DNA from: a virus
Lineage: Duplodnaviria; Heunggongvirae; Uroviricota; Caudoviricetes
DNA: 64,000 nt
IMG/VR virus record: IMGVR_UViG_3300032007_000003
Coordinates: 248,029 to 312,028 of that record
Strand: one strand, 5' to 3'
Part shown: positions 1 through 64,000 of the stretch, piece after piece
How positions within the stretch are numbered: the first letter of the stretch is position 1
How the letters are laid out: every line of letters starts with the position of its first letter
The notes under the pieces: generated by a model
What the model was told of the DNA's origin: nothing
What the model saw: the letters and a program-made list of their open reading frames with translations, nothing else
The model's database searches: none
Made by a program: the position numbers and the translations under genes

Positions 1-123
1 CTGAAGACACTTTCTAAGGACTTGAGTGGTATTTCTAAAATTATAGGTGTTGACCTTAACGATGGTATTAAAACAAATAGTTCAATATTTGATATGCTTA
101 AACTTTAAAATAAAATAAATAAA

Positions 124-546
124 ATGGCAATTGTAAATTTTCCAAAAGAAATTAATGGTGTAAGAGTTGTACAGAGTACTGAAGAGGTTGTAGAAGCCTT
201 GGCAAAAGGAGAAACTGTATGCCGCTATGAATGGGGAGATTCTATGACACCAGTGTTGAAGAATGGTGAGTATGCAAATCTTACGCCTATTAAGGATATT
301 AATGAGGTACAGAGGGGTGACGCAGTGTTCTGTAAGATGCCAGAGGGTTATTACATGACCCATATGGTATGGGAAATCTCTCGCTGTGGTCACAATGGAA
401 GACCTTGGTTTAAGATTGGTAGTACTGGAACTTCAATCTATGGTTGGACACAAGATATTCTTGCTATTGCAACTGGAACTGACCATTATCAGAAATTCAC
501 AAGAGAATATCGCAAAATGCTTAAAGGAAGTATTTGGAATCATTAA
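124..546 (+). CDS. S24/LexA-like serine peptidase domain protein
   Basis: 140-aa ORF. 'GDSMTPVLKNGE' resembles the S24 peptidase Ser motif (GDSM). A promoter box lies downstream of its stop. Confidence 0.45.
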   Translation: MAIVNFPKEINGVRVVQSTEEVVEALAKGETVCRYEWGDSMTPVLKNGEYANLTPIKDINEVQRGDAVFCKMPEGYYMTHMVWEISRCGHNGRPWFKIGSTGTSIYGWTQDILAIATGTDHYQKFTREYRKMLKGSIWNH

Positions 547-565
547 AAAACGTTAATTTATAGCG

Positions 566-604
566 AAAAATTTGGTTTTCTCAAATATTTTTCATATATT
601 TGCA
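566..604 (+). promoter_or_regulatory. Bacteroidota sigma-A-type promoter (AAAAATTTGG...TATATTTGCA)
   Basis: A -33 TTTGG box and a -7 TATATTTGCA box about 20 nt apart. This is one of about 28 copies in the window. Confidence 0.55.
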
Positions 605-885
605 ATATAAAACTTGAATTTTTTTAATTAAATACTATATTTATAATAAACAACAAAAATAGAGAATAATATTATGATTACATTTAGTCTACATATAGAA
701 GAGCAGCCTCGTGGTCTTGGATATGGTTATCCAAGATATGAAGGTGTGTCCATATTCTAATGTAGATTTACGTCATTTTATTATTATCATAAACCGAAGT
801 TTCATAGTGTTTATTAAAGATATAATAGGTGGGTAGTCTACGGATTATCCACCTTAAATTGTTTAAAGTTGTTAAAAGTTTGATA

Positions 886-924
886 AAAATTTGGTTATCT
901 CGATTTTTTTTCATATCTTTGCAT
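886..924 (+). promoter_or_regulatory. conserved promoter copy
   Basis: AAAATTTGGTTATCTCG-N-CATATCTTTGCA. Confidence 0.5.
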
Positions 925-1090
925 CGCTGAAGGGTTAAAACACTGATGGTTCAACAACAAGGCGAACAGTGTTTGAGATAAATAGCATAAAAAATTCAGT
1001 GATTACATGGTCGTTCAAATGTTAGGACAAAGCACTTAATACGTGTGGAAGAATGTAGGTACAAACTACCCACCTTCAATTTTTAAATAC

Positions 1091-1163
1091 GGCCCTATCC
1101 TCTAACTGGCTAGGAGGTCTGCCTCTCACGCAGAGAATGGGAGTTCGAGTCTCCCTAGGGCTA
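1091..1163 (+). tRNA. tRNA-Glu(CTC)
   Basis: Acceptor GGCCCTA/TAGGGCT. Anticodon stem TCTGC/GCAGA with loop CTCTCAC. T-arm GGGAG-TTCGAGT-CTCCC. Confidence 0.6.
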
Positions 1164-1314
1164 CAAAAAGATGTTAGAAAAGGTGTAGTTCGAAATGCAC
1201 CGAAGTATATTAAATGTGGAAAGTCGTACCCTTCCAAGCAGACGTGTTTTCCACGCCTCGTTTGGGCTAAAGTGGGCGAGAGATTCACGCCTCCAACACA
1301 GCATCTTTCTTTAA

Positions 1315-1388
1315 TGGCGCATTCGTCTAGTGGCAGGACACCACACTTTCGATGTGAGAACAGGGGTTCGATTCCCCTATGCGCTACT
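1315..1388 (+). tRNA. tRNA-Glu(TTC)
   Basis: Acceptor GGCGCAT/ATGCGCT. D-arm TCTAGTGGCAGGAC. Anticodon loop CTTTCGA. T-arm GGGGTTCGATTCCCC. Confidence 0.65.
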
Positions 1389-1391
1389 AGT

Positions 1392-1470
1392 GGGAACACA
1401 CAGCAAGTATTTCTATTAACAAGTAATTAATTTTGGGTTTTAAGAGTACGGTTAAAAAATGTTCCCTTAT
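1392..1470 (+). ncRNA. motif-initiated structured element (GGGAACACACAGCAAGTAT...TGTTCCC-TT)
   Basis: The 5' 7 nt GGGAACA pair with the downstream TGTTCCC, which is followed by a U-tract. It is one member of a family of at least 11 elements. Confidence 0.35.
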
Positions 1471-1582
1471 AACATAGTTGAAACTGCATTGATTGACTAA
1501 ATTGCCCCACGTCATGATGAGGTGGTGAGAATAGGTAAGGATGCTGCCATGATATGTTACTAGCTAGAGTTTCAACTTACAT

Positions 1583-1657
1583 TGGGGTTTAGTATAACGG
1601 TAGTACGCAAGATTCTGGTCCTTGGTCTGTGGGGGTTCGATTCCCTCAATCCCAACA
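1583..1657 (+). tRNA. tRNA-Gln(CTG)
   Basis: Acceptor TGGGGTT/AATCCCA. Anticodon loop TTCTGGT. T-arm GGGGGTTCGATTCCCTC. Confidence 0.6.
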
Positions 1658-1844
1658 ATTACACGTTACCAAAGGAATGGTTACGAAATGGGAATATTTT
1701 TCTAGAGTATATTCTCTCATAACTGGGACAAATGGGAACGCAGGTCAGTGAAATAAGGGGAATAGAAAGAGAAGACACTGACAACCTCTACCATAAACGT
1801 AATGGTTCTTAAACGAGTAGAATCGCCCTTATTAGATACGGTTC

Positions 1845-1918
1845 GGAAGGTATTGATGTAGTTGCAAATGCATTGGTACAATTACTTCCTTCGATGGGTT
1901 CGAATCCCTCACGTGTAA
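1845..1918 (+). tRNA. tRNA-like (unresolved fold)
   Basis: A GGGTTCGAATCCC T-loop motif is present, but no convincing acceptor or anticodon arm could be assigned by eye. Confidence 0.25.
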
Positions 1919-2115
1919 CATGGAGCTTACTAGTCCCTTAGAGTCGCCAAGCGTCACTAAAACTATGTAAGCCTTGTCGGAGAGCAAGTCTTTTTGAGAC
2001 GTACAATTTTGATACCTAGGGCTGAATGGTAAGTGAGAGATTGTATTATGGCAATAACAGCATATTGGCTTACTTGATTAGATACTGCTCTCCTTTTTTA
2101 GACAATATATAGGAT

Positions 2116-2535
2116 ATGAGTATAGAGAAAAGTTTCGATGGTGCTTTCAAACGAATGAGAGACCGCAATTGGGAGAAGATATATGTGTTGGTAGATATAC
2201 ACGACACCATATTAAAAGCTTGCTACAATGACGAGGAAACGCATCAGTGGTTTCCATATGCTAAAGAGGCTTTGGACATCATGAGTCATGCGCAGCAAAT
2301 ATCGCTCATTCTCTGGACATCAACCTATGATGACATCATCGCTGACTATCTCAAGCACTTTAAGGAGAATGGCATCACATTCGACATGGTGAACATAAAC
2401 CATGAGACAAAGAACACAGATTTGTCTTGTTTCGATGAAAAGACCTATTTCAATGTGGGTATCGATGCAGAAACAGATTGGGAAATATTGTATAACTACC
2501 TTGTTGAAGGAATTAGACTTGGTAAATTTAAGTAA
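2116..2535 (+). CDS. hypothetical protein
   Basis: 139-aa ORF in the gap between tRNA clusters. No confident motif was seen. Confidence 0.45.
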   Translation: MSIEKSFDGAFKRMRDRNWEKIYVLVDIHDTILKACYNDEETHQWFPYAKEALDIMSHAQQISLILWTSTYDDIIADYLKHFKENGITFDMVNINHETKNTDLSCFDEKTYFNVGIDAETDWEILYNYLVEGIRLGKFK

Positions 2536-2735
2536 TATGACTAGTAGTGACTTTGAAATAGCAAATACAAGAATTCATAGTATACTGACAGAGATTGATT
2601 TACATGAGAATAAAATTGTAGAGCTTAAACATGAATTAGAAGATATTAATAATTTCTTAAAAAAATAAAGCATACACAGCTCACCACTGTGGTCAATTCG
2701 AAAGGATTGTGGTTGAGAAACCTATGCTTTTAAAT

Positions 2736-2818
2736 TGTGGAGTTGGGGAGTAGACAAACCCAAGGGTCTGTAAAACCCTCGCCATTTGGCTTCGTAAGTG
2801 CAAATCTTACCTCCACAA
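2736..2818 (+). tRNA. tRNA-Tyr(GTA), type II
   Basis: Acceptor TGTGGAG/CTCCACA. Anticodon stem AGGGT/ACCCT with loop CTGTAAA. Variable arm GCCATTTGGC. T-arm GTAAG-TGCAAAT-CTTAC. Confidence 0.65.
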
Positions 2819-2828
2819 CAAAATAAAT

Positions 2829-2909
2829 CTAGGTGTAACTGGTAATAGGTTTCCAACTGCATTTGGAATGCAGGCGTAATGCATGGGGGTTCGAGTCCCT
2901 TCGCCTAGA
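2829..2909 (+). tRNA. non-canonical type-II tRNA-like gene (anticodon arm TTCCAA-CTGCAT-TTGGAA)
   Basis: Acceptor CTAGGTG/CGCCTAG, a canonical T-arm and a variable arm with a TGCA/TGCA stem. The anticodon arm is a 6-bp stem with a 6-nt loop, or alternatively a 5-bp stem with an 8-nt loop. A paralog lies at 3329-3410. Confidence 0.4.
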
Positions 2910-2942
2910 CAAAGGAATCTTGCAGCAATAGGTATAAGCATC

Positions 2943-3011
2943 AGGCATGTAGCTCAATGGTTAGAGCCTTGGATTTTACCAAGAGATTAGGGTTCGACTC
3001 CCTACGTATCT
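2943..3011 (+). tRNA. tRNA-Lys(TTT)
   Basis: D-arm TAGCTCAATGGTTAGAGC. Anticodon stem CTTGG/CCAAG with loop ATTTTAC. T-arm TAGGGTTCGACTCCCTA. Confidence 0.65.
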
Positions 3012-3039
3012 TTGTTTAAAGGATTCCGATTTTTAACAT

Positions 3040-3113
3040 GGTGGTTGTAGCTCAGTTGGTAGAGTACCAGATTGTGGCTCTGAGGGTCATGGGTTCGAAT
3101 CCCATCTTCCACC
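3040..3113 (+). tRNA. tRNA-His(GTG)
   Basis: An extra G-1 pairs with discriminator C73. D-arm GCTCAGTTGGTAGAGT. Anticodon loop TTGTGGC. T-arm ATGGGTTCGAATCCCAT. Confidence 0.65.
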
Positions 3114-3129
3114 CAAAAAAAAGTTATCA

Positions 3130-3167
3130 AAAAATTTGGAATTTAATTTTTTTTTGTATATCTTTGC
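3130..3167 (+). promoter_or_regulatory. conserved promoter copy upstream of the tRNA-like element
   Basis: AAAATTTGGAATTTAATTTTTTTTTTGTATATCTTTGCA. Confidence 0.5.
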
Positions 3168-3196
3168 AAAGTATTTCATAGGCAACAAATACTAAA

Positions 3197-3323
3197 GGAA
3201 ACATACAGCAAGTATTAATAGGTTATAGCATTAAACTGATAATTTAAGGGTCGTTGGTTCGAGTCCAACCCTCCCCACAAAAAATTAAACTTGGGGAGGT
3301 AGCTAAGATGGATAAATGTTTCC
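3197..3323 (+). ncRNA. permuted tRNA-like element (3' half Ile-GAT-like, then 5' acceptor, closed by GGAAACA...TGTTTCC)
   Basis: Order: motif GGAAACATACAGCAAGTAT; anticodon arm TTAAA-CTGATAA-TTTAA; T-arm GTTGGTTCGAGTCCAAC; 3' acceptor CCTCCCC. A 16-nt loop and the matching 5' acceptor GGGGAGG plus a D-arm-like TAGCTAAGATGG come next, before TGTTTCC. Confidence 0.35.
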
Positions 3324-3328
3324 GAAAA

Positions 3329-3410
3329 TAGGGGAGTAACTGGTAATCGGTTTCCAACTGCATTTGGGGTGCAGGCCTTAGTCGGCATGCGGGTTCGAGT
3401 CCCGTTTCCC
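3329..3410 (+). tRNA. non-canonical type-II tRNA-like gene, paralog of 2829-2909
   Basis: Acceptor AGGGGAG/TTCCCCT. The D-arm ACTGGTAATCGGT and anticodon arm TTCCAA-CTGCAT-TTGGGG match the first copy. T-arm GCGGGTTCGAGTCCCGT. Confidence 0.4.
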
Positions 3411-3465
3411 CTACAAGTTGATGTAAATCAATAAATTACATAAATAGTATAGAGTGTTTTGAATT

Positions 3466-4509
3466 TTGGTTGATTTTTATGAAAGTTCGGCTATATATTA
3501 TATAGAAATGTATAATTATATGGATGAATTAATAAGTAAAATCAGGAAAATGAAATTTGAACAAGGGTGTTCAAATTCTGATATTTCACTTGCGCTAGGT
3601 GTAACAATGGAGAAAATAAAAAGGGTTACTTGCAAGAGTTATGATGAAATACTCAAAAGAAAAGAAACAAAGGAAAAAGCAGAGGAAGAGTTTGTCGAAT
3701 TAGTCAAAAAATATCTTCCACTTTCAAACTCGTTAAATCATTTGTGTAATAACTTAGGTTTAAGAGGTGTGGATGGCTATTATAAGAAGTTAAAAAGAAT
3801 AATAAAAGAATATAACTTGTCAACAGAGCATTTTGGTAGTATTAAGCTATCTAATAATGGCGGTAGTAGAAATATGTACACTGCAATGTCTGATGACGAA
3901 TTCTTTGTAGAAAATTCTAATCGTTATGGAGCATCGATTATCAAAAGACTAGTAGATGGTGGCTATAAGGAATATAAATGCGAGGGAGAAAATTGTGGAA
4001 TTAACGAATGGAATGGAAAGCCATTAAGATTGCAAGTTCATCATATAAATGGAGACCATCACGATAATAGAATAGAAAATTTACAACTATTATGTCCTAA
4101 TTGCCATACACAAACAGATACTTATGCAAGAAACAATATTGCTAAAACAAATAGTTTTAAAATTACAGATAGGGTTAACGAAATATTAACTGGTTCTGAA
4201 AGTTCTTTTAAACCAAAAGATATTGAAGAAATAAAAAAGGAAATATTACCGCCAAAAGAAAAAAAATATTGTCAAAACTGTGGTAAAGAAATAAAAGGTG
4301 ATGGTGAAAAATATTGTTCTCCAGAATGTGCTGAAAAAGCTAGGAGAAAATTTGAAGTCACATCAGAGCAACTTATAAAGGATTTTAAAGAAATTAAGTC
4401 GTTTACTGGTGTTGGAAAAAAATACAATGTTAGTGATAATGCGATAAAAAGAAGAACCAAAAAACTTGGAATATATGATGAAATAAGGCAATTCATCACT
4501 CCAAGGTAA
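3466..4509 (+). CDS. HNH homing endonuclease (paralog 1)
   Basis: 'HHINGDHHDNRIENLQLLCPNCH' is an HNH motif. There are C-terminal CxxC pairs and an N-terminal HTH-like region. The true start is uncertain; the track starts at a TTG. Confidence 0.7.
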   Translation: MVDFYESSAIYYIEMYNYMDELISKIRKMKFEQGCSNSDISLALGVTMEKIKRVTCKSYDEILKRKETKEKAEEEFVELVKKYLPLSNSLNHLCNNLGLRGVDGYYKKLKRIIKEYNLSTEHFGSIKLSNNGGSRNMYTAMSDDEFFVENSNRYGASIIKRLVDGGYKEYKCEGENCGINEWNGKPLRLQVHHINGDHHDNRIENLQLLCPNCHTQTDTYARNNIAKTNSFKITDRVNEILTGSESSFKPKDIEEIKKEILPPKEKKYCQNCGKEIKGDGEKYCSPECAEKARRKFEVTSEQLIKDFKEIKSFTGVGKKYNVSDNAIKRRTKKLGIYDEIRQFITPR

Positions 4510-4523
4510 AGACATTTGATGTT

Positions 4524-4853
4524 ATGGGTGAATATAGGAAAATCACAAAGGAAGACATTAATTTTCCAAAATATTGTCTCTTTTTCATAAAAAAAATACA
4601 AGAGGCTATCGATAAGTCAAAAAATGACTTGAGTTATGTGGAATTCTTAAAGGTAGAAGTTGAGACAACTTATCCATATTGTTCTGATGCCTTTGATTTG
4701 ATAGCAAAGACATTTACTAGGAAGGGTCTTGAATTGAGAACTCCAACGTTTAAGATGGATAAGGTAGATGGAATACCACATTATCTATACAAGTGGGGCG
4801 TAAGGAAGGAGGTTGATTACGATGACCTCCCTTTTGACTATGATGATTGGTAA
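4524..4853 (+). CDS. hypothetical protein
   Basis: 109-aa ORF with an acidic C-terminus. Confidence 0.4.
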   Translation: MGEYRKITKEDINFPKYCLFFIKKIQEAIDKSKNDLSYVEFLKVEVETTYPYCSDAFDLIAKTFTRKGLELRTPTFKMDKVDGIPHYLYKWGVRKEVDYDDLPFDYDDW

Positions 4854-4868
4854 AGAAATAATATACTT

Positions 4869-4957
4869 GGGAACTCACAGCAAGTTTAAAATGGATAATT
4901 TTTTATTTGACCAAAATGAAAATAGATAGTTCGAGCCTATCAAAGTTATAGTTCCCT
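4869..4957 (+). ncRNA. motif-initiated structured element with a T-arm-like hairpin
   Basis: GGGAACTCACAGCAAGTTT ... GATAG-TTCGAGC-CTATC ... TATAGTTCCC-TTTT. The terminal stem is GGGAACT/AGTTCCC. It is homologous to 39308-39414. Confidence 0.35.
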
Positions 4958-5012
4958 TTTAATTGAATAACATTTATAATAATAAAATAGTGATTTTTTA
5001 AGAAAAAAAGTT

Positions 5013-6044
5013 ATGAAGAAAATTCTTTTAATGTTGGCACTGCTTAGTGCCGTAGTGAGTGCGAATGCACAGATTGCAACTGAGAATAGCAATGCTTTGG
5101 ATAACATTAGCTTTGGAGTGACAGCAGGTGTTTCTACACCGCTTGATTTCAACTCAATGTTTCCACTTAACACAAACGTTGGTTTGAAACTTCAGAAGGA
5201 TTTCACACCTTATTTTGGTTTGCAAGTTGAGGGCGTTGCTTTCCTTAACGACAACCATTTCAGTGACCTCAAAACCGCAGTAAAGGCTACTAATGTAGGC
5301 GTGAATGGTGTTTTCAACCTTTCTAATATCTTTGGTGGATATAGAGGTACTCCACGTGTATTCGAGGTTAGTACTGTGACTGGTATTGGTTGGCTACATA
5401 CATGGGACACACCAAACAACTTCTTGACAGCGAAGACTGGTCTTGACTTGGCTTTCAACCTTGGCAAGAAAAAGGCAAGTTCGATTGTAATTACTCCAGC
5501 AGTATATTGGAATCTGAACAAGTTCGGTAATATCTACTTTGATAAGCGTGGTTCACAGCTTGCTATCAATGTATCGTACATTTACCACTTCAAGACAAGC
5601 AATGGAACACATCACTTTAAGACTTATGACATTGGTGCAATGATTGGTGAGATTGACCGTTTGAATGGTGCATTGTCAGAGTGTGAGAGTAGAGAGTCAA
5701 AGGTGATTGAGAAGATTGTTGAGGTTCCAGTTACAAATGCTGAGACAGCAACAGTCGTAACTGATAACGGTGAAAAATGGGTTGTATCATTTGCAAACGC
5801 AAGTGCAAGTCTTACTGACGAAGCTAAGTTCGTTCTCAATGGTGTTGGTGAGGATGCTATCGTGGATATCGTAGCAACTGCATCACCAAGTGGTACAAAG
5901 GCTTTCAATCAGAAGCTTTCTGAGAAGCGTGCCGAGGCTGTTGCAAACTACTTAACCAATCGTGGTGTTAAAGTAAATAGCGCAATCGGTAAGGGCGTAG
6001 ATGCTACAGCTGGTAAAACTGCTGTTGTCACAACAGCACAGTAA
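5013..6044 (+). CDS. OmpA-family outer-membrane protein (signal peptide plus C-terminal OmpA peptidoglycan-binding domain)
   Basis: Signal peptide MKKILLMLALLSAVVSANAQ. The C-terminus 'NQKLSEKRAEAVANYLTNRGV...GKG' fits the OmpA-like domain pattern. Confidence 0.55.
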   Translation: MKKILLMLALLSAVVSANAQIATENSNALDNISFGVTAGVSTPLDFNSMFPLNTNVGLKLQKDFTPYFGLQVEGVAFLNDNHFSDLKTAVKATNVGVNGVFNLSNIFGGYRGTPRVFEVSTVTGIGWLHTWDTPNNFLTAKTGLDLAFNLGKKKASSIVITPAVYWNLNKFGNIYFDKRGSQLAINVSYIYHFKTSNGTHHFKTYDIGAMIGEIDRLNGALSECESRESKVIEKIVEVPVTNAETATVVTDNGEKWVVSFANASASLTDEAKFVLNGVGEDAIVDIVATASPSGTKAFNQKLSEKRAEAVANYLTNRGVKVNSAIGKGVDATAGKTAVVTTAQ

Positions 6045-6245
6045 TTTAGCCAAGTGGCGTTAGGAGAATAAGACTATGCTTTGACGGTGGACATGCAAAA
6101 AAACCGTAAGTTTATCAGTTATCAATTTGTCTACATTCTCCTTTTCTTCAGATAACTAGATAAACGGTTGCTGCGAAAGGTAAACAGCTCACGAACTAAT
6201 ACCAAACTAGATATTGAGTTAATATCACTAAGTTAGTTCACCATT

Positions 6246-6322
6246 GTGGGATTAGTGTAGCTGGAGGGGCACGGCAGACTTCCACTCTGCAAGCATCCGA
6301 GGGTTCGATTCCCTTATCCCAC
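6246..6322 (+). tRNA. tRNA-Gly(TCC)
   Basis: Acceptor GTGGGAT/ATCCCAC. Anticodon stem GCAGA/TCTGC with loop CTTCCAC. T-arm GAGGGTTCGATTCCCTT. Confidence 0.65.
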
Positions 6323-6404
6323 TCAAAATAAAAAAAAAATGTTAGTTCGACTTGATATTTTCGCACATTTCATTATATTTATATATAGGTAATGTATATA
6401 AATT

Positions 6405-7091
6405 ATGAAAAAAGAAGATTTAAGGAAAACTATAAATAAAAGCATTGGAGAACAAAAAAAAATAATTGAAAGTACTAATTCTATTAGTTATGCTGCAAGA
6501 GAAATTTTAGGCACAGATAGCACACTTGCTAGAACTATAATTAAAGAAATATGTGAAGAACAAGGTTGGGATATACCAACTTGGTATAATAGGGTTAGAT
6601 ATTGTTTACATTGTGGAAAACCAATCATAGGTGGGGATAGTAAAAAGAAATTTTGTAATAGTTCTTGTGCAGCATCATATAATAATAAGTTAAGAAGTAC
6701 AAAAAAACACTATTGTATTAATTGTGGTAAAGAAATAAAACGAGGTAAATTTTGTAACAATACTTGTTGTGCAGAATATAATGCAAAACAATATATTGAA
6801 CGTTGGAAAAATGGGGAGGAAAATGGGTTGAGTGGCAAATATGGAATTTCGCAATATGTTAGACATTATATTTTTGAGAAAAATGATAATAAATGCGAGG
6901 TTTGTGGGAAAAGCTATATAAACCCATATACTGGATTATCTGTACTTCAGATTCATCACAAAGATGGAGATTGTACAAATAATAAGGAAGAGAATCTTCA
7001 ACTATTATGCCCAACGCATCATGCAATGACAGAAAACTTTGGAAGTAGAAATCCAAATGCAACTAGAAAGGATAATAGAATGAGATATTAA
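6405..7091 (+). CDS. HNH homing endonuclease (paralog 2)
   Basis: 'IHHKDGDCTNNKEENLQLLCPTHH' plus multiple CxxC zinc-finger pairs. Confidence 0.7.
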   Translation: MKKEDLRKTINKSIGEQKKIIESTNSISYAAREILGTDSTLARTIIKEICEEQGWDIPTWYNRVRYCLHCGKPIIGGDSKKKFCNSSCAASYNNKLRSTKKHYCINCGKEIKRGKFCNNTCCAEYNAKQYIERWKNGEENGLSGKYGISQYVRHYIFEKNDNKCEVCGKSYINPYTGLSVLQIHHKDGDCTNNKEENLQLLCPTHHAMTENFGSRNPNATRKDNRMRY

Positions 7092-7092
7092 A

Positions 7093-7164
7093 TGACGGTG
7101 TAGCACAGTGGCTAGTGCGTCTGCTTGCCATGCAGAGGACGCCAGTTCGATTCTGGTCATCGTC
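7093..7164 (+). tRNA. tRNA-Gly(GCC)
   Basis: Acceptor GACGGTG/CATCGTC. D-arm GCACAGTGGCTAGTGC. Anticodon loop TTGCCAT. T-arm GCCAGTTCGATTCTGGT. Confidence 0.7.
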
Positions 7165-7198
7165 TCACAAACAGTTGTTAAACTGAGGAGTTGCACCA

Positions 7199-7241
7199 TG
7201 CCGTGTTAAAAGGTAATATTGGTTCGAATCCAATACACGGC
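7199..7241 (+). ncRNA. tRNA-like minihelix (acceptor stem plus T-arm only)
   Basis: GCCGTGT-TAAAAGGTAAT-ATTGGTTCGAATCCAAT-ACACGGC-T. The acceptor is a perfect 7 bp with a canonical T-arm, and there are no D or anticodon arms. The element at 26787-26827 is homologous. Confidence 0.3.
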
Positions 7242-7502
7242 TCAAATAAGAATTACATGAAAAGTTGGCGTAGTAAGCCATCTTCTAAAGAGTGGGCAGA
7301 AGCAATAGATAACTATTGTGAGTTGACATTGTAAACTCAATGGTCTGCCACCTATAATGGGGTAAAAGTCCACCCTAAGATAATAGGTGTTGGCAGTATG
7401 GCGAGGTTATGAACTCAGATTTCGGTAGGACACACGAGACTCCTTTGCCTTGAAAGGGACATCAAAGTAATTCTTTCATTAATTAAACTAAAATCTAACA
7501 AT

Positions 7503-7715
7503 ATGGAAAAATGTATGCGTTGTGGTCATGAACTTATCATTGGAGGTAATTTCATGCTCAGTGAAATCAACGGAGAAATTTTGGCAGAGGAGGATGATGC
7601 AATGGTAACAAATGCATCTTGTCCTTATTGCGGAGCAAGGTATGAACTATACGACACACCACAATCTGAAAAAAAGAATTATCCATATTGGAGAGACAAC
7701 AATTTGGAGGCTTAG
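7503..7715 (+). CDS. zinc-ribbon small protein
   Basis: CxxC ... CxxC pairs (MRCGHE ... SCPYCGARYELYD). Confidence 0.4.
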   Translation: MEKCMRCGHELIIGGNFMLSEINGEILAEEDDAMVTNASCPYCGARYELYDTPQSEKKNYPYWRDNNLEA

Positions 7716-7780
7716 TTCAGTAGGTTAGAGCACCAAGCTTATACCTTGGGAGTCGGTGGTTCAAGTCCATCAGCCTCTAC
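7706..7780 (+). tRNA. tRNA-Ile(TAT)
   Basis: Acceptor GGAGGCT/AGCCTCT. D-arm GTTCAGTAGGTTAGAGC. Anticodon stem CCAAG/CTTGG with loop CTTATAC. T-arm GGTGGTTCAAGTCCATC. Confidence 0.55.
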
Positions 7781-7785
7781 TGCAA

Positions 7786-7922
7786 GGAAACATCCAGCAA
7801 ATAAAGAGTTATTATTGTAAATTGCTACCGTAACGGTTTGTGGGTTCGACTCCCACACGTCTATCTTAACGAGGGCGTTGGTGAAATTGGTAAACACGGC
7901 TATTGGAGAATAAAATGTTTCC
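7786..7922 (+). ncRNA. permuted tRNA-like element (T-arm then a Leu/Ser-like 5' half; closed by GGAAACA...TGTTTCC)
   Basis: Motif variant GGAAACATCCAGCAAATAAAG, then T-arm TGTGGGTTCGACTCCCACA, then a type-II-like 5' half GAGGGCG-TT-GGTGAAATTGGTAAACAC, then AAAATGTTTCCG-TCTTTTT. Confidence 0.3.
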
Positions 7923-8453
7923 GTCTTTTTATATTATAGTATAGCTAGAAGCAAATAAAAAATAAAATAACTGTTAAACGGAAAGTTGAAAAGGTTTCCC
8001 TACACAATAGGTAAAGAAGTTATTCACCTTTACTGAGGGATTATACGCAAAGAGAAAACACCTCGACACACTCTCCTACAATAAAATTGGAAGACACGAA
8101 CCGTAACCGTATACCCAGATGTATACGCATCCGACTTTCCTTGTGAAAGTGGCAAAAGCTTGAATCGAAAATGCAACCGTTGTGTGCTTTGGAGCTTGAT
8201 ACCGAATCAAAAATAAGCAGTGTATGATTCTATGACTTAATTTCGCTTAACAGTAACTTGCGCCTATGGGGGAATAAGTAGACCCGTATGTCTTAGGAAC
8301 ATATGTTGAAATACACGTATCAGTGCAAGTCTGATTAGGCGCACAAAAAAAGGTGCTACGACAGACTGTGGAAGCCAATTTGATAGTGGCGAGTTCGTAG
8401 AACGCTGTAGTTAAATGGAATTTGATAAACAGCCTTTTTATTAATAATTCTTA

Positions 8454-8492
8454 AAAAATTTGGTTATTCCAAATATTTTTCGTATATTTGCA
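8454..8492 (+). promoter_or_regulatory. conserved promoter copy
   Basis: AAAAATTTGGTTATTCCAAATATTTTTCGTATATTTGCA. Confidence 0.5.
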
Positions 8493-8685
8493 CAGTAATT
8501 GAAAATGTTATGGGTAGAATACTTTTTATATTGTTCGTAGCTTTTATCATGACACTTGTTGTTGTAGTTATCAATAACTACCTCAATAAGAGAAATGGTA
8601 ATACGATGTCAAGGGAAGAGAAAAGAAAGTCTTTCAATGATGACATTGAGGCTGTAGCCAAGGAAATTAAAATGAGAAGAGAAGT

Positions 8686-8970
8686 ATGATTTTATGTTAT
8701 ATAATTGGTGGTCTCATTCTTGGTGGTTTTATAGTATCACTACTATTCTCCTACGAGATTAGACACGCAATAACAATTCTAGACACAGAGCCTTTCCTTA
8801 AAGGTGATTATGCGGAAGAAGAACCATATGTTAAGTATCATAATGTTTATTGCAAGAACTGTAAATTCTTCGATGGGACAGCAACATGCCTACATGAACA
8901 TAGTTTCGGTATCTTGAGCAATCATAATACAATTATATGCAAAACAGATGGGTTCTTTGAACCAAAATAA
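8686..8970 (+). CDS. small membrane protein with C-terminal Cys cluster
   Basis: A hydrophobic N-terminal segment, then CKNCKF...CLHEH. Confidence 0.35.
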   Translation: MILCYIIGGLILGGFIVSLLFSYEIRHAITILDTEPFLKGDYAEEEPYVKYHNVYCKNCKFFDGTATCLHEHSFGILSNHNTIICKTDGFFEPK

Positions 8971-8978
8971 AACTTAAT

Positions 8979-9005
8979 GGTGGGGTAGCTCAGTTGGATA
9001 GAGCA
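8979..9005 (+). pseudogene. orphan tRNA 5' half (acceptor plus D-arm) abutting an HNH gene
   Basis: GGTGGGG-TA-GCTCAGTTGGATAGAGC is followed by an A-run and the HNH gene at 9074. No matching 3' half was found. Confidence 0.4.
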
Positions 9006-9073
9006 AAAAAAAATGTACGAAAAGTCGTAACTTTCAAAAACTCATAATATTTATATACAAATGTACGAATATT

Positions 9074-9688
9074 ATGAAATGGATAAATAAAAAAAATGAG
9101 TTAGAGCGTTTAATTAATATAGAGCATATTTCTTACGAAGAAATAGGTAGACGTTATGGTGTAAGTGGTCAAGCAGTAAAAAAAGCTGCTCAAAGGTTAG
9201 GAGTTGTAATTCCGCAAAGAAGAGAAATTAATCCAAATGAACATTTTAATAAAGGAACAGCAGAAACTACAAAATGTGTTGAATGTGGTCGTGAATTTAT
9301 AAAATATAAAAGTCATTATGGCAATTTTTGTTCAACAGAATGTGCAAGTAAATATAAACATAAAAAAGCCTATAAAGATTTCTTGGAAAATAATGAGAAA
9401 TATTGTAGGGCTAATTACACACCAAAAGCATTTAAAAAAGAAATATTAGAAGAACAAGGTGGCATTTGTCCATTGTGTAAAGGTAAACCATTTCATAATG
9501 GAAAACCATTGGTCTTTATATTAGACCATATTGATGGTAATGCTGCTAATAACAAAAGAGAAAATCTTAGAATGATTTGTCCAAATTGTGATAGCCAATT
9601 GCCAACTTACAAATCAAAAAATAAAAATGGAGCGAGAAGTTATTATCGCTATCACAAATATGATGAAAACACTAAGATAGGCAAATAA
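9074..9688 (+). CDS. HNH homing endonuclease (paralog 3)
   Basis: 'LDHIDGNAANNKRENLRMICPNCD'. The N-terminal HTH-like 'EIGRRYGVSGQAVKKAAQRLGV' is shared with paralog 4. Confidence 0.7.
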   Translation: MKWINKKNELERLINIEHISYEEIGRRYGVSGQAVKKAAQRLGVVIPQRREINPNEHFNKGTAETTKCVECGREFIKYKSHYGNFCSTECASKYKHKKAYKDFLENNEKYCRANYTPKAFKKEILEEQGGICPLCKGKPFHNGKPLVFILDHIDGNAANNKRENLRMICPNCDSQLPTYKSKNKNGARSYYRYHKYDENTKIGK

Positions 9689-9691
9689 GAT

Positions 9692-9765
9692 GCTCCCATA
9701 GCTCAGTAGATAGTAGCAACTGCCTTCTAAGCAGTAGGTCGTAGGTGCAATTCCTACTGGGAGTA
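9692..9765 (+). tRNA. tRNA-Arg(TCT)
   Basis: Acceptor GCTCCCA/TGGGAGT. Anticodon stem ACTGC/GCAGT with loop CTTCTAA. T-arm GTAGGTGCAATTCCTAC. Confidence 0.65.
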
Positions 9766-9770
9766 CGAAT

Positions 9771-9800
9771 GCGGTTCGAGTCCGCTTCAGTGACCGAGAT
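9771..9800 (+). pseudogene. orphan tRNA T-arm/3' fragment
   Basis: GCGGTTCGAGTCCGC follows directly after tRNA-Arg, with no upstream acceptor or D-arm. Confidence 0.3.
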
Positions 9801-9942
9801 TAGGTAAATTCAACAAAGCAGTGTTCGATTCTTGCTTATCTCCACACTATGAGTTTCCAATGTTAACTCGTGGGGATTATGGTTAAGTTGAGGTCAAAAA
9901 ACGGTGTATCTAGGATGCCCAGTTGCGCCTAGCTGCATCAGT

Positions 9943-10095
9943 AGGAACGTACAGCAATCATTTACTTATTTTAAAACATTGTATTAGATTCGTAAATGAA
10001 GATAAGCGAAGCACTAAATCATAATTGCGAGGCACTTATCTATGCTCTTAGGGGCGAATGTCTAGTCATGACAGTAAATTGACCGTTCCTTTTTA
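9943..10095 (+). ncRNA. motif-initiated structured element
   Basis: AGGAACGTACAGCAATCA ... CGTTCCT-TTTTAT. The terminal stem is AGGAACG/CGTTCCT, followed by a U-tract. Confidence 0.3.
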
Positions 10096-10122
10096 TTTGA
10101 AGCAATTGACACTAAATATAAT

Positions 10123-10320
10123 GGAAGCGTACAGCATGTACTTAATCATCTTATTACTAACTTAAAAGGTTTCCAATTAAACACTTGCAAGGGCAACCAG
10201 TAAGCGTACCTTTTATAAAAATTAGGCAAAGGGCTAAGTACCACATGGTTAGCTGTGAAGACAGTAGCAGTGTACATGATTAAAGGGAAAAATAGTCATA
10301 ATAAACCTACGCTTCCTTTA
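10123..10320 (+). ncRNA. motif-initiated structured element
   Basis: GGAAGCGTACAGCATGTA ... ACGCTTCC-TTTAAAA. The terminal stem is 8 bp. Confidence 0.3.
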
Positions 10321-10437
10321 AAACCATTCACGGCAAGCAGGAGTGCAGAATAGGTGGGAGGCTACGAAAGATATGACAAATGCGCAAGCTTTATCTTGAG
10401 CCATCAGTGAGATACCACTCTCCTCATACCGTGAAAT

Positions 10438-10510
10438 GCACCCATAGCTCAATGGATTAGAGCACTTGTCTACGAAGCAGGGGGTTGTAGGTTCGAGTCC
10501 TACTGGGTGT
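10438..10510 (+). tRNA. tRNA-Arg(ACG)
   Basis: Acceptor GCACCCA/TGGGTGT. D-arm GCTCAATGGATTAGAGC. Anticodon loop CTACGAA, with A34 as expected for Arg-ACG. T-arm GTAGGTTCGAGTCCTAC. Confidence 0.6.
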
Positions 10511-10535
10511 ACATACTTTTTTTAAGGAGAATGTT

Positions 10536-10898
10536 ATGATAATAGAGATAAATAAGAAACTTATTCTAAATGTATTTGAACAATGTTTAGTTGTAAAAGA
10601 TGGTAAGTTGTTCAATACAAATACTAACGAGTACGAAGCCATTGAGGGTGATAAAGTTAAGTTTTGTTTCACCAATTATTTCGGAGTAGATTGTTGGGTT
10701 AGTGGAACAGTCGATGGATATACTTGTAATAGAAGAATCAAGTTAAGGGGTATCCATGATTTATATGCAATTAAATATGGTACTAAGAAAACCATCAAGC
10801 ATTTATCTGTAATAACAGACAGCGATTGCGAAGATGATGAAGCAGATGCTTATGAGGAAATGATGAAAGCTGAATGGGAAGCTGCTTTAAGTGAATGA
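10536..10898 (+). CDS. hypothetical protein (acidic C-terminus)
   Basis: 120-aa ORF with an RBS-like AGGAGA upstream. Confidence 0.4.
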   Translation: MIIEINKKLILNVFEQCLVVKDGKLFNTNTNEYEAIEGDKVKFCFTNYFGVDCWVSGTVDGYTCNRRIKLRGIHDLYAIKYGTKKTIKHLSVITDSDCEDDEADAYEEMMKAEWEAALSE

Positions 10899-10911
10899 AA
10901 AAAAGTTCTCA

Positions 10912-10951
10912 AAAAATTTGGAATTCTCAAAAATTATCTATATCTTTGCAA
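10912..10951 (+). promoter_or_regulatory. conserved promoter copy
   Basis: AAAAAATTTGGAATTCTCAAAAATTATCTATATCTTTGCA. Confidence 0.5.
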
Positions 10952-11341
10952 TGTTATAAGGTAATAATGAAGTAAGAAATTAAGAAAAATACAAAAAAAA
11001 TTCGTCAAAAACGAAACTTTTTAAAATTAAGTATATAATTATAGAAAAAAATCAATACATTTTATATTATGATTACAGTAGTTAAAAATATCGTCAAAGC
11101 CAATGCTAGTTCATTTACATCAAGTAAGTGGAATGATGCCATTGTATCTAATTTTGATACTATGGGGAGGCAACAGCTATGCGGTTATACTGAGATATAA
11201 GATGTAAGATATTAGGCACTTACTTCACTATATATTTCCCAAGCTGTTGAAGAACTCCAAGAAAGTCTTTAGCAGCTTTTTTTGTGCTCTTTACTTTTTT
11301 TAACTTAAAAAATTTGGATAATAAAAAAAATTTTAGTATCT

Positions 11342-11698
11342 TTGCAAAAAATTGTGTTCGGAATGAAAGTAGTAGTATGTATAGAGAAGTTTGAAGGGCA
11401 CGGTCTCACATTTAGAGAGGGGGAAACATACCTTGCTAACATGGTGAATCCAAACTATTGGGTTGTTGATTCAGTAGGTGTTAAGTCAGAGGACTTCATG
11501 CTTCATTTCGAGGTCGTAGAGGAGCTTGTAGAGGACAAGACTAGTGGAAGCACAGTTGAGGTAAATAAGAAGTTTGTAGAGGAAGAGAAGGACTTCAAGG
11601 AGTTTCTTAGGAACTTCGGTTTTAAGGATGAAGACACAGAAGAGAAAGAAGAAAAAGAGTCAATACTCGATAAAATAAGGGATTACATATTTGCGTAA
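11342..11698 (+). CDS. hypothetical acidic protein
   Basis: 118-aa ORF downstream of a promoter copy at 11307-11346. Confidence 0.4.
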   Translation: MQKIVFGMKVVVCIEKFEGHGLTFREGETYLANMVNPNYWVVDSVGVKSEDFMLHFEVVEELVEDKTSGSTVEVNKKFVEEEKDFKEFLRNFGFKDEDTEEKEEKESILDKIRDYIFA

Positions 11699-11705
11699 TC
11701 CATAT

Positions 11706-11779
11706 GGGTAGGTAGCAAAGATGGTCAATGCACCAGACTGAAAATCTGGCAATGGTGGTTCGAGTCCACCCCTACCCAC
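11706..11779 (+). tRNA. tRNA-Phe(GAA)
   Basis: Acceptor GGGTAGG/CCTACCC. Anticodon stem CCAGA/TCTGG with loop CTGAAAA. T-arm GGTGGTTCGAGTCCACC. Confidence 0.7.
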
Positions 11780-11881
11780 AAAGCCAACTTCATACAGATA
11801 ATCAATCCCACTACGTAGTGCTCTAGAGAATATGGGAGATAAAACTGTTTGGACAAACACTACTAAGGTTGGCTTTATAAT

Positions 11882-11955
11882 AGTGGCGTAGCTCAGTTGG
11901 TTAGAGTATTGGCCTGTCACGCCAAGGGTCGTGGGTTCGAACCCCATCGTCACTG
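11882..11955 (+). tRNA. tRNA-Asp(GTC)
   Basis: Acceptor AGTGGCG/CGTCACT. D-arm GCTCAGTTGGTTAGAGT. Anticodon loop CTGTCAC. T-arm GTGGGTTCGAACCCCAT. Confidence 0.7.
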
Positions 11956-11975
11956 CAAAAAAATAAAACTTGAAT

Positions 11976-12052
11976 AGCCTCTGGGGATGCTAGGTGTGTC
12001 CGTCACTCTGTCACAGTGTTCAACCAGGTGGGTTCGAATCCCATAGGGGCTG
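11976..12052 (+). tRNA. tRNA-like, anticodon loop CTGTCAC (GTC), atypical D-arm
   Basis: Acceptor AGCCTCT/AGGGGCT. T-arm GTGGGTTCGAATCCCAT. The anticodon stem is weak. Confidence 0.4.
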
Positions 12053-12217
12053 CAAAGTTGGAACTATACAAAGATAATAGGAAGTTAATTAGATAGGTCT
12101 CGCAAACCTATTATTCGTGGGAAGTCGTTGTATTTGACGTTAACTTATTAATCCCCTGAACGGTCCAAACAGGAGGGGTTTATCTGAGTATTACTTGCAA
12201 GAGTTTCAACTTTATAT

Positions 12218-12288
12218 GTGGGAGTAGCTGAGAGGTTTAGCGGTAGGTTGAAGCCCTACAGACGGTGGTTCGATTCCATCTTCTCACA
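12218..12288 (+). tRNA. tRNA-Phe(GAA)-like second copy
   Basis: Acceptor GTGGGAG/TTCTCAC with G-U pairs. Anticodon stem GTAGG/CCTAC with loop TTGAAGC. T-arm GGTGGTTCGATTCCATC. Confidence 0.5.
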
Positions 12289-12384
12289 CAAAGATTAGAT
12301 TCAGAGTGGGGCATTAGATACACTACATTGGGTAATCTATATAAGTCCGCATCTGTGAGTTGCAACATCTAGTCTTTACCAAAT

Positions 12385-12463
12385 GGATGGGTATGCAAGT
12401 GGTTGAAGCAACTAGTATTACAAACTAGCATTCCACACGTAGGTTCGAATCCTACCCCATCTA
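12385..12463 (+). tRNA. tRNA-Val(TAC)
   Basis: Acceptor GGATGGG/CCCATCT. Anticodon stem CTAGT/ACTAG with loop ATTACAA. T-arm GTAGGTTCGAATCCTAC. The variable region is longer than usual. Confidence 0.55.
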
Positions 12464-12537
12464 CTAAAAAAAAATTGGTTCGAATACTTGATTTTTTCGA
12501 ACTTTTCCTTATATTTATAATAAAGAAAGTTTGAATT

Positions 12538-13137
12538 ATGAAAGTAGATTGGATTAATGAAAAAGAGACTCTTGAGAAACTTATAAAAGAAGGAGTACCA
12601 TATGAGCGTATTGGAAGACATTATGATGTGTCTGGAACTGCTGTTAAAAAAGCAGCAAAAAAATTGGGTATTGAACTTGAGCAGAAGCGAAAGATAAATC
12701 CTAATGAACATTTTAACAAGGGTACAAGTAAAGTTTGTTACTGTCTGAATTGCGGTAAAGAATTAAGTGGTTCACAAGTTAAATATTGTTCGAATGAATG
12801 CCAAATGGAATATCAAAAAACAAAAAAAATAAACGAATGGAAAGAGCATCCAGAAAGATTTTCATCAGAAAATGGGTATTCATTTATTAGAAATTATCTG
12901 TTAGAGAAGTATAACTATAAATGTGAAAAATGCGGTTGGAATGAAGAAAATCCATACACTCATTCAATACCATTAGAGGTTCATCACATAGATGGCGATT
13001 GCACAAATAATAGAGAAGAAAATCTCCAGTTATTATGCCCTAACCATCATTCTTTGACAGAAAATTTTGGTAGTAGAAATAAAAATAATAGCAAAAGATA
13101 TAAATTAATGGAATATAAAAGAAAATTACGTGAATAA
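12538..13137 (+). CDS. HNH homing endonuclease (paralog 4)
   Basis: 'VHHIDGDCTNNREENLQLLCPNHH'. The N-terminus is near-identical to paralog 3. Confidence 0.7.
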   Translation: MKVDWINEKETLEKLIKEGVPYERIGRHYDVSGTAVKKAAKKLGIELEQKRKINPNEHFNKGTSKVCYCLNCGKELSGSQVKYCSNECQMEYQKTKKINEWKEHPERFSSENGYSFIRNYLLEKYNYKCEKCGWNEENPYTHSIPLEVHHIDGDCTNNREENLQLLCPNHHSLTENFGSRNKNNSKRYKLMEYKRKLRE

Positions 13138-13145
13138 ATAATAAT

Positions 13146-13220
13146 TGGGAGTTAGCTACAATGGTTAGAGCAGGGGCCTGTTAAGCCTCAGGTTGTGGGT
13201 TCGAGTCCCACACTCCCAGC
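13146..13220 (+). tRNA. tRNA-Asn(GTT)
   Basis: Acceptor TGGGAGT/ACTCCCA (perfect). Anticodon stem GGGGC/GCCTC with loop CTGTTAA. T-arm GTGGGTTCGAGTCCCAC. Confidence 0.7.
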
Positions 13221-13224
13221 ATAC

Positions 13225-13311
13225 GTTTGGATAGTCAAGAGGTCGAAGACAACAGACTGTTAATCTGTCGTGGCGTTGTCCCCATCGTAGGTTCGAATCC
13301 TACTCCAAACG
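13225..13311 (+). tRNA. tRNA with long variable arm, anticodon loop CTGTTAA (GTT?)
   Basis: Acceptor GTTTGGA/TCCAAAC. Anticodon stem ACAGA/TCTGT. An 18-nt variable region. T-arm GTAGGTTCGAATCCTAC. The identity is ambiguous. Confidence 0.4.
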
Positions 13312-13316
13312 CAATT

Positions 13317-13399
13317 AGGAGGCTGAGAGCACTGGAAAATAGTGTGCTATGCCATTGTTGAGGTGAGCATAGAAGATGGGTTCGATTCCCATAGCCCCC
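13317..13399 (+). tRNA. tRNA-like (unresolved interior)
   Basis: Acceptor GGAGGCT/AGCCCCC at 6 of 7 pairs. T-arm GATGGGTTCGATTCCCAT. Confidence 0.25.
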
Positions 13400-13520
13400 A
13401 CTCCTAGACGTAGGGGATAAAAAGCCTAAAGATGTACATATAGGCTGTTGAGATTTTAAGTATTTTGCAGATACTATTTTAATCAACCGCTTGGGAGCTG
13501 ATAGTCCTGCGATAGTGCGA

Positions 13521-13594
13521 CTAAATATGGGCCATGTAGTGTAACGGCTAGCACTTCACATTTGCAATGTGACAGAGGGGTTCAAATCCCACAT
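13521..13594 (+). tRNA. tRNA-like, anticodon loop TTTGCAA (TGC)
   Basis: Anticodon stem TCACA/TGTGA. T-loop GGTTCAAATCC. The acceptor pairing is weak (GCCATGT/ATGTGTC with G-U pairs). Confidence 0.3.
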
Positions 13595-13612
13595 GTGTCC
13601 ACTTAGAATTTT

Positions 13613-13707
13613 GGTGGGATACCCAAGTGGTTATAAGGGGGGAGACTTGAAATCTCTTAGTTCGGTTGAGATATATCGGAGCGTGGGTTCGAATCCTACT
13701 CCCACCG
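13613..13707 (+). tRNA. tRNA-Ser(TGA), type II
   Basis: Acceptor GGTGGGA/TCCCACC (perfect). D-arm CCCAAGTGGTTATAAGGGG. Anticodon loop CTTGAAA. Long variable arm. T-arm GTGGGTTCGAATCCTAC. Confidence 0.65.
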
Positions 13708-13731
13708 CAAGTTTAACTCATAAATTGAGAA

Positions 13732-14108
13732 TAATGATAACATTTAGAGAAAGTTGTAAAACAATTTTTGCATATGAAAATGATGTTTATTTAGGGGCAA
13801 TTGTTTTATCTGATGATATCGAATACGAGAGATATAAAGACAGATGCAATGGTGATAAACTATTAAAAATTGTTCGACTTGAAACATCTAATGAGTACAC
13901 CAACAAAGGTATTGGAAGTGCTCTTATTCGTAAAGCAATAGAATTGTATCCAGAGCACAATATGTATTTGTTGTGCCATCCAATGCCAAGAGGAAATTGT
14001 GATGCAAAACATAAAACAGTTAGTGATTTGAAAAGATTCTATAGTAAATTTGGTTTTGTTTCTTGTGGGGAACTATTACCAACAATGATTAGAAAAGCTA
14101 CAATATAA
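13732..14108 (+). CDS. GNAT-family N-acetyltransferase (start reassigned downstream of tRNAs)
   Basis: 'NKGIGSALIRKAIE' resembles GNAT motif A. The N-terminal part of the tracked ORF overlaps two tRNAs, so the first in-frame ATG after them was chosen. Confidence 0.45.
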
Positions 14109-14242
14109 TCGTTCTAGAAGGACACGCTAGGAATTAAACCACCTAGAGAAGTTATCGTAGGCAACGAGAGAGCTAGTATCATTCATCAAGGCTAGCTAGC
14201 TACAGTTGTACGAGATAGTGGAATGTAAGGAATCGATTTTAT

Positions 14243-14330
14243 GGAGAGTTACCCAAGTTGGTGAAGGGGGCACATTGCTAACGTGCTAGGTCTGTAACAA
14301 GGCGCAGGGGTTCGAGTCCCTTACTCTCCG
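14243..14330 (+). tRNA. tRNA-Ser(GCT), type II
   Basis: Acceptor GGAGAGT/ACTCTCC. D-arm CCCAAGTTGGTGAAGGGGG. Anticodon loop TTGCTAA. Long variable arm. T-arm AGGGGTTCGAGTCCCTT. Confidence 0.6.
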
Positions 14331-14351
14331 CTTTTATAGTATATTAATGTT

Positions 14352-14651
14352 ATGAATGAAGCAATACCGTTTATATCAATATTCATCGTGATGTTTGGTT
14401 TAGCAATCACCATGAGAAAAAACAAGGGGGTAGCGTCAATAGGATGGGTAATCGTGGCTATCGGTGTAGCAATAAACATGATACATTGTTTTATCCTTGG
14501 AAAAATCATACTTGGTATTTTTAATATGATTTTCTCAATACTTGATGGTTTAGCGGCAGTTGCAACATATAAGGCATATAAAGAGAGTCTTCTCGAAAAT
14601 AGGGAAAAGTTTTTAAACGAAATAATGAACTACAAGAAACAAACAATATGA
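14352..14651 (+). CDS. small integral membrane protein
   Basis: Two hydrophobic segments. Confidence 0.4.
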   Translation: MNEAIPFISIFIVMFGLAITMRKNKGVASIGWVIVAIGVAINMIHCFILGKIILGIFNMIFSILDGLAAVATYKAYKESLLENREKFLNEIMNYKKQTI

Positions 14652-14893
14652 TAGTACATGATATAAAGTCAATCGTGAAAGGTATTGCACAGCTTCAGTA
14701 TATCATGTCTGGAGGAATTGCAGTCTATCATATCACATCAGTTGATGATAAGAAATATCAACTTGAGATTGACCTTAGTGATAAGAAAGATGTTGGGGAA
14801 ACAGCAGCCTTTAAGCCAACTGAAAAAGCAATCCTTCTTATGAGGTGGATTAGAAAGGCAAACGAGAATGATACATTAATTGAAATAAAATAA
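14648..14893 (+). CDS. hypothetical protein
   Basis: 81-aa ORF whose start overlaps the previous stop (ATGA). Confidence 0.4.
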   Translation: MIVHDIKSIVKGIAQLQYIMSGGIAVYHITSVDDKKYQLEIDLSDKKDVGETAAFKPTEKAILLMRWIRKANENDTLIEIK

Positions 14894-15013
14894 AAGAAAT
14901 TTAAATAAGCATATGAGAATGGTTAAAGTCATAAAACGTAAAAAGCGAAAGTGACGCTCTATAAGTTTTCAACCACGTTGAGCTTAGAGCGTTATGGAAA
15001 GATACAAACAAAT

Positions 15014-15085
15014 GCGCTTGTAGCTTAGTGGTAGAGCACGTGTCTCTTAAACATGGGGTCAAGGGTTCGAATCCCTTCAGGCGCA
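15014..15085 (+). tRNA. tRNA-Lys(CTT)
   Basis: Acceptor GCGCTTG/CAGGCGC. Anticodon loop CTCTTAA. T-arm AAGGGTTCGAATCCCTT. Confidence 0.65.
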
Positions 15086-15118
15086 CACTAATATCCGTAT
15101 GTATCTTACATACAATTT

Positions 15119-15193
15119 GCGCCCATAGCTCAGTTGGTAGATGCACGAAACTTTTAATTTCGGGGTCGAGGGTTCGAGTCCCTCTGGGCGCAC
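15119..15193 (+). tRNA. tRNA-Lys(TTT)
   Basis: Acceptor GCGCCCA/TGGGCGC. Anticodon stem CGAAA/TTTCG with loop CTTTTAA. T-arm GAGGGTTCGAGTCCCTC. Confidence 0.7.
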
Positions 15194-15204
15194 TGATTTT
15201 CTAA

Positions 15205-15294
15205 CCTCCGTTAGTTCATCGGTGAGTGCTCGAAAGAGACGAGAACACTAGTCTTTTAAACTAGGTGTGGTTGGTTCGACTCCAACACGGAGGA
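15205..15294 (+). tRNA. tRNA-Lys(TTT)-like with a 25-nt D-loop carrying an extra hairpin
   Basis: Acceptor CCTCCGT/ACGGAGG (perfect). D-stem GTTC/GAAC encloses ATCGGTGAGTGCTCGAAAGAGACGA. Anticodon stem CTAGT/ACTAG with loop CTTTTAA. T-arm GTTGGTTCGACTCCAAC. Confidence 0.4.
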
Positions 15295-15306
15295 CAATTT
15301 TCATAT

Positions 15307-15378
15307 GCTCCTATGGCAGAAGGGTTCATGCACTAGACTCTTAATCTGGCTATCAAGGTTCGAGTCCTTGTGGGAGTA
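15307..15378 (+). tRNA. tRNA-Lys(CTT), second copy
   Basis: Acceptor GCTCCTA/TGGGAGT with G-U pairs. Anticodon stem CTAGA/TCTGG with loop CTCTTAA. T-arm CAAGGTTCGAGTCCTTG. Confidence 0.55.
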
Positions 15379-15401
15379 CGGAATTTATAAATGTTACGAT
15401 A

Positions 15402-15722
15402 ATGGGTAGATGTAAATGTAAAGTTTGTGGCAAAGAATTAGAATATTGTGGGGATAACTCGCCTATGCTTAAAGAAGATGTTTGGTACAAGATAGTTGGT
15501 TTCTATAACTTGGAAGAATACGAAAAAGAAGCTTCTAAACTATTTATGAAAGCTTACAAAAAATGGAGACGAGGAAGAAGCGAGTTCAATGATAAAGATG
15601 AGTATCATTTATATATTTGCACAGATTGTATGGAAAAAGCGTTGGGAAGAAAAATATTGAAATCTGAGTTAATAGGAGAAAATACCCCATTTAATGAAGG
15701 ATTTGAAAAAAATTATTTTTAA
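15402..15722 (+). CDS. zinc-finger small protein
   Basis: CKCKVCGK ... CTDCMEKA CxxC pairs. Confidence 0.45.
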   Translation: MGRCKCKVCGKELEYCGDNSPMLKEDVWYKIVGFYNLEEYEKEASKLFMKAYKKWRRGRSEFNDKDEYHLYICTDCMEKALGRKILKSELIGENTPFNEGFEKNYF

Positions 15723-15727
15723 CTGTT

Positions 15728-16210
15728 ATGATAATGGCTAATTGTGATAAAAACAATTGTAAATTAGAAGAAGGCTCTAACTCAAGGTGGTCAAAGGAAG
15801 AGATAGAGAAAACTTTGAAAGAGTATTGGTCACATGTTGACTATAAGGTCGGTGATTGGGTAGAGACTTGTAACTTCCTTCCAGGAATTGTACAGAAGAT
15901 AAACATTCGTTTCAACGATGACCCAAAGTACAATTGTTTTGAAGATGATGTGTTGATATTCTATCCACATTATGCTTTCACTGAAAAGGAAGGATGGAAA
16001 GGTAAGTATTGTGGTGGTAGCTGTTGTTCAGTAACGCATTGTGGGGTACATAAAATAACTCCAGAATATGCTTGCAAGCTTATGTCACTTGGATATGACC
16101 GTCTTGAGAAACTTTGGGATAAGGCTATTAAGAGCGATAACACTGATAAGAAGTGGTCGGAATACGTAGAAGAATTATATGCGAAAGAGTTCCCAAAGGG
16201 ATTTGAGTAG
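15728..16210 (+). CDS. hypothetical Cys-rich protein
   Basis: 160-aa ORF containing CGGSCCSVTHCG. Confidence 0.4.
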   Translation: MIMANCDKNNCKLEEGSNSRWSKEEIEKTLKEYWSHVDYKVGDWVETCNFLPGIVQKINIRFNDDPKYNCFEDDVLIFYPHYAFTEKEGWKGKYCGGSCCSVTHCGVHKITPEYACKLMSLGYDRLEKLWDKAIKSDNTDKKWSEYVEELYAKEFPKGFE

Positions 16211-16219
16211 CATACTCAT

Positions 16220-16292
16220 GCCTCGTTAGTTCAGTTGATAGAACGACTGATTTGTACTCAGTAGGTCGGGGGTTTGAATCCCTCACGAGGCT
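16220..16292 (+). tRNA. tRNA-Thr(TGT)
   Basis: Acceptor GCCTCGT/ACGAGGC (perfect). Anticodon stem ACTGA/TCAGT with loop TTTGTAC. Confidence 0.7.
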
Positions 16293-16427
16293 CGATGCTA
16301 GGAGAAGTCACATGGTAGATGTACAGACATAGTGCTATGTGGTGAAGAATCTAGAACAGAACATACTAGTCTGTAATAGTATGCCAAAGGTTCAATATCA
16401 GGGAAGGTTACTTTGGATTTTAATAGT

Positions 16428-16509
16428 GGGTACACACAGCAAGTATGAATTTACACTTCAAGCAGACTGTCAATTTGTGTAACGTGGGTTCGATTCCTAA
16501 CGGTGTATA
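16428..16509 (+). ncRNA. motif-initiated tRNA-like element
   Basis: GGGTACACACAGCAAGTAT ... T-arm GTGGGTTCGATTCCTAA. The acceptor-like pairing is GTACACA/GGTGTAT. Confidence 0.3.
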
Positions 16510-16573
16510 AAAAATGCACTTGTTTGTACAACATTTCAAAAGTTCGTGATATTTATATATAAATGTCGAACAA

Positions 16574-17491
16574 ATGAAACAATATAAATATAATTATTTC
16601 TACAGGATAGAAAATTTAATTGATGGTAAATTTTATTACGGAATCCACAGTACTGACAATATTGAAGATGGATATATGGGTTCTGGGCATCGTTTAGTAG
16701 AAGCGATGAAAATTTTTGGGAAAAATAATTTCAAAAAAGAGATATTAAAAAATTTTGAAACACGTGAGAAGGCTTCGGAATATGAGGCATTAATGGTGAC
16801 AGAAAATTTAGTTCACGATAGAAATTGTTATAACGTTAAATGTGGTGGCGATTATGGCACTACTAGTGGAACAATATTAGTAAAGGACAAAAACGGAAAA
16901 TGGTCTAGAGTGTCGGTTGAAGATGAACGTTATAAAAGTGGCGAACTAAAGAATATAATGGCTAGTTTAATATCAGTGTATGATAAAAAAGATAACGGTT
17001 ATAAGACAATAACACCAGACGAATTCCATAGCAATGGCGATAGATATATTGGGGTAACAAAAGGGAAAGTGGTTGTCAAGAATGACAAAGGTGAAATATT
17101 ACTTGTTGATGTTGAAGATGAACGTTATAAACGTGGTGAATTAACTGTGGTGTGGAAAGGAAAAAAACATTCAGAAGAAACAAAGATGAAAATTTCTGAG
17201 ACGCACAAAAGAAACCATCACCAACAAGGCGTAAGTAATTCACAATATGGAACGTGTTGGATAACAAAAAATGGAGAAAATAAAAAGGTAAAGAAAGAAG
17301 ATTTGAATATGTTTTTGTCTGATGGGTGGAAAAATGGTAGAAGTAATTTAAATGTTACAACACCTTCAGATTTAATAGATAAAAATAAAGTTATTAGTTT
17401 ATACAAGAAATATAATAATTGGGGTAAAGTCGCTGAAGAATTAGGAATTAGTAGAATGACAATAATGAGGTACAAGAAACGCAACCTATAA
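16574..17491 (+). CDS. GIY-YIG homing endonuclease with C-terminal HTH
   Basis: 'YFYRIENLIDGKFYYGIHS' is the GIY...YIG module. The C-terminal 'NWGKVAEELGISRMTIMRYKK' is HTH-like. Confidence 0.65.
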   Translation: MKQYKYNYFYRIENLIDGKFYYGIHSTDNIEDGYMGSGHRLVEAMKIFGKNNFKKEILKNFETREKASEYEALMVTENLVHDRNCYNVKCGGDYGTTSGTILVKDKNGKWSRVSVEDERYKSGELKNIMASLISVYDKKDNGYKTITPDEFHSNGDRYIGVTKGKVVVKNDKGEILLVDVEDERYKRGELTVVWKGKKHSEETKMKISETHKRNHHQQGVSNSQYGTCWITKNGENKKVKKEDLNMFLSDGWKNGRSNLNVTTPSDLIDKNKVISLYKKYNNWGKVAEELGISRMTIMRYKKRNL

Positions 17492-17535
17492 TTAAACTGG
17501 AGGGGTTGAAATGTTGGTTTTATGTACCCTTTTAT

Positions 17536-17618
17536 GCTGGGGTGGCTGAGAGGTTGAAAGCACTGGCTTTGTAACCCAGAGGCGAAAGCCCACGCAGGTT
17601 CGAATCCTGTCCCCAGCT
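17536..17618 (+). tRNA. type-II tRNA (Ser/Tyr-like D-arm), anticodon loop region CTTTGTAAC unresolved
   Basis: Acceptor GCTGGGG/CCCCAGC (perfect). D-arm GGCTGAGAGGTTGAAAGCA. Variable arm GGCGAAAGCC. T-arm GCAGGTTCGAATCCTGT. Confidence 0.5.
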
Positions 17619-17627
17619 CTAAAAAAT

Positions 17628-17754
17628 GGTGACGTAGCTCAGTCGGTAGAGCACTAAAAAATCAACGTGTTGCCTCGTGTGCGCAACCCACAGCAAATAT
17701 TATGATGAAAGGCTGTTAACCTAGGGGTCTGTGGTTCGAGTCCACACGTCACCG
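17628..17754 (+). tRNA. interrupted tRNA (about 55-nt insertion after the D-arm carrying the CCACAGCAAATAT motif)
   Basis: 5' GGTGACG-TA-GCTCAGTCGGTAGAGC and 3' TGTGGTTCGAGTCCACA-CGTCACC pair perfectly across 126 nt. An Asn-like CTGTTAA loop lies before the T-arm. Confidence 0.45.
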
Positions 17755-17760
17755 CAACTT

Positions 17761-17833
17761 GCCTCGTTAGCTCAGTTGGTAGAGCGTCACTTTAGTAATG
17801 TGAATGTCGGGGGTTCGAGTCCCTCACGAGGCT
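17761..17833 (+). tRNA. tRNA-Thr-like (anticodon loop TTAGTAA; AGT?)
   Basis: The acceptor GCCTCGT/ACGAGGC is identical to Thr(TGT) at 16220. D-arm GCTCAGTTGGTAGAGC. A34 is unusual. Confidence 0.45.
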
Positions 17834-18029
17834 CAATGGAAGAAAGGAAATGTTATTACGTCTGTTGCTTTATTGAGGGCATAGAGAAGACGATAGAAAT
17901 GCCTCCTAGGACTGGTCCTTTGACTTTACAAGAGGCAGAAGATGTTAGAAAGAGGAAAAGTAGTGGTAGGTATCGTAGAAAACTAAGATATAGGATTCTA
18001 GATGCAGAGAAAAATGAAATAGTAATATT

Positions 18030-18242
18030 ATGAATTTTTGGGTATTTTATATATTAGGTTGCTTAATTGCATTTATATGGGGTACAAGTGACTATTATGA
18101 ATTTAAAGTTAGAAATAAAACTTATAATGGTCGTATATTTGAGGATGCTAAGGATTTACTTAATATGATAGTATTCTCATTAGGCTCATGGTTTGCCGTT
18201 ATTATGCTTATTTTTAGCAACGATGATATTAATTTTTCTTAA
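18030..18242 (+). CDS. small membrane protein
   Basis: Two hydrophobic helices. Confidence 0.35.
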   Translation: MNFWVFYILGCLIAFIWGTSDYYEFKVRNKTYNGRIFEDAKDLLNMIVFSLGSWFAVIMLIFSNDDINFS

Positions 18243-18280
18243 AAAATTTGGATATTCCAATTATTTTCAGTATATTTGCA
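18241..18280 (+). promoter_or_regulatory. conserved promoter copy
   Basis: AAAAAATTTGGATATTCCAATTATTTTCAGTATATTTGCA. Confidence 0.5.
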
Positions 18281-18578
18281 TCATAATGGTGAAAATATGT
18301 TAGAAGTAACGGAAAAAATATTGGCTAGCATACATGCTGTACCAATGTCATATAATGAAATAAGTGCATTACCATATCTCAAAACAATATCTGATTATGG
18401 TATTAGTTTCTCAATTGAAGTTTTATTGAAGGATGATTTAATTGTAGAAAAGGTTATTGATAGGCATCCATTTCGCACAAAAGAGTATAGGGAGAAATAT
18501 GGCGAAGTAGTGAAAATAAAATATCGTGCAACAAAAAAAGGCGAAAGATACCTTATTGAGCATGGTTATTTGGACTAA
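18276..18578 (+). CDS. hypothetical protein
   Basis: 100-aa ORF immediately downstream of a promoter. Confidence 0.4.
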   Translation: MHHNGENMLEVTEKILASIHAVPMSYNEISALPYLKTISDYGISFSIEVLLKDDLIVEKVIDRHPFRTKEYREKYGEVVKIKYRATKKGERYLIEHGYLD

Positions 18579-18604
18579 TAATGTACTAAAAATATTTTAT
18601 TATA

Positions 18605-18732
18605 TGGAACATGTTAAATGTGTAAAATGTGGTAAGGAAACTGAGATTAATCTTCACAATGCATTAGATGAAGAGGGTGAGGTTTTCAAGTGTCAACATT
18701 GTGGGTATATGTTTAGATACACAAAAGAATAA
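18605..18732 (+). CDS. zinc-ribbon mini-protein
   Basis: CVKCGKE ... CQHCGY. The start was chosen at the internal ATG. Confidence 0.3.
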
Positions 18733-18735
18733 CTT

Positions 18736-19125
18736 ATGAAAGATTTGGAAAAGTTTTCGAAAGACGTTGCTATATCGTATAGTAATGCAGTAAAGGAGAG
18801 GATGAATACAAATGTAGATAATGTTGCCAATAAAATTATTGACTACATTTCTTCTAGGTATGAAGGTGTAATCAAGTCAGCGATTGACAATAATTTTAAC
18901 TGCAAGTCAGTTAAAATATCTTTACCAAGGTCATGTTCTCCTAAGAAACTTAGCTCTAATGAGGGTACTAGGAAAGATATTTTGAAAGAATTGAATGAGA
19001 CAGTGAACGCACATTTTAAGAACTTCGGTTTTGCTGTTTTTCTTACTGATGGCGGTTCTTGTAGATGCTTGTTTGATTGTCTGTGTAACCGAAAGGAATT
19101 TGTTGCAGAAATAATATGGGAGTGA
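18736..19125 (+). CDS. hypothetical protein
   Basis: 129-aa ORF. Its 3' end overlaps a tRNA-like minihelix. Confidence 0.4.
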   Translation: MKDLEKFSKDVAISYSNAVKERMNTNVDNVANKIIDYISSRYEGVIKSAIDNNFNCKSVKISLPRSCSPKKLSSNEGTRKDILKELNETVNAHFKNFGFAVFLTDGGSCRCLFDCLCNRKEFVAEIIWE

Positions 19126-19152
19126 ATGTGGGTTCAAGTCCCACTCTTCCAA
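19117..19152 (+). ncRNA. tRNA-like minihelix
   Basis: TGGGAGT-GAAT-GTGGGTTCAAGTCCCAC-TCTTCCA-A. Confidence 0.25.
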
Positions 19153-19226
19153 CACATAAGGCGTTTAATGAGACACTATGAATTGATATATCAGTTCTAG
19201 TTATAGAGATATATTGATTCGTCTCT

Positions 19227-19297
19227 TGTGCGGATAGTACAATGGTGAGTACAACTTCTTATACAAGTTAATTGGGGTTCGAGTCCCCACCGCATGC
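19227..19297 (+). tRNA. tRNA-Ile(TAT)-like second copy
   Basis: Anticodon stem AACTT/AAGTT with loop CTTATAC. T-arm TGGGGTTCGAGTCCCCA. The acceptor TGTGCGG/CCGCATG relies on G-U pairs. Confidence 0.4.
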
Positions 19298-19323
19298 TGA
19301 ATTTAAGAAAAAAAGAAGAAAAA

Positions 19324-19986
19324 ATGATAGTTGCTTTTGATACATACTACTATAACGGTTACTCATACACAGTGGCTGGAGTTTTTAAGTCATGGAATGA
19401 CAAAGAGGTAGCATATTACGCCACTAGTAAGAGGATGTGTATTGATGCAGACTATAAACCAGGTGAACTCTATAAGCGTGAGCTTCCATGCATTATGCAG
19501 TGTTTGGCACTATTACCACTTAAGGACATTACCCTTATCATGGTAGATGGCTTTGTATGGCTTTCTGAGGATGGAAAGACATTAACAAAGGGACTAGGTG
19601 CTCATCTTCAAGAGGCAATACTTGAGAAATATGGTGAGAAAATAACAGTTGTAGGCGTTGCCAAGAACAGATATCATGTGGAGATACCAGATTGCTATGA
19701 TATTGAGCGTGGTTTGGAATCAGCAAAGCCATTATTTGTGACATGCAGTGAACCTTGTCTTGCAGAACATTATTCAAATATGGTGAAAATCATGCATGGT
19801 GATTATAGAATACCATCAATATTGAAAGCTGTTGATACTAAAACAAGGGAACTTGGACATGAGGATAGTGATGAAATTGAAAAAGAACTTGAAGAAGAAT
19901 ATAATTCAAAGCCAATAGATATCTCAATGGGAGACATTGATGAATTCATGGCTACTTGTACTAAAAACGGATTTAAATATAGATAA
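19324..19986 (+). CDS. hypothetical protein
   Basis: The ORF is tracked from 19294, but that start lies within the tRNA 3' end, so the next ATG was used. Confidence 0.45.
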   Translation: MIVAFDTYYYNGYSYTVAGVFKSWNDKEVAYYATSKRMCIDADYKPGELYKRELPCIMQCLALLPLKDITLIMVDGFVWLSEDGKTLTKGLGAHLQEAILEKYGEKITVVGVAKNRYHVEIPDCYDIERGLESAKPLFVTCSEPCLAEHYSNMVKIMHGDYRIPSILKAVDTKTRELGHEDSDEIEKELEEEYNSKPIDISMGDIDEFMATCTKNGFKYR

Positions 19987-20109
19987 GAGAAATGAATAAT
20001 TATGATTGTAGGAAGGATAGCTGTGGATGTTGTAAATCAATTTTCATATTTTGCTTAATATTTGCCTTTTCTGTCTTCATGGCAGTATATGGTAGATAAA
20101 AGAAGATAT

Positions 20110-20183
20110 AGAGGTGTCGGCAATTGGTTAGTCAGTCGGTCTCCAAAACCGAATTAGTGGGGGTTCAAGTCCCTCCACCTCTG
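20110..20183 (+). tRNA. tRNA-Trp(CCA)
   Basis: Acceptor AGAGGTG/CACCTCT (perfect). Anticodon stem TCGGT/ACCGA with loop CTCCAAA. T-arm GGGGGTTCAAGTCCCTC. Confidence 0.7.
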
Positions 20184-20198
20184 CAATAAAAGAAATTT

Positions 20199-20426
20199 TT
20201 GATATTAACTATGGGAATAGAAGCTTTACTAGTTGTCTCATATTGTGTTATTGGATTCGCATTATCGTTTTATTGGTTCAAGCGTGATTACGAAGAGGAA
20301 TATGAGAAAGTAGACGAGGGCGATGAACCAATTGAAAAAGGAATGGCTGGATTATTACTTTTAGCATTTATTATATTCTGGCCTTTTGTATTAATAAAAA
20401 ACCTAATAAAACATAAAACGTTATGA
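20199..20426 (+). CDS. small membrane protein
   Basis: Two transmembrane-like segments. Confidence 0.4.
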   Translation: MILTMGIEALLVVSYCVIGFALSFYWFKRDYEEEYEKVDEGDEPIEKGMAGLLLLAFIIFWPFVLIKNLIKHKTL

Positions 20427-20595
20427 ATTTTCCAAAGTCATATATCAAAAATAGATTATTTGAGATTGGTAAAACAGTATTTGTAAGAAAAAGGAAAAAA
20501 TTAATTGAATTTTATCATAAAAAGTTGACTTGGTGGATTGATATTTATGGTGTCAGATTTAAACATATAGGATACTATATAATGTTCAAAAAGAA

Positions 20596-21192
20596 TTGTT
20601 TTTAATGGAGAATATCATATTTAATAAGAACCACATTAAGATAACCTATGCGGATATGGGCAAATCTTCTGAGAAATTCAGAGTTGCTTGGACAACATCT
20701 TATGAAACCATATATCCAAAAGGTATGACAATCACCGCCATTAATAAAAAATGGGAAAAGGTTATTAAGGAATCTCCATTGGGATTTTATTATAATTCAA
20801 TGGAAGAGGTTGAACATGAGGTAGAAACTCCAGTTAGTTCTAAGATACAATACCATGTAGTATATGTTTATCTTTATGACCATTATTATACAATCACATA
20901 TCCAGTATCATGTAATGATGTTAAGATAGGGTTTGACGCAAGACCTTGGGATATATGCATTGGTGATATGTCCATGAGGGAAAACTTTATAAAGGCATTA
21001 AATAAAATTCTTAATGATATCTTTGTATCTGGTGCCCCAATCAAGGGGATTGCTAGAACCAAGGACAAAGTTTACAAGGAGATATTTGGTAACACCAAAG
21101 GTTATAGCACAGTTGATAATGAGGTAAAGATTATATCTCATGGATTTGACCCAAAGGAATCCTTCAGAAAAGTTAAAAAGAAGAAGAAATGA
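20596..21192 (+). CDS. hypothetical protein
   Basis: 198-aa ORF. Confidence 0.45.
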   Translation: MFLMENIIFNKNHIKITYADMGKSSEKFRVAWTTSYETIYPKGMTITAINKKWEKVIKESPLGFYYNSMEEVEHEVETPVSSKIQYHVVYVYLYDHYYTITYPVSCNDVKIGFDARPWDICIGDMSMRENFIKALNKILNDIFVSGAPIKGIARTKDKVYKEIFGNTKGYSTVDNEVKIISHGFDPKESFRKVKKKKK

Positions 21193-21809
21193 AGCATACA
21201 AAGAGATACATGGTGATATTCGAGAAATGGGGCAGAATAGAATTTCACGAGGATAAGACAGAATTCGATACGCTTACTGAAGCGATAGAAGAAGCTCAAC
21301 TCCTAGAGGAATTCTATGCTGATACGCCAAGTCCGAAGAAACTATCTAGATACGATTGGCGTACTGGAAGACAGACTCCTTACCATGAGTGGGGTGAGCC
21401 ATATCTAGATGAATATCTCTGGGGTTATGTCATTCTAGACTTTGAGGAAGAAAAGGTGATAAAGTGGGGACATGACCAATTGAAGTATGTTAGCAAGAAT
21501 GAGGATATAAGGAAAGTCAAAGACAGATTCTTCAGAAAAGACGGTGAAGTACCAGAGGGCTACAAATGGGACGTGGGAGAATATGAAGGTTGGCTTCAGT
21601 TCCGTTGGGGCAATGGTAGAAACTCAGTTGAATTTGGAGAGGATGCTGTCATAGATAGCAATGATAACACTCAAAAATGTGTAAGACGTTGTAGTATTAA
21701 AAAGAAGAAGTACCGCAATTTCACATATGATGAAAGTGAAGAACTAGAACTTGATAAGCTCAACGAGGAAATATTGGCAGAATCTAAAGTTAGTGTAGAT
21801 GGAAATTGA
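21189..21809 (+). CDS. hypothetical protein
   Basis: 206-aa ORF whose start overlaps the previous stop. Confidence 0.45.
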   Translation: MKHTKRYMVIFEKWGRIEFHEDKTEFDTLTEAIEEAQLLEEFYADTPSPKKLSRYDWRTGRQTPYHEWGEPYLDEYLWGYVILDFEEEKVIKWGHDQLKYVSKNEDIRKVKDRFFRKDGEVPEGYKWDVGEYEGWLQFRWGNGRNSVEFGEDAVIDSNDNTQKCVRRCSIKKKKYRNFTYDESEELELDKLNEEILAESKVSVDGN

Positions 21810-22328
21810 TAAGACGCAACTCAATGACTTATATAAGATTAAGGGAAATATCTTAAATGATATTCTTAATCTTAATGAGCAACTTAGCAAAAAGAAAATG
21901 GCTCTTTCAATTGTCAATAAAAAAATAGAGGAGTTAGAAGACAAAAAATGTTAAAAGACTTGGAAATCTCATTTTTTATATATATCTTTGCATTGTCAAA
22001 CAAATTAAATAAGTAAATACTATGTTAGAGTTTATCATTGGTTTAGTTGGTGGTTGGTTTGCTTACAAGTATAAAGGTAAGGTAGGACTTTAACCAAAAG
22101 GAACAGTGGAACAAGAGAACTGTAATAGTGGAATCTTCGGAAACCTCAGGTCTTGTTGAAAGGTAGACTCACACTCAAAACAAACTATCTTCGATTTTCA
22201 AAGTAAAGTGGTTTGAACCACTCGTACCATGCATAGGTTAGTTATGGCGTATATTGGTCTTAGCAACGTTAGTGCAAGACAAGTGCTCGATGGGCTGTAA
22301 GTGATTATGGTTACAGAGTGCGAAACAT

Positions 22329-22417
22329 GCTTGAGAAGTTTAATAGGTATAAACGCAGACAGAGGCTGACAACAGCCAAACTGAGATAGAAGGTTCAAAT
22401 CCTATCCACAAGCACCA
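22329..22417 (+). tRNA. degenerate tRNA-like with encoded 3' CCA
   Basis: Acceptor GCTTGAG/CACAAGC at 6 of 7 pairs. D-arm GTTTAATAGGTATAAAC. T-loop GGTTCAAATCC. It ends ...A-CCA. Confidence 0.3.
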
Positions 22418-22418
22418 A

Positions 22419-22551
22419 GGAAACAGACAGCAATGGTTATTTTTTAATAAGCCTTGTAAGCAGTAGGTCATGGGTTCAAATCCCATCGAGGGGTGTAAGC
22501 TCCTTGTAGCTCAGTCTGGTTTAGAGCAACTTAAAATGTTAAAAACGTTTC
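22419..22551 (+). ncRNA. permuted tRNA-like element (T-arm, 3' acceptor, then 5' acceptor plus D-arm; GGAAACA...CGTTTCC)
   Basis: GGAAACAGACAGCAATGG ... CATGGGTTCAAATCCCATC-GAGGGGT-GTAA-GCTCCTT-GTAGCTCAGTCTGGTTTAGAGC ... CGTTTCCG-ATTTTTAA. Confidence 0.3.
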
Positions 22552-22577
22552 CGATTTTTAATTAAAACGAAATAGCA

Positions 22578-23138
22578 ATGGCAGTAGGCGTAATTATCGC
22601 AAGACTTCAGCCAATTCATAAGGGACACCTTGAGTTGGTTAGACAAGCTCTTAATGAGAATGACGAGGTTCTTATCCTTGTTGGTTCAGCAGATAAACTG
22701 AATAAGCGTAATCCAATTCCTATCGCAATGCGTTTGGATTTGGCAAACAAGGCTATTACTGAGGAGTTTGGTGAGGACGCTGGCAAAGTTAAAGTAATGC
22801 CACTTAATGACCTTACAGATGAATCAGATAATTCTCATGATTGGGGTTTTTATCTTTACAGTCATATAGTTGGAATCACTAAGTCACCTGAATTCACTAT
22901 TTATTATTCAGATGGATTTGAGATTATCATGCAGTGGTTTCCTCCATTCATTACGAGAGACTTCGTTTCTTTCAAGTTGAATGCTAGAGGCGCAATCCAC
23001 AACAACTTGTCTGCCACAAAGGTAAGACAGATGATTCTCAAAGGTGATGAAGAGGCTCTTGCAGAAGCCGTACCAACTTGTGTCGCTGAGAATGCGATGA
23101 TATTGAAACATTTCATTGAAGCATTTCAAGATGTATGA
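22578..23138 (+). CDS. nicotinamide-nucleotide adenylyltransferase (NadM/NMNAT-like cytidylyltransferase fold)
   Basis: 'VGVIIARLQPIHKGHLELV' is the (H/T)xGH nucleotidyltransferase motif. The protein is 186 aa. Confidence 0.6.
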   Translation: MAVGVIIARLQPIHKGHLELVRQALNENDEVLILVGSADKLNKRNPIPIAMRLDLANKAITEEFGEDAGKVKVMPLNDLTDESDNSHDWGFYLYSHIVGITKSPEFTIYYSDGFEIIMQWFPPFITRDFVSFKLNARGAIHNNLSATKVRQMILKGDEEALAEAVPTCVAENAMILKHFIEAFQDV

Positions 23139-23490
23139 ACTATGAATATGCAGAGCCATACTTGGAAATAGATTTCAGAGATGGCAATAAGACACGAATC
23201 AAAAGGAGTACAATTACTGATATTTACTCATACAAAGAAAATGGTGAGAATAAGGTAAAAGTAAACTTTAATAGAGGAAACAGTTCAACTTGGTATAAAT
23301 TCGCTGGAACACTAGAAGAATTTGAAGAAAACAGTAAGATTGTATATTTATAATAGCTAGTTCCGTAGTACGATATATAAATTGGCAAGCGTATATGCGT
23401 TGCTCCTACAACGAACTCATAGAATATTAGGAGGTTCAGAGAAACTTGTGTGGTGAAGAATCGGAAATCCACAGACTAGCTTTTTTTAAT

Positions 23491-23565
23491 GTTGGTGTAG
23501 CTCAGTTGGTTTAGAGCACTACGCTGATACCGTAGGGGTCAGGGGTTCAAGTCCCTTCACCAACA
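23491..23565 (+). tRNA. tRNA-Ile(GAT)
   Basis: Acceptor GTTGGTG/CACCAAC (perfect). D-arm GCTCAGTTGGTTTAGAGC. Anticodon stem CTACG/CGTAG with loop CTGATAC. T-arm AGGGGTTCAAGTCCCTT. Confidence 0.75.
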
Positions 23566-23984
23566 CAAACATAATGGGCTTGAAACGGTATAGATTGGCT
23601 GTAGTTTGGTAAGAGACAAGCAGTGGGCATACACTTTCAAATAGCAAAAAAATTAAACGCAGAGAACGTAGATTCTCCTGCTTACGAGTTCGCTATTGCA
23701 GCGTAAACGTGAGCCGAGAGGCTAGGCTCTTAGGAACAGAACATCCTAGCAAATTTTTTTTTGATTAGAAGAAAGGTTCCTGGTTCGAGACCTTGGGAGC
23801 ATTGCTTTAGTTCAAAACGCTTAGGTGTGTTGTAGCTGTTGACAGCTTGGTAGAACATTCTGATAATCAAATGGTGGAATCGGTGACTCTAGTCATCCCC
23901 TAGTGTAATGGCGATACACTTTAATAAAACGTTCTGAGGAAGAAAACCTCTTACCAAAAATTGAAAAGTTTGTATAATCTCTTA

Positions 23985-24027
23985 TGGGACGCAGAACAAG
24001 ACGTGGGTTCAACTCCCACCAGGTCCA
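23985..24027 (+). ncRNA. tRNA-like minihelix
   Basis: GGGAC-GCAGAACAAGA-CGTGGGTTCAACTCCCAC-CAGGTCC. Confidence 0.25.
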
Positions 24028-24045
24028 CTAACAATTAGTTACGTT

Positions 24046-24519
24046 ATGCATGGAGAACTATTTAGGGAATGGGTATTATTTTTAAAGGAAAGAAAACTAT
24101 ATTCCAAATTCATTATTCATTATAGAGCTGCAAGTGCAAGTTGCAGAACTTGGGGCAGAGAAAAGCTCAGTTTCAAGTTACTTAATGGAGGTGATTATAT
24201 AATGCCTAATAAGAATGACTCTCTTAGTTTTTCTGGACTTACGTCTTCTATGCAAGTAATGGATTGGTACTTACCATCCAATGTCACATCAAATTGGGTT
24301 TCTTTGGCAACTGAGTTTGGAGAACTTAACGGCTATATTGAGAAAAGAGATACTAGCAATTTATATAGTATCTATTTTGATGACGATGACGATGATGTTA
24401 AGCAATCAAGAAGTGCAACATATCGAGTGAAGAAAGCCGATAAGCAAGAAAGAGAGGCTTTTGGTAAATGGTATGATAGATTTTACGGTGTTAACGTAAA
24501 AAATCGTTATAGAAGATAA
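24046..24519 (+). CDS. hypothetical protein
   Basis: 157-aa ORF with a poly-Asp tract. Confidence 0.4.
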   Translation: MHGELFREWVLFLKERKLYSKFIIHYRAASASCRTWGREKLSFKLLNGGDYIMPNKNDSLSFSGLTSSMQVMDWYLPSNVTSNWVSLATEFGELNGYIEKRDTSNLYSIYFDDDDDDVKQSRSATYRVKKADKQEREAFGKWYDRFYGVNVKNRYRR

Positions 24520-24532
24520 AAAAGTTCTTTGA

Positions 24533-24570
24533 AAATTTGGAAATCTCAAAAATTATCTATATCTTTGCAC
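24533..24570 (+). promoter_or_regulatory. conserved promoter copy
   Basis: AAAATTTGGAAATCTCAAAAATTATCTATATCTTTGCA. Confidence 0.5.
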
Positions 24571-24591
24571 TGTTAAACAAAACAATACATT

Positions 24592-24843
24592 ATGAGTAAG
24601 ATATTAGAGAGCGAATTTAGAAAAGAGTTATATAAGTCTCTTACTGAGGCTGGCTACGAGAAGAAAGAAGCTCAAGCCATTGTAGGTAAGAAATACTATG
24701 AGGCACTTAAAGTTGACCTTATAGATAGAATGAAGAAACAGATTGCAAATATAGAGAGTGACAATTCTGAATTACTTCTAAGTGCGGATGAGTATAACAA
24801 TGCTCTTTCTGAATTAGAGAAATTGAAAGAATTTGCAAAGTAA
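24592..24843 (+). CDS. hypothetical coiled-coil protein
   Basis: 83-aa ORF with heptad-like K/E periodicity. Confidence 0.4.
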   Translation: MSKILESEFRKELYKSLTEAGYEKKEAQAIVGKKYYEALKVDLIDRMKKQIANIESDNSELLLSADEYNNALSELEKLKEFAK

Positions 24844-24999
24844 ATGAAAAAAGTTCCTAAAAAATTTGGAATTCTCAAAAAAAAGATATATCTTTGCAAA
24901 GTTGGAACGAAATAAATGAGGAAACTAACAGCAAACATTTAAACATCAAACTGCTAATTTGAACAACGTTTAAAAAGTTTCCGTTTTATATATAATATC

Positions 25000-25070
25000 G
25001 TGGAGTGGTGAAGTAGTATCATGCTAGGCTCATAACCTAGAGTTCGTAGGTGCAATCCCTACCTCCGCAA
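25000..25070 (+). tRNA. tRNA(CAT) Met/Ile2-like
   Basis: Anticodon stem CTAGG/CCTAG with loop CTCATAA. T-arm GTAGG-TGCAATC-CCTAC. The acceptor is about 6 of 7 pairs. It is a paralog of 27304-27381. Confidence 0.5.
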
Positions 25071-26164
25071 CAAATGTAACATAAATACTCAGGTGCAATC
25101 GGTAGTAAAGGTTGGCGAGGAAAGTGAGGTTGCGACAAACATACAACCGTATGAAATAAAGCGGATGTCCTTTACCATTAAATTGGTTCTGTAAAATGAA
25201 TCAGCCTTTACAATGTTACATACAATATACTTGGAAGATACCAGAGGAGAAACGGTAGTGTAACAACTAACGGTGTAGACAAATGGGCATCAAGTTCGTG
25301 CTTAGTGTGCTCTTTCGAGAGCTTCGGTGATTCAAATTCACCTCGTTCAACAACTCTCACATTGTAGGCTTCGGCTGAAAATGAGGAGTTTGGCTAGCTT
25401 TCGTAGCCAAATGAAGGATAATCCAGTGATGGGATTAAATGTGATGTGAAGTTGACCATAGTAGCATTACAGATATGTAGGGGCAACCCTATGTATTTCA
25501 CTGAAAAGCATATGGCACGGTCTACATTGGGGGTAACACCTTGGATGTAGGCTCTCAAGGGCTGAATGTCTTTGAGTGAGTGGTAACACAATAGATTGTC
25601 ATATGGAACTTGATGCAATAATCACCAGTTGGCGTGTTGGGTTCAGTTATGTGCTAGTCTTAAGTAGAAATGCTTGAGAACCGTAAGGCTGATAGTATGT
25701 AATAGCAATTGGACTTGTGGTGAGTCTTTGTAGGGAGGCGATTTCGTGGGTCGTGCTCAAAAGGCACGAATGCGATGGGTCGCACCTCGTCTTCCAATGG
25801 TCGCAGAAAAGGTTTGAAATTAATAGGGTTCAAAAGTTTACAAAGCAAAAGTGTGCGACACTAGGCAGCTAAAATGCACTTATCCTTCTGCAATATGAAG
25901 GGGTTGGGGACTCGCAAGGAATCCAACAAGAGAGTAAAAGTACTCGTCTGAGTTAGTAGGAGGCATCCTATGAATCCGCAAGAGCTTGGCGAAGAACTGA
26001 AATCTATGATGCTGTACCGAAAGGTTTAAACTAGTAAGTGTTTGGTTGTTTTCGCAAAACCTCCGTGCATGGTGTCTACGGCTATCGTAAGGTAGCGTGT
26101 GAACAACAACGTCCAACCGTTGTGAAATGGCATCAACAATAAGACAATGTTCTCAGTCTTTTTG

Positions 26165-26297
26165 TGTTTATATAGGGATATAGCTCAGTGGTAGAGTAAT
26201 TTTGTTGCGATTTAAGCTATACACAATACTAACTTCGGAACGTATTGATGCTTTAACTGATAATGAAACGGTCATTGGTTCGAATCCAGTTGTCCCT
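26165..26297 (+). tRNA. interrupted tRNA-Ile(GAT)-like (about 53-nt insertion between the D-arm and anticodon stem)
   Basis: 5' AGGGATA-TA-GCTCAGTGGTAGAGT; 3' TTTAA-CTGATAA-TGAAA-CGGTC-ATTGGTTCGAATCCAGT-TGTCCCT. The acceptor pairs across 133 nt. Confidence 0.4.
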
Positions 26298-26459
26298 GCG
26301 TACCGTGATTATGATGCTTCCACGTATGATAAGCATCTTACTTATTATAGTAGGTTAACATGCTATAGTAGATTGGAGAAGTTTTGGCTACTAATTGTGG
26401 CTAGTAAAATGAAAGTTTTCATCCAATCGTTTTTTATACGGCTTAATATTTAATTATAT

Positions 26460-26786
26460 ATGAGAGATTTTACTTATAGTGGTTTCGAAAACCAAGAAAC
26501 ATGTAACCATTTAAGAAACGGAGAAACATGTAAGGTTACTGGAATTGGAAACTCTATGACTCCCATATTAAAATCAAGGCAAGCAGTAATATGCGAACCA
26601 GTGAAAAATGATACTGAACTTAATAAAAAAGACATTGTGCTTTGTAAAGTTAGAGGTCATCACTATTTGCATTTAATACATGCAATCAAGAATGATAATG
26701 AATACCTTATTGGTAATAATCATGGTCATATGAATGGTTGGGTATCTAAAAAGCAAATCTATGGTAAAGTCGTAGAAGTTCTCTAA
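26460..26786 (+). CDS. S24/LexA-like peptidase-domain mini-protein (second copy)
   Basis: 'GIGNSMTPILKS' has the same G-x-SM-TP motif as 124-546. Confidence 0.4.
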   Translation: MRDFTYSGFENQETCNHLRNGETCKVTGIGNSMTPILKSRQAVICEPVKNDTELNKKDIVLCKVRGHHYLHLIHAIKNDNEYLIGNNHGHMNGWVSKKQIYGKVVEVL

Positions 26787-26827
26787 GGTCACAAAAGGCA
26801 AATGAGGGTTCGATTCCCTAGTGACTG
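26787..26827 (+). ncRNA. tRNA-like minihelix (homolog of 7199-7241)
   Basis: GGTCAC-AAAAGGCAAAT-GAGGGTTCGATTCCCTA-GTGACT. The linker AAAAGG(C/T)AAAT is shared with the first minihelix. Confidence 0.3.
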
Positions 26828-26964
26828 ACAATCATATTACGAGACAACAATCACATGTTTGGTAGATACCGCCAACTGAGTAGCAAATTGTACGATTCAT
26901 TCTAGATAGAGTACAAGATGTGAATGTGGTTCTAGGTAATATCTAGTTTAAATCGGTATCTTAT

Positions 26965-27038
26965 GGGGTCATAGCTCAGTTGGCTAGAGCACTTGCTTTG
27001 CAAGCAAGGGGTCGTGGGTTCGACTCCCACTGGCTCCA
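26965..27038 (+). tRNA. tRNA-Ala(TGC)
   Basis: Acceptor GGGGTCA/TGGCTCC with the G3-U70 Ala identity pair. Anticodon stem CTTGC/GCAAG with loop TTTGCAA. T-arm GTGGGTTCGACTCCCAC. Confidence 0.75.
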
Positions 27039-27303
27039 CATAAAACCTACGATGTAGGCGTAGATATGAAAGCGTGGGCACATTTGTCGCAAGGGTTCAC
27101 ACTAAGAAGAATGTAGGGAGAGATATGTAACAATGTCTATGCAGTACCACTAGCGTATAGAATACTATTTCTTTCGATGCTGCCTAATGGTGTGAGAAGC
27201 ACTCTGTGAAGTTCCTATGAGTGGATAGGTAAAAATAAGTCTTCAGCAGAGGTTAAGCTAGATTCCTGATAAATCATATCCGTAGGTTTTTTAAAGATTG
27301 TGG

Positions 27304-27381
27304 AGTAGAGAAGTAGTTAAACTCGCTAGGCTCATAACCTAGTCCCATGTGGTTCGTGGGTGCAAATCCCACCTCCGCTAC
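27304..27381 (+). tRNA. tRNA(CAT) Met/Ile2-like
   Basis: Anticodon stem CTAGG/CCTAG with loop CTCATAA. T-arm GTGGG-TGCAAAT-CCCAC. Acceptor AGTAGAG/CTCCGCT at 6 of 7 pairs. Confidence 0.45.
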
Positions 27382-27386
27382 AAATA

Positions 27387-27440
27387 GGAAGCTCACAGCA
27401 ATATTATATAGATTGCAACTCTAGGTTTAACATAGCTTCC
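27387..27440 (+). ncRNA. motif-initiated hairpin element
   Basis: GGAAGCTCACAGCAATATT ... AGCTTCC-GCTTTTT. The terminal stem is 7 bp. Confidence 0.3.
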
Positions 27441-27558
27441 GCTTTTTAATAACAATTTAAAAAATTAATTAATTATGAAGAAAATTAGTTTTTGGTAGAT
27501 TTTTGATTCTTTTTGGTAGCTAAAAAAGATTCGTGGTCCTGATGTATTCTTAATTTGG

Positions 27559-27936
27559 ATGGGAAAGGTAGTGAATAAATTAAAATCATTAGTTAATAAC
27601 AAACAAATTAAAGAATATATTAATATGGAAAAGAAAATTTTTACAGATAAGGAGACCACTAGAGAACAGTATCTTAAGTTTAAGGAATTCATTAAGTCAG
27701 ACGCATACAAAGACCATTCTGACTATGTAGCTTACTACATTTTTAAGCATCGTATTGAGGGTGCAGACCGTGACGCATATCTTGAGGATGAGGTTAGAAA
27801 CCGTTGTTACAAGATGTTGTACAGTGGTCGTTGGGGTGTAAGCGGTGGTGACATGACCGAGAGTTATGTTATCCCAGCATTCAAGAACGCAGTAATCAAG
27901 GTGTATAACAAGTATGCAGACCCAACAGAAGAGTAA
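27559..27936 (+). CDS. hypothetical protein
   Basis: 125-aa ORF. The true start may be the internal Met at about 27622. Confidence 0.4.
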   Translation: MGKVVNKLKSLVNNKQIKEYINMEKKIFTDKETTREQYLKFKEFIKSDAYKDHSDYVAYYIFKHRIEGADRDAYLEDEVRNRCYKMLYSGRWGVSGGDMTESYVIPAFKNAVIKVYNKYADPTEE

Positions 27937-28235
27937 TGGAGAAGAGAAAATTATACATTTTGATTGACAAGTCGCTCAAACCAGTGTACGGATGCGTACA
28001 AGGTGGTCATGCAGTTGCGCAATGGATGCTAGAACATCCTCACAGTAGAGAGTGGCAAAATGATTATTTGATTTACTTAAGTGCTGATGTGCCTAAGTGG
28101 AGGAAAAGACTAAAGGGTTTTGGTGTTGAGTATACAGAGTTCAAAGAACCTGACCTCGACTTTAAAACAACTGCTTTAGCGGTTTTCGGACACGAAGAGC
28201 TATTCAAAAGGTTGAAGGTTGTTACCGAAGACTAA
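27936..28235 (+). CDS. PTH2-family peptidyl-tRNA hydrolase-like protein
   Basis: 'LYILIDKSLKPVYGCVQGGHAVAQW' and '...TALAVFGHEE' resemble the PTH2 'GKxAAQxxHA' and 'TVLAIGP' blocks. The call is tentative. Confidence 0.35.
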   Translation: MEKRKLYILIDKSLKPVYGCVQGGHAVAQWMLEHPHSREWQNDYLIYLSADVPKWRKRLKGFGVEYTEFKEPDLDFKTTALAVFGHEELFKRLKVVTED

Positions 28236-28243
28236 AAACAATA

Positions 28244-28281
28244 TAAAAACGTCATAGGCTCTTCGCTTATGACGTTTTTTT
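28244..28281 (+). terminator. rho-independent terminator
   Basis: AACGTCATA...TATGACGTT stem followed by TTTTTTT. Confidence 0.6.
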
Positions 28282-28294
28282 ATTTAATTTACTT

Positions 28295-28334
28295 AAAAAA
28301 TTTGGTTATTTCAATTTTTTTCCATATATTTGCA
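28295..28334 (+). promoter_or_regulatory. conserved promoter copy
   Basis: AAAAAATTTGGTTATTTCAATTTTTTTCCATATATTTGCA. Confidence 0.5.
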
Positions 28335-28380
28335 GCATGAATGTGTTGGGGCTAAGATTGTATTAATTAAATAAAGTATA

Positions 28381-28456
28381 TGGGCATATGGCAGAGTGGT
28401 CGATTGCAACGGCTTCTAGGACCGTAAAAGGCGTGGGTTCGAATCCTACTATGCTC
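28381..28456 (+). tRNA. candidate amber-suppressor tRNA (anticodon CTA)
   Basis: Acceptor GGGCATA/TATGCTC. D-arm GGCAGAGTGGTCGATTGC. The anticodon stem ACGGC/ACCGT (C-A mismatch at 31-39) with loop TTCTAGG gives CTA. An alternative is a 4-bp stem with the 9-nt loop CTTCTAGGA. T-arm GTGGGTTCGAATCCTAC. Confidence 0.4.
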
Positions 28457-28840
28457 ACTACGGCTTGGCGTACCCATATTGGGTGCTGAAATAGGTTAGA
28501 CAAGCACAAGCCACGTAAGAAATGGCAGACATGCAGTAATGCGGTGCGAGGATTAGTCCCTTGCCCTAGTTCCTTGATGGTTAAGAGGATACCTTTATGG
28601 TTGGTATAGGCAAACCTATTTTATGTTATGGCAAGCGAAAATAAAAAGAAAAAAGCAAAGAATTCTTATTTAGCCAATGCTAATAAGACTACTGATAAAT
28701 TGAAGAGAATTAACTTTTACAATAAGATAAATAGAGCAGAAAATAAGTGTAAAGTTAAGGATTGTTAAAGTTGAATTAATCATTTGGTTGGTTCAACTTT
28801 TTTTCGTATCTTTACATCAGAAATTTAAAAACAAGGAAAT

Positions 28841-29326
28841 ATGAAGAAAGTAATTTTATTTACAGTGGCTTTGGTAACGATGTGTCTCACATCTTGTAAC
28901 CATGATGTTATTATGGCTGATTTTATGTATGCTTTTGCTGATTATGAATATCGTGAGAGCCAAATCAATTGTGAGTGTATCCAAAAGGTATATGATACAA
29001 AGGGTGAGTATAGACCAAATGCAAAGGAACTGAGTGATTCACTTACCTCTGTTTTCGAGAATGTTGTAACTGAATGCTTTGACTCACTGTATATCAAGTA
29101 TGGCGATAAGATAGTCGCAAAGATGGTATATAGGCAAAACGGTATTGTTCTTGAGAATAAGGAAATGTTGCATAAGTTCTACGTCAATAAATCCGTATCA
29201 AAGATAATGAACAACGTAGCTTTGCAGATTAAGACTCAAAGTATCCTTAACCCTTCTGAAGAGGACAAACTAGAGGCAATCAGAGAGGCTTTCGGAGAAG
29301 GTTGGTATAATTATTACAAAGACTAG
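28841..29326 (+). CDS. lipoprotein
   Basis: Signal peptide plus lipobox MKKVILFTVALVTMCLTSC. Confidence 0.5.
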   Translation: MKKVILFTVALVTMCLTSCNHDVIMADFMYAFADYEYRESQINCECIQKVYDTKGEYRPNAKELSDSLTSVFENVVTECFDSLYIKYGDKIVAKMVYRQNGIVLENKEMLHKFYVNKSVSKIMNNVALQIKTQSILNPSEEDKLEAIREAFGEGWYNYYKD

Positions 29327-29347
29327 ATTGTTAATGTCCTATAATTA

Positions 29348-29803
29348 ATGTTAATATTGAGTAAGGTATTTGCCTTTCTCAATTTTTTTTTATATATTTG
29401 CCAAAAATATTGTGTTGTTATGAAGGAAATAGAATACAAACTTGCCAAGAATTTTAATGAGATATTAAATACCAAGAGTAAAACTGATTTTTTTGAGGTG
29501 TTCGTTCTTACTCCTAGCGGTGCAACAGCAAAGAGAAGACTTGCTAGATGTAGGATAGAATATGGCTTTTATTGTAAACGTTTGACACTCGTGTATTTCG
29601 ATACATATGGCAGAATGACTACTAGTTTTACTTATCAAATAAATTCTAATAATAAGATAGATTCGAATGTCTTATATGATTATGAGATTGTAACAACATC
29701 ACGAGATTTCGCTTATAAGCATTGCATGGAAGAGATAAAGAAACAAATAAAGAGATTAAGAGGAAAAGAATGTCAATTGCATAAAACAATATATCATGTC
29801 TAG
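29348..29803 (+). CDS. hypothetical protein
   Basis: 151-aa ORF. The likely start is the MKEIEYK Met at about 29420. Confidence 0.4.
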   Translation: MLILSKVFAFLNFFLYICQKYCVVMKEIEYKLAKNFNEILNTKSKTDFFEVFVLTPSGATAKRRLARCRIEYGFYCKRLTLVYFDTYGRMTTSFTYQINSNNKIDSNVLYDYEIVTTSRDFAYKHCMEEIKKQIKRLRGKECQLHKTIYHV

Positions 29804-29857
29804 AGAAAAGAAAAAATAGATTATAAAACTACAAAACGAATTATATTCAGTAGAATA

Positions 29858-30349
29858 ATGGAAATAGAAGAATTGGCAAAGAGAGTAGCGTTTGCTCTTA
29901 TGGATAAGAACTATAAGATTGCAACTGCTGAAGAGTGTACTGCTGGACTTGTTGGCGCTGCTATTGCAAGTCAAGACTATGCTCAGAGGTGGTATAAGGG
30001 TACTATTGTTACATATGATGAAGCTAGTGCTTGTAAAGTTTTAGAAGTTCAAGACTACACCATTAAAAGGAATGACTTTGTTAGCACTCAAGTGGTGAGT
30101 CAAATGGCATTAACAACATTATATAGGTTTGATGTAAATATTGCATTGGCAATTAATGGGTATGTTGATGGATATGGAAGTACCAATGTTCCAGCTGGGG
30201 ATGTACAAATCTGTGTAGCAAAATTAGTTGGAAAATCAGTGTCTTTCAAAAATAAGAAGCTGTTAGTTAGAGGAAAGGATAGAGGGAAGAATATTGAAGA
30301 AGCAATTAAGGAGGCTCTTATCCTTATAATGGAATCAATTGTAGATTAA
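29858..30349 (+). CDS. CinA C-terminal domain protein (PncC-like NMN deamidase)
   Basis: 'IATAEECTAGLVGAAIAS ... GTIVTYDEASACKVL ... VVSQMA' matches the CinA_C pattern (AESCTGG...G.V.YS...VS..A). Confidence 0.55.
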   Translation: MEIEELAKRVAFALMDKNYKIATAEECTAGLVGAAIASQDYAQRWYKGTIVTYDEASACKVLEVQDYTIKRNDFVSTQVVSQMALTTLYRFDVNIALAINGYVDGYGSTNVPAGDVQICVAKLVGKSVSFKNKKLLVRGKDRGKNIEEAIKEALILIMESIVD

Positions 30350-30350
30350 T

Positions 30351-30734
30351 ATGGAAGGTTGCGCATTTTGTGATATAGAGAAAAGAATAGATGAATCGAG
30401 AATAATATATCAAGATTCAACTTGGATTGCGATATTAGATGGGTATCCAGTTTCAGAGGGGCATACATTATTAATACCAAAGAGACATTGTGAAACATAT
30501 TTTGATTTAAATTATCTTGAACTTGAATCTCTTGGCGTAACAATTGGTATTGTTAAAAGACTATTGGATACCAAATACCATCCAAATGGATATAATGTGG
30601 GAGTTAACTGTGGTGAGGCTGCTGGTCAAACCATCATGCATTGTCATGTACATATCATACCACGTTATAATGGTGATTGCGAAAATCCTAGAGGTGGTGT
30701 CAGAGGTGTTATACCAAATAAGATGTCATATTAG
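30351..30734 (+). CDS. HIT-family nucleotide hydrolase
   Basis: The histidine triad 'HCHVHIIPR' and an upstream 'HTLLIPKRH'. Confidence 0.65.
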   Translation: MEGCAFCDIEKRIDESRIIYQDSTWIAILDGYPVSEGHTLLIPKRHCETYFDLNYLELESLGVTIGIVKRLLDTKYHPNGYNVGVNCGEAAGQTIMHCHVHIIPRYNGDCENPRGGVRGVIPNKMSY

Positions 30735-30800
30735 GTTAAAAAGTATTAAATAATTTTGTTATATCAATCATTTTCCGTATATTTGCATGGTGAATGAATA

Positions 30801-30877
30801 GGACTCGTATCGGCTCTGTCTCATAAGCAGTTGAAACCGTAGTTGGTTACAGGTGGGTTCAAGCCCCTCCGAGTCCA
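30801..30877 (+). tRNA. tRNA-like (perfect acceptor and T-arm, interior unresolved)
   Basis: Acceptor GGACTCG/CGAGTCC. T-loop GGTTCAAGCCC. No clear anticodon arm. Confidence 0.35.
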
Positions 30878-31003
30878 CAATATACATTTGGTGGAGATAG
30901 AGCAAGTTGGTAATCAGGCCTTTACCTTCTTGAAGTTCATTAACACTGGGGTATATTCTAGACATGTTTAGGCTTTGCTTGTTGGGCGTTATCAATAAGT
31001 ACT

Positions 31004-31078
31004 TGCGGGGTGGCGCAGTTGGTTAGCGCACTAGGGGGCATGCCCTAGAGGTCAATGGTTCGAATCCATTCTCCGCTA
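31004..31078 (+). tRNA. tRNA with CAT in a 6-nt anticodon loop (CTAGGG-GGCATG-CCCTAG)
   Basis: D-arm GCGCAGTTGGTTAGCGC. The anticodon arm has a 6-bp stem and a 6-nt loop. T-arm AATGGTTCGAATCCATT. Acceptor TGCGGGG/CTCCGCT. Confidence 0.4.
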
Positions 31079-31094
31079 CATAAAAGATGAAGAA

Positions 31095-31505
31095 ATGAAT
31101 GTATTTGTTACAAAGGATGGATGTACGACATTACACAATGTAGATTTTTCCATCGGAGACGTTGTTAGGATAACTGACTATGGCTCTAGGGCAGCTAATC
31201 AAGCTAGTTGTGCAAGGGATACTTTATTTCCTACTGGTCGTACTGTTAACTTGGATGAAGTGATTGTTAATACTGAATATCACAAATGCAATGAACTATA
31301 TCATTCGATGTGGTGGAAAATTGTTGATGTTGGTTGTTTTAAAAGCGATATTCCAACAAACAATAGTCGTGTTATATTGAGACTTATGAATAGGACAAAG
31401 GGGGAATTGATTTTTATATATGACCCTAGAGAAACCAAACATGATATTGCTTTAGTGAGGAAAAGTAAGAAACAAATTGATACATACGACATTAACTTTT
31501 ATTAA
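31095..31505 (+). CDS. hypothetical protein
   Basis: 136-aa ORF. Confidence 0.4.
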   Translation: MNVFVTKDGCTTLHNVDFSIGDVVRITDYGSRAANQASCARDTLFPTGRTVNLDEVIVNTEYHKCNELYHSMWWKIVDVGCFKSDIPTNNSRVILRLMNRTKGELIFIYDPRETKHDIALVRKSKKQIDTYDINFY

Positions 31506-31588
31506 CTGAAATAATTTGGTTTTTCCAAATGTTTTTCATATATTTGCACCGAATTTAATATTAACTTTTAAATAGAGAATAAAATAGT

Positions 31589-32422
31589 ATGAAGAAGTTT
31601 TTAACAATGTTTTCATTCGTCATTATGTTGACGATGAGTATGACAATGACATCTTGTATCGGTTGCACAACAGCAAATGCTGACGAGGAAATTGTTTTGA
31701 TTGACAAGCCTTGGTTCTTAGGTCATGGTGGTGTACAAAGTGAACCAGTTGAAACTGGTCTTGAGTGGATTTGGTGGTCTACTGACACAGAGACTTTCAA
31801 GATTGTGCCTTTTAAGCATCAAGTGGATATGGATGATTTGTTCAGTGATGACAATACTCCGTTGGATTTCCATACCATTATAATTACACAGATTCAAAAG
31901 GGTAAATCACCAATTCTATTGCAGAACTACGGTACTGATTGGTTCAATACCAACCTTTATAATTACTACTGCAATCTTGTGCGAGACCATATTTCACAGC
32001 ATAGTCCATTTGACCTTATGTCGAATCGAGCGATTCTGAATGAGATTGATGCAAAGGTGCTTAAGCAGATGCAGAGTTATGTGGCTGAGTTATCCAAGGA
32101 GAAGGAGTTTCCAGTAACGGTTCGCCAAGTAACTATTGGTAAGGCAATTCCTAACAAGGAGCAGCTTGCGGAAATGAATAAGACAGCGAAGGCAGTGCAA
32201 GCAAAGCAGACTCAAGAGCGACAAGTTGAGGTTGAGTTGGCTCGTGAGAAAGCTGAGAGACAGAGAGCAAAGGCTGATAAGGCTTATAGGGAAGAGCTTG
32301 GTCTTAGTACGCAAGACTTCATTAGTTTGAAGTGGATTGAGACTATCGCAGCTAAGAATGGCGCAAATATTGATGTGATGGTTGGTGGTGGTTCTACCCC
32401 AATGTGGAATATCAAACATTAA
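31589..32422 (+). CDS. lipoprotein with C-terminal coiled coil
   Basis: Signal/lipobox ...MTSCIGC. The C-terminal K/E/Q/R-rich coiled coil is AKAVQAKQTQERQVEVELAREKAERQRAKADKAY. Confidence 0.45.
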   Translation: MKKFLTMFSFVIMLTMSMTMTSCIGCTTANADEEIVLIDKPWFLGHGGVQSEPVETGLEWIWWSTDTETFKIVPFKHQVDMDDLFSDDNTPLDFHTIIITQIQKGKSPILLQNYGTDWFNTNLYNYYCNLVRDHISQHSPFDLMSNRAILNEIDAKVLKQMQSYVAELSKEKEFPVTVRQVTIGKAIPNKEQLAEMNKTAKAVQAKQTQERQVEVELAREKAERQRAKADKAYREELGLSTQDFISLKWIETIAAKNGANIDVMVGGGSTPMWNIKH

Positions 32423-32631
32423 TAATACAAGGATGGGCGAGTTTTCCTTTTTTAACAAGACATTAGGGTGAAGTGTCTTTAAAAAACTCGTAAGATTGGC
32501 TTGTCTTAAGGAGCTGAGTGGGTTGTCGGAATTCGACTCTGTGGGGTGAACTAAACCGTCTCGTTAGCTGAGTACAGCCGTTGCCTTTGGGGAAGTGAGC
32601 AACATACTAGTTAAAATCATTTCCCCATTTT

Positions 32632-32718
32632 TATATCTCCTTCGTCTATCGGTTAGGACACCTAGGGGTAACTCACGTGGTAAGAGAGGTTCGATTCCTC
32701 TAGGAGATTCTATAGCAG
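32632..32718 (+). tRNA. tRNA-like (perfect acceptor and T-arm, interior unresolved)
   Basis: Acceptor ATCTCCT/AGGAGAT. T-arm AGAGGTTCGATTCCTCT. It is 87 nt long. Confidence 0.3.
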
Positions 32719-32992
32719 TCTTGTAGGTCAAGATATAAGGGAAATACCCAATTATCTTTGCGAGGTGGAAAAACATTCACAAAGGATGTCATTTTCGCAA
32801 TGCCGATTCATAAATTAGAATAACAACTACTAGTGAGTGAGTCAAAGGGTAAAGTAACGAAAGACTTGGGTAACGCCAAAGCGCTGCTAGCAGCATAAAA
32901 GTCATGGTGGTGTAGCACGTGATACTTAATAAGACTTCGGTTGACCATCATAGTTCGTGAGACATGCGTATATCGTTTATAGCGAACATCAT

Positions 32993-33129
32993 GTGCGGTT
33001 CGTCTAGTGGTTCAGGACAACGTTTAAAAAAGTTTTTTAACGTTTCCGTTAGGAAATAGACAGCAGATGTATTATTGAAAAATTATGCATTCCAAGCCGT
33101 AAACAGAGGTTCGAATCCTCTACCGCACT
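32993..33129 (+). tRNA. interrupted tRNA (Glu-like D-arm; about 70-nt insertion with ...CGTTTCC-GTTA-GGAAATAGACAGCAG...)
   Basis: 5' GTGCGGT-TC-GTCTAGTGGTTCAGGAC; 3' AGAGGTTCGAATCCTCT-ACCGCAC. The acceptor pairs perfectly. The insertion holds a hairpin and the motif pair. Confidence 0.4.
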
Positions 33130-33151
33130 CTAATCATTTATTTTATTAATA

Positions 33152-34120
33152 ATGGCAGAATTAACAGACATCTTTAGTGCAATGACAGCCAACGAGACAA
33201 TCGAGGTGGCGAAAGAGCAGAAGAATCCAAAGAAGCTCTATAAGGAGTTCTGGTTTGAGAATGAGGTGTGCTGCTTATTTGCAGATGCTAATGTTGGTAA
33301 GAGTATTCTTGCCGTACAGATTAGCAATGCTATTGCTGAAAAGCTACCAAAGAATGAATATATATTATATTATGACTTTGAGTTAAGCAAGAAGCAGTTT
33401 GAGCTTCGTTACACTGACGAGAAGAATAAGAGTACTTTTAAGTTCAATGATAGATTTATTCGAGTTGAGCTTAATACAGATAAGGTAAAAGAGTATTGTG
33501 AATCTTCAAAAGCTAGCTTTGATGACATCATCATGGATGCTATTGAAGCCAATATTCAGAAATACAACTCAAAGATTCTGATTGTTGATAACCTCAGTTG
33601 GTTGGTTAATATGAAAGACACCGCTACTACTGCTGGTAAACTCATGCAGAAGCTTTGCACTATCAAAAAGAAATATGGTGCTAGCGTTCTAGTACTTTCT
33701 CATACACCGAAGAGAAACTTGGGTTCTCCATTAACTCAGAATAGCCTTAGTGGTAGCAAGAAATTGACTAACTTCTTTGATGCAATGTTCGCAGTTGGAA
33801 TGAGTATTAAAGACCCTTCAGTGAGATACATCAAGCAGATTAAGGTGCGTACTGGTGAGTTCAAGTATGGCGCTAACCATGTTTACCTCTGTAAGATTGA
33901 GAAGAGTGGTAGTTTCTTAGGGTTCACACACATTGGTTTCTCAAGTGAGGATGAACAGCTTAAGAAAGATAGTGTTTCTAGAGGAACAAAAGCTGTAAAG
34001 GCTCACAAGGGTAAAAGGGGACGTAAGTCTAGAAGGATGTATAGAAGTGTATTAGCGTCAGCACAGATAGACTTAGTAAGCCAAATGGCAAATGAAGCTT
34101 TTGAAACATTTTATAAATAA
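33152..34120 (+). CDS. RecA-like P-loop NTPase (DnaB/RepA-like AAA_25 family)
   Basis: Walker A 'ADANVGKS'. Walker B-like 'ILIVDNLSW'. 'VLVLSHTPK' is typical of RecA-fold helicase/RepA proteins. Confidence 0.5.
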   Translation: MAELTDIFSAMTANETIEVAKEQKNPKKLYKEFWFENEVCCLFADANVGKSILAVQISNAIAEKLPKNEYILYYDFELSKKQFELRYTDEKNKSTFKFNDRFIRVELNTDKVKEYCESSKASFDDIIMDAIEANIQKYNSKILIVDNLSWLVNMKDTATTAGKLMQKLCTIKKKYGASVLVLSHTPKRNLGSPLTQNSLSGSKKLTNFFDAMFAVGMSIKDPSVRYIKQIKVRTGEFKYGANHVYLCKIEKSGSFLGFTHIGFSSEDEQLKKDSVSRGTKAVKAHKGKRGRKSRRMYRSVLASAQIDLVSQMANEAFETFYK

Positions 34121-34123
34121 GGT

Positions 34124-34744
34124 ATGAAAAAAAATTTTACATTATACGGCTGTTTGGGAAAATTACTGTTTGCGGTAATCCTATTGATGGGATTTGTTTG
34201 GGGATTTTCCAAGTTATTTCCAAGAGCATACGATACTTTGGAAACAAAAGCACTAGGTATAAAAGAAGACAGTGTTATAGCAATAATTCAGAAAAAGGAT
34301 AGTGTACCAAAGAAATGTAATCTAAACGATAGTATACAATGGGCACAAGTAGACAGTCCGAAGTTAGCGGTTAAATTGGAACATGAAGACAATTGTTACA
34401 TCGTTCCAGTAAAACTCAACGGAATACCAATGAAGATGATGCTTGATACTGGTGCAGCAAACATATCAATCTCAATAATAGAATATGAATTCTTCAAAAA
34501 ACAGAATCTATTGTCTGAAAAATGTGTTGGCGAAACTGAATGTTCCATTGCTGATGGCAGTATAGTGAAAGCATATACAACTAAGATTGCCGAAGTAGAG
34601 CTTGGAGGAGAGGTTGTTAATGACATTGAATGCGTTGTGATGCCTCAATCAGATGCTCCATTACTCCTTGGAATGAATGTTTTGCGCAAGTTTGGTAATA
34701 TTCGCATTGATTATAACCGAAATCTTCTGATTTTAAAGGAATAA
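34124..34744 (+). CDS. membrane-anchored retropepsin-like aspartyl protease
   Basis: An N-terminal TM helix; 'MMLDTGAANISIS' (DTGA catalytic motif); C-terminal 'LLLGMNVL'. Confidence 0.45.
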   Translation: MKKNFTLYGCLGKLLFAVILLMGFVWGFSKLFPRAYDTLETKALGIKEDSVIAIIQKKDSVPKKCNLNDSIQWAQVDSPKLAVKLEHEDNCYIVPVKLNGIPMKMMLDTGAANISISIIEYEFFKKQNLLSEKCVGETECSIADGSIVKAYTTKIAEVELGGEVVNDIECVVMPQSDAPLLLGMNVLRKFGNIRIDYNRNLLILKE

Positions 34745-34771
34745 TCAATAATTTTACAAAAGTTAACATTT

Positions 34772-34809
34772 AAAATTTGGAAGTTACGAAAATTATCTAT
34801 ATCTTTGCA
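34772..34809 (+). promoter_or_regulatory. conserved promoter copy (first of a tandem pair; the second is at 34905-34942)
   Basis: AAAATTTGGAAGTTACGAAAATTATCTATATCTTTGCA. A second copy lies about 130 nt downstream. Confidence 0.5.
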
Positions 34810-35012
34810 TTGTCAATGAGACAATTGTGAGAAACACATTATCTAATACTGTGGAAAACACAAAAGATAAATTCCTTAAGAGATTTTAACAAAAAAAACT
34901 TCTCAAAAATTTGGAAATAAGAAAAAAAGGATATATCTTTGCAATGTCAATGAGACAAACAACAAACATATAAAATTACAGTTCACATTATTAACTTTTA
35001 AACTTAAACAAA

Positions 35013-35366
35013 ATGGGAAAGTTTTTACAGATGATGAGTCAGAATGACTCAAAGGCTCTTGTAGCACGTGCGTCACAGATTAACATGCAGGCTTCAATTG
35101 CACAAGCAAACATCGTTCAGAAGCTGAAGAACGATATTGCTGAGGTGGAGATTGAGATTCAGAATCTCACTGATTTCGCACCAGACACAACTCAGTCACT
35201 CCGTCCAGGTGTAAAGGGTTGGCAGCCAGCTAAGTGGGCATCTGACCTTCAGGATGCTAAGACTCGTCTTTACGAGTTGAACATCGAGTTGAAGATTGCT
35301 GAGGCTACTCAGAAGGAGTTCTTCGGTGATGATGAGGATGCAGCTCTTGCTCCTACTGAGGACTAA
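35013..35366 (+). CDS. hypothetical protein
   Basis: 117-aa ORF downstream of the tandem promoters. Confidence 0.4.
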   Translation: MGKFLQMMSQNDSKALVARASQINMQASIAQANIVQKLKNDIAEVEIEIQNLTDFAPDTTQSLRPGVKGWQPAKWASDLQDAKTRLYELNIELKIAEATQKEFFGDDEDAALAPTED

Positions 35367-35474
35367 GAACTAGTGATAGCTCTTATTACTGAGTGAAAAC
35401 AAGGTGGGTGTTCAGCCTTGAGCACCCACCTTTAGTCTAAAATTAAGTATTAACAAAAAAACACAAAGAGACTT

Positions 35475-36008
35475 ATGTGGAATTACAGAAAACTTAGTCG
35501 CAGAGAGAGTCCTATGGCAGAGATTCTTGCCAAGTGCTCTTGCAAAGCTAACATTAATCTAGTGATTTACCACCTCTCTGAGAATCATGTGGAGTGTGCG
35601 ACAGTTCCTAACGTTGACCAGTTCCGTTTAGGTGAGACTGCACGTACTATTAAGGCTGATTCACAGCACAATCACGCAATTCTTGCATACGACCTTGGTA
35701 CTAACGAGGTTTACAAGATTGAGGATGTACCAGAACTGCCAGTAGCATCTGCGGTATTGCTTTGCGTAGTTACCGAGTTGATGAATGGCGCAGTTATGCC
35801 TCGTGAGAATCAGTATGGCGCTCCAGTTGCAGCTCGTAAGGTTGCAGCTCCTACAAACAACGTTGCTCGTGCAGCAAACGGACGTTTCGTAAGACAAGAG
35901 CCTCAGTACGAAGAGAGGTTTGAAGAGCCAGCACCAAGACCTACTAGAGTCGTTGACGAGGGCGCACCCCTCATCAGAGGTCATCGCTTCCGTCTTGGTA
36001 AGCACTAA
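35475..36008 (+). CDS. hypothetical protein
   Basis: 177-aa ORF with higher GC and an Ala/Pro-rich C-terminus. Confidence 0.4.
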   Translation: MWNYRKLSRRESPMAEILAKCSCKANINLVIYHLSENHVECATVPNVDQFRLGETARTIKADSQHNHAILAYDLGTNEVYKIEDVPELPVASAVLLCVVTELMNGAVMPRENQYGAPVAARKVAAPTNNVARAANGRFVRQEPQYEERFEEPAPRPTRVVDEGAPLIRGHRFRLGKH

Positions 36009-36018
36009 AAATCTAAAC

Positions 36019-36066
36019 AAAGGTTTATCATTTCGGAGAATGGATGATAAACCTTTTATTTTTTAC
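36019..36066 (+). terminator. rho-independent terminator
   Basis: AAGGTTTATCAT...ATGATAAACCTT stem followed by TTATTTTTT. Confidence 0.55.
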
Positions 36067-36077
36067 GGTTGGGTGGC

Positions 36078-36140
36078 TGAACTGAATTAGGCACAGCTCT
36101 CCTAAAGCTGTTTATATGGGTTTGAGTCCCATCCCAATCA
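36078..36140 (+). tRNA. tRNA-Arg(CCT)
   Basis: Acceptor GGTTGGG/CCCAATC. Anticodon stem CAGCT/AGCTG with loop CTCCTAA. T-arm ATGGGTTTGAGTCCCAT. Confidence 0.55.
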
Positions 36141-36141
36141 C

Positions 36142-36327
36142 ATGGATAGATTATTTGGAGAAGAATTTCAGAAATACTTATGGAATATGCACTGTAATGG
36201 TGACATATTTGCTGAATATTGGAGACCATTTACATATGATGAATGGATAAGGAACGGTAAGCCAATTGAAGATGGTGGCGTTAAATTAGATGATAACACA
36301 GAACATCTTAAGACATTTCGTTATTAA
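36142..36327 (+). CDS. hypothetical protein
   Basis: 61-aa ORF. Confidence 0.3.
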   Translation: MDRLFGEEFQKYLWNMHCNGDIFAEYWRPFTYDEWIRNGKPIEDGGVKLDDNTEHLKTFRY

Positions 36328-36344
36328 TATTTCAGTATATTTAT

Positions 36345-36647
36345 ATGAGTAAAAAAAGAGGTAGAGCTTATAGAAGGTGGAAAACCTTCACAAAGTATGT
36401 GGCCAAACTTAAGGAACGTATGGGTTGGCTTGTAGATGACCCAAACGCACCAAGAGGGCATAGGCATCCAAACAGTTGGAAAGAACTAGATGTGGATGAA
36501 AACAATAACTATGTTAAGATGCTCAAGAAAACATCTACGAAGTGGTCTTCTAAGTGGGAAGATTCAGATGACCATATACGCATTAAGAAGATGCGTAGAG
36601 ACAATAAGAACCTTATAGACAATGAATTAAAGGGTGAGGAAAAATAA
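36345..36647 (+). CDS. hypothetical basic protein
   Basis: 100-aa ORF, K/R-rich. Confidence 0.4.
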   Translation: MSKKRGRAYRRWKTFTKYVAKLKERMGWLVDDPNAPRGHRHPNSWKELDVDENNNYVKMLKKTSTKWSSKWEDSDDHIRIKKMRRDNKNLIDNELKGEEK

Positions 36648-36830
36648 CACGCTTAAAATCTAATTCTAATGATTATTTGCAACGAAACTTGTCAGTTATA
36701 TAACAGATGCGATTGTAGGGATTTACGTCAAAGATGTATTTTTGATACTGGTATACCATCCGAGAAGAAAGATGATGATAATGAGGCATATATAGATAGA
36801 TTTACATATTAATTTAAAAATACAACTGTT

Positions 36831-37076
36831 ATGTTAAAACTTATTTCTAAGTTATTATTACCAATTGCAATGGTATTTGCTGCTTTATTTGGGGTTTCAT
36901 GGTCACAAGGTTGTCCTCAGTATTGGTATCTAGTTGGTATCGTGATTCTTTTTGTGATGAGTTGTGCTATCGACTATGTTATTGACAAATTGGGTAGTGT
37001 TGAATTCTATAAAGATTGCAGATTAACAGTATGGAAATTTGCTAATAAAATAAAAATAAGAAAAAAGAAAGATTAA
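36831..37076 (+). CDS. small membrane protein
   Basis: Two hydrophobic helices. Confidence 0.4.
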   Translation: MLKLISKLLLPIAMVFAALFGVSWSQGCPQYWYLVGIVILFVMSCAIDYVIDKLGSVEFYKDCRLTVWKFANKIKIRKKKD

Positions 37077-37080
37077 AGAC

Positions 37081-38382
37081 ATGAAGAAAATTGTTTTTTG
37101 TTTAATTTCTGTGTTAGCAATGGTTGGATGTCACCCATCATTTCAAACCATCAGTTATCAAGAGCAGCAGAAGCAAGATTTTAATTACAGATTTGAGAGA
37201 AGATTTGGAACACCAGCTTCTGACCAAGATTGGGGTTTTGATGGACTTGAAATCGTAGATTTATCTCTTAAGGCTACTACACGTAGTCACGATGTCAATC
37301 GCAATCAATGGAAGGATAAGTTTGTTGTTCCATCTAATGTTACAGCTAATGAACATGATTTAGTAGTTGCTGAATTTAGTAAAGAGCGTGTTGGTGCAGT
37401 TAATGAGGAAAACATAAATTGGACTGACTATTTCATTTATGAAGTATATAAAGGTGAAGATGTTTATCCAGACGGAAATGGACAAGATGTGAAGGGTTCA
37501 GACCACATGAATCATCTTCAAGTAAAGTATGCTGAAGGTACATTAGCACCACCTAATAATGCTTGTTGGGAGCATGCTAATGATTTCAATAATGGAACAT
37601 CTAGTGGTAATTGGGAAACAATTGAGGGGGCTACCTTAATGGTTAATAGTGGTACATTAGATTTTGCATATCATAATAGTACTGATAGTAAATACCATAG
37701 TGAATATATTATCATTGCTGGAGCAGACATTGACCCTTCTCTTGATGGGTACTACTATGTAGGCTTTGATTTCTATGCAACACATCCAGAGGGACAAGAA
37801 GCAAATAAGAATATGGATGTCGAGCGAAATTGGGTATTCAATGATTGGATTGTAAGAATTAGTCCAGCAACGTTTAAGAATGCCAAACGTATTATTGCTG
37901 AAGACTTGGCAAGCAGTAGTGGTAGTGATTTCGATTATAACGATGTTGTATTTGATGCTACTTTGGCTAACGAATGGATACCTAGTATGAATGACAATAA
38001 ATTGGTAGCGCATATTACGTTAAGAGCAGCTGGAGGAACAATGCCTTTATATGTGGCAGATAGAGAGGTTCACGAACTATTTGGTATTGATACAAGAATA
38101 ATGGTTAACACTGGACAATACTCTCTACCATGTGTTCAGTTTACTGCTATACTTGGTGATGCTGATTGGAATAACACAAAGACAATAAAGGATATTCCAG
38201 TTAAGGTAGTAACCTATAATGGAACTATTACACTTGAGAGTAATAAGGGTGAAGCTTCTGAAAAACTATGTGTTGATAAAACATATGAATGGTGTCTAGA
38301 GCGTGAACCAATTCAAGAGAAATATCCTGACTTTGTAAGATATGTCAGTGATAGAAATGTACAATGGTATCAAGTCCAATAA
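37081..38382 (+). CDS. lipoprotein (large, secreted)
   Basis: MKKIVFCLISVLAMVGC lipobox. 433 aa. Confidence 0.5.
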   Translation: MKKIVFCLISVLAMVGCHPSFQTISYQEQQKQDFNYRFERRFGTPASDQDWGFDGLEIVDLSLKATTRSHDVNRNQWKDKFVVPSNVTANEHDLVVAEFSKERVGAVNEENINWTDYFIYEVYKGEDVYPDGNGQDVKGSDHMNHLQVKYAEGTLAPPNNACWEHANDFNNGTSSGNWETIEGATLMVNSGTLDFAYHNSTDSKYHSEYIIIAGADIDPSLDGYYYVGFDFYATHPEGQEANKNMDVERNWVFNDWIVRISPATFKNAKRIIAEDLASSSGSDFDYNDVVFDATLANEWIPSMNDNKLVAHITLRAAGGTMPLYVADREVHELFGIDTRIMVNTGQYSLPCVQFTAILGDADWNNTKTIKDIPVKVVTYNGTITLESNKGEASEKLCVDKTYEWCLEREPIQEKYPDFVRYVSDRNVQWYQVQ

Positions 38383-38478
38383 ATAACAAGCCACAATGAA
38401 TATTTTATAAACATTGTGGCTTACATTATATTTATTATATACAATTGGGTAAATAATAAGTATAAAAAGTAAGGCAAA

Positions 38479-39078
38479 ATGGTAATAGGTTCAACTAGTT
38501 CATTAACTTACCAACAGCCAAAAAATTGGTGGAAACACTTAATTTGGAGGTTTACAAGACATCAAGAAGTTGATTATGAAATTCAATATAAATTCTATGG
38601 TGTTAGGCTGTTTGAACTAAAATTGTATGTAAACAATAAGAATAAACTAGTTATCAAAAATAAGGGTATGACATATAATGTATTCTCACTATATCAAATT
38701 TTAGATTTTTTTGATAAAATGGGTGATGTGTCAGTATTAGTTACTCTTGATGAAAGTTTTGAGGATTACGTTTATCATGGGGACATACACTCAGTGGAGA
38801 AAAAATTCATAGATAGTTGTAAAGCATTTGAAACAATCTATGAGAATATTATGTTTTATGGCGGCTATAGAGAGTTTGATAAAAAGCAACTATTTAAGTT
38901 TACTTGGGAAGAAGAACATGATGAAATTAGTGTGATAAAACCAGATGATTGGTCTATTATATATAGATTAGCTCAAAGGTTCTGCCCTTTCTTAGTAAGA
39001 AAACTGAATAAAGCATATATAAAGAAATATGATAAATTAAAAGGTTTCTTAATGCTTAGTTATGTAAATAGGCGTTGA
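38479..39078 (+). CDS. hypothetical protein
   Basis: 199-aa ORF. Confidence 0.4.
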   Translation: MVIGSTSSLTYQQPKNWWKHLIWRFTRHQEVDYEIQYKFYGVRLFELKLYVNNKNKLVIKNKGMTYNVFSLYQILDFFDKMGDVSVLVTLDESFEDYVYHGDIHSVEKKFIDSCKAFETIYENIMFYGGYREFDKKQLFKFTWEEEHDEISVIKPDDWSIIYRLAQRFCPFLVRKLNKAYIKKYDKLKGFLMLSYVNRR

Positions 39079-39087
39079 GAAATAACT

Positions 39088-39199
39088 AGGGAGATAGTGT
39101 AACGGTAACACGCTGTAGTTTCCGTTACCTTTGAGGTAACATTACAGCAGTCGTTAGGAAAATAGCTTGTGGTGCCAGTATTGGAGGTTCGAATCCTTC
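39088..39199 (+). tRNA. interrupted tRNA (insertion carrying TTTCCGTTACC-TTTGA-GGTAACATTACAGCAG)
   Basis: 5' AGGGAGA-TA-GTGTAACGGTAACAC; 3' GGAGGTTCGAATCCTTC-TCTCCCT. The acceptor is perfect. GCTGT...ACAGC flank the inserted hairpin. Confidence 0.35.
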
Positions 39200-39212
39200 T
39201 CTCCCTACAAAA

Positions 39213-39305
39213 TGGCGAGGTGGCAGAGTGGTCTATCGCACTTCTCTCATAAGGAAGCGGGTTTAAACTATACCCACCGTTGGTTCAAATCCAACCCTCG
39301 CTACC
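39213..39305 (+). tRNA. type-II-bodied tRNA with anticodon CAT and encoded CCA
   Basis: Acceptor GGCGAGG/CCTCGCT. The D-arm GGCAGAGTGGTCTATCGCA is shared with the CTA tRNA at 28381. Anticodon stem CTTCT/GGAAG with loop CTCATAA. Long variable arm. T-arm GTTGGTTCAAATCCAAC. It ends A-CCA. Confidence 0.45.
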
Positions 39306-39307
39306 AA

Positions 39308-39414
39308 GGGAACTTACAGCAAGTATAACTCGTGAAGGAATGGTCTACTTGAAAGTCTAGAAAACTTTTGCGCATTTGCGCTTGTGGGTTCGAATCCCAC
39401 CGACTATAGTTCTC
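39308..39414 (+). ncRNA. motif-initiated tRNA-like element (type-II-like)
   Basis: GGGAACTTACAGCAAGTATAA ... AAAGT-CTAGAAA-ACTTT ... GCGCATTTGCGC ... GTGGGTTCGAATCCCAC-CGACTAT-AGTTCTC-GTTTT. Confidence 0.3.
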
Positions 39415-39523
39415 GTTTTAGAAAGGAGTATCCAGATAATGGGTGCTCCATTTTTATGTAAATTGATTTTAATCAAAACTATGATATATGTCAAGATAGA
39501 GTGTGTTTTTTATGTTTTTTCTT

Positions 39524-39563
39524 GAAAAATTTTGGGTAAATGATTTTTTTTCCATATCTTTGC
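39524..39563 (+). promoter_or_regulatory. conserved promoter copy
   Basis: AAAATTTTGGGTAAATGATTTTTTTTCCATATCTTTGCA. Confidence 0.45.
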
Positions 39564-39881
39564 ATCGTTAAACAAAAACAATGTGTTCGCACACAGTTCA
39601 AATTGACATATGTCAAAATAGAATGGTCTTTAGATAAAAAATAGTATTTAAATACTTGATAAAGAATAAAATAATAATATATATTAAATGAAGTGCAAGA
39701 CCAAATGTATGATTAACGGCTTGGGAAATTAATAGTCTAGGCTAAAATAAGTAAGTGCATTGTGGTTGGTTATCGGTTAAAATCGGAAGTAAGTGTACCG
39801 ATTTCGACCACAATAAAAAAAAAGAAGTGAGTAAGTAAAATAAGTGAGTGTAAAATTAAAAAAAAAGAAAGGGAAATTATT

Positions 39882-40250
39882 ATGAAGAAGTATTTGATTA
39901 TGTTGGTGATGTTGTTCACCATGAGCGTTAATATGTTCGCAGAGGATAATAACGCAGCAGAGATTGAGCGTATCGAGAGATACAATGTTAAGGTTAATAC
40001 CAATAAGTTGGCTGATTACCTTCAGTTAACTAGTGACCAGTTTGATGCAGTAGAAACTATTACTGATGAGTTTTCAAACGATTTGATGTTTGCTGCTGTA
40101 CAGAACAGTGATTCAACTCGTAGCATGATTACTAAGAACTTGATTGAGAAGAATGTTAAGTATATGTCTTACATTCTTAACAAGAATCAGATGCGTAAGT
40201 ATTTGGTTGTTCTTAATGCAACTATGAACAATAGAGAAATTTTGAAGTAA
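39882..40250 (+). CDS. secreted small protein
   Basis: Signal peptide MKKYLIMLVMLFTMSVNMFA. There is a long structured 5' UTR. Confidence 0.45.
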   Translation: MKKYLIMLVMLFTMSVNMFAEDNNAAEIERIERYNVKVNTNKLADYLQLTSDQFDAVETITDEFSNDLMFAAVQNSDSTRSMITKNLIEKNVKYMSYILNKNQMRKYLVVLNATMNNREILK

Positions 40251-40470
40251 ATAATTGTTATGGGATTGATAAAAAAATGTATCAAATGGTATTTTAAAGC
40301 GTTTGGAGACGCTTACAATACAGAAAAAGGCTATAGGTACTATAGATTATATTAAAATTTCTTTTCAATGGCCGGTGTTGTGAAACACTGACCATTTTAT
40401 AGGTTAAAGTGTGTTAATTAATTTGGATATCTCATTTTTTTTATGTATCTTTGCATAAACTAATAAGTGT

Positions 40471-41016
40471 GTGATGAAAGAACATAGTGCAGTACAAACC
40501 CATCTATATTTCATCTTTAATAGTTTTGATGTTGTAAAGAAAGACAATGAGTTCTGGGCAGAGAGACTTAAAAAAGAGTACGATATTAGGGAAAAGCAAA
40601 AAGGTACACCATACACCAAATGGCTAAAGTACTTGAAGGAAAAGCATTTGTACTGTGAATATGTGAAGGATATTAAGATACTTATGAAAGAATGCTGTAG
40701 TAAGGGTGGTTATTTTGACCAATTCATATCTCAAGTGGTCTTTACCCCTTGTACAATGCATCAAGTAGAAGAAGTCGCAATGCATTTGGATAGTCATGTT
40801 CCTTTTAGGTATTATAATGGGGGATATTGGAAATCAAAATTCAATGACTTTGAAGCTGAAGGAAACCTTGAGGTAAGAAAGAGATTATTGGCAAATAGAC
40901 TCTATCACATGAATACCCCAAGTGTTACACATCACAAGTATCTTGGTAGTGTTAAGCCAACATCACATTTTTTGGACGATTTAATAGACAAAATATTTTT
41001 TATTAAGAGAAAATAA
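40471..41016 (+). CDS. hypothetical protein
   Basis: 181-aa ORF downstream of the promoter at 40420-40455. Confidence 0.45.
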   Translation: MMKEHSAVQTHLYFIFNSFDVVKKDNEFWAERLKKEYDIREKQKGTPYTKWLKYLKEKHLYCEYVKDIKILMKECCSKGGYFDQFISQVVFTPCTMHQVEEVAMHLDSHVPFRYYNGGYWKSKFNDFEAEGNLEVRKRLLANRLYHMNTPSVTHHKYLGSVKPTSHFLDDLIDKIFFIKRK

Positions 41017-41018
41017 GA

Positions 41019-41573
41019 ATGGATAAGAAATTGGTTAACCAACCTTGTTATGACAAAGAAGGAAACCTTATTGGGTGGTTTAGCCGTTCAATGGCATCTG
41101 CAATCTTCATCTATTGTAGAGACAAAGATGGCGATTGGTGTGTTCTTGCGTCAGAACGAGGTGAAGAAGCTGCTGATTTTAGAGGCTTTTGGAATTGCAC
41201 ATGTGGTTATTTAGATTTTAATGAAACAACCAAAGATTGTGCAATGAGAGAACTTTATGAGGAAACTGGACTTCTTATAGATGAAGGGTTAGTTAAACTA
41301 GTAGGTTATGAGGACAGCCCAGAAGCTAACAGACAGAATGTCACATTCCGTTTTGCAGCTTTCATTGAGGATGCTATTACAGATGAATTTACATTCTCTA
41401 GGAAGAATAACGAAGGAAAAGAAGTTGGAGAGATTAAGTGGATTAAAATGTCAGATGTTGATAAATACATGTGGGCATTTAACCATGATAAGCGTATTAA
41501 GGAAATCTTTGAAACTAGAGAGGTGAAACCCACATTGGTTGATAAGTTAAAGCGTTGGATTAGAAACAAGTAA
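41019..41573 (+). CDS. Nudix hydrolase
   Basis: The Nudix box 'GGYLDFNETTKDCAMRELYEETGL' fits GX5EX7REUXEEXGU. Confidence 0.65.
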   Translation: MDKKLVNQPCYDKEGNLIGWFSRSMASAIFIYCRDKDGDWCVLASERGEEAADFRGFWNCTCGYLDFNETTKDCAMRELYEETGLLIDEGLVKLVGYEDSPEANRQNVTFRFAAFIEDAITDEFTFSRKNNEGKEVGEIKWIKMSDVDKYMWAFNHDKRIKEIFETREVKPTLVDKLKRWIRNK

Positions 41574-41575
41574 TT

Positions 41576-41935
41576 ATGAGGACGTTTGAATTTGCAATGC
41601 CATCAATTTCTATTATTGAACAAGCTAGAAAGAATTCCAAGTACAACACTAGGAAAAGTGGTCTTAATAAGAAGTGGGCTAGGTACTTAAAGAACAGAAA
41701 ACTGTTTGATGAGTATATGGTTTATCTTGCAGGGCACGATGCCATTGGAGTTGAGCCAAAGACATATAAGCATATTTCCAATATCTGTTATAATATGAAT
41801 GGAAAAGTATTTGCCGTTCATTCTAGTGACAGAAGTATTACTGTTGACTGGATTAAGGAATTCTGTCAGTTCTTTAAGGAAACTGTGAAGTGGTATGACA
41901 TTAAAAATAAACTCTGGTTTAAATCAAATTTTTAA
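41576..41935 (+). CDS. hypothetical protein
   Basis: 119-aa ORF. Confidence 0.4.
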   Translation: MRTFEFAMPSISIIEQARKNSKYNTRKSGLNKKWARYLKNRKLFDEYMVYLAGHDAIGVEPKTYKHISNICYNMNGKVFAVHSSDRSITVDWIKEFCQFFKETVKWYDIKNKLWFKSNF

Positions 41936-42045
41936 AAAATAAGCAAATATTTATTGAAACATTTGGAATTCTCAAATATTTTATATATCTTTGCAAACGA
42001 CAAATGGAAATTAATAAAATAATAAATTAAAAAAAGAAGAAAGAA

Positions 42046-42219
42046 ATGAAGAAGTTAGTTTATGCTTTCATTGCTACTGTGGCAATGACATTTGCAGCTT
42101 GCGGTGGTCAGACTGCATCAAATCAGACTGCAAAGGATTCTGATAGTATTGCAGTAGTTGACTCTATCGATTCAATCGCAGTTGATTCTGCTGTTGTTGA
42201 TAGTGTTGTTGCAAAGTAA
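42046..42219 (+). CDS. small lipoprotein (57 aa; not in the ORF track)
   Basis: MKKLVYAFIATVAMTFAACGG lipobox. Repeated (S/A)I(A/D)VVDS units. Promoter at 41959-41995 and a hairpin after the stop. Confidence 0.4.
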   Translation: MKKLVYAFIATVAMTFAACGGQTASNQTAKDSDSIAVVDSIDSIAVDSAVVDSVVAK

Positions 42220-42304
42220 TCTAGATTAAGACTACAAACACAACTAAAAAACGCTAGCTGATGGTATGGAACATATTATCAACTAGCGTTTAATCGTTTA
42301 ATAT

Positions 42305-43057
42305 ATGACTAAAAAAAAGATAGATAAATCCCAGAGGATTGGAACTACTGAGGTTGGTGAGATTGCTTTTAACTTGGATGCATTCGACCATTTATACGAG
42401 GGCAATATTATTATTACAAAAAGGTTAAGCAATGGCTTAATTGAAAAACTTATCGAATATCAAGATAAGGTAATATTACATCTTTCTTGCACTGGTTTTG
42501 GCGGTTCTCGCATTGAACCATTTGTGCCAAAGTCCGATGAGACATATAAGAAGCTAGTAGAATTACTTGAGAAAGGGTTTCCCGTATCTCATGTTGTTCT
42601 TAGGGTTGACCCAATAGTTCCCACAGAGAAAGGAATAGAGACTGCTCTAGGCATTATAGTAGCCTTTAGTGGGCTTGGTATCAAAAGGCTTAGATTCTCC
42701 TTCCTAGATAACTATAAACACGTTAAGAAACGTTTTAAGGAAGAGGGAATAGAGGAACTATATGGTGGCGAGTTCCATGCTCCATTGGAATTAAGAAAGG
42801 AATATGCAGCTAAAATTGAAAAAGTTGCTAATGATGGAGGCTTTGAAAGTGTAGAAGCTTGTGGGGAACCAGGAATTGAAAGTGTTTCTTGCCTCTCACA
42901 GAAAGATATTGATATATTAGGACTTACAGACAAAATAACCCTTGAAGGTTCAGCAGAACAAAGGGATAGCTGTGGTTGTCCAGCGAACAAATCGGAACTA
43001 ATTAGAATAAGACCACATAGGTGCGAACACAAGTGTCTATATTGTTATTGGAGGTAA
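42305..43057 (+). CDS. hypothetical protein with C-terminal CxxxCxxC Fe-S-type motif
   Basis: C-terminus 'CGCPANKSE...RCEHKCLYCYW'. This looks radical-SAM-like but sits in an atypical position. DUF1848-like is only a guess. Confidence 0.3.
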   Translation: MTKKKIDKSQRIGTTEVGEIAFNLDAFDHLYEGNIIITKRLSNGLIEKLIEYQDKVILHLSCTGFGGSRIEPFVPKSDETYKKLVELLEKGFPVSHVVLRVDPIVPTEKGIETALGIIVAFSGLGIKRLRFSFLDNYKHVKKRFKEEGIEELYGGEFHAPLELRKEYAAKIEKVANDGGFESVEACGEPGIESVSCLSQKDIDILGLTDKITLEGSAEQRDSCGCPANKSELIRIRPHRCEHKCLYCYWR

Positions 43058-43060
43058 CTT

Positions 43061-43855
43061 ATGAAAATTATAACACGAGGAAAAATCAAGGATTTTTATG
43101 ACTATCTAATGGGTGTTTTGGGACAAGATGAATTGGTTGTATATGACCGTAGAGAGTGTTTCCCAATTGACCCAACAAAGAAATGGGATAACTGCTATGG
43201 TAGCAAACATTGTTATCCTTGTTCTAGTTCTGACTATCAGAACAGTAATGTAGAGAAATGGTTTAGTAAGAATCGTGTTTACGGTGATAAGAAAAGAGAA
43301 ACTATTCACAGATGGTCTACAAAGAAAGTTCTTGAATATAAGGAACAGAACGATGCAACTGAAGGACTAAGCTGGCGAAAGAAAGACAGCGTTAGAAACT
43401 CTTGGCAAGACATTAAGGAAGGAGAGGTGCTTCATTTCGTTCTTGAAGTAGGCTACCACCATTATTATTTCGAGGTGGAAAGATACATTGACGATGAGGA
43501 TGAAAACAGAATACACCTTAATTATGGGCTTGTAGAAAAGAAGGATATTAATAAGGAAGATAAGATTTCGTATGCTCCAATATGTCTTTGTCCTATAACC
43601 CATCATAAGTATTGGTATGCTGGTAGCAATGACCGTTTTGAGGTTAGTGAAAGGGATAAAGAACAAGCAATTCATAATCCTATTCTTTATTCTACATACA
43701 TTCCTAAGTTCATTGATGCATACGAAATGTGGAATAACCTGTATGAGTATATTTCATCATTGAGGGATAAGGATTTTGAAGATACAAGAACAAACGAACA
43801 ACACATAGAATCACATGGATTTGATAAAAAAATCAGCTTCCGTCACAGAAAATGA
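43061..43855 (+). CDS. hypothetical protein
   Basis: 264-aa ORF. Confidence 0.45.
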   Translation: MKIITRGKIKDFYDYLMGVLGQDELVVYDRRECFPIDPTKKWDNCYGSKHCYPCSSSDYQNSNVEKWFSKNRVYGDKKRETIHRWSTKKVLEYKEQNDATEGLSWRKKDSVRNSWQDIKEGEVLHFVLEVGYHHYYFEVERYIDDEDENRIHLNYGLVEKKDINKEDKISYAPICLCPITHHKYWYAGSNDRFEVSERDKEQAIHNPILYSTYIPKFIDAYEMWNNLYEYISSLRDKDFEDTRTNEQHIESHGFDKKISFRHRK

Positions 43856-44258
43856 CTATAAACGTGTAACCATATTATTTTTTAGAGAAATAAAGGTATT
43901 GAAATATTGGTATGATTATACTAATACATATGAATATGAGAAACATGTTAAATGCTATCTCAAAAATAATAAGAATAGAACAGTTAAATGGTATGATAGA
44001 GGTGGATGCATGAAAATTCTAGGAATGTGTAGCTTTGGTGATTATCTCAAAGATAGAGGAATTATTCATGTATCTGACGTTTATAATTTATATGCTGCCT
44101 TCTTAGCTATTTTTTGGGAAGATGAATATTACAAGTGGACTATAGAATTTGGTGATGACAAAACACCACTAGAGCACATTAATTGGGTTGGGCGTTTTAG
44201 TAAACAAAACGAAAAATTAATAGACAATTGGATTAAACTTAAAAATACTTTAGAATGA
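43815..44258 (+). CDS. hypothetical protein
   Basis: 147-aa ORF that overlaps the previous gene by 41 nt. The start is uncertain. Confidence 0.35.
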   Translation: MDLIKKSASVTENDYKRVTILFFREIKVLKYWYDYTNTYEYEKHVKCYLKNNKNRTVKWYDRGGCMKILGMCSFGDYLKDRGIIHVSDVYNLYAAFLAIFWEDEYYKWTIEFGDDKTPLEHINWVGRFSKQNEKLIDNWIKLKNTLE

Positions 44259-44539
44259 ATATTAACATTGAACTTGATGATAGATATGTCGCATCATTGC
44301 TTGATATGTTTGATTATACAACTGAAAAGGTGCTTGTATGGTACAATAAATTAGATGATTGCTGCCGTGTTGAAGAGTTGGGTAATTATTGGAAAACTGT
44401 TGTTTATCCAAAGTATCATAGACCAGATGTTCTTGATAAGGAAAGGGTTATGTTTGATGATGTTAAGGATATGGGAATGACAGAAGTTGTTAATCGTCTC
44501 TTCAACGAATTACTGATGAATAGATTATTTAAAAATTAA
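44255..44539 (+). CDS. hypothetical protein
   Basis: 94-aa ORF. Confidence 0.4.
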   Translation: MNINIELDDRYVASLLDMFDYTTEKVLVWYNKLDDCCRVEELGNYWKTVVYPKYHRPDVLDKERVMFDDVKDMGMTEVVNRLFNELLMNRLFKN

Positions 44540-44547
44540 CATTAATT

Positions 44548-44580
44548 AACGTGAGATATTTGCTTATCTCACGTTTTTTT
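44548..44580 (+). terminator. terminator hairpin fused to the next promoter
   Basis: AACGTGAGATATTTGCTTATCTCACGTT followed by TTTTTTTT, then TATATATTTGCA. The same module recurs at 54681-54722 and 63146-63190. Confidence 0.5.
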
Positions 44581-44617
44581 TATATATTTGCACAAACGTT
44601 TAATATAAAAAACATTT

Positions 44618-45151
44618 ATGACCAATTTTAAAATTATTGCTTGCATTAACCAAAAGAGAGTTTTAGGTAATGAGGGTAAACTTTTGTATCACATTGGTAA
44701 TGACTTAGCCAATTTTAAACGTATGACTGTTGGTAATGTCGTAATCATGGGTAGGAAAACATTTGATTCATTACCGAATGGTGAACCATTAAAGGACAGA
44801 GTTAACATTATTATTACTGCTGATGAGGAGTATAGTATTGATGCAAAGTTCGATAATGTTTACATCGTACACTCAGTGGAAGATGCTGTAGAGTTATGTG
44901 ATGCTTTCTTCTCAGATAAGGAAGTATTCGTTATTGGAGGTGAAAGTATTTACCGTCAGTTTATGGAAAAAGACCTTATTAATGAAATGAGGCTGACTAT
45001 TGTTAATGATAGTGCTGATGGTGATGTAGTGTTTCCAGAGTATGACGAAGAGGATTGGTATGTATATTACAAGTCAATGGCTCAAGTTAGCTCATGGGAA
45101 GGTGTTGACAAATCATTCTATTTTGAGATTTTACTTAAGAAAAGGGTATAA
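44618..45151 (+). CDS. folA: dihydrofolate reductase
   Basis: 'IIACINQKRVLGNEGKLLYHIGNDLANFKRMTVGNVVIMGRKTFDSLP' is the DHFR N-terminal signature. 177 aa. Confidence 0.75.
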   Translation: MTNFKIIACINQKRVLGNEGKLLYHIGNDLANFKRMTVGNVVIMGRKTFDSLPNGEPLKDRVNIIITADEEYSIDAKFDNVYIVHSVEDAVELCDAFFSDKEVFVIGGESIYRQFMEKDLINEMRLTIVNDSADGDVVFPEYDEEDWYVYYKSMAQVSSWEGVDKSFYFEILLKKRV

Positions 45152-45510
45152 TGGCTGAACACAATGAAAACGTAGAAACATTATTGTCACGTGAGTCCAT
45201 TGTAAGTAGGGCAAAAGAAAAATGGGATGCCAAGCCAAGTGCTGAGAAAGTTCGTTCAAGTCATAAGTATAAGCATATTTTCGAAAAACTTAAACTTCCA
45301 TCTGTTAATTGGGACAACGAATTTTCAAAACTCTCAAAAAGTCAAACTAATATCTTAATAAAGGGTGAGTTGATTCGTACATATGATTCAATGCCCAATA
45401 GAGAAAAGACAAAAATTAAAAACCATTTTGGATTATCGTCTTTCTCAAGCAAATGGTTTAGATTATCCCCTAGTGACAAAAAGATTTTGCTTAATTCGAT
45501 ATTAAAATGA
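45151..45510 (+). CDS. hypothetical protein
   Basis: 119-aa ORF. Confidence 0.4.
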   Translation: MAEHNENVETLLSRESIVSRAKEKWDAKPSAEKVRSSHKYKHIFEKLKLPSVNWDNEFSKLSKSQTNILIKGELIRTYDSMPNREKTKIKNHFGLSSFSSKWFRLSPSDKKILLNSILK

Positions 45511-45851
45511 AACTGAGCAAAAAAGAAAAGTTCCAAAGAGATTATAGGGATATATGTTACTTCGTTGACCATGTTCGTAATATAGATTTTAGAATTAGTC
45601 TTATAAGAAGTCTTGGATATAAGATAGGTGTTAATATTGTTACATCAAAAGACGATAAGGAAAAGTCAATTACAATTGGAAAACGAAAAGAATATAGAAT
45701 ACAGATTGCTCCAGTGTTGCCACGTTCACAGATAGTGCAATGTGCAATTGTGGAATGACTTGTATTAATAAATGTTAAAGTTTAAGCAATATTTTGGTTT
45801 AATTAAAAAAATACTATATCTTTGCAAAAAATAATCAAACGTATATTAGAA

Positions 45852-47384
45852 ATGAATGACTCTAAAGATTTAAATGAGAAGAAAGAGGGTATCGTTGATA
45901 CTACTCCAAAAGTGGACAATAACTCTAGTGAGGACAATAACATCAAATCTGGTGTGATTGTCGCATTGATTCTTAACCAAGAAGTCACTGTCAAATTTGA
46001 TGGTGATAAGGAATGTGGTACATTGCCTTATGACAAATTCGAAAACGCTCCTCTGGTTGGTGACATTGTAAAGGTTCGCCTTGAGGAAAAAAATGGCGAA
46101 ATGGTAATCACTGAGATTGTGGCGCATGAAAAGCCCCATGAAGAGGCAGAGTCTGAAATCTCTAATGAAGAGGATGATGTGGAAGAAGTTGAAGTAGAGA
46201 CTGACCCCATCGATGATGAAATGGATTTGGCTTATTTGGATAAGAACTTTGTCCTTGAAACCATGTCTGTTCCTAGCGATAGCCATAACGAATTCCGTTT
46301 GGTGGTTTATGTCATTCAGTTTGCAAGACGCAATGGCATTAAGTATGAATTTGATGATTACGGAAACGTATATCTTACAAAGGGTGAACTCGCAGAGGGT
46401 GAGTATTATCCTTGTGTAACCTCTCACCTTGATAGTGTTCAACACAAACAGCAGCCTTATATCTATGCTGGTGTAAACCTCGACCTTAAGTGTGAACGCA
46501 CTAAGGATAATGAGCATAAGGTATATGTTGATACCAAGGGACAAGATAAGATTGGTATTGGTGCTGATGATAAGGGTGGTGTATGTATCTGTCTTTCAAT
46601 GTTTGAGCACCTTGAGAAACTTAAGGCTTGTTTCTTCCTCTGTGAAGAGATTGGTTGCTGTGGTTCTAAGGAACTCAACAAGGAATGGTTCAATGACGTT
46701 GGTTACTGCATTGGTTATGACTCTCCAGACTTGATTCGTGCCGCATGGTCATGTGCAGGTGTTAAACTCTTCTCATATGAGTTCTATGAGAAGTGGATGA
46801 AACCAGTATGTGACGAGTGGGGTCTCAAGGATTGTTTCTACTCAGAGCCAATCACTGATGTAATGGAGATTCGTAAGCAGACTGGAGTTATGTGTATGAA
46901 CTTTGGTAATGGTGGTTATAACGCTCACTGCGAAAGTGAATACATTATTCTAGAGCACATGGACCACGCTTGTGGCATGGGTCTTGCCCTCATAGACCAT
47001 ATTGGTTGCACACGTCATTACTTAAAGCACACCTCTACTACTTGGAGTGCATCTAAGGGTACATATAGAAAGGAGAATGGTTTGCTAATCCGTACTGATG
47101 TGGATGATACCAAGCAGTTAGAGAGCCTTGGTGATTGCAAACGTAGAGGTAGTAGCACCTACTATGGTGGCAGTTACAATACATCTAAGACTACTGCAAC
47201 TAAGGATGAACAGCTTGGCTTTGAGATTGTTAAGTATATCGTCAATCGTTATGATGGTCACATCTTGGCGATTAAGGACGAGGTTCTTGAAACAATCAAG
47301 GGAATCTGTGAGAAGTCTGGTGTTGATTTCTCATTATTCGAGACAGAGGTAAGTGAAAAGTTCAGTAATGATATTAAATTTTAA
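45852..47384 (+). CDS. M20/M28/M42-family zinc metallopeptidase-like protein with acidic N-terminal extension
   Basis: Metal ligand pattern 'SHLDSV', 'GADDKGG' and 'CEEIGCCGS' (EE), with a C-terminal His. The N-terminal 130 aa are D/E-rich. The start was set at the first ATG after the promoter at 45792-45825. Confidence 0.45.
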   Translation: MNDSKDLNEKKEGIVDTTPKVDNNSSEDNNIKSGVIVALILNQEVTVKFDGDKECGTLPYDKFENAPLVGDIVKVRLEEKNGEMVITEIVAHEKPHEEAESEISNEEDDVEEVEVETDPIDDEMDLAYLDKNFVLETMSVPSDSHNEFRLVVYVIQFARRNGIKYEFDDYGNVYLTKGELAEGEYYPCVTSHLDSVQHKQQPYIYAGVNLDLKCERTKDNEHKVYVDTKGQDKIGIGADDKGGVCICLSMFEHLEKLKACFFLCEEIGCCGSKELNKEWFNDVGYCIGYDSPDLIRAAWSCAGVKLFSYEFYEKWMKPVCDEWGLKDCFYSEPITDVMEIRKQTGVMCMNFGNGGYNAHCESEYIILEHMDHACGMGLALIDHIGCTRHYLKHTSTTWSASKGTYRKENGLLIRTDVDDTKQLESLGDCKRRGSSTYYGGSYNTSKTTATKDEQLGFEIVKYIVNRYDGHILAIKDEVLETIKGICEKSGVDFSLFETEVSEKFSNDIKF

Positions 47385-47393
47385 TCTAATATT

Positions 47394-49925
47394 ATGATAG
47401 GTACAAGCATTAGAAGCGTCAGACACTTATTCAGAGTGTCTGATGCCTCTTTGAAAACAATTCTAGTTAAATTCAAAGATAACGCATGGGATATTTGTAA
47501 GGTAGTAAAATTCCCTAAAGATAGTTCATTTGGAGAAACGATGTTTATCTTCAATAACTATTATCGTCAAAGTCATTGGAACTTTGATACAATTCTTTTG
47601 TCTAATGACTTTAGAAATAATTTCAAAACAGAAGATGTAACTAATTATGCTTGTAGAGTGATGTCTATCAATAGTAATGAACTTTCATCTTTTGGCGGTT
47701 ATTTCCAAGAAATTACCTTACTTCCAGATTCTTTCAATAAGGATTATGACAAATTCTTGAAAGACAACAATAAGATGGTAAGGAACTTGGTTGATAAGTT
47801 CGGTTTATCAACAAACGACATAAGACTAAAGAGATTATATATCTATTCTGATGGTTCTAAGAATTTCTTTCAGTGGGCAGTTACATCTTGTTATCAGAAT
47901 GGCACATCTATCTCCGTTCTAAAGAATATTTTCATTTGGAATGAGTCTTATAAACAGCTTGCAAAGAATCTTTCAAAGGGCACAATCACAGCATATACTT
48001 CGAGAGAATCTATTTATAAACTTCTCAGTGAGTTAAGCGAATTAAGAAAAGAAAAGAGAATTAACGACTCTATTAATTCGTTTAATACAGCCCAAAAGAA
48101 ACTATTCAAAAGCAACGAATTGTCTGAAAACGACAAGCAAGCTCTCTGGCGTCTTTATCGTCTTTCAGAAGCAAAAAGATTGAATTTCGTTAAAAAGGTA
48201 TCTTCAATTACCGATTTCAATGAACTATTAAGACAGCTTCGTTTCGTGACTAGTGTACATTTCTCATGGAGCAAGGAATCGTTTATGGATTTTCTTGAGA
48301 ATGTAGATGGCATTAAGTACGAAAAGATTTGTGAAAATGAAAAGGTTGTTTTAGTTAAGGTTCTTGATTATGAAACCATTAAACAGCTTGGTAAAACTAC
48401 CAACTGGTGTATTTCAAAGAACAAGACCTATTGGAATAATTACATTGAGGGATATCATGGTGCTACAACACAATATATGATTTTTGATTTCTCTAAATTG
48501 GAGGATGATAAATTGTCTATTGTTGGTTTCACAACAACACGTAATAAGGGTATTACTTCAGCACATAATTTTGTGAATGAAAACCTTATGGGCGGTGATG
48601 AAGGTGAACAAGTTTTCCTTAACTCATTCATATCTAGATTCAAGGATATTAAAAATATTTATTCGATACTTGCTGATGATGGTATTGATATTACCCTTGT
48701 GGTACAGTATGATATGCCACCTTATAAGTGGGATGAGAACAGTCTTATGGATTACTTATATGAGTGTGTAAATCCAGAAAATGTAGACATTATCAAGAAG
48801 AAAGATGGAAAAATCGTTCTTTCTATAATGGATGAAAACATTCGTTATTTCCTTGGTGATACCTATTATGACAATATCTCTTCTGAATATTGGAGTTATC
48901 AGCACATCCTATTTATTGATTTCAATAAGAGCCTATACGATATTAATAAGCTACAGTTTGCAATTATTGAAGAAACTGGTGGTGACGAAGACTATTGTGT
49001 CGGTTTATATAATGAAAGGTCACTTAATTCTAATCAAAACTTCGATACGAAACTTATTGAGTTTGGTTTGCCTTATAACACAATAAGGAGAACAAATGAC
49101 CCATATGTGAGGTTAAGAAACGGTTTGTACTCATATAACACTCCTATGATTAAAGATAGTATCAAAGAGTGTGGTAGTACCGTATTGAGGAACATGATTA
49201 AGAGTGACATAGGAACTGATACATTCTATGATATGGTTCTGAGGACTGTAAGACAACACATGTCATTTGACTATTTACATTTGATTTACGATAATGGTCT
49301 CAAACTTACAGATATATTCTCTGCCTCATATGTGGGAGATATTATTAAGCAGTTTGCCCATGATATGAGAAACATGAGTAGAGCAACTACAACATTCACC
49401 AAACTTGAAGGTATTAATGAAGATAACATTAAAAACTTCTATGATGGTAACTATGGAAGGGATGATACCAAGTATATTGGTTTCTTCGAGGCAATTAGAA
49501 TGATTGTTAAGAACGAAGAGGGACTGTCAAAGAAAGACTACCAAGCTATGTTCAGAAGACTGTTTAACTTCCTAGGAAATGATGGCAAAACTGCTCAAGT
49601 ATATGACCAACTGTTTGATATGGTTAAGGATAAACTAGATTATTCATTGTCAGATGATACAAATTATTCTCTTGCTAAGTTTGCAATTTACTTTGGTAAC
49701 GATGAGACTAAGAAATTTGTTGAGAATAAATCCAAGGAATATAGCGGTTTTAGAAAATGTTATGAAGCCATTTCTAAGGAATATGAAAAATACCTTACTT
49801 TTATTGGTAAACAGAACCAAAAGAATAATAATGCTGGGGTATATACAGTAAGAATTGATGACAACCATGTCAACAATGTTGATTTTGAATATGCCATTGC
49901 CCCAAATGATGAACACGTCTTTTAA
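47394..49925 (+). CDS. large hypothetical protein (843 aa), paralog of 50214-52277
   Basis: Shared block 'TNWCISKNKTYWNNY...YMIFDFSK...GFTTTRNKG...MGG' versus 'TKWCIAREESYFSQY...YFLFDFSR...GFTMENGRG...MGG'. Confidence 0.5.
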   Translation: MIGTSIRSVRHLFRVSDASLKTILVKFKDNAWDICKVVKFPKDSSFGETMFIFNNYYRQSHWNFDTILLSNDFRNNFKTEDVTNYACRVMSINSNELSSFGGYFQEITLLPDSFNKDYDKFLKDNNKMVRNLVDKFGLSTNDIRLKRLYIYSDGSKNFFQWAVTSCYQNGTSISVLKNIFIWNESYKQLAKNLSKGTITAYTSRESIYKLLSELSELRKEKRINDSINSFNTAQKKLFKSNELSENDKQALWRLYRLSEAKRLNFVKKVSSITDFNELLRQLRFVTSVHFSWSKESFMDFLENVDGIKYEKICENEKVVLVKVLDYETIKQLGKTTNWCISKNKTYWNNYIEGYHGATTQYMIFDFSKLEDDKLSIVGFTTTRNKGITSAHNFVNENLMGGDEGEQVFLNSFISRFKDIKNIYSILADDGIDITLVVQYDMPPYKWDENSLMDYLYECVNPENVDIIKKKDGKIVLSIMDENIRYFLGDTYYDNISSEYWSYQHILFIDFNKSLYDINKLQFAIIEETGGDEDYCVGLYNERSLNSNQNFDTKLIEFGLPYNTIRRTNDPYVRLRNGLYSYNTPMIKDSIKECGSTVLRNMIKSDIGTDTFYDMVLRTVRQHMSFDYLHLIYDNGLKLTDIFSASYVGDIIKQFAHDMRNMSRATTTFTKLEGINEDNIKNFYDGNYGRDDTKYIGFFEAIRMIVKNEEGLSKKDYQAMFRRLFNFLGNDGKTAQVYDQLFDMVKDKLDYSLSDDTNYSLAKFAIYFGNDETKKFVENKSKEYSGFRKCYEAISKEYEKYLTFIGKQNQKNNNAGVYTVRIDDNHVNNVDFEYAIAPNDEHVF

Positions 49926-50213
49926 TTATGCTAAAGATAATATTACTTTTTATAGCAATAGGTCTTACTGTTTTCTCAGTAAACTATAAATTCAGTAAAG
50001 CAGTAAGGCTTATTGCTTATAACGAAGAAGAAACACAAGCTGGTGCCTATGCAGACATCTTTCTAATGCTTGGTATTACAATTTTATGGACATTATATTT
50101 TTCGTTATTTTAAGAATTGTTAACATGAAAAATTTGTTATTCAATTTTTTTTTGTATAACTTTGCATCGAAAAACATAATTTGAATTTAAAACATACTTA
50201 ATAGAATAAAAAA

Positions 50214-52277
50214 ATGACTTACAACAAGAAACAAATGCAGCCTTTGATTGATAAGTATGCTATCAATCCTGAAACCAACAAGCTGTTTACTGATGTGTGC
50301 GAAATGTTTGACGGTCAGCCAAACTATCAGATTTGGGCAGTGAAGATGGTTTTCTCCAAATCTTTATCTATTGAACAGCTTGAGACAATTCACGAATGGG
50401 TTGGAAAGAACCAGACATTAGTGAAATCACTTGAGAAGCAGAACATCGTATCTTATTCATCAAAGAATGCTATTTCTCAGTTATTTAAGGAAATGGAAGG
50501 TCTTGATAATCTTTCAATCATCAAGAATACCATTAATCACTTTAATACTGACCAGCGTAAGATGCTTACTAGTAGTTTGCTCCCAAAAGAGTATACTGCT
50601 TTGGAAGGGTATAATAATGGAAACGTTAAAAAGTGGGCTGACATTTTCAGAAAGTTCAACCGTCTTCCTCTTGACCGTAAGAATAAGTTCTATAGCAACT
50701 GTTCTAAGTTGAGAGACCTCAACGATTTACAGTCTGCCATTAAGAGTTGTCTTGAGACCACTTACGACTGGAATAAGGAAGATTTATTGGCATACGTGGC
50801 AAACGTTACAACTGATTGTGAGGTTATTCTTGATAACGGTAACTTCGTAATCGTACATGTACCTTCATTTAAATCAAGTAAACTTCTTTGTGGTAACGGA
50901 CGTACAAAGTGGTGTATCGCACGTGAGGAAAGTTATTTCTCTCAGTATGTAACTGGTCAGAACAACCGTGACCAATACTTCTTGTTCGATTTCAGCCGTA
51001 AGGAAAGTGATGCATTCGCACACATTGGTTTCACTATGGAGAATGGACGTGGTTTCTATTGCGCTCAGACTTGTAACAACAACAGTATGATGGGTGGCTA
51101 TACTCAGAATGGCGAGACTATGAACATAAATCAAGCACTTGAAAAAGCTGGATGTAAGATGTCTCTCTTCTTGCGTCTTAACGCTCTCACGAATTATAAG
51201 TGGGAACTTGAGTCTATTTTGAAGCTTGTTAAGAATAAGCCAAACGACTTTGCTATAGCATATGAGAAAGATGGACGTTTAATTATTAATGTCCTCAATT
51301 CACAAGCAATAAAGACCCTTATCTCTCATTCACTTATTAACTTGGGCAACTTCATGGTTGACAATAACAATAAGGTGTATGTGTTCATCGATACCAATGT
51401 TAAGTATAACGATGAGAGAGCACTCATTGCAATGCACTATCAGAAAGACCAATATGGTACGCTTTCATTGAAGAGAATGAATGACCCATTCAACACTGAT
51501 ATTACCAAGTTGGGTTATCTCTCAAAGGTAGGTATTACCACTGACAACTATCTCAACCGTGAGGCTATTGACCCACAAGTATTGCTTCATAAGCTTATCG
51601 ATGAAAACGATGAGATTGGCGCAATCAAGTTGCTTGAGAAAGAGGGTAAGGACTTCAATGTTAACTATGAATTCAACCAGAGAGTTCCTATTATCTCTGC
51701 CGTAAATAACAAGATGTACACCTTGTTTGAGAAGATTGTAAGTCATCCTAAGTTTGACTCTTCAATTGAGGATGGTTTCGGTGAGACACTTCTTGAATCA
51801 CTTATCTACCTCTATGGTAGTGACGAGATTTCAGCTTCTAAGGAAGAAGAGAAGTCTCTCAAGAGAATGATTATTGCAATCTTGAAGTCTGATACATATG
51901 ACTTCAATGCAAAAGACCTTAACTCTGACACTGCAATCAACATTGCATGTGAGTATCCTAAGATGCTTTGGATTGTTGAGGCTCTTGCATCAAAGAAGAA
52001 CGTTGACATCAATATTGTGAATGATTTCGAGTGTGCTGCACTTGGTGATTGTATTCGTAACAAGAACCTTGAGGCATTGAAGATAATCGGTAAGAGACCT
52101 GATGTAAAGGTGAGAGAAGAGGATAAGAAACTCGCTAAGACCTATGGTATCAACTTGAGTGATTACATTAAGCCAGATGAGAAAATCTTTGGCAGCTTCA
52201 AGTTTGAAGAGGTTGCGGATGAGGCTGAAACCAAATCTACATCAGAAATGGAAATGGCTATGGCTGCTGCATTCTAA
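50214..52277 (+). CDS. large hypothetical protein (687 aa) with C-terminal ankyrin-like repeats
   Basis: Paralogous N-terminal domain; see 47394. The C-terminal repeats '...TLLESLIYLYG...', '...DTAINIACEYP...' and '...ALGDCIRNKNLEALKIIG' are ankyrin-like. Confidence 0.5.
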   Translation: MTYNKKQMQPLIDKYAINPETNKLFTDVCEMFDGQPNYQIWAVKMVFSKSLSIEQLETIHEWVGKNQTLVKSLEKQNIVSYSSKNAISQLFKEMEGLDNLSIIKNTINHFNTDQRKMLTSSLLPKEYTALEGYNNGNVKKWADIFRKFNRLPLDRKNKFYSNCSKLRDLNDLQSAIKSCLETTYDWNKEDLLAYVANVTTDCEVILDNGNFVIVHVPSFKSSKLLCGNGRTKWCIAREESYFSQYVTGQNNRDQYFLFDFSRKESDAFAHIGFTMENGRGFYCAQTCNNNSMMGGYTQNGETMNINQALEKAGCKMSLFLRLNALTNYKWELESILKLVKNKPNDFAIAYEKDGRLIINVLNSQAIKTLISHSLINLGNFMVDNNNKVYVFIDTNVKYNDERALIAMHYQKDQYGTLSLKRMNDPFNTDITKLGYLSKVGITTDNYLNREAIDPQVLLHKLIDENDEIGAIKLLEKEGKDFNVNYEFNQRVPIISAVNNKMYTLFEKIVSHPKFDSSIEDGFGETLLESLIYLYGSDEISASKEEEKSLKRMIIAILKSDTYDFNAKDLNSDTAINIACEYPKMLWIVEALASKKNVDINIVNDFECAALGDCIRNKNLEALKIIGKRPDVKVREEDKKLAKTYGINLSDYIKPDEKIFGSFKFEEVADEAETKSTSEMEMAMAAAF

Positions 52278-52421
52278 CCAATTCCAATGCATAAATGAAA
52301 AAAGTGATATGAACGACAAACATATCACTTTTTTTATACCCAAAAGTTTGGAAATTAACAAAAATTTATATATCTTTGCATATATGATATATTTTATGTT
52401 AAACTTTAAACCTAATAAATT

Positions 52422-53903
52422 ATGAATGTTTATAATTTTAAGAAAATTGAGAAATGTTATGTATTCGGTAATATAGATAGAAATATGGATAGATTTATCA
52501 AGAATCTAACATCTAACATTTCTAAGTTTAAGAAAGAAGAACATCCAAAGGAAATTGAAAGACAAGAGAGATTAAAGAAGCGTGAGGAAGAAATGCATAA
52601 TATTGGCATTGGTGGTATTGGGCATTTACATAATCCGTTTGATGGTGGTCCTGGTCGCCCTATGCGCAGAGCCGATAGAGTTGGAGACGATATGCGTATT
52701 GCACAAGCACCGACATTTGCTTCGACTTGGGATGATGGAAGAACCTTCTTGAAGAAAGGTAATAATAAGATAGACTCTACCTATAATGATAGCGTAATTA
52801 TTGTTAGTGGTAACTGTGGTATCGGTAATAAGAGTAAGAAATATTACGATGAGACATTTGGAAAACTAGATAAAATTCTTGGCGATAATAATTGTTTCAT
52901 CTTATTCGTAAGAGGTAATAATGACAATCCTTCTATCTTCAATAATAGAGAAATTGACTTTGAACATATAAAGGCAATTCCAGATTATTCAGTGGTTGCT
53001 CTTAAGACATTTAATTGCTTATGCATTGGAGGTAGTGTTTCAATGGATAAGGAATGGAAACTAGCTCAAGAGGAACTTTACGGAAAAAAGTTATATTGGG
53101 AAGATGAAGCACCTCAGTATGATGAAGATAAACTCAACGAGATTCTTGAGGCATATAACATCAATTGCGTTATTACAAGCACATGTCCAAGCTTTGCATA
53201 TCCTGGAACCAACGCCTTTAAAAAAAGCAAATGGTTCTATCGTGATAAGAAGATTATTAATGAGTTTTCAAATGAAAGGAAGATAATGGACAAAATCTAT
53301 GAGAAAATAATGGATTCAGATTCAAAACCGTATATGTGGGTTTATGGTAGATTTAAGATGTCCAATACCAACAAACTTAATGATATGGTATTCATTTCAT
53401 TATCTGCCTACAACATGATACAAGTTAATTCTCAACTTGAAGCATTCTTTGGATTGGACACATCAAAGAAAGTAGATATCAATGCATATACATTTGATAA
53501 CATTATCACAGATGGAATAAATAGGGTATCATATGATGAGCATTACGACGATGCGATGGAAATGGGAGAACCTGAAATGGATGAGGAAGAATTCGAAGAT
53601 TTTGATGATGAACCAAAAGAAGAGGAACATGAGGGAATAGAAGAAGAGGCAGCTACACCAATTCAAGGTTTAAATACTAGAAGAGAAACATTAGATAGAT
53701 TTGATAGAATGATACAAGAATTAACAGCAGTGGATAACGCCACGTTAAGGGGTTATGCTGATTATGCTAGATTGTATGATGCAGGTGTTTATGCAACACA
53801 AAATGAACCAATGGCTGTAAATTATGGAGAACTAAGAGCTATAACACTAGAAGACATAAATAGAGCTGCTACGCTTGTTACAAACAGAACTACCAATGGC
53901 TAA
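52422..53903 (+). CDS. hypothetical protein (weak metallophosphoesterase-like GNxD motifs), acidic C-terminus
   Basis: 'VRGNNDNP' and 'VIIVSGNCGIG'. The assignment is tentative. Confidence 0.35.
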   Translation: MNVYNFKKIEKCYVFGNIDRNMDRFIKNLTSNISKFKKEEHPKEIERQERLKKREEEMHNIGIGGIGHLHNPFDGGPGRPMRRADRVGDDMRIAQAPTFASTWDDGRTFLKKGNNKIDSTYNDSVIIVSGNCGIGNKSKKYYDETFGKLDKILGDNNCFILFVRGNNDNPSIFNNREIDFEHIKAIPDYSVVALKTFNCLCIGGSVSMDKEWKLAQEELYGKKLYWEDEAPQYDEDKLNEILEAYNINCVITSTCPSFAYPGTNAFKKSKWFYRDKKIINEFSNERKIMDKIYEKIMDSDSKPYMWVYGRFKMSNTNKLNDMVFISLSAYNMIQVNSQLEAFFGLDTSKKVDINAYTFDNIITDGINRVSYDEHYDDAMEMGEPEMDEEEFEDFDDEPKEEEHEGIEEEAATPIQGLNTRRETLDRFDRMIQELTAVDNATLRGYADYARLYDAGVYATQNEPMAVNYGELRAITLEDINRAATLVTNRTTNG

Positions 53904-54663
53904 TACAAATAGTAAATTCTTCTCTGTAATGGTTATAGGAGAAAACCACAGAGAATTGATGTCTAAATATTCACTTGATTTAGAGGTTGATTCCTATGTC
54001 AAATACGAATATCTTAAGGCTGATAAATACCTAAACAATTCAATCAAGGCTCTAGATAATATCTTATCCAATGCTGATAAGATAGGTCTGGAACCTTCAG
54101 TGAAGGAAAGTCTATCGAATAGGATTAAAACCCTTAATCAGATGACACCATTTGAATACTACAGAGAGTTGACAGATGGTATGTACTATGATGAGAATGG
54201 CAATGCTCTTTCAACAGAGAATAAAGAGGGACATTGGAAGACTGCTAGGATAGGTAGGAATTTCTCACTACCACTTAAGCTAAAGGATGGCAGTGAGGTA
54301 TATTCAGCAAAAGTTGGTGATGTTGATTGGGAAACCATGAATGAACCACCAAGACTATACGAGGCTGCATGGGAAATGGTAATGGAAGGACGAGAACCTA
54401 CTGACGAAGAGGAAGAACAAGTCTATAATTCCATGAAGGATAAGACAGTCTATTTCTCTAAGTTCAAAAGCAAGGAAGATTACGTCACATACAGTACCTC
54501 TTACTGGAATTATGCCTTTGTAGACGAAAACGGATGGGTAGATGTAGATAGTGATAAGGATGGGGAGCAACATTGGATTGCAACATTCAATGATAGGTTT
54601 ATAAAGAACTTAGACCCTAACCAATTGGTCACAATCTATGAATGTAGTGTTAATAATGGTTAA
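53875..54663 (+). CDS. hypothetical protein
   Basis: 262-aa ORF. Confidence 0.45.
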   Translation: MLQTELPMANTNSKFFSVMVIGENHRELMSKYSLDLEVDSYVKYEYLKADKYLNNSIKALDNILSNADKIGLEPSVKESLSNRIKTLNQMTPFEYYRELTDGMYYDENGNALSTENKEGHWKTARIGRNFSLPLKLKDGSEVYSAKVGDVDWETMNEPPRLYEAAWEMVMEGREPTDEEEEQVYNSMKDKTVYFSKFKSKEDYVTYSTSYWNYAFVDENGWVDVDSDKDGEQHWIATFNDRFIKNLDPNQLVTIYECSVNNG

Positions 54664-54742
54664 TTTTATTTAAGGGAATGGGATAACGTTTTGTTATCTC
54701 ATTTTTTTTTCATATATTTGCATAGAGGAATATTGTAGTGAA

Positions 54743-55123
54743 ATGGAAAAATTGTCAGAATATGGTGAACAGTATAGGAGAATCCTAACATACTTCCTTA
54801 AAAAGAATGGAATATACAAGATTTTTGTAGCTAATACCAAATATCAACACAGTGTAATTGACAAGCACAGCGTGTTTTTCAAAAGGCAATATTACAATGG
54901 TATATTCAATCAAGCTGCATGGGACAATAATGGTCTTGTAAATCTTTTCGGTAACTTCTTTGCTTTCACGAGTACTAAATATCCAGAAACAATAAGACTA
55001 TTTGATGGTACTTTCGTAGATTCAAACATATTCTCTAGATATGAATTTTGGGTTATGAAACGTAGTCAATGGGAAGATTTCATATATAAAAGAGAATACG
55101 AAGAAATAACAACATTAAAATAA
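54743..55123 (+). CDS. hypothetical protein
   Basis: 126-aa ORF after a terminator/promoter module. Confidence 0.4.
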   Translation: MEKLSEYGEQYRRILTYFLKKNGIYKIFVANTKYQHSVIDKHSVFFKRQYYNGIFNQAAWDNNGLVNLFGNFFAFTSTKYPETIRLFDGTFVDSNIFSRYEFWVMKRSQWEDFIYKREYEEITTLK

Positions 55124-56074
55124 ATGGAATTAATACTTAAACAATTAAGGGGACGATTCATAGAAGACAATCAACTGCCCATTACAACAGTTGAAGACCC
55201 CTATTTCGATGAAAGAATTAAGATGCTTGAGGGTGAATGCGGTGCTAAAACCAAATATCTATCTCTTATGGAAGTAATTAGAGATAGATTTGATGGCAAC
55301 ATGCAGAAATTCCTTGAGCATAGACATAGCGTTAAAGACCAAATTTTAGCCCATATTCTTAATTCTGATGGTTATAAAGCAATGTTGGCTGATAAATCCC
55401 CATTGGAGGATTATAAGCCCATTGTAGGCTCAAATGAACTATATACGGAACAGCAAGATGGCGGTTTGTTTATATCATTCGATATGATTAAGGCAAACTT
55501 CCAAGCCTTACGTTATGTTGACCCAAGCATTGTATGTGATTGTAATACTTGGGAAGAATTCGTGGCTCGTTTTAGTGATGTAGAATACCTCGCTTCTGCA
55601 AAACAAGTAAGACAAGAGGTATTGGGCAAACTCAATGGTAAGAGATTGGCAGCAATTGAAAAAAGGGCTTCAAATGATTTTGGAAAAGAGTTCAAATATA
55701 GATTAAGTATATATGGTTTCTCATTGTTCTCAATCAAAACTGATGAAATAATCTTCAAGTTTGAAGGTACTGAGAAGGAATTTGAGTCATTCCACGCTGG
55801 AGACCAAGAGTATAATGGTTTCAAGTTCCGTGTGAACAAATTCAAACTCAACATGAGAACCTTCAAGAGAGCATTCTCAGATAAGCGCATAAATATCTTT
55901 GAGAAGGAAGACTTCTTAGATGGTCATAGACGCAATTTAAAGTGCGTTCCTGCCACTTATTACCCTCAAGTGTATAAACTACTCAATGGGATAAAAATAA
56001 ACGATTCTGACCTAGTTTTTACTAGTGACCATGAATTATGTTCTTATATGAAACCATTGGAGTTAGTAAAATGA
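55124..56074 (+). CDS. hypothetical protein
   Basis: 316-aa ORF. Confidence 0.45.
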   Translation: MELILKQLRGRFIEDNQLPITTVEDPYFDERIKMLEGECGAKTKYLSLMEVIRDRFDGNMQKFLEHRHSVKDQILAHILNSDGYKAMLADKSPLEDYKPIVGSNELYTEQQDGGLFISFDMIKANFQALRYVDPSIVCDCNTWEEFVARFSDVEYLASAKQVRQEVLGKLNGKRLAAIEKRASNDFGKEFKYRLSIYGFSLFSIKTDEIIFKFEGTEKEFESFHAGDQEYNGFKFRVNKFKLNMRTFKRAFSDKRINIFEKEDFLDGHRRNLKCVPATYYPQVYKLLNGIKINDSDLVFTSDHELCSYMKPLELVK

Positions 56075-56302
56075 CGAAGGAATTAGGAATAAGTAAGGAC
56101 TTTGCGTACTACCTCAAAGAGAAAGGTTTGTATTCAAACTATATCGCCAAGCTTAAAAAATATGGCTATAAAAAGGCTGCGGTCATCTATTTTGGCGCAT
56201 GGAATGATAACGAACAAAAAGAGTTTTGGAAGGGAGTATATATTGGTTTTTTCGAATACTTGAAAAAGAAATATCCATGTGAAATAATAACATATAATTA
56301 GA

Positions 56303-57697
56303 ATGGAATTATTCAAAGAAGATAAACATAAAAAGCTTTTAAAGAAGTTACAAGATTGCATTAAGGGCACTGCATTTGAAAATAACGTCTATCTTGTAGG
56401 TGGTTGTGTGAGAGACGCTTTGCTAAATGAACCCATTAAGGATTTTGATATTGTGGTATCAATAAAAAATGGTGGCATTATGCTTGCTAACCTATTGGCT
56501 GCAAAGGAAAAGTGCTATAAATTGGGTAGCAATCCAGTGGTATATCCCAAATACGGTACTGCAAAGGTTACTCTGTATAATGATGAAGACCTTAAGGACT
56601 TGGACATTGAGTTTGTTCAGACTCGTAAGGAGCAATATCATGAGGATAGTAGAAATCCAGAACAAGTATTTGGTACAGTTGAAGAGGATGCAAAACGCAG
56701 AGATTTAACCATCAATTCATTGTATTATAATATAAGTGATGAAAAGATATATGATTTTAACTTAGGTATTGATGACTTGGTTAATCAAGTTATTAAAACA
56801 CCGACTGACCCAGATATCACATTCAATGATGACCCATTACGTATATTGAGGGTTATCAGATTCTCTTGTCGTTATGGATGGGGTATTGAAAAGAATACTT
56901 GGTTAGGTATGGTTAAGAATGCTCATCGTATTAAAATTATCTCACAAGAGAGAATCACTGATGAAATTTCAAAGATTATAACTAGTCCAAACCCTTCAGT
57001 TGGTATAAGGAAAATGTTGTTCTGTGGTCTTCTGAATAAGGTGATGCCAGACATATATGACTTAACCAATGCATATGAATCAAGGAATCCAATGCTAACG
57101 TCATTTGACCATACCATGATGGTTCTTGATAAGGTACAGCCTTATATTGAGACTAGATTGGCTGCGTTATTCCATGATGTTGGTAGAATCGCAAGTGAAG
57201 CCAATAGAGGAATCTCACAAGATTTGTTTAGTGCTGATGTGGCTGTTTGTGACTTGAAACTCATGAAGTTCCCAAATGCAATAGCAGATTCTGTTGAGAA
57301 TTCAATTAAGTATCATAGATTCTTTAGAAACTATGCTGATGGTACTGTTCCACCAGATAAGAAGATAAGAAAGTTCATCAACTTATGTGGTGACAACATT
57401 GGGAACGTTGTTGACTTGATGAATGCCAACAACTTGTGTCAAACTTATGACAAGAAAAAGAGACAAGCATTGGACATTCTGAATAGGATTGAAGAACTTG
57501 ATGAGCTTGAAGAGGCTAAGAATGTTAAACTACCCATCGATGGAAAAGATATCATGAAGGAGTTTAATCTTAAGTCTGGACCTCATATTGGTAAACTTAT
57601 GGATTGTTTGAAGGAAGCTTACTTTGATAATCCTAAAATTACTAAAGAAGAGTGCTTTAAGTTGATAGAGGAAAAGATAAAGGTCTTGGCGGTATGA
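56303..57697 (+). CDS. cca: CCA-adding tRNA nucleotidyltransferase with HD domain
   Basis: 'VYLVGGCVRDALLNEPIKDFDIVV' is the class-II nucleotidyltransferase head. An 'LFHDVGR' HD motif is present. Confidence 0.75.
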   Translation: MELFKEDKHKKLLKKLQDCIKGTAFENNVYLVGGCVRDALLNEPIKDFDIVVSIKNGGIMLANLLAAKEKCYKLGSNPVVYPKYGTAKVTLYNDEDLKDLDIEFVQTRKEQYHEDSRNPEQVFGTVEEDAKRRDLTINSLYYNISDEKIYDFNLGIDDLVNQVIKTPTDPDITFNDDPLRILRVIRFSCRYGWGIEKNTWLGMVKNAHRIKIISQERITDEISKIITSPNPSVGIRKMLFCGLLNKVMPDIYDLTNAYESRNPMLTSFDHTMMVLDKVQPYIETRLAALFHDVGRIASEANRGISQDLFSADVAVCDLKLMKFPNAIADSVENSIKYHRFFRNYADGTVPPDKKIRKFINLCGDNIGNVVDLMNANNLCQTYDKKKRQALDILNRIEELDELEEAKNVKLPIDGKDIMKEFNLKSGPHIGKLMDCLKEAYFDNPKITKEECFKLIEEKIKVLAV

Positions 57698-57859
57698 CAA
57701 CTGCCAAGTCTTTTTTCTTTAATATATTTCTTTTTTAAGTATATAATATTATTATATATTAATTAAAATATATTATAATATATTAAAAAATAATAAATAT
57801 CTCAATAATATTTTTTATTTAGGAAAATTTTTCGTATATTTGCAAAAAGTATAAACAAC

Positions 57860-58090
57860 ATGGGAACATTATGTAAGAATTGTCCCGTAAGGGATATACG
57901 TAAGAAAACTGGAGAACCTTGTACCATTGCTTTTGCAACTAGGTACGGAAATAGTTGTGTTAACCTCGACATAACAGAACAATTGTTCAATAAAGAGTTA
58001 GAGGAATTCTCCAAGAAGAAAAAGACTGAAGCCAAAAAGGTTAATAAACCTAAGACAACAAAGAAAAAAGAAACTATTAAAACAGAATAA
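57860..58090 (+). CDS. Cys-rich small protein with basic K-rich tail
   Basis: CKNCPV ... CTIAF ... C, then a KKKKTEAKKVNKPKTTKKK tail. Confidence 0.35.
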   Translation: MGTLCKNCPVRDIRKKTGEPCTIAFATRYGNSCVNLDITEQLFNKELEEFSKKKKTEAKKVNKPKTTKKKETIKTE

Positions 58091-58093
58091 AAT

Positions 58094-58669
58094 ATGGGAA
58101 GAAAAATTTTAATTATCGTTGATGGTCAATACAGCTTTATTGAGGGTGGCTCTTTAGCAGTAGAGGGGGGCAGAAAAGCATTAGATAATCTTGTAGAGTT
58201 CATAAAGAACCATTATAAAGAATATGATGGTATATTCTTAACTGCCGATTGGCATCCAATTACCCACTGTTCTTTCAAAGATAACGGTGGTATCTGGCCT
58301 CCTCACTGTGTACAGTTCTCACAAGGTGCAGCGATATATCAACCAATTCTTGATGTATTAGATGAATTAAGGATTGATTATGATGTTCTCACCAAGGGTT
58401 GTGATGAAGACCATGAAGAGTATTCAATCTTCAAGAATGTTACTTCTGAGGCATACCTTAAGGCAATGAATAAACACAATGAGATTGGGGTTGTTGACAT
58501 TGCTGGAATTGCTGGTGATTATTGTGTCCTTGATACAATAAAGGATGGACTCATGGAATTTCCAAATACTGAGTTCCATGTTATCAATGAGTGTGTTGCA
58601 TCCATTGATGGTGGAGCAACTTTAAGTAAATTCGTTGATGAAAACGAGAGAGTATTATGGCACGAATAG
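58094..58669 (+). CDS. pncA: nicotinamidase / isochorismatase-family hydrolase (PncA-like)
   Basis: 'ILIIVDGQYSF', 'TADWHPITHCSF' and 'WPPHCVQFSQGAAI' match PncA signature blocks. Confidence 0.7.
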   Translation: MGRKILIIVDGQYSFIEGGSLAVEGGRKALDNLVEFIKNHYKEYDGIFLTADWHPITHCSFKDNGGIWPPHCVQFSQGAAIYQPILDVLDELRIDYDVLTKGCDEDHEEYSIFKNVTSEAYLKAMNKHNEIGVVDIAGIAGDYCVLDTIKDGLMEFPNTEFHVINECVASIDGGATLSKFVDENERVLWHE

Positions 58670-58878
58670 AAGTTGATTTAGCGGAATATCAAGGCATGAG
58701 AAACAAGATTAAGAGCTTGGAATCTGCCTTGAATTCTGTATCTGTTGAGGCTGCTACCAATAAGGAGATTATCGAAAATATCAAAGCTTTGGTAGTTGAC
58801 CTTGAGAAAGAAGGATTTTTAAATCGTTTATTTGCTTGGAAAAATGTCATTAAACCATTTAAAGAATTATTAACATAA

Positions 58879-58916
58879 AATTTTTGGTAGATTTGATATT
58901 TTTTCGTATCTTTGCA
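58879..58916 (+). promoter_or_regulatory. conserved promoter copy
   Basis: TTTTTGGTAGATTTGATATTTTTTCGTATCTTTGCA. Confidence 0.45.
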
Positions 58917-59392
58917 TGGAGAAATTAACATTAGATGTATTTAAGCATTTTAGGTTCTTCTTGAAAAAGAACAAGATATATGACCTATTTATGCGGAATT
59001 TCAGAAGCCAACCATATGAGAAGATTCATAATGTAGATGCATTCTTACCTAATTACATAAACATAATGAGAGAGTATTCTACAACACGTATGGGTAAAGA
59101 ATATCTCAGTGTATATGGAGCGATGTATCTAACGTTTAGGTCTTTTTGTTGGGCGAATAGAGCAGCATATAAGACACCAAATTCATGGAGCAAGTATTGG
59201 GCTACTATTTGTTTAAAATGGGCACTATATTGCATTAGGCATAATATTGAGATATGCACAGACGAAGACCTTGGCAGACTTATAGAATATTGGGATTCAT
59301 GCAAGTGGATTGACATAAGCAAATTATCATTTCAAGATAGAATAGTTATACAACAATTAAAGTGTAAACACAATAATGGAGACATATACTAA
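58916..59392 (+). CDS. hypothetical protein
   Basis: 158-aa ORF. Confidence 0.4.
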   Translation: MEKLTLDVFKHFRFFLKKNKIYDLFMRNFRSQPYEKIHNVDAFLPNYINIMREYSTTRMGKEYLSVYGAMYLTFRSFCWANRAAYKTPNSWSKYWATICLKWALYCIRHNIEICTDEDLGRLIEYWDSCKWIDISKLSFQDRIVIQQLKCKHNNGDIY

Positions 59393-60323
59393 AATAGATA
59401 CAATGCTAAAAAGATATATCTTTGATGGCAAGGAGTGTCCGAATAAGGATTGGTTGAAGTTCAAGAATAAGATTATCCTTGGCGAGTTCTCATTTAATGA
59501 GGCTGAGTATTTGTTCAATTGTCTTTGGGAAGCCACAAGTAAAATAGACGGTACAAATTCCAAGATTGCTTTCTTTCCTTCAGATGGACACATCGAAGTA
59601 GGTGGCAAGACCGACAAAGCTAGTTCACAGCATGGACAGTTTGAAATGCTCCAAGAGATTGGTGAGCGTATCAAGCCACAACTCTGCGCTATGTTCCCCA
59701 AGGAGTCAGCACGTTTTGTTCCAGTTAAGGGAAATGACAATAAGGTACAGTATTATGACGTACATGCTGATTTTAACGAGTATGACGAAAAGACTATGAT
59801 TGCTAAGTTGCAAGCCAAGTTCGATAAGAAGGATACTGTTATATCAGAAGGCTTATATGGTGTGGAACTTGAGGAAGTTCCTATCTACATCTACGGTGAG
59901 TATTTCGGTACTGGTATTCAGAAGTGTGGTTCTCGTTACATTCAGAATGGTAACGGCTTCCGTGTATTCGACATCAAGCAGCAAGGTTGGTGGTTGCCAA
60001 AGGAAAATCGTGATGCAATGTGCAAAGGTCTTGGTCTTGAGCAAGTACCATTCTTGGGCGTTATGACCTTGCGTGACATTGAGGATATGGTTCGTAGTGG
60101 TTTCACCACAAAGTTTGAGGGGGCTGCTGACCCAACCATGATTGAAGAGGGTATTGTAGCACGTCCTATCATTCCTCTTTGTAGTGGTAATGGTAATCGT
60201 ATTATCGTTAAGGTAAAGTATTGCGATTACATTGAGTATGACACTGTTCGCAAACAGTTCTCTGATGAAGAGTTTGCTGAGTTCGATAAGTGGTATCATG
60301 AGAATATTGAAAATAAGAAATAG
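59376..60323 (+). CDS. ATP-dependent RNA ligase (Rnl2-like nucleotidyltransferase)
   Basis: Motif I 'SKIDGTN' (KxDG without the Arg typical of DNA ligases). Motif IV-like 'EGIVARP'. Motif V 'VKVKY'. Confidence 0.5.
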   Translation: METYTKIDTMLKRYIFDGKECPNKDWLKFKNKIILGEFSFNEAEYLFNCLWEATSKIDGTNSKIAFFPSDGHIEVGGKTDKASSQHGQFEMLQEIGERIKPQLCAMFPKESARFVPVKGNDNKVQYYDVHADFNEYDEKTMIAKLQAKFDKKDTVISEGLYGVELEEVPIYIYGEYFGTGIQKCGSRYIQNGNGFRVFDIKQQGWWLPKENRDAMCKGLGLEQVPFLGVMTLRDIEDMVRSGFTTKFEGAADPTMIEEGIVARPIIPLCSGNGNRIIVKVKYCDYIEYDTVRKQFSDEEFAEFDKWYHENIENKK

Positions 60324-60595
60324 TATATGAGAGATTTAACAAGGGTACTATTAAGGTCACTCATGTTTATTTTCCTACTTGTTGGATGTGGTGGTAACAT
60401 CTACTATATGTCTAGCATAACTAGTGATAACCAGTATGCTAGATATAATAGTAGAAGAACCCATTCAACTGTTACGTATGATGAAAATGGATATAATGAG
60501 TACCAACAGCCTCAGTCAGACACAATCAGTATTAATTCAGATGATGACGAGAGAGAATATTTAGATTCAAGACCTACTAGGCAATTTTACTACTG

Positions 60596-61033
60596 ATGAT
60601 ATATGTCGTTTGTAAATTAGGCAATGGGGAAACATTACACACAAATTCCAAATATGGCATTGGAGATTATGTGGAGATAGTTGATGGTGGTCATCAATAT
60701 AGTGGTTATACTGCTGCCTATCAATATTTTTGGGGCGGTGTTGAACGTTATTATATCAATTACAATTTTGATAATGGAGAACCACATAAGGAAGTTCCTA
60801 AATATTGGAAGATTATCAATATGGCACTTGACCCTTCAGGAAGAACCATCTTATACCACATAAGAAGTGTTGATGGGAAAAATAGTGTGGTCGATGAAGG
60901 CGCTATTAAGTTATCTAATTTTCATAGTAGAAACAGAATACCGATTGGTGACGTTAAGATTAATCAACTGCCTTTCAATGGTAATGTTATGCCACATAAA
61001 TGGACAGATAAACTATATAAGGTTCTAACATGA
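60596..61033 (+). CDS. hypothetical protein
   Basis: 145-aa ORF. Confidence 0.4.
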   Translation: MIYVVCKLGNGETLHTNSKYGIGDYVEIVDGGHQYSGYTAAYQYFWGGVERYYINYNFDNGEPHKEVPKYWKIINMALDPSGRTILYHIRSVDGKNSVVDEGAIKLSNFHSRNRIPIGDVKINQLPFNGNVMPHKWTDKLYKVLT

Positions 61034-61455
61034 AACTCATAATTGAAAATTTTGGAACAGTTGAAGTACCTATCAAGATAGGCTATATCGTCACAATTAA
61101 AAAAGGTAGATATGGTTCAGCATTCTATTGGGATTACGTTCAGACATTACCTAAACTGTTAAAGGTTTGTCCATATCAATATGGCGAAGGAATGTACTCA
61201 TTCTATGTTGATGAGCATGGTAATAGAAAAGCGCATGTTCCAAAGGAATGGAAAATTAAACATATTTTTTTCAATGGTGGTAGTATTCATCATCTTTCTC
61301 TTATTGTGGTGTTGGTAAGTAGGTTTAAGGACACATTATCCGTATCCTATATGATGAATCACTCAAACGGTGTATGGGAAGAATATAATTCACCTTTCGA
61401 AGTAATTAACAGAGATAGGAAAGGATTGGAAGAAATTAAAGTGGAAAGGGTTTAA
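61030..61455 (+). CDS. hypothetical protein
   Basis: 141-aa ORF. Possible distant paralog of 61472-61855, with similar W/Y-rich blocks. Confidence 0.4.
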   Translation: MKLIIENFGTVEVPIKIGYIVTIKKGRYGSAFYWDYVQTLPKLLKVCPYQYGEGMYSFYVDEHGNRKAHVPKEWKIKHIFFNGGSIHHLSLIVVLVSRFKDTLSVSYMMNHSNGVWEEYNSPFEVINRDRKGLEEIKVERV

Positions 61456-61471
61456 AATAATAAAAAAAAAC

Positions 61472-61855
61472 ATGCTTGCTAATGTTTTTACATTTCATTG
61501 TATAAAAGACTTTGGTATTGTCTGGAATTACCAATTTCGTGTTGGTGATATTGTAACTGTTAAAAACTGGGGAAATAGATACACATATTACCCATCAGCA
61601 CACAATTATTTTAAAAGAAAACTTGGTATTCCTTATTATAATTCTGATGAATATTACAGTTGGAAACCAAATGACCTCTTCAAAATTAGAGCGATTGCTA
61701 GGCATCATAGGATGGAAAATAGGCTTCTTGCACTTATTGAAGATAGAAATAAAAGAGGAGTAATAATCAACATGGATGGTTTGAGTTTAGCCAAACAATA
61801 CCCATTAAGAAAGGACGAGAAATTAAATAAAAACATTGAAATAATAAAATATTAA
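61472..61855 (+). CDS. hypothetical protein
   Basis: 127-aa ORF. Confidence 0.4.
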   Translation: MLANVFTFHCIKDFGIVWNYQFRVGDIVTVKNWGNRYTYYPSAHNYFKRKLGIPYYNSDEYYSWKPNDLFKIRAIARHHRMENRLLALIEDRNKRGVIINMDGLSLAKQYPLRKDEKLNKNIEIIKY

Positions 61856-61859
61856 AAAA

Positions 61860-63104
61860 ATGGGAAAAATTAAGCAAATTGTTACGCATTTTACTGACAA
61901 TGACCTCTACACTTTTACGTGCCAGTATTACATTTTACACACGTATCCACGTGCAGAGGTGAGGTATGCATTCTTTGACCGTAATCACACTCGTTATCCG
62001 AAAGGATTTGGCGAGTTGCTTCAAGAGCAGATTAACGGCATGAAGGATGTTATTATCACAGAGGAAGAGATTGCCTTTATGAAAAGAAAAATTTACTTCC
62101 TTCCAGATTGGTATTACAATTTCCTTCGTGGATTCAGATTCAATCCCTCTGAGGTGCATATTTCACAAGACCAAAGTGGCTACTTATCAATCGTTATTGA
62201 GGGTAAATGGTATTCCACTATTATGTGGGAAATGCCAATTCTTTCTACAATATCTGAATTGATGCATGTCATCAATGGTGATATTGAGAAAGTGGATTGG
62301 GAAGCAGAATGGAACAGAGCATACGATAAGTGTTTTAAATGCCTTGAAAATGGTATTAGGGTTTCAGACATGGGCACTAGGAGAAGGTTTTGTTTCTATA
62401 ATCAACAAGTGGTTCTTGAGGCTTTTAAGCAAGCAAGACATGACATTGATTTGAAATCAGTTGCAAACGTTAGGACTGGAGATTTCATAGGTACATCAAA
62501 TGTTTGGTTTGCCAAGGGATTTGACCTTACACCTATTGGAACAATGTCCCATCAGTTATGTTCATTTGAAGAGTGTGTAAGTGGTGTGTTCGAGTGTAAC
62601 CATCAGTTAATGAAAAAGTGGTCAGACGTGTATTCTGGAGACCTTGGTATTTTCCTTCCAGATTGTTTTGGAAGTAAGGTATTCCTTTCCAATTTCTCTA
62701 AGGACATGGCTAAGATGTTCGATGGTATCCGAATTGACAGTGGTGATGAAAGGGAGGAAACCGAAAAGATGATTGAGAAATATCGTTCTCTTGGTATTGA
62801 CCCATCTACAAAGTCAATTGTTTATTCAAATGCCCTTACCATCGATAAAGCCATAGAACTTCATGAGTGGCTTGACGGACGTATGAAAGATTCATATGGT
62901 ATTGGTACGCACCTCATGGCTGATGTGACTAACACAGAAACCAAAGAAAAGTTCCCATACTCAAATATTGTTATCAAGCTTGTTGGTATGAGAATAACAG
63001 AGTCTCGTGAATGGCATGATTGTATTAAGCTGTCAAACGACAAGGGTAAAACATTGGGTGATAAGACTAAGTGTGAATATCTAGTGAAACAAATAGGGGA
63101 ATAA
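61860..63104 (+). CDS. pncB: nicotinate phosphoribosyltransferase
   Basis: N-terminal 'FTDNDLYTFTCQYYIL' corresponds to the NAPRTase 'TDxYKxTM' block. 414 aa. Confidence 0.7.
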   Translation: MGKIKQIVTHFTDNDLYTFTCQYYILHTYPRAEVRYAFFDRNHTRYPKGFGELLQEQINGMKDVIITEEEIAFMKRKIYFLPDWYYNFLRGFRFNPSEVHISQDQSGYLSIVIEGKWYSTIMWEMPILSTISELMHVINGDIEKVDWEAEWNRAYDKCFKCLENGIRVSDMGTRRRFCFYNQQVVLEAFKQARHDIDLKSVANVRTGDFIGTSNVWFAKGFDLTPIGTMSHQLCSFEECVSGVFECNHQLMKKWSDVYSGDLGIFLPDCFGSKVFLSNFSKDMAKMFDGIRIDSGDEREETEKMIEKYRSLGIDPSTKSIVYSNALTIDKAIELHEWLDGRMKDSYGIGTHLMADVTNTETKEKFPYSNIVIKLVGMRITESREWHDCIKLSNDKGKTLGDKTKCEYLVKQIGE

Positions 63105-63122
63105 CTCTCCCCTATTTTTTTT
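63092..63122 (+). terminator. rho-independent terminator
   Basis: ATAGGGGA...TCCCCTAT stem followed by TTTTTTTT. Confidence 0.55.
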
Positions 63123-63169
63123 GTTGTATTTGTATTAAATAAAATTAACGTGGGATATTTGGTTATCTC

Positions 63170-63553
63170 ATGTTTTTTTCATATCTTTGCAATATGGTAT
63201 TGGAGAAAGACAAAGTTTATAAGATAAAACATGAAAGCCAAGAACATCACCATGTCTATGCTTGGAGGACTTATATAATATGTTCTCCAATGAGAAGCAT
63301 TGACATTGATAATTTAGAGTGTATTAATCTCTCAAAAATAGAAAGATATACTCAGTTTGACTGCCATTTCGTAGTATGCTTTGATGGCGAGATTAGGACT
63401 AATAGAGAAGGTAAAGATAGTCAAACTGCTTTCTTCGAAAGTTGTGAGGTTATGCCCTTGGAGGAAGAAGACCTTAACGATGTGAGAAAGGCAGTAACTA
63501 TGATGGGAGCAAAATATAACAGAAAATTAAATAAATTAATACTAAATGCTTAA
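63170..63553 (+). CDS. hypothetical protein, tandem paralog 1 of 3
   Basis: Shares a 'YI(I/M)(C/F)SP' block and a C-terminal 'KYNRKLNKLIL' with the next two ORFs. Confidence 0.4.
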   Translation: MFFSYLCNMVLEKDKVYKIKHESQEHHHVYAWRTYIICSPMRSIDIDNLECINLSKIERYTQFDCHFVVCFDGEIRTNREGKDSQTAFFESCEVMPLEEEDLNDVRKAVTMMGAKYNRKLNKLILNA

Positions 63554-63881
63554 ACGAGAACATATATATAAAGCAATATATAGTAGTGTTGGAAGAAGTT
63601 GTTTGAGAAACTATATTATTTTTTCTCCAAAACGTGATATTGAGAATATACTTCTTTTTAATAAAAGTATGGTAAATTCTTTTAATATATTTCAGATAAA
63701 TTTAGCTGGCGATATTTCTCGTGGCATGTGTATCGGCTTTGGTAATTTAGTTAAACTTACCAAATCATTTACTGAACAAGATTTATGCGAAATAGAAAGG
63801 GCAATGAAGAAGTATGGTTGGAAATACGATAGAAAATTAAATAAGATAATATTAGATGTTGAAACGAGGACACGTATATAA
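63546..63881 (+). CDS. hypothetical protein, tandem paralog 2 of 3
   Basis: 'RNYIIFSPKRD' ... 'KYDRKLNKIILD'. Confidence 0.4.
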   Translation: MLKREHIYKAIYSSVGRSCLRNYIIFSPKRDIENILLFNKSMVNSFNIFQINLAGDISRGMCIGFGNLVKLTKSFTEQDLCEIERAMKKYGWKYDRKLNKIILDVETRTRI

Positions 63882-63915
63882 AGGTATATTCAATGTGCCT
63901 AGTCGTGGTCTTTCC

Positions 63916-64000
63916 ATGACTGGAAGACAATTTCGAAATTATATGATTTTCTCACCAAGAGAAGATACAATGAATCTTTCCATTTTTGGAAAGACATACG
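63916..64000 (+). CDS. hypothetical protein, tandem paralog 3 (truncated by the window end)
   Basis: 'MTGRQFRNYMIFSPREDTMNLSIFGKTY' continues past the window. Confidence 0.3.
   Translation, partial: MTGRQFRNYMIFSPREDTMNLSIFGKTY

Follow-up and report, generated by a model that had tools for sequence, protein, structure and literature searches.

A phage tRNA array contains short elements in which an acceptor stem is joined through a linker to a T-arm, and these minihelices keep their structure across related genomes through compensatory changes, are coupled to stop codons and, at one slot, give way in other genomes to a full tRNA or a terminator. They were analyzed in a window of 64,000 nt from a Caudoviricetes genome (positions 248,029 to 312,028 of IMG/VR record IMGVR_UViG_3300032007_000003). 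We propose, with a probability of about 0.45, that the minihelices are phage counterparts of the t-elements of plant mitochondria, serving as minimal substrates of RNase P, RNase Z and the CCA-adding enzyme that punctuate tRNA-ORF transcripts. Such t-elements were described by Forner et al. in 2007 (PMC1920247) and, reportedly, by Hanic-Joyce and Gray in 1990. The first-pass annotation of this DNA had listed four sites at which an acceptor stem was joined to a T-arm and the D and anticodon arms were missing. This description fits three of them (referred to here as E1, E2 and E3) but fails at the fourth, which is part of a tmRNA.

Architecture of the minihelices

Minihelix E1 (7200–7242, + strand) was identified by its fold, by the Rfam tRNA model and by alignment with a tRNA-like gene of relatives. 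Its architecture is the one originally assigned to 7199–7241, although the element begins at 7200 rather than 7199. A 7-bp acceptor stem (GCCGTGT, 7200–7206, paired with ACACGGC, 7235–7241) encloses the 11-nt linker TAAAAGGTAAT (7207–7217) and the T-arm ATTGG TTCGAAT CCAAT (7218–7234), and an unpaired T follows at 7242. With 7+5 Watson-Crick pairs and the T-loop TTCGAAT, the stems of E1 are those of a canonical tRNA. The minimum free energy structure is exactly the minihelix (−13.8 kcal/mol, z = −3.5), and none of 200 shuffled sequences folded as well. The Rfam tRNA model (RF00005) aligns with the whole of E1 once its two inner arms are treated as deletions, 4 and 1 nt standing in for the 15 and 18 nt of the D and anticodon arms, at 28.7 bits compared with a gathering score of 29. 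In a descriptor scan, E1 was the sole strict match on the + strand, where 0.18 matches are expected per shuffled window for both strands together.

Minihelix E2 (26787–26827, + strand), for which the evidence is sequence, fold and the presence of orthologues (12 of the 14 viral loci, plus additional loci from metagenomes), has the acceptor stem, linker and T-arm first attributed to it. Its body (26787–26826) is followed by an unpaired G at 26827. The acceptor stem has only 6 bp (GGTCAC/GTGACT, the first pair being G·U), the linker is AAAAGGCAAAT and the T-arm is GAGGG-TTCGATT-CCCTA, for a total of 6+4(5) pairs and 11, not 12, stacked base pairs. Because the outer T-stem pair is a G·A mismatch in this genome, the fold of E2 taken alone is not significant (z = −0.95), whereas relatives have T-A at this position and their variant, TAGGG/CCCTA, forms the minihelix with z = −2.2. 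The likeness noticed earlier between the linkers of E1 and E2 is apparent; both are 10–11 nt long, A-rich and contain GG. It is likewise correct that one element lies 3′ of a tRNA and the other 3′ of a protein gene: E1 follows tRNA-Gly(GCC) (7094–7166, + strand) after a gap of 33 nt, and E2 follows an ORF (26460–26786, + strand) encoding a 108-aa Peptidase_S24-like protein (Pfam PF00717, E = 1e-5).

Weaker copies had been suggested at 23985–24027 and from position 19117 onward. The latter exists as E3 (19117–19151, + strand), which is based on its fold and on conservation in one close relative and reads TGGGAG / TGAAT / GTGGG TTCAAGT CCCAC / t / CTTCCA. Its acceptor stem, TGGGAG/CTTCCA, includes one G·U pair and one bulged T, and its linker, TGAAT, is 5 nt long, lacks GG and contains a stop codon. 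In the close relative E3 is conserved with an A to G change in the T-loop, and no further orthologues of it were found. The site at 23985–24027, by contrast, belongs to a tmRNA, of which it forms the T-arm and the 3′ strand of the acceptor, and is no minihelix (tmRNA at 23576–24030, + strand; Rfam RF00023, 56.9 bits, E = 1e-19). The 5′ acceptor strand of this tmRNA lies 450 nt upstream, and ARAGORN detected orthologous tmRNAs with tag peptides in loci L003 and L012. Only at this site do the acceptor strands mark opposite ends of a gene with a tag reading frame; the strands of E1, E2 and E3 lie 5–11 nt from the T-arm.

The minihelices have neither a D arm nor an anticodon arm with a usable anticodon, and ARAGORN called nothing at E1, E2, E3 or any orthologue. 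At both gathering and permissive thresholds, Rfam returned no family other than tRNA (near threshold) at E1 and none for E2 or E3, where the tRNA model had no match and only 7–10-bit matches of the T-arm to the tmRNA model were seen. Two further classes were considered and rejected. A terminator scan was empty at E1 and E2, and because the trailers TCAAATAA and GACAATCA have no U-tract, the elements are not intrinsic terminators. Integration (att) fragments of tRNAs were dismissed as well, a complementary 5′ strand being present in every case; the elements are located within the phage tRNA array or in a 3′ UTR and not at the border of an integrated element. The stability of the minihelices is low (−5 to −14 kcal/mol), which makes it more likely that their shape and T-loop are recognized than that they merely block exonucleases. 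Their z-scores are often unremarkable.

Conservation and exchange at minihelix slots

The S24-like protein has 520 homologues, one of them in Wendovervirus sonii, and in 12 of 14 relatives on viral contigs a minihelix is found immediately 3′ of the stop codon of its gene. The same arrangement is seen at about 24 loci of related megaphages. Across no fewer than 16 loci both stems are always kept, although the acceptors comprise five or more unrelated sequences. Further unrelated acceptor pairs at orthologous loci are CATGGA/TCCATG, TGAATTA/TAATTCA, CCCAA/TTGGG and GCCCA/TGGGT. The T-loop is constant as TTCRAYT, and GGTTCRAYTCC is retained in all variants. In a MAFFT alignment of 11 E2 orthologues, 90.6% of cells pair, compared with 34–53% when the partners are slid, and the first T-stem pair occurs as GC, UA or GU and the third as AU, GC or UA. 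Within one lineage that has a common acceptor and the linker AATGGTTGTAT, the T-stem has gone from GAAGG/CCTTC to GAGGG/CCCTT, which is a true compensatory change from A-U to G-C. A lack of conservation in related phages, which the first-pass annotation had named as counting against its proposal, is not what the relatives show: the stems are conserved with compensatory changes and the linker GG persists at the S24 slot in all but two atypical linkers (L531 and L538). Imperfect copies also occur at this slot, with an A·G mismatch in L274 and just three T-stem pairs in L537.

Minihelices with the same type of linker are also present at the 3′ ends of ORFs in unrelated small phage contigs that lack tRNAs; in the L002 family the minihelix overlaps the TAA codon, and in L019 it lies 45 nt 3′ of the stop codon. 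The pattern of linker plus T-arm marks a minihelix in 7 of 28 viral matches, compared with at most 1 of 120 in cellular genomes. A looser pattern, AAAAGGNAAN{6,7}TTCRANTC, gave mostly chance matches and no new minihelix. The acceptor stems, being unrelated, were not brought into register by MAFFT (alignment A2), and a descriptor scan therefore took the place of a covariance model. It revealed no further convincing copies in 3.1 Mb of retrieved loci, and at low stringency it was noisy (81 matches, compared with 38 in reversed controls). Neither the L002 nor the L019 context had a match among GenBank phages, which also contained no close relative of the window, and the papers searched gave no account of phage minihelices or of permuted phage tRNAs.

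In relatives the slot of E1 is occupied by a 114-nt tRNA-like gene or a 76-nt tRNA, and E1 corresponds to the 114–116-nt form of the tRNA-like gene minus 73 internal nt (alignment A5), a short form known from one genome only. This would fit a neutral origin for the minihelices generally, in which deletions and recombination in an unstable array leave acceptor and T-arm pieces that have no function and decay slowly. The many other partial or rearranged tRNA pieces in the array, orphan T-arms included, are consistent with such an origin, as are the mismatches and unexceptional z-scores of some copies and the abundance of homing endonuclease genes that could drive turnover; furthermore, the unrelated stems at the S24 slot could derive from different parent tRNAs rather than from selection on the minihelix. 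Decay does not readily explain, however, how, in at least 16 loci with five or more unrelated acceptors, one slot has lost neither stem and never varied in its T-loop, how an A-U pair was replaced by G-C against a common acceptor and linker, or why the linker GG is so seldom lost. In addition, the linker of E1 is unlike anything in its long-form parent and instead conforms to the AAAAGGNAA(A)T type seen in E2, L002 and L019, random deletion would not predict placement at stop codons, and the small phages have no tRNA genes from which a minihelix could decay. We consider it unlikely that the minihelices are neutral remnants, although this is an alternative to be taken seriously.

The occupant of the S24 slot is itself exchangeable. 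A complete tRNA takes the place of the minihelix in L277 (Asp), L539 (Gly) and L541 (Thr), and in the Lak-type genome L530 the slot contains an intrinsic terminator, consisting of a hairpin and a T-run. In most genomes a real tRNA-Ala follows 10–150 nt 3′ of the minihelix; in the window this is tRNA-Ala(UGC) (26965–27039, + strand), a conserved 3′ neighbor of the S24 gene and minihelix in most of the related genomes. As this tRNA would already supply an RNase P site, the minihelix at the S24 slot may be redundant. The minihelix and the flank 3′ of it are identical in L279 and L267, yet their S24 proteins differ, and recombination between genomes may account for part of the sequence conservation. 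The start of an ORF directly 3′ of the minihelix in L274–L276 was checked and proved unsupported.

The presence of different occupants at the same slots in different genomes also raises the question of whether the element acts at the level of DNA, where it would be a site of recombination or homing, or else a tRNA fragment of the att type, through which tRNA and ORF cassettes are exchanged. HNH and GIY-YIG genes are plentiful, and 3′ fragments of tRNAs are common products of integration, which, like the minihelices, place a T-arm and 3′ acceptor strand outside a complete gene (PMC9897764). But integration fragments comprise the 3′ part of the tRNA only and flank the integrated element, whereas the minihelices possess a 5′ acceptor strand placed to pair with the 3′ strand and are conserved at a gene end. 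Moreover, the compensatory changes preserve pairing of the RNA type, including G·U, and all minihelix copies, like all tRNAs, are on the transcribed strand, so that a DNA-level function appears very improbable.

Stop-codon coupling and a possible role in RNA processing

The tRNA region of the phage extends over 40 kb, in which tRNAs alternate with small genes on one strand. Seven real tRNAs in the window start between −10 and +9 nt from the upstream stop codon (binomial P about 4e-4); among the tRNAs of the array, tRNA-Gly(GCC) starts 2 nt 3′ of the stop codon of an HNH ORF (6405–7091), and the tRNA at 7706 begins upstream of a stop codon. E2 and E3 obey the same rule. The TAA codon of the S24 gene (26784–26786) directly abuts E2 (0 nt), and the 129-aa ORF upstream of E3 (18736–19125, + strand; no family in a Pfam scan) has its last two codons and TGA (19123–19125) inside the element, an offset of −9 nt from the last base of the stop codon to the first base of E3. 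Placement at a coding end on the sense strand is thus seen for E2, E3, the L002 family and L019, with E1 as the exception, since its upstream neighbor is a tRNA rather than an ORF. HNH endonuclease genes are found at three of the seven tight ORF-tRNA junctions, which could reflect sites of mobile-cassette insertion rather than RNA processing.

Acceptor/T-arm minihelices suffice as substrates for bacterial RNase P and CCA-adding enzymes. CCA is not encoded in any of the phage's tRNAs or minihelices, and the window contains a gene (56303–57697, + strand) for a nucleotidyltransferase of the CCA-adding/poly(A) polymerase family (Pfam PolyA_pol, 4.7e-27; PolyA_pol_RNAbd, 1.6e-15; tRNA_NucTran2_2, 1e-4), the product of which is a candidate enzyme for both tRNAs and minihelices. 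In the processing scheme that we infer, involving polycistronic transcription, cleavage by RNase P and RNase Z, CCA addition and docking of the linker GG, the 40-kb region would be transcribed on one strand as long RNAs with alternating tRNAs and small genes, and each minihelix would present an acceptor stem stacked on a T-arm to host RNase P, RNase Z and the phage CCA-adding enzyme, this probably being the only part of a tRNA that those enzymes need. Docking on the T-loop, which in a real tRNA involves G18-G19 of the D-loop, is probably the part played by the linker GG. A cut at the 5′ edge of the minihelix would leave the upstream mRNA ending at or next to its stop codon, real tRNAs would do likewise at seven other gene ends in the window, and the released fragment of ~40 nt would be a by-product. 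Indirect support for punctuation comes from the tie to stop codons, the equivalence of occupants at the slot, the seven tRNA junctions and the encoded enzyme of the CCA-adding type.

Several known systems resemble the proposed one. Plant mitochondrial t-elements are cut by RNase P and RNase Z, generating 3′ and 5′ ends of mRNAs, and the released element receives a non-templated C or CCA; some are situated upstream of a stop codon and give rise to stop-less mRNAs (PMC1920247), as E3 would. Both t-elements and minihelices are partial tRNA-like structures built on the T-loop motif GGTTCRANYCC at the ends of protein-coding transcripts, and both minihelix stems pair. The t-elements, however, are organellar and usually form a fuller, non-canonical cloverleaf, whereas the phage elements, known from sequence, consist of acceptor and T-arm with a 9–18-nt linker. 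Synthetic tRNA minihelices, which are substrates for RNase P, CCA-adding enzyme and AlaRS, have the same coaxial two-helix design of ~35–45 nt but normally join the helices without a linker, where the phage elements have a conserved A-rich, GG-containing one, and the phage minihelices lack the G3:U70 pair that makes minihelix-Ala chargeable. Animal mitochondrial punctuation likewise involves genes and tRNAs alternating on one strand, with stop codons abutting the 5′ ends of tRNAs, although functional tRNAs are used there and the phage slot is filled by a non-decoding surrogate. The tRNA-like domain of tmRNA shares the acceptor and T-arm, with a short substitute for the D-loop and no anticodon arm, but its acceptor strands, separated by ~450 nt, have pseudoknots and an mRNA-like domain between them; tmRNA has G3:U70 for alanylation. 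Finally, mascRNA and MEN-beta (the 3′ ends of MALAT1 and NEAT1; RF01684) are, like the minihelices, tRNA mimics inside a longer transcript, and in the case of mascRNA the RNase P cut gives the upstream RNA its mature 3′ end, while the piece set free acquires a CCA tail. mascRNA differs in being of the vertebrate nucleus and a near-complete cloverleaf with a reduced anticodon arm, and RF01684 had no significant match in the window, the only weak match being the real tRNA at 19227.

An alternative cis function would have the minihelix remain uncleaved on the mRNA end after downstream processing, protecting or marking it through CCA or CCACCA, perhaps by analogy with the tRNA-like structures that end plant viral RNAs. 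Consistent with such a cap, the Lak-type genome has a terminator hairpin, a classic 3′ protective structure, at the S24 slot, the downstream tRNA-Ala would supply a cleavage leaving the minihelix as the new 3′ end, and a CCA-adding enzyme is encoded by the phage. On the other hand, minihelix stability is low for a barrier to exonucleases, the start of E3 and of the tRNA at 7706 upstream of a stop codon fits cleavage and not a cap, and the L002 family has its own canonical terminator ~90 nt further downstream. We give this possibility little weight.

If the punctuation model is correct, the minihelices would be the first dedicated non-decoding tRNA mimics that cut polycistronic RNA in a bacterial virus, and they would explain the defined mRNA ends of genes within very large megaphage tRNA arrays. 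To our knowledge, mitochondria and a small number of long non-coding RNAs of vertebrates are so far the only examples of cutting at a tRNA mimic. The elements would also constitute a new annotatable feature of phages, none of them having been reported here by ARAGORN or by Rfam at its gathering threshold, and would offer minimal substrates of natural origin for work on RNase P and CCA-adding enzymes.

Trans-acting products and other tRNA pieces of the array

A minihelix might instead act in trans, as a released stable tRNA-like RNA that serves, for example, as a decoy or sponge for host enzymes, defense toxins, or CCA-adding or modification machinery. The conserved top half, whose T-loop and GG could together make an elbow, and the enrichment of this element type in viral relative to cellular sequence would suit such a product, phage tRNA arrays are able to counter tRNA-targeting defenses, and modules of the array that consist of an anticodon arm alone with a varying triplet could be matching decoys of the bottom half. 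Arguing against it, there are only one to three copies per genome, the acceptors are not conserved and contain no known identity element, G3:U70 included, and the exchange of the minihelix for an ordinary tRNA or a terminator favors a role in cis. A trans-acting product would also leave the coupling to stop codons unexplained, and the decoy idea lacks specific support; we regard it as improbable.

Orphan T-arms are found at 4925, 7840, 13376, 22470 and 39384, and the array is rich in partial or rearranged tRNA pieces. Bottom-half-only modules of 52–88 nt consist of an anticodon stem-loop alone with a GGRAAC...GTTYCC closing stem, and their anticodon triplet differs between near-identical genomes. 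Circularly permuted tRNA genes, the halves of which are joined by a GGRAAC...GTTYCC stem, are also present. The permuted genes and anticodon-arm-only modules look more novel than the minihelices. It is conceivable, though doubtful, that the minihelices belong to a modular tRNA system of Lak-related megaphages, together with the anticodon-arm-only modules, insertion-bearing tRNAs and permuted genes; split or rejoined tRNAs might then be made, or separate half-tRNA mimics might be directed against host nucleases that attack the acceptor end or the anticodon loop. No complementarity between minihelix linkers and nearby anticodon-arm modules was seen by eye, and Pfam scans of 40 proteins (37 window ORFs and 3 from other loci) detected neither a splicing endonuclease nor an RNA ligase in the window.

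"Enigmatic introns" have been reported in tRNAs of Lak phages (10.1101/356790); the tRNA genes that are permuted or carry insertions are relevant to these introns and raise the question of how the bacterial host or the phage joins or uses split tRNAs. One such gene in the window, the tRNA at 17628–17754, carries the same ACAGCAAG module as the bottom-half-only pieces, inserted between the D arm and the anticodon loop, and the insertion point is position 29/30 of the anticodon stem, where the junction could be fixed.

The minihelix slot behind the S24-peptidase gene

E2, the + strand minihelix at 26787-26826 (GGTCAC-AAAAGGCAAAT-GAGGG TTCGATT CCCTA-GTGACT), was compared across relatives of the gene that precedes it, fetched with their flanks. 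This gene is a 108-aa Peptidase_S24-like ORF (26460-26786) whose TAA is directly followed by the first base of E2. The outer T-stem pair of E2 is G.A here, and the fold is not significant by itself; in the relatives this pair is T-A and the predicted fold is the minihelix. In 12 of 14 loci on viral contigs, the position after the stop of the S24 gene (the S24 slot) holds a minihelix, with the variants GGTCAC/AAAAGGCAAAT/TAGGG..CCCTA/GTGACT, GGTCA/AATGGTTGTAT/GAAGG..CCTTC/TGACT, GGTCA/ACATGACGGATGT(AT)GAT/GAAGG..CCTTC/TGACT, GGTCA/AATGGTTGTAT/GAGGG..CCCTT/(G)TGACT, AGGTCA/AAGTGGTAAAAA/GAAGG..CCTTC/(a)TGACTT and GCCCA/AGTGGTATT/TTATGG..CCATAA/TGGGT. When the orthologues were aligned with MAFFT, pairing held in 90.6% of cells, compared with 34-53% for slid partners, and three pair types were present at each of T-stem pairs 1 and 3. 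Ten further S24 homologues, traced to their contigs, added three clear variants (CATGGA/../GTTGG..CCGAC/TCCATG, TGAATTA/AATGGTTGTAT../TAATTCA and CCCAA/AAAGGTTT/TAACGG..CCGTTA/TTGGG) and two atypical T-arm hairpins. A stems-only alignment gave 97% pairing with double changes in 8 of 10 pairs, a figure that describes the set and is no test of pairing, because the stem segments were hand-chosen by complementarity. The T-loop at the S24 slot is invariant (TTCRAYT), and GG occurs in every linker there but the two atypical ones (loci L531 and L538). Two E2 variants with the same acceptor and linker differ in the T-stem by an A-U to G-C exchange, a compensatory change that arose in an already existing minihelix. 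That the minihelices are instead a site acting at the DNA level seems to us very improbable.

Other elements occupy the S24 slot in some of the fetched loci: a complete tRNA-Asp in L277, a tRNA-Gly in L539, a tRNA-Thr in L541 and, in the Lak-type genome of L530, a plain hairpin followed by TTTTTT; L278 and L540 have no element at the slot. A tRNA-Ala usually comes next. Minihelix, tRNA and terminator share one property, the ability to define where an RNA ends on its 3′ side. That the minihelices are an uncleaved 3′ cap we consider quite unlikely. The most economical reading, to which we assign a probability of roughly 45%, is that the minihelices are minimal tRNA surrogates that signal where long tRNA-ORF transcripts are to be processed. 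They would then be the phage counterpart of the t-elements of plant mitochondria: the conserved tRNA top half at gene ends would be cleaved by RNase P and RNase Z and afterwards receive a CCA tail. These steps are drawn from the established enzymology of minihelices (RNase P and RNase Z cleavage, CCA tailing) rather than from data on this system. The window encodes an enzyme of the CCA-adding/poly(A) polymerase family (56303-57697), and its tRNA genes do not encode CCA.

E1 and minihelices beyond the clade

The first-pass annotation had described E1 as an acceptor stem fused to a T-arm and beginning at 7199; this structure held up, and its true start lies one base later, at 7200 (7200-7241, + strand; GCCGTGT-TAAAAGGTAAT-ATTGG TTCGAAT CCAAT-ACACGGC). 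The minimum-energy fold is exactly the proposed minihelix (-13.8 kcal/mol, z = -3.5), and the alignment to the Rfam tRNA model runs from position 1 to 71, lacks both the D and the anticodon arm and scores 28.7 bits against a threshold of 29. A strict descriptor has E1 as its sole + strand match in the window and gives 0.18 matches in shuffled windows, both strands together. In three relatives the counterpart at the E1 slot is a conserved tRNA-like gene of 113-116 nt, which has the same acceptor (GCCGTGT/ACACGGC) and T-loop as E1 and includes a D-arm and a middle part that is unconventional; the closest relative has a different tRNA, of 76 nt, at this slot. By alignment, E1 equals the long gene minus 73 internal nucleotides. 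Relative to the long form, its T-stem carries G49A plus C65T and also G64A, changes that each keep or improve pairing, and its linker is unlike the long-form sequence and belongs, as in E2, to the AAAAGGNAA(A)T type. Because E1 corresponds to the long gene less 73 nt, with a linker that is not the long form's, it is a lineage-specific short form of the relatives' tRNA-like gene, known from one genome. It is for E1 that an origin of the minihelices as neutral remnants is most plausible, an explanation that we regard as somewhat unlikely overall.

Scanning IMG/VR with the pattern AAAAGGNAAN{4,5}GGTTCGANTCC gave 28 matches, in 7 of which a perfectly complementary acceptor strand directly abuts the linker. 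These comprise three E2 orthologues, the family of loci L002/L023 (AGAGGAG-AAAAGGAAAG-TGTGG TTCGATT CCACA-CTCCTCT) and locus L019 (GCGGCAG-AAAAGGAAAAT-TCCGG TTCGATT CCGGA-CTGCCGC). Because the pattern selected on the linker, its sequence in these two (L002 and L019) does not count as independent evidence; the abutting stems do. The small phage contigs bearing the L002 family and L019 have no tRNA genes. The L002 element shares bases with the TAA that ends a small lipoprotein-like ORF, with a canonical terminator ~90 nt downstream, and the L019 element lies 45 nt past an ORF. That the minihelices act as a trans-acting small RNA or decoy is, in our estimation, unlikely. Since L002-family members were the only minihelices among 120 metagenome matches to the same pattern, and 120 matches in cellular genomes included at most one doubtful case, the linker-type minihelix is rare and looks phage-specific.

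Junctions of tRNA elements and stop codons

Seven ordinary tRNAs in the window (starts 7094, 7706, 9692, 11706, 13146, 16220 and 39088) start within -10 to +9 nt of the stop codon that ends an upstream ORF (minimum 50 aa), where ~1.3 would be expected by chance (binomial P about 4e-4). E2 (0 nt) and E3, a shorter + strand minihelix with a 5-nt linker at 19117-19151 (-9 nt from the last base of the stop codon to its first base), match this pattern. A caveat is that HNH endonucleases make up three of the seven ORFs, and their position may reflect insertion sites of mobile cassettes. Both E3 and the tRNA at 7706 begin 5′ of the stop codon, and cleavage at the 5′ edge of E3 would yield a stop-less mRNA; such mRNAs are known for the ccmC and nad6 t-elements (PMC1920247). 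The zinc-ribbon ORF 7503-7715 has its stop codon within the 5′ acceptor strand of a tRNA, tRNA-Ile 7706-7780, and an RNase P cut there would remove this codon, as at E3. The phage carries its own tmRNA; 23985-24027, which had been taken for a weaker minihelix copy, is the 3′ end of this RNA according to Rfam, which reports 39 tRNA matches and the tmRNA (23576-24030) in the window.

Rearranged tRNA genes and the phage that carries them

The tRNA genes (42 by ARAGORN) are arrayed on one strand over the first 40 kb of the window, which has 35.5% G+C, and alternate with small ORFs, several of them HNH or GIY-YIG endonucleases. T-arms number 51 on the + strand and 0 on the - strand, and ~12 of the 51 fall outside any called tRNA. 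Tracing these orphans led to a second array element, much more abundant than the minihelices and absent from Rfam: a module with a 7-8-bp closing stem, GGRAACN...N'GTTYCC, that covaries between copies. On its 5′ side lies the conserved motif ACAGCAAGT, and the 3′ strand is preceded by an A-run and followed by a T-run. The fetched related loci hold 77 distinct copies in two length groups, 52-88 nt and 107-174 nt; by content the copies form three groups, short ones, long ones and insertions within tRNA genes. Copies in the window (1392-1466, 4869-4956, 7786-7922, 9943-10090, 24920-24982, 27387-27440 and 39308-39414) usually lie 10-16 nt past a tRNA, and the motif only is found at about 16436 and 22427.

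Short modules (24920-24982 and 27387-27440 in the window; loci L003, L009, L313, L301 and others) hold just a complete anticodon stem-loop, that is, the bottom half only. The loop is CTGCTAA (anticodon GCU) in the window and CTGTAAA (anticodon GUA) in the otherwise identical copy of L003, so the anticodon triplet varies between near-identical genomes. In long copies the two parts of one tRNA stand in swapped order, the 3′ part first and the 5′ part behind a 15-20-nt spacer. Read from the 5′ side, the closing strand GGAAACAT and the ACAGCAAGT motif precede the anticodon arm, T-arm and 3′ acceptor strand; after a ~15-nt spacer come the 5′ acceptor strand, the D-arm and ATGTTTCC. ARAGORN calls normal tRNAs once the halves are rotated and joined in silico (Ile-GAU for 3197-3323 of the window; Gly-UCC in five contigs, Ser, Thr, Asp and Pro in relatives); the long copies are circularly permuted tRNA genes, found at 3197-3323 and in loci L281, L282, L285, L301, L319, L366, L390, L392 and L012. 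Permuted tRNA genes of phages did not turn up in our literature search. Wherever it can be fixed, the junction is at position 29/30, within the anticodon stem, whose bases 27-29 and 41-43 covary (CTA/TAG vs GTA/TAC).

The tRNAs at 17628-17754, 32993-33128, 39088-39206 and 26174-26298 bear a 44-62-nt insertion between D-arm and anticodon loop, with a ACAGCAAG motif in the first three. Only for 17628-17754 is the junction fixed; it separates anticodon-stem positions 29 and 30 (CTA|..|GG), and removal of the insert in silico leaves tRNA-Asn(GUU). Insertions of this kind probably correspond to the introns of Lak phage tRNAs, described as "enigmatic" (10.1101/356790). The insertion-bearing tRNA at 26174 is immediately preceded by a GOLLD RNA (RF02032) match at 25733-26159, which covers the full model (79 bits, E = 5e-19; below the gathering score of 150). 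The closing-stem modules, insertions and permuted tRNA genes show the minihelices to be part of a broader repertoire of rearranged tRNA pieces; these elements are also the basis of a more speculative, modular-tRNA reading.

No close relative of the window was found among deposited phages; its close relatives are several uncultivated viral contigs of ~410 kb. Because one of the 520 homologues of the S24-peptidase gene upstream of E2 occurs in Wendovervirus sonii, a 660-kb Lak-type megaphage of the order Grandevirales, the window comes from a megaphage related to the Lak group. Between E1 and ORF 7503, the intergenic stretch ~7257-7480 is conserved, orthologous in loci L280 and L285 and without an Rfam match; it contains GGGGTAAAAGTCCACCC, shows apparent compensatory changes against L285 (e.g. 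GCGAGG..CTCAG vs GCGGGG..CCCAG, CCACCTATAAT vs CCGCCTACATT) and may be an undescribed structured RNA. ARAGORN and Rfam left uncalled tRNA-like starts or genes at 8979-9010, 13318-13399, 32635-32708 and about 22500, among them the start GGTGGGGTAGCTCAGTTGGATAGAGC, 8 nt past the stop codon of ORF 8686-8970, and the 74-nt element 32635-32708 with a perfect acceptor (ATCTCCT/AGGAGAT). The motif AAAA(A)TTTGGAAWTCTCAAAAA, repeated directly 3′ of several ORFs (about 10899-10940, 24520-24560 and 24844-24885, also ~547, 31506 and 34745), may be a promoter, of phage or Bacteroidota type, or some other regulatory site. A set of genes related to NAD metabolism is scattered over the window (cytidylyltransferase-like of NMNAT type, CinA, NUDIX and nicotinate phosphoribosyltransferase; 22578-23138, 29858-30349, 41019-41573 and 61860-63104), and a DHFR gene lies at 44618-45151. 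Long variable arms, an architecture normally confined in bacteria to Leu, Ser and Tyr, occur in 82-93-nt tRNAs for Asn, Thr, Met and Pro (13225-13312, 17536-17619, 27299-27381, 39214-39306, 2829-2910 and 3330-3414). The tRNA at 28382-28458, labelled Pyl by ARAGORN, has the anticodon CUA of the amber suppressor type, and TAG is the stop of just 6 of the 61 ORFs of at least 100 aa in the window, which together hint at a stage of stop-codon reassignment, as in Lak phages.

What the first reader, a model, noticed from the sequence alone, without database searches (positions are those of the whole stretch)
17628..17754. tRNA genes interrupted by 40-100-nt insertions outside the canonical intron site
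Five loci have perfectly paired acceptor strands, a canonical D-arm and a canonical T-arm, but extra sequence between them: 17628-17754, 26165-26297, 32993-33129, 39088-39199 and 15205-15294. The first four carry a 40-100-nt insertion between the D-arm and the anticodon or T-arm. The fifth has a 25-nt D-loop with an internal hairpin. The insertions at 32993 and 39088 contain the motif pair as an adjacent local hairpin: ...CGTTTCC-GTTA-GGAAATAGACAGCAG... and ...TTTCCGTTACC-TTTGA-GGTAACATTACAGCAG.... This is the circular permutation of the outer-stem arrangement seen in the permuted loci. All are too short to be group I or II introns. They may be a new mini-intron or insertion class whose boundaries are defined by the motif hairpin.
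Basis: seen in the sequence. Interest (0 to 1): 0.8.

Follow-up and report, generated by a model that had tools for sequence, protein, structure and literature searches.

The report
Interrupted and permuted phage tRNA genes
A huge gut-type phage carries tRNA genes that are split or circularly rearranged around one conserved small RNA stem-plus-ACAGCA "handle", which points to an undescribed way of cutting and rejoining tRNAs in a bacterial virus.

Summary
All five loci are real tRNA genes with extra sequence. Deleting the inserts in silico gives canonical tRNAs. They fall into three kinds.

- **17628, 32993 and 39088:** 49-64 nt sit in the 5' strand of the anticodon stem (positions 28/29 or 29/30). 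Each insert holds a covarying hairpin followed by ACAGCAR.
- **26174:** a different, conserved 55-nt hairpin, directly after a GOLLD-like RNA.
- **15205:** a tRNA-Lys with a hairpin in its D-loop.

The hairpin-plus-ACAGCAR "handle" occurs at least 14 times in the window, on the + strand only, and also in related 217-413 kb phage contigs. More often it is opened out as a leader-trailer stem. That stem encloses circularly permuted tRNAs, odd normal-order tRNAs, tRNA fragments or other small RNAs.

Split stems covary across the break, so these genes are not decaying pseudogenes. The handle is not a group I or II intron, not an archaeal bulge-helix-bulge site, and matches no Rfam family.

My best reading (about 0.4) is an RNA cut-and-join signal. 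An Rnl2-type RNA ligase in the window could do the joining. Splicing itself is untested.

The parts
17628..17754 (+). Interrupted tRNA-Asn(GUU). Exon 1 is 17628-17655, the insert is 17656-17709 and exon 2 is 17710-17754. The junction is at tRNA position 28/29.
   Evidence: Rfam tRNA scores 47.1 bits across the insert. The spliced construct is called tRNA-Asn by ARAGORN. Orthologs in L248 and L247 show compensatory changes in the split anticodon stem.
17669..17696 (+). Handle inside the 17628 insert. The P1 hairpin is GTTGC (17669-17673) paired with GCAAC (17683-17687), followed by CC and then ACAGCAA (17690-17696).
   Evidence: P1 covaries (GUUGC/GCAAC becomes GUUAC/GUAAC in L247). The flanking helix covaries too (AUCA/UGAU becomes AUUCA/UGAAU).
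32993..33129 (+). Interrupted tRNA-Gly(UCC). Exon 1 is 32993-33022, the insert is 33023-33086 and exon 2 is 33087-33129, with the junction at 29/30. The handle is GTTTCC (33042-33047), loop GTTA, GGAAAT (33052-33057), AG, ACAGCAG (33060-33066).
   Evidence: Sequence read directly. The spliced construct is called tRNA-Gly. The insert is kept in L241 and L242/L155.
39088..39207 (+). Interrupted tRNA with a Gln-type body and anticodon GUG. Exon 1 is 39088-39115, the insert is 39116-39164 and exon 2 is 39165-39207, with the junction at 29/30. The handle is GTTACCT (39124-39130), loop TTG, AGGTAAC (39134-39140), ATT, ACAGCAG (39144-39150).
   Evidence: Sequence read directly. The spliced construct is called a tRNA. 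The L242 ortholog is identical and the L241 ortholog has anticodon UUG. The body was compared with the intact Gln and His genes.
26174..26298 (+). Interrupted tRNA with an Asn-type body (G73) and anticodon GAU. It carries an unrelated conserved insert of about 55 nt (about 26199-26251) that has no ACAGCAR. The junction is ambiguous, anywhere from 26/27 to 29/30.
   Evidence: Rfam tRNA scores 41.6 bits. A seven-phage alignment shows covarying helices around a C(UUCG)G loop, and the anticodon is GAU or GUU among orthologs. The locus lies directly 3' of the GOLLD-like RNA at 25733-26159.
15205..15295 (+). tRNA-Lys(UUU) with a 25-nt D-loop that contains a CUC-GAAA-GAG hairpin. It has no handle.
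   Evidence: ARAGORN calls it (as 'Ser aga'). The sequence was read directly. The L247 ortholog is identical except that four anticodon-stem pairs are swapped compensatorily.
22419..22552 (+). Circularly permuted tRNA-Thr(UGU) enclosed by the opened handle. P1 5' strand is 22419-22424, ACAGCAA is 22427-22433 and P1 3' strand is 22547-22552. The break is at 29/30.
   Evidence: A seven-phage alignment has 27 pairs that are 100% paired, 10 of them with compensatory changes, and 0 of 500 shuffles reach this. The re-joined construct is called tRNA-Thr.
3197..3323 (+). Permuted tRNA-Ile(GAU) enclosed by the handle. GGAAACAT is 3197-3204, ACAGCAA is 3205-3211 and ATGTTTCC is 3316-3323. The break is in the D-loop or at the D-stem edge.
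7786..7922 (+). Permuted Thr(UGU)-like tRNA with a long variable arm, enclosed by the handle. The motif variant CCAGCAA is at 7794-7800. The break is at 31/32.
   Evidence: An ortholog is present in L248.
2914..3027 (+). Handle acting as leader and trailer (GGAATC 2914-2919, GCAGCAA 2922-2928, GATTCC 3022-3027) around a normal-order tRNA that has a 6-nt anticodon loop.
   Evidence: ortholog at L025 position 1413.
39308..39414 (+). Handle acting as leader and trailer around a normal-order tRNA-like RNA with a Sec-like fold.
   Evidence: Rfam tRNA-Sec scores 31.2 bits, below its gathering score of 47. P1 and orthologs are shown.
24920..24982 (+). Handle enclosing only an anticodon-stem-loop-like hairpin. 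A Bacteroidota-type promoter lies upstream.
27387..27440 (+). Handle (GGAAGCT/AGCTTCC) enclosing an anticodon-stem-loop-like hairpin.
   Evidence: Orthologs in L241, L242, L243, L244 and L245 carry different loop triplets.
1392..1466 (+). Handle (GGGAACA/TGTTCCC) enclosing a 53-nt payload that is not a tRNA.
4869..4956 (+). Handle enclosing a T-arm-like hairpin only.
9943..10090 (+). Handle enclosing a 125-nt structured RNA that is not a tRNA and is conserved in distant relatives.
   Evidence: No Rfam family matches it.
59376..60323 (+). Rnl2-type RNA ligase gene. It is a candidate for the joining step. This is an inference only.
   Evidence: Pfam PF09414 at E 2.2e-15. PHROG 548 'RNA ligase' at E 3.7e-19.

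Best explanation
The stem-plus-ACAGCAR handle is an RNA-level processing signal that marks where a transcript is to be cut and its payload ends brought together.

1. When the handle stem is open, as a leader-trailer pair, it encloses a circularly permuted tRNA.
2. When the same stem is closed by a short loop, it sits inside a normal-order tRNA as a mini-intron. That is the case in this finding.
3. In both layouts, an endonuclease that recognises the stem and the adjacent ACAGCAR strand would detach the handle. This enzyme is not identified.
4. The variable AU-rich spacers would then be trimmed back to the tRNA body.
5. The two ends are held side by side by the opposite strand of the anticodon stem (positions 28/29, 29/30 or 31/32) or by the D-arm. 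A ligase would seal them. The Rnl2-type ligase encoded in the window is the candidate.
6. RNase P, RNase Z and the phage CCA-adding enzyme would finish the acceptor end.

Shown here: the anatomy, the permutation relationship, the covariation, and the fact that joining restores canonical tRNAs.

Inferred: every enzymatic step, and that joining happens at all.
For: 1. Deleting the inserts or un-permuting the genes gives canonical tRNAs.
2. The two halves of the anticodon stem covary across the insert. In I1 the stem is CUAGG/CCUAG in the window, CUUGG/CCAAG in L248 and GCGGA/UCCGU in L247. In the permuted Thr gene all 27 pairs are paired, 10 have compensatory changes and 0 of 500 shuffles reach this.
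3. The permuted Thr gene keeps an invariant UGU anticodon loop. It occupies a tRNA slot in the conserved Val-Thr-Ile-Ala-tmRNA cluster of distant relatives, where no other Thr gene is seen in the held fragments.
4. The L241 ortholog of 39088 is tRNA-Gln(UUG). No intact gene for this isoacceptor was called in the window or in the L241/L248 fragments.
5. One signal explains every layout seen: insert, permuted gene, leader-trailer stalk and payload fragments.
6. The handle stem covaries. Two positions before the motif the pairs are AU 9, UA 21, GC 11 and GU 2.
7. An arm at positions 28-30 would sit on the anticodon-stem face that the 30S P site contacts, so it has to go for decoding (established ribosome structure knowledge).
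8. The window encodes an Rnl2-type ligase and a CCA-adding enzyme.
Against: - There is no RNA evidence, and no insert-free alleles were found.
- No endonuclease candidate was identified. In the window there is only a weak EndoV-like ORF plus homing-type HNH and GIY-YIG genes, and the EndoV-like match is not confirmed against PDB sequences.
- The distance from the handle to the junction varies from 2 to 26 nt, and the flanking helix is weak. Precise cutting by a handle-bound enzyme is therefore hard to picture, and trimming to an exact nick is speculative.
- Every interrupted gene in the window duplicates an isoacceptor that is also present intact.
- Anticodons drift among orthologs: GUG versus UUG at 39088, and AGA, AAA and ACA at 39308.
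- The handle also encloses payloads that are not tRNAs.
- Breaks in the D-loop offer no template strand for a nick-sealing ligase.
Confidence: 0.4

Rival explanations
1. The handle is never removed. The handle-bearing molecules are a family of stable tRNA-derived small RNAs in which a protein-binding stem and bulge is fused to tRNA modules. They would resemble bacterial Y-RNA-like YrlA, or act as decoys for host tRNA-directed nucleases. They do not decode.
For: - The architecture resembles YrlA. Permuted units give sub-threshold YrlA hits of 29.5-41.1 bits.
- The handle also carries payloads that are only an anticodon stem-loop, only a T-arm, or not tRNA at all.
- Some units have their own Bacteroidota-type promoter, and about 60% have a U-run right after the 3' stem strand.
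- The interrupted genes are redundant with intact isoacceptors.
- Anticodons drift and anticodon stems are swapped among orthologs.
Against: - The YrlA score is far below its gathering score of 69, and no Ro60/TROVE protein was found in the window.
- The position of the handle on the tRNA varies (D-loop, 28/29, 29/30, 31/32, acceptor end). That is unexpected for a fixed functional architecture.
- The permuted Thr and Gly genes keep canonical, invariant anticodon loops and full cloverleaf covariation.
Confidence: 0.2
2. The handle is only a leader-trailer processing stalk. It is cut off but the ends are not rejoined. The result would be two-piece tRNAs or tRNA halves held together by base pairing, as in the two-piece tmRNAs made from permuted ssrA genes.
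For: - Bacteria already offer a precedent of permuted genes giving two-piece RNAs (permuted tmRNA, Rfam RF04321).
- The handle flanks normal-order tRNAs, where no joining is needed.
- U-runs follow the 3' strand of the stem.
Against: - A nick in the anticodon stem or D-loop would probably weaken a decoder.
- A duplex-nick-sealing ligase is encoded nearby.
- This model does not explain why breaks sit where the ends are templated by the opposite strand.
Confidence: 0.12
3. The handle is itself a small self-cleaving, and perhaps self-ligating, ribozyme. Natural circular permutation is typical of hammerhead and twister ribozymes.
For: - The same two-helix element with a conserved junction strand occurs in two circular permutations.
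- It often lies directly 3' of a tRNA, as some phage ribozymes do.
Against: - Only about 7 invariant bases plus one stem are conserved.
- No Rfam ribozyme family matches, even at E up to 10 on short stretches.
- The inferred junctions lie 2-26 nt away from the conserved bases.
Confidence: 0.06
4. The loci are non-functional debris, or a selfish miniature element, spread by the many homing endonucleases in the array. They would be scrambled tRNA pseudogenes.
For: - At least five free-standing HNH or GIY-YIG genes lie between the tRNAs.
- One handle unit, at 16428, is truncated next to the GIY-YIG gene.
- tRNA-like genes without a proper anticodon arm occur at orthologous spots.
- tRNA fragments are present.
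Against: - There is compensatory covariation in the acceptor, T, anticodon and handle stems across phages whose proteins are only 75% identical.
- The permuted Thr and Gly genes are conserved in several clades.
Confidence: 0.08
5. The inverted repeats act at the DNA level, as a hairpin promoter, a recombination site like integron attC, or the ends of a miniature transposon.
For: - Short inverted repeats with an adjacent conserved heptamer occur in many copies, all in one orientation.
Against: - The repeat arms covary rather than keeping one sequence.
- The arms lie 40-160 nt apart around structured RNA payloads and are co-oriented with transcription.
- The sequence does not fit the attC core consensus RYYYAAC/GTTRRRY (recalled from memory).
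- The distance to mapped promoter boxes varies from 10 to 32 nt.
Confidence: 0.04

Closest known systems
Archaeal and eukaryotic disrupted tRNA genes: non-canonical bulge-helix-bulge (BHB) introns, split tRNAs of Nanoarchaeum and Caldivirga, and permuted tRNAs of Cyanidioschyzon and Thermofilum
   Same: One local RNA signal accounts for introns at several positions, including 29/30. It also accounts for circularly permuted genes with a short acceptor linker, and for leader-trailer stalks. Joining restores a canonical tRNA.
   Different: The host domain is a phage of Bacteroidota. No BHB can be drawn at the junctions. The conserved element is a 6-8 bp stem plus ACAGCAR set 2-26 nt away from the junctions. 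No EndA-type endonuclease was seen in the 64 kb read.
'Enigmatic' tRNA introns of Lak megaphages (Devoto et al. 2019, PMC6784885)
   Same: These are huge phages of Bacteroidota hosts whose tRNA genes carry 80-114 nt inserts. The inserts have no Rfam hit and are conserved across cohorts. Gly-UCC and Thr-UGU are among the affected tRNAs. The mechanism is unknown.
   Different: The Lak inserts sit at 37/38 in the anticodon loop and contain a hairpin plus a nested mini-tRNA or T-arm. They have no ACAGCAR handle, and permuted genes were not reported.
Bacterial group I introns in tRNA anticodon loops
   Same: An intervening sequence in a bacterial-type tRNA gene. Homing endonuclease genes are nearby.
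   Different: The inserts here are 49-64 nt against roughly 200 nt or more. They have no catalytic core and no Rfam hit. They are located in the anticodon stem, not the loop.
YrlA / bacterial Y-RNA-like RNAs (Rfam RF02553)
   Same: A stem formed by the 5' and 3' ends closes a permuted tRNA-like module ordered T-arm, acceptor hairpin, D-arm.
   Different: Scores of 29-41 bits against a gathering score of 69. The units here keep a complete anticodon arm. The stem sequence is different. No Ro60 gene was seen.
Two-piece tmRNA from circularly permuted ssrA genes
   Same: A bacterial precedent for a permuted gene of a tRNA-like RNA that is processed from one precursor.
   Different: The pieces stay unjoined. 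It is a different RNA. There is no shared motif.

Membership tests
tRNA (Rfam RF00005) | Cloverleaf scoring above the gathering score of 29 bits, or recognised by a tRNA finder | tested here: met
   17628 scores 47.1 bits and 26174 scores 41.6 bits with the insert skipped. All five constructs are called canonical tRNAs after in-silico joining.
Group I intron | Catalytic core P3-P9 (usually 200 nt or more) and a match to Rfam Intron_gpI | tested here: not met
   The inserts are 49-64 nt. No such hit appears at the gathering score or at E up to 5.
Group I intron in bacterial tRNA | Insertion in the anticodon loop | tested here: not met
   The junctions are at 28/29 or 29/30 in the stem, fixed by covariation.
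Group II intron | Six-domain structure with domain V, and a 5' GUGYG | tested here: not met
   The size is wrong. Insert starts are AAAAAA, UUUAAA and UAGUUU. Only a chance-level D1-D4 hit was seen, at E 0.42.
BHB (bulge-helix-bulge) tRNA intron | Two 3-nt bulges carrying the splice sites, separated by a 4-bp helix | tested here: not met
   The best of 100 registers per locus gives 6-7 of 10 pairs. Shuffled sequences reach that in 71-93% of trials.
BHB (bulge-helix-bulge) tRNA intron | EndA/Sen-type splicing endonuclease encoded by the genome | tested here: inconclusive
   There is no Pfam hit among about 60 ORFs of the window. However, only 64 kb of a roughly 410 kb genome was read.
Circularly permuted tRNA gene | The 3' part lies upstream of the 5' part, with matching acceptor strands joined by a short linker | tested here: met
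   In 15 of the 16 permuted units parsed, the acceptor pairs at 6-7 of 7 positions with linkers of 4-20 nt. The sixteenth, L032_8839, was mis-registered by the script. The acceptor covaries at 5 of 7 pairs in the Thr family.
Circularly permuted tRNA gene | Maturation through a joined, circular intermediate | not testable with these tools
   This needs RNA data.
YrlA / Y RNA-like (RF02553) | Score at or above the gathering score of 69 bits, and a Ro60 (Rsr) partner | tested here: not met
   Scores are 29.5, 39.3 and 41.1 bits. No TROVE domain was found in the window's ORFs.
Lak-type phage tRNA intron | Insert at 37/38 containing a nested T-arm or mini-tRNA | tested here: not met
   The Lak sequences in Table S6 were compared by eye. 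Position and content both differ.
Known self-cleaving ribozymes (hammerhead, twister, pistol, hatchet, hairpin, HDV-like) | Match to the Rfam covariance model | tested here: not met
   There is no hit at E up to 5 over 42 kb, or at E up to 10 over 400 nt.

The most novel reading that the evidence does not exclude
Huge phages of Bacteroidota run their own tRNA cut-and-join pathway. The pathway does not use bulge-helix-bulge sites or self-splicing introns. A dedicated factor reads a 6-8 bp stem plus ACAGCAR handle. It allows tRNA genes to exist as mini-intron, permuted or stalked versions, and it matures them with a phage RNA ligase. This would be the first protein-dependent tRNA splicing system, and the first permuted tRNA genes, in the bacterial world.
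Probability: 0.35. Interest if true: 0.9.

Novelty: new variant of a known kind. Interest (0 to 1): 0.8.

Why it matters
Interrupted, split and permuted tRNA genes matured by cutting and rejoining are textbook features of archaea and a few eukaryotes. In bacteria and their viruses, only self-splicing group I introns are understood. The "enigmatic" Lak phage tRNA introns have remained unexplained since 2019.

This window, with its relatives, supplies many covarying examples tied to one short conserved RNA signal. That makes the question directly testable:
- The junction sequences can be searched in existing gut metatranscriptomes.
- The handle RNA can be used as bait for its partner.
- The phage ligase can be assayed on a defined nick.

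If joining occurs, it reveals a new RNA processing system. It would also explain why standard tRNA finders under-count phage tRNAs. If it does not occur, the handle defines a new family of tRNA-derived phage small RNAs.

Tried and rejected
1. **Known RNA families.** Rfam at gathering score and at E up to 5-10 gave nothing on the handle. The only signals were weak YrlA and tRNA-Sec hits caused by the tRNA-like payloads.
2. **BHB.** It could not be drawn at the junctions.
3. **Pairing partner for ACAGCAAG.** The complement TTGCTGT is absent from the GOLLD-like RNA and is not enriched on the + strand. An apparent pairing with exon 1 in 39088 is not general.
4. **Promoter idea.** The distance from the TAnnTTTG boxes to the stem varies from 10 to 32 nt, and the stem covaries.
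5. **Cellular genomes.** The 120 hits to GGAAAC-N1-3-ACAGCAAGTAT all looked like chance matches in coding DNA.
6. **Insert-free alleles.** None were found in IMG/VR for 32993 or 17628. Only exact matches were searched.
7. **A stable second helix next to the handle.** It was predicted in only some members.
8. **ORFs beside the ligase.** They have no Pfam, PHROG or PDB match. The 158-aa ORF has only 8 close homologs, so I ran no further search on it.
9. **EndoV-like ORF.** It has only a Pfam match at E 5e-7, which is not confirmed against PDB sequences.
10. **A formal pair count on a handle alignment.** I abandoned it because my extraction put members in different registers. The motif-anchored table is used instead.
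11. **Literature.** Searches for permuted or split tRNAs in phages found nothing. The Jug phage paper does not discuss tRNAs.

Full report
**Context**

The window's first 40 kb is a one-strand array of more than 42 tRNA genes plus a tmRNA. Free-standing HNH and GIY-YIG endonuclease genes are scattered through it. It has no close match among deposited phage genomes. It is 75-95% identical at the protein level to IMG/VR contigs of 295-413 kb and about 100 kb. The motif described below also occurs in other tRNA-array contigs of 217-401 kb. Promoter boxes of the Bacteroidota type (TAnnTTTG) precede some units.

**The observation**

All five loci are real.
- Rfam's tRNA model spans 17628-17754 (47.1 bits, skipping 65 nt) and 26174-26298 (41.6 bits).
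- ARAGORN calls 15205-15295.
- 32993-33129 and 39088-39207 have perfect acceptor stems, D-arms and GGTTCGAATCC T-arms, but no tool calls them.
- Removing the inserts in silico yields sequences that ARAGORN accepts as Asn-GTT, Ile-GAT, Gly-TCC and His-GTG tRNAs of 71-73 nt.

**Where the inserts sit**

In 32993 and 39088, only a junction between tRNA positions 29 and 30 restores a perfect 5-bp anticodon stem (ACG|GC with GCCGU, and CUG|GC with GCCAG).

In 17628 the orthologs settle the position. The window has CU(A)...(A)GG/CCUAG and L248 has CU...UGG/CCAAG. Nucleotide 29 therefore lies 3' of the insert, and the junction is 28/29. L247 has GCG|GA/UCCGU, which puts its junction at 29/30.

Nearly every pair of this stem has changed compensatorily between the window and L247, while the rest of the tRNA is identical. 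This rules out random decay.

**The shared element**

Each of these three inserts contains a hairpin followed, after 2-3 nt, by ACAGCAR:
- GTTGC...GCAAC-CC-ACAGCAA
- GTTTCC-GTTA-GGAAAT-AG-ACAGCAG
- GTTACCT-TTG-AGGTAAC-ATT-ACAGCAG

In 17628 both the hairpin (G-C becomes A-U) and a short outer helix (AUCA/UGAU becomes AUUCA/UGAAU) covary.

The same element occurs at least 14 times in the window, always on the + strand. Mostly it is opened out: GGRAAC(N) - N - ACAGCAR ... payload of 26-160 nt ... (N)GUUYCC. In about 60% of cases a U-run follows.

Anchored on the motif, the stem positions covary strongly. Two positions before the motif, the pairs are AU 9, UA 21, GC 11 and GU 2. Variants include GGAAGCU/AGCUUCC, GGAAUC/GAUUCC and GGGUACA/UGUACCC. 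A caveat: a random 7-bp partner within 340 nt turns up 29.5% of the time in this AT-rich DNA. The evidence therefore rests on the sequence context and on covariation, not on the mere existence of a partner. Beyond ACAGCAR nothing is strongly conserved.

**What the opened handle encloses**

1. Circularly permuted tRNAs, in the order 3' part, 4-20 nt linker, 5' part.
   - Thr-UGU and Gly-UCC are broken at 29/30.
   - Another Gly group, and the Thr-like unit at 7786-7922, are broken at 31/32.
   - Ile, Asp and a His-anticodon family are broken in the D-loop.
   - For Thr-UGU, seven phages give 27 pairs that are 100% paired, 10 with compensatory changes, and none of 500 shuffles reach this. The covarying pairs include two that span the permutation point. 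The anticodon loop is invariant.
   - In L028 and L032 this unit fills a slot in the packed Val-Thr-Ile-Ala-tmRNA cluster.
2. Normal-order but odd tRNAs, with the handle acting as leader and trailer (2914-3027 and 39308-39414).
3. Payloads that are only an anticodon stem-loop, only a T-arm, or not tRNA at all.

**The other two loci are different**

- 26174 carries a 55-nt insert without ACAGCAR. It is an irregular hairpin, AAGC...CAAUAC-UAA-C(UUCG)G-AAC-GUAUUG...GCUU. It is conserved in seven phages, and 11 predicted pairs show compensatory change. It follows a GOLLD-like RNA directly (79 bits, below the gathering score of 150). Its anticodon is GAU or GUU in different phages.
- 15205 is a tRNA-Lys(UUU) with a small GAAA-capped hairpin in the D-loop. 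Its L247 ortholog differs only by a complete compensatory swap of the anticodon stem.

**What it is not**

- No group I or II intron and no known ribozyme matches.
- No bulge-helix-bulge site can be drawn. The best register is no better than in shuffled sequence.
- It does not reach the YrlA threshold (29-41 bits against 69).
- The motif was not found in tRNA or handle context among 120 hits in bacterial and archaeal genomes.
- Lak megaphage tRNA introns are the only phage precedent I found. They lie at 37/38 and contain a nested mini-tRNA, not this handle.

**How it most likely works**

I favour, at about 0.4, an RNA processing signal that lets disrupted tRNA genes be matured by cutting and rejoining.

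In favour:
- Joining restores canonical tRNAs.
- The split stems are under pairing selection.
- Permuted Thr and Gly are conserved core members of the arrays.
- The L241 ortholog of 39088 is tRNA-Gln(UUG), which has no intact gene in the window or in the L241/L248 fragments.
- An arm at positions 28-30 should be incompatible with the ribosomal P site.
- An Rnl2-type ligase and a CCA-adding enzyme are encoded 20 kb away.
- Most breaks lie where the opposite strand would present a sealable nick.

Against:
- There are no RNA data, no identified nuclease and no insert-free alleles.
- The spacers between handle and junction are variable and weakly structured.
- Each interrupted gene is redundant with an intact isoacceptor in this window.
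- Anticodons drift among orthologs.
- The 39088 gene here combines a Gln-type body with a His anticodon.

The main rival (0.2) is that the handle stays on and these are stable tRNA-derived small RNAs, acting as Y-RNA-like scaffolds or as decoys. Lesser rivals are cleavage without rejoining, a new ribozyme, endonuclease-driven debris, and a DNA-level element.

**Verdict**

The anatomy is new for phages and bacteria and is directly testable.

Noticed in passing
window 25733-26159: A GOLLD-like RNA (79 bits, E 5.5e-19, below the gathering score of 150) ends 15 nt before the interrupted tRNA at 26174. That tRNA's unusual insert is conserved in seven related phages.
   Followed up: partly
window 15205-15295 and 17628-17754 versus L247: Between orthologs, the whole anticodon stem is replaced by compensatory changes while the rest of the tRNA stays identical (CUAGU/ACUAG becomes UCGCU/AGCGA; CUAGG/CCUAG becomes GCGGA/UCCGU). 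This looks like diversifying selection on, or cassette exchange of, anticodon stems.
   Followed up: partly
window 10438-10512, 17761-17834, 32316-32411 and ORF 19294-19986: tRNAs with A at position 34 occur for Arg, Thr and Leu. An Endonuclease V-like ORF (Pfam E 5e-7) lies in the middle of the array. Endonuclease V cuts next to inosine, which is what A34 becomes.
   Followed up: no
window 39088-39207; L241 about 16790-16915: The interrupted 'His' gene has a Gln-type body (D-arm, loop context, A73, no G-1). Its ortholog in L241 reads UUG (Gln). The window and L242 read GUG.
   Followed up: yes
window 2914-3027; L025 and L028 orthologs: A conserved tRNA with a 6-nt anticodon loop (AUUUUA), which ARAGORN reports with the two-base anticodon 'tt'. 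It is wrapped in the handle as leader and trailer.
   Followed up: partly
window 9943-10090; L028, L032, L070 and L077 orthologs: A 125-150 nt structured RNA that is not a tRNA. It is enclosed by the handle, conserved in distant relatives, and has no Rfam match.
   Followed up: partly
window 17536-17619, 13225-13312, 27299-27381, 39214-39306, 2829-2910, 3330-3414: Many tRNAs of normally short-armed types (Thr, Asn, Met, Pro) carry long variable arms or other extensions and measure 79-96 nt.
   Followed up: no
window about 32625-32710 and about 7185-7245; L243 and L245 about 9880-9960: tRNA-like genes with intact acceptor, D and T arms but a short non-anticodon hairpin in place of the anticodon arm. 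There is also an acceptor/T-arm minihelix.
   Followed up: partly
window 16428-16573 and ORF 16574-17491: A permuted tRNA-Asp unit that is intact in L247 and L077 is truncated in the window right before a GIY-YIG homing endonuclease gene.
   Followed up: partly
window 28382-28458: A tRNA with anticodon CUA (amber suppressor type, which ARAGORN labels 'Pyl'). It is conserved in the relatives.
   Followed up: no
window 29858-30734, 41019-41573 and 56303-63104: NAD salvage genes (CinA, NUDIX, nicotinamidase-like, NAPRTase) cluster with a HIT protein, the CCA-adding enzyme and the RNA ligase.
   Followed up: no
L065 497-583 (- strand) and 1934-2056 (- strand): A more distant relative has a tRNA-Sec-like gene that passes the Rfam threshold (49.5 bits). 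It also has a 123-nt tRNA with a different large insert and no handle.
   Followed up: no

Follow-up and report, generated by a model that had tools for sequence, protein, structure and literature searches.

NAD+ metabolism genes on the phage contig

The window analysed here (64,000 nucleotides from a phage genome of about 412 kb; 412,231 bp in ENA, 412,184 bp in JGI) was examined together with 10 kb flanks, i.e. over 84 kb. The phage has a single-strand gene order, carries 42 tRNA genes and has relatives in IMG/VR, and megablast searches with two segments of the window returned no match among GenBank phages. A 44-mer of pncB had no exact match in IMG/VR, so that the contig itself is absent from that collection. 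Five open reading frames on the plus strand had been proposed to form a joint NAD+ salvage module, and all five are present with exactly the predicted boundaries. For four of them, the assignments as nicotinamidase, nicotinate phosphoribosyltransferase, NMN/NaMN adenylyltransferase and Nudix hydrolase were borne out by HMM matches and motifs; the fifth, a CinA/PncC-like gene, is treated separately below.

The nicotinamidase PncA (58094..58669, +) was assigned by its match to PF00857 (Isochorismatase), its residues and its synteny. The best NCBIfam match is the nicotinamidase/pyrazinamidase model NF008623 with 72.5 bits, below the cutoff of 174, which marks the protein as a divergent member. 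Its top solved relatives are all nicotinamidases, and in the alignment with 1ilw the catalytic triad (D10, K101, C144) and the metal ligands (D52, H54, H71) are all kept. The nicotinate phosphoribosyltransferase PncB (61860..63104, +) exceeds the cutoff of the equivalog TIGR01514 (324.4 versus 269.55 bits), matches both domains PF17767 and PF04095, aligns over its full length with NAPRTase structures (2im5, E=6e-69) and retains the histidine of the GT..H motif (H231). The closest cellular relatives of PncB are from Bacteroidales (56-62% identity), and the host of this 412 kb huge phage is probably a member of this order.

The adenylyltransferase (22578..23138, +) matches NMNAT models, by far the best being the archaeal/NadM-type models PRK01153 (60 bits) and TIGR01527 (55 bits), in both cases below the cutoff. 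All its PDB matches are NMNAT, NadM or NadR, and both ATP motifs are kept, H14-K-G-H17 for (H/T)xGH and S145-A-T-K-V-R150 for SxTxxR. NadM-type enzymes often prefer NMN, and the NaMN step is for this reason assumed. The Nudix hydrolase (41019..41573, +; PF00293) contains an intact Nudix box (G63-x5-E69-x7-R77-E78-x2-E81-E82-x-G84). Its family profile matched best to 2fml (E=2e-14), NrtR (3gz8, 3gz5) and NadM-Nudix (2qjt), placing it in the ADP-ribose-binding NrtR/NadM-Nudix clade, and from its sequence it is a probable ADP-ribose pyrophosphatase. The protein scores below the curated equivalog cutoff, as do PncA and the adenylyltransferase, which counts against the assignments.

According to the original prediction the window encodes no NAD synthase (NadE), and we indeed found none: neither the Pfam calls over the whole window nor phage NadE queries in tblastn returned one. 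Phage NadD and AAA_28 queries likewise gave no tblastn match in the window, and the right flank was negative for all three. The suggestion to look for NadE elsewhere in the genome proved fruitful: the gene lies on the same contig, some 9 kb before the window begins (window -10,099 to -9,131), overlapping positions 1-746 of locus L137. Its 322 aa product matches PF02540 only, i.e. the ammonia-dependent short form; the C-terminal 248 residues, which were read, contain NadE motifs and share 60% identity with the full-length NadE of locus L136. With PncB, the NadM-type adenylyltransferase (NaMN activity assumed) and NadE, the Preiss-Handler set is complete on the contig.

Conservation and clustering of the NAD genes in huge phages

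A gene of the CCA-adding enzyme/poly(A) polymerase family (56303..57697, +; PF01743 and PF12627) is the left neighbour of PncA, an upstream position that is kept in relatives. PncA and PncB are separated by an RNA ligase gene (59376..60323, +; PF09414 and PHROG RNA ligase families), which occupies the same place in most related loci at 58-85% identity, and a NADAR gene directly follows PncB. The block CCA-PncA-Rnl-PncB-NADAR was found in 15 loci, and in 15 related metagenome loci PncA is located 2-4 kb upstream of PncB. The order NadE...NMNAT...Nudix...PncA-Rnl-PncB-NADAR is kept in dispersed form across the lineage: the 409.5 kb relative IMGVR_UViG_3300028048_000038 encodes NadE, NMNAT (99%), Nudix (89%), PncA and PncB in the order and spacing seen here. 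The NAD genes of the lineage are spread across about 75 kb amid tRNA and RNA-repair genes, here with the 42 tRNA genes, a tmRNA, RtcB, two PF09414 ligases and the CCA-adding enzyme around them. An Rfam scan yielded tRNAs and the tmRNA only and no NAD+ riboswitch, visual comparison of the DNA preceding each of the five flagged genes revealed no obvious common element, and PHROGs returned no match for the small ORFs that lie between PncA and PncB or adjoin the adenylyltransferase gene.

In other phages, the same genes occur in compact clusters, with an adenylyltransferase of the NadD type as opposed to the NadM type found here. The order is PncA-NadE-PncB-Nudix-NadD in loci L100 and L106, PncA-Nudix-PncB-NadE-NadD in L124, PncA-PncB...NadE in L107 and L109, and NadE-Nudix-NadD in L108. 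PncA-PncB-NadE lie back to back in MT835470, all three genes fall within 8 kb in LR756501, and PncB adjoins NadE in phage Phosso. Homologs of the Nudix hydrolase with 36-42% identity reside inside the NAD clusters of L100, L040, L108 and L124, and in loci L236 and L231 a gene of the same NMNAT family adjoins an AAA_28 (ribosylnicotinamide-kinase family) gene. Because tight clusters with the same genes exist in other huge phages, we regard the functional link between the NAD genes as real. Relatives of PncB and PncA were detected in only 13 and 8 of 50,697 GenBank phage records, respectively, yet both are present in this genome, and related phages have kept the set; its occurrence is therefore far beyond chance. 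Of the proposed joint module, the linkage of PncA, PncB, NMNAT and Nudix thus stands, in other huge phages in clusters with NadE, while the CinA-like member drops out.

The dispersal among tRNA and RNA-repair genes and the sub-cutoff scores of the NMNAT and Nudix proteins would suit another explanation, namely that the genes are unrelated and merely share an accessory region, the Nudix protein serving in RNA decapping or house-cleaning and the NMNAT-like protein being another cytidylyltransferase-fold enzyme for tRNA or RNA repair. Against this speak the placement of the same Nudix family inside compact NAD clusters of other phages, the pairing of the NMNAT family with a ribosylnicotinamide-kinase-family gene and the co-occurrence of the full set in lineages that differ in gene order. 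We give this explanation hardly any credence and, on the strength of the Nudix homologs in NAD clusters and the co-occurrence across lineages, rejected it.

A CinA/PncC-fold protein that lacks the deamidase dyad

The CinA/PncC-like gene (29858..30349, +) had been proposed to encode a deamidase, and if it were an NMN deamidase (PncC), it would channel NMN into the deamidated route and extend the module to five enzymes. The family and the fold agree with this proposal: the protein matches PF02464, scores just above the cutoff of TIGR00199 (74.4 versus 68.9), and its structure model (pLDDT 95) superimposes with TM scores of 0.88-0.93 on CinA/PncC structures including 2a9s, which makes the fold essentially that of active NMN deamidases. 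The phosphate-binding residues Tyr53 and Arg142 are also retained. The active site, however, argues against the deamidase activity itself. Relative to E. coli PncC, the nucleophile S29 is replaced by E26 and the general base K61 by A58, so that the Ser/Lys dyad is missing; the register of this replacement was identical in the MAFFT and five HMMER alignments. It is a family-wide trait: across 24 members, the most distant sharing 47% identity, E26 is invariant and the position of A58 shows no conserved Lys. In AtCinA, whose dyad is S31/K63, the corresponding alanine mutants S31A and K63A each abolish activity (PMC5384747). In addition, the T/S-G-x-A-G-P loop has changed and become shorter, and the conserved synteny of the gene includes no NAD gene; it was never seen in or near any of the phage NAD clusters examined. 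With the dyad replaced and no linkage to NAD genes, a canonical PncC role was rejected; we consider it very improbable. The protein is probably neither an NMN deamidase nor a step of the pathway, and the PncC annotation in this phage family is probably wrong.

The dyad-less family was found in the searches made so far only in this huge-phage clade, and a Glu-Glu-Cys-Thr motif is invariant in it. The adjoining gene (30351..30734, +; PF01230 and PF11969) encodes a HIT-family protein with a CxxC motif and the histidine triad HCHVHII; it matches PHROG families of unassigned function, and a HIT gene follows the CinA-like gene also in loci L010, L011, L014 and L015. The confinement to one clade, the invariant motif, the retained Tyr and Arg and the HIT neighbour have led us to consider that the protein might have acquired a new activity, or act as a ligand sponge, on an NAD-derived nucleotide (an immune signal or an NMN- or ADP-ribose-like molecule), which would constitute counter-defence apart from salvage. 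We rate this idea as unlikely.

A predicted deamidated route to NAD+ and its possible benefit

We consider it likely that the remaining genes, without the CinA-like protein, provide every step of the deamidated (Preiss-Handler) conversion of nicotinamide to NAD+ and that the main benefit lies in surviving NAD+ depletion by NADase defences in addition to covering the phage's own needs. PncA would hydrolyse nicotinamide to nicotinate and ammonia, PncB would convert nicotinate and PRPP to NaMN, the NadM-type adenylyltransferase would form NaAD (with NMN as substrate it could yield NAD+ in one step), and the ammonia-dependent NadE would amidate NaAD to NAD+. The Nudix hydrolase would most likely split ADP-ribose into AMP and ribose-5-phosphate, thereby clearing the other NAD+ breakdown product and feeding PRPP via the host; we saw no PRPP synthetase across the 84 kb. 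NADAR may free ADP-ribose from modified targets. The net effect would be that NAD+ is raised or restored in the infected cell. While the enzyme identities and the genetic linkage are direct observations, we infer the substrate preferences, the flux and the counter-defence benefit.

The same biochemistry could serve another purpose, i.e. a general booster that supplies phage NAD+ consumers (NAD-dependent ligase, ADP-ribosyltransferases, dehydrogenases) and a prolonged infection cycle with NAD+ rather than specifically countering NADases. This is the explanation offered first by Li et al. (2024), who found an NAD-dependent DNA ligase in more than half of the NAD-jumbo phages along with many other NAD-dependent enzymes (PMC11662467), and the proximity of phage PncB to genes of the host lineage is as expected of an auxiliary metabolic gene. 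However, the 84 kb examined yielded no NAD-consuming enzyme, the route is entered at nicotinamide through PncA, and an ADP-ribose-type Nudix and NADAR are associated with it; an attack by NADases or ADP-ribosyltransferases releases these two compounds, nicotinamide and ADP-ribose. A purely general role appears doubtful to us. Supply and counter-defence can both hold.

The genomic observation as such is already published: complete Preiss-Handler pathways in gut 'NAD-jumbo phages' and their proposed role in counter-defence were described by Li et al. (2024, Microbiome, PMC11662467), so that the novelty had been overstated in the original prediction. The phage analysed here is a further NAD-jumbo phage. 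It shares with them the gut/rumen origin, a genome above 200 kb, a Bacteroidota-type host signal, a complete NAD+ route including pncB and nadE, and the proposed roles in NAD+ supply and counter-defence. It differs in that their example cluster is pncB-nadD-nadE, whereas here the adenylyltransferase is of the NadM type, nicotinamide enters via PncA and the genes extend over about 75 kb. Furthermore, an ADP-ribose-type Nudix and NADAR join the set here; the words 'Nudix' and 'NADAR' are absent from that study's main text.

NAD+ reconstitution is known to overcome NADase defences by other routes, namely NARP1 and NARP2 (bioRxiv 2024.02.11.579819) and NARP3 (PMC13464706). NARP2 (Nampt and Nmnat; Osterman et al., 2024) and NadV/NatV of KVP40 likewise lead from nicotinamide to NAD+ using PRPP and ATP and employ an NMNAT-family adenylyltransferase, and KVP40 also has a Nudix; NARP2, however, is amidated and proceeds in two steps via NMN, whereas the route proposed here is deamidated and takes four (PncA, PncB, adenylyltransferase, NadE). 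Within the 84 kb examined we found nothing NAMPT-like; the sole PF04095 protein there is the PncB-type NAPRTase, and an Nmnat-family gene is present. NARP1 (Adps and Namat) and NARP3 (PnuC and NadR) share the aim of restoring NAD+ after depletion and differ in substrates and chemistry; in the window and its 10 kb flanks we found neither a PRPS-like Adps or NAMPT-like Namat Pfam family nor PnuC, NadR or AAA_28/RNK. The closest parallel in enzyme families and their order is the bacterial Preiss-Handler pathway and pyridine nucleotide cycle (PncA, PncB, NadD, NadE, PncC), from which the present set differs in being virus-borne, in the replacement of NadD by a NadM-type enzyme and in a PncC-fold member devoid of the catalytic dyad.

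We tentatively propose that the Preiss-Handler set, Nudix and NADAR function together as a fourth way of reconstituting NAD+ against NADase defences; to this we assign somewhat less than an even chance, though a better one than to a novel activity of the CinA-like protein. What is added here to the published picture is the completeness of the pathway in this genome, which follows from the NadE gene found, the ADP-ribose-type Nudix and NADAR that accompany the pathway, compact operon versions that are handy for cloning, and a 'PncC' label in this phage family that is probably incorrect. Should the pathway operate as we infer, Bacteroidales huge phages would be able to restore NAD+ through the deamidated route that their hosts use themselves. 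Beside NARP1-3, this would be a fourth route open to experimental testing, present in phages that infect dominant bacteria of the gut and rumen.

Enzymes of a proposed deamidated NAD+ route

All five ORFs that the original prediction had combined into an NAD+ salvage module were recovered exactly where it had placed them, on the + strand, and four of them (PncA, PncB, NMNAT and Nudix) kept their place in the module, whereas the CinA/PncC-like ORF lost it. PncB (window 61860-63104, +) matched the equivalog model TIGR01514 with 324 bits (cutoff 270) as well as both Pfam NAPRTase domains, and solved NAPRTases aligned with it end to end; its identity is solid. The closest cellular PncB proteins (56-62% identity) were all from Bacteroidales, namely Prevotella, Muribaculaceae and Cryptobacteroides, many of them rumen MAGs, which points to a host in the Bacteroidales and to this lineage as the source of pncB. 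PncA (58094-58669, +) is a divergent protein of the isochorismatase fold, and its solved relatives are nicotinamidases without exception. In the alignment with the Pyrococcus enzyme 1ilw, D10, K101 and C144 fall on the catalytic triad of that enzyme, and its metal ligands are matched by D52, H54 and H71, in agreement with the numbering of 1ilw.

The adenylyltransferase (22578-23138, +) was assigned to the NadM/archaeal type of NMNAT by models and motifs. Its best models were archaeal/NadM-type (55-60 bits over the whole length, under their cutoffs), its PDB matches comprised NMNAT, NadM and NadR only, and both nucleotide-binding motifs (H14-x-G-H17 and S145-x-T-x-x-R150) are present. The Nudix hydrolase (41019-41573, +) carries a complete Nudix box. 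A profile built from this protein and its phage homologs matched 2fml best (E=2e-14), followed by 3gz8/3gz5; the NadM-Nudix enzyme 2qjt was among the matches too. The structures 3gz5 and 3gz6 are of NrtR, an ADP-ribose-dependent regulator, and the WAFxH motif at the C-terminus of the Nudix family aligns with AFDH of NrtR. By these profile matches and the motif, the window Nudix is a member of the ADP-ribose-binding clade. Its catalytic glutamates are retained; many NrtR proteins are devoid of them.

As originally stated, there is no NAD synthase in the window, either by the precomputed Pfam calls (whole window) or by tblastn. A lookup from the first complete window gene with a 10 kb flank, in line with the proposed search for NadE, located a PF02540 product of 322 aa on the window's own contig. 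It lies about 9 kb before the window begins, at window positions of about -10,099 to -9,131, corresponding to about 224,574-225,542 of k141_847008 and to 1-746 of the flanking locus L137. The left end of L137 truncates this NadE, leaving the C-terminal 248 residues to be read; these contain the motifs ISQGNIKARLRM, GD..D.NPIG and PTDGNG and share 60% identity with the NadE of a related contig, which is complete at 301 residues. The glutaminase domain is absent, so NadE is of the ammonia-dependent type. The one ammonia per nicotinamide expected from PncA would be a neat stoichiometric fit to such an enzyme, and this NadE completes the proposed pathway within the same genome.

The CinA-like protein and its family

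The CinA-like protein (29858-30349, +) matched PF02464 and, slightly over the cutoff, TIGR00199. Its predicted structure (pLDDT 95) superimposes on CinA/PncC structures including AtCinA 2a9s with TM 0.88-0.93, and the phosphate-binding Tyr and Arg are retained. In the alignment with E. coli PncC, however, E26 stands in place of the nucleophile S29 and A58 in place of the general base K61, with an altered and shorter S/T-G-x-A-G-P loop; HMMER alignments with several solved CinA proteins gave the same register. In AtCinA, activity was not detectable for S31A, K63A, Y58A or R145A (PMC5384747). The searches yielded 50 relatives (P0001-P0050), and within these searches the family was seen only in the present clade of huge phages. 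Across 24 members that were aligned, with identities as low as 47%, E25-E26 never varies and Lys is not conserved where PncC has K61. The family also shows strongly conserved motifs that are peculiar to it (ASQDYAQRWYKG, VQIC, FKYKK and RGKNIE). Since the dyad is replaced and these motifs are kept across the 24 members, loss of the dyad does not reflect decay of a single copy.

Related huge phages keep a block consisting of S24-like ... CinA-like ... HIT ... Band_7 - AAA_25 - Asp protease, and no NAD genes lie near the CinA-like gene in these conserved blocks. The HIT-family gene 3' of it (30351-30734) has its CxxC and histidine triad intact. The canonical NMN deamidase (PncC) role assigned in the original prediction was rejected on the replaced Ser/Lys dyad and the lack of NAD genes nearby. 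The CinA-like protein is probably neither an NMN deamidase nor a step of the salvage route, and the public label 'PncC family amidohydrolase' is probably wrong for this family.

Genome setting and gene order in related phages

Sequence beyond the window was taken from the same contig, ENA ERZ27256887 k141_847008 (412,231 bp) / JGI 3300028886 Ga0256407_10000007 (412,184 bp), where a window position w lies at record position 215,443 - w, with the strand reversed. The window stems from a huge phage; it is AT-rich (35-37% G+C) with positive GC skew throughout and nearly all long ORFs on a single strand. GenBank phages contained no close DNA relative of it, and many viral contigs, 100-413 kb in length, carried relatives at the protein level. 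The window carries 42 tRNA genes (spanning 1091-39306), one of them (28382-28458) of amber-suppressor type, its anticodon being CTA; the anticodon loop is odd in two others (2943-3012 and 31004-31079), and long tRNA-like Rfam matches at 17628-17754 and 26174-26298 may contain introns. A phage-encoded tmRNA (23576-24030, +; RF00023, 56.9 bits) directly follows tRNA-Ile (23491-23566), near the NMNAT gene. RNA-repair genes are plentiful around the salvage genes: RtcB (L137 4222-5580, window -5655 to -4297), a CCA-adding enzyme (56303-57697) and two PF09414 RNA ligases, one between PncA and PncB (59376-60323) and one in the other flanking locus, L001 (20541-21227, window 72,400-73,086). The place of the first ligase, between PncA and PncB, is fixed in the present lineage. 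Consecutive large ORFs of 520, 843, 687 and 493 aa (45822-53903) are almost without family matches, the first having a weak S1CSD-TOTE-1 match and the third weak ankyrin repeats.

Comparative loci were gathered with PncB from metagenomes and IMG/VR and scanned with the window's proteins; phage-tier relatives share 67-83% PncB identity. The block CCA-adding enzyme - PncA - RNA ligase - PncB is kept in 15 metagenome loci and most long IMG/VR loci, and PncB is directly followed by a NADAR gene in 13 metagenome loci. The present genome has this gene just beyond the window end (about 64,538-65,044; L001 12679-13185). NADAR proteins reverse DNA ADP-ribosylation, and AdfN is a known phage anti-DarT NADAR. 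In the 409.5 kb relative IMGVR_UViG_3300028048_000038, NadE, NMNAT (99%), Nudix (89%), PncA and PncB occur in unchanged order and spacing, and the dispersed layout is a stable trait of the present lineage.

A second subclade (loci L036, L040 and L100) has a tight arrangement of PncA - NadE - PncB - Nudix - small ORF - NadD-type adenylyltransferase (PncA-NadE-PncB-Nudix-NadD at L100 8114-12858), with a Nudix 36-38% identical to that of the window. IMGVR_UViG_3300028887_000066 carries PncA-NadE-PncB-Nudix-NadD as a compact operon. Scanning with an alignment of phage NadE and re-scanning the loci obtained revealed further variants: PncA-Nudix-PncB-NadE-NadD within 6 kb (L124 6366-12100), PncA-PncB...NadE (L107, L109) and NadE-Nudix-NadD (L108). 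In GenBank, PncA, PncB and NadE are contiguous in MT835470.1 (22914-25907) and lie within 8 kb in the 735 kb LR756501.1 (423205-431429), and PncB adjoins NadE in Phosso, an isolated jumbo phage of Sinorhizobium (PV764938.1, 271756-274333). For LR756501, Li et al. (2024) give only nadD, versus our tblastn matches to relatives of PncA, PncB and NadE. The co-occurrence of PncA, PncB, an adenylyltransferase, NadE and the Nudix family in several arrangements is strong evidence that they serve one function. The human-gut phages L102 and L132 combine an AAA_28 gene (ribosylnicotinamide-kinase family) with PncB and a glutamine-dependent NadE. AAA_28 also adjoins the NMNAT family in more distant phages, and its position beside NadM-type NMNAT or near PncB in gut phages (L236 5334-6573, L231 6001-9482, L102 8669-9193) suggests a split NadR-like nicotinamide riboside salvage. 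Insertions of TnpB/Cas12f-like genes (OrfB_IS605) were seen in related huge phages (L010 17851-19008, L102 11687-13330).

Proposed pathway and relation to known routes

The proposed pathway draws on the enzyme families, key residues and genetic linkage observed here. PncA would convert nicotinamide to nicotinate, from which PncB would form NaMN with PRPP and ATP. Archaeal-type adenylyltransferases have dual specificity; assuming NaMN activity on this ground, the NadM-type enzyme would produce NaAD, and NadE would use ammonia to yield NAD+. The Nudix hydrolase may cleave ADP-ribose to AMP and ribose-5-phosphate, feeding PRPP synthesis of the host, and NADAR possibly releases ADP-ribose from modified targets. 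NADase defences yield two products, nicotinamide and ADP-ribose. Because both are putative substrates of this set, counter-defence against such systems is favoured as its purpose. The data fit a general role in NAD+ supply just as well, and both can hold.

The experimentally demonstrated phage routes NARP1 and NARP2 (bioRxiv 2024.02.11.579819) and NARP3, consisting of PnuC and NadR (PMC13464706), use none of PncA, PncB and NadE. As a new route, the Preiss-Handler-type set was pre-empted at the genomic level by a wholly bioinformatic study, which reported a complete salvage or Preiss-Handler pathway in 174 of 668 gut jumbo phages, showed a pncB-nadD-nadE cluster, described a 'Kuafu' clade with Bacteroidota hosts only and proposed counter-defence (Li et al., 2024, PMC11662467). 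Since such pathways were already reported, the present phage is another case of the published NAD-pathway jumbo phages. The terms pncC, CinA, NADAR and Nudix are absent from the main text of that study (PMC11662467). Beyond this main text, our analysis adds the NadM-type enzyme, entry through PncA, the association with Nudix and NADAR, and the dyad-less CinA family.
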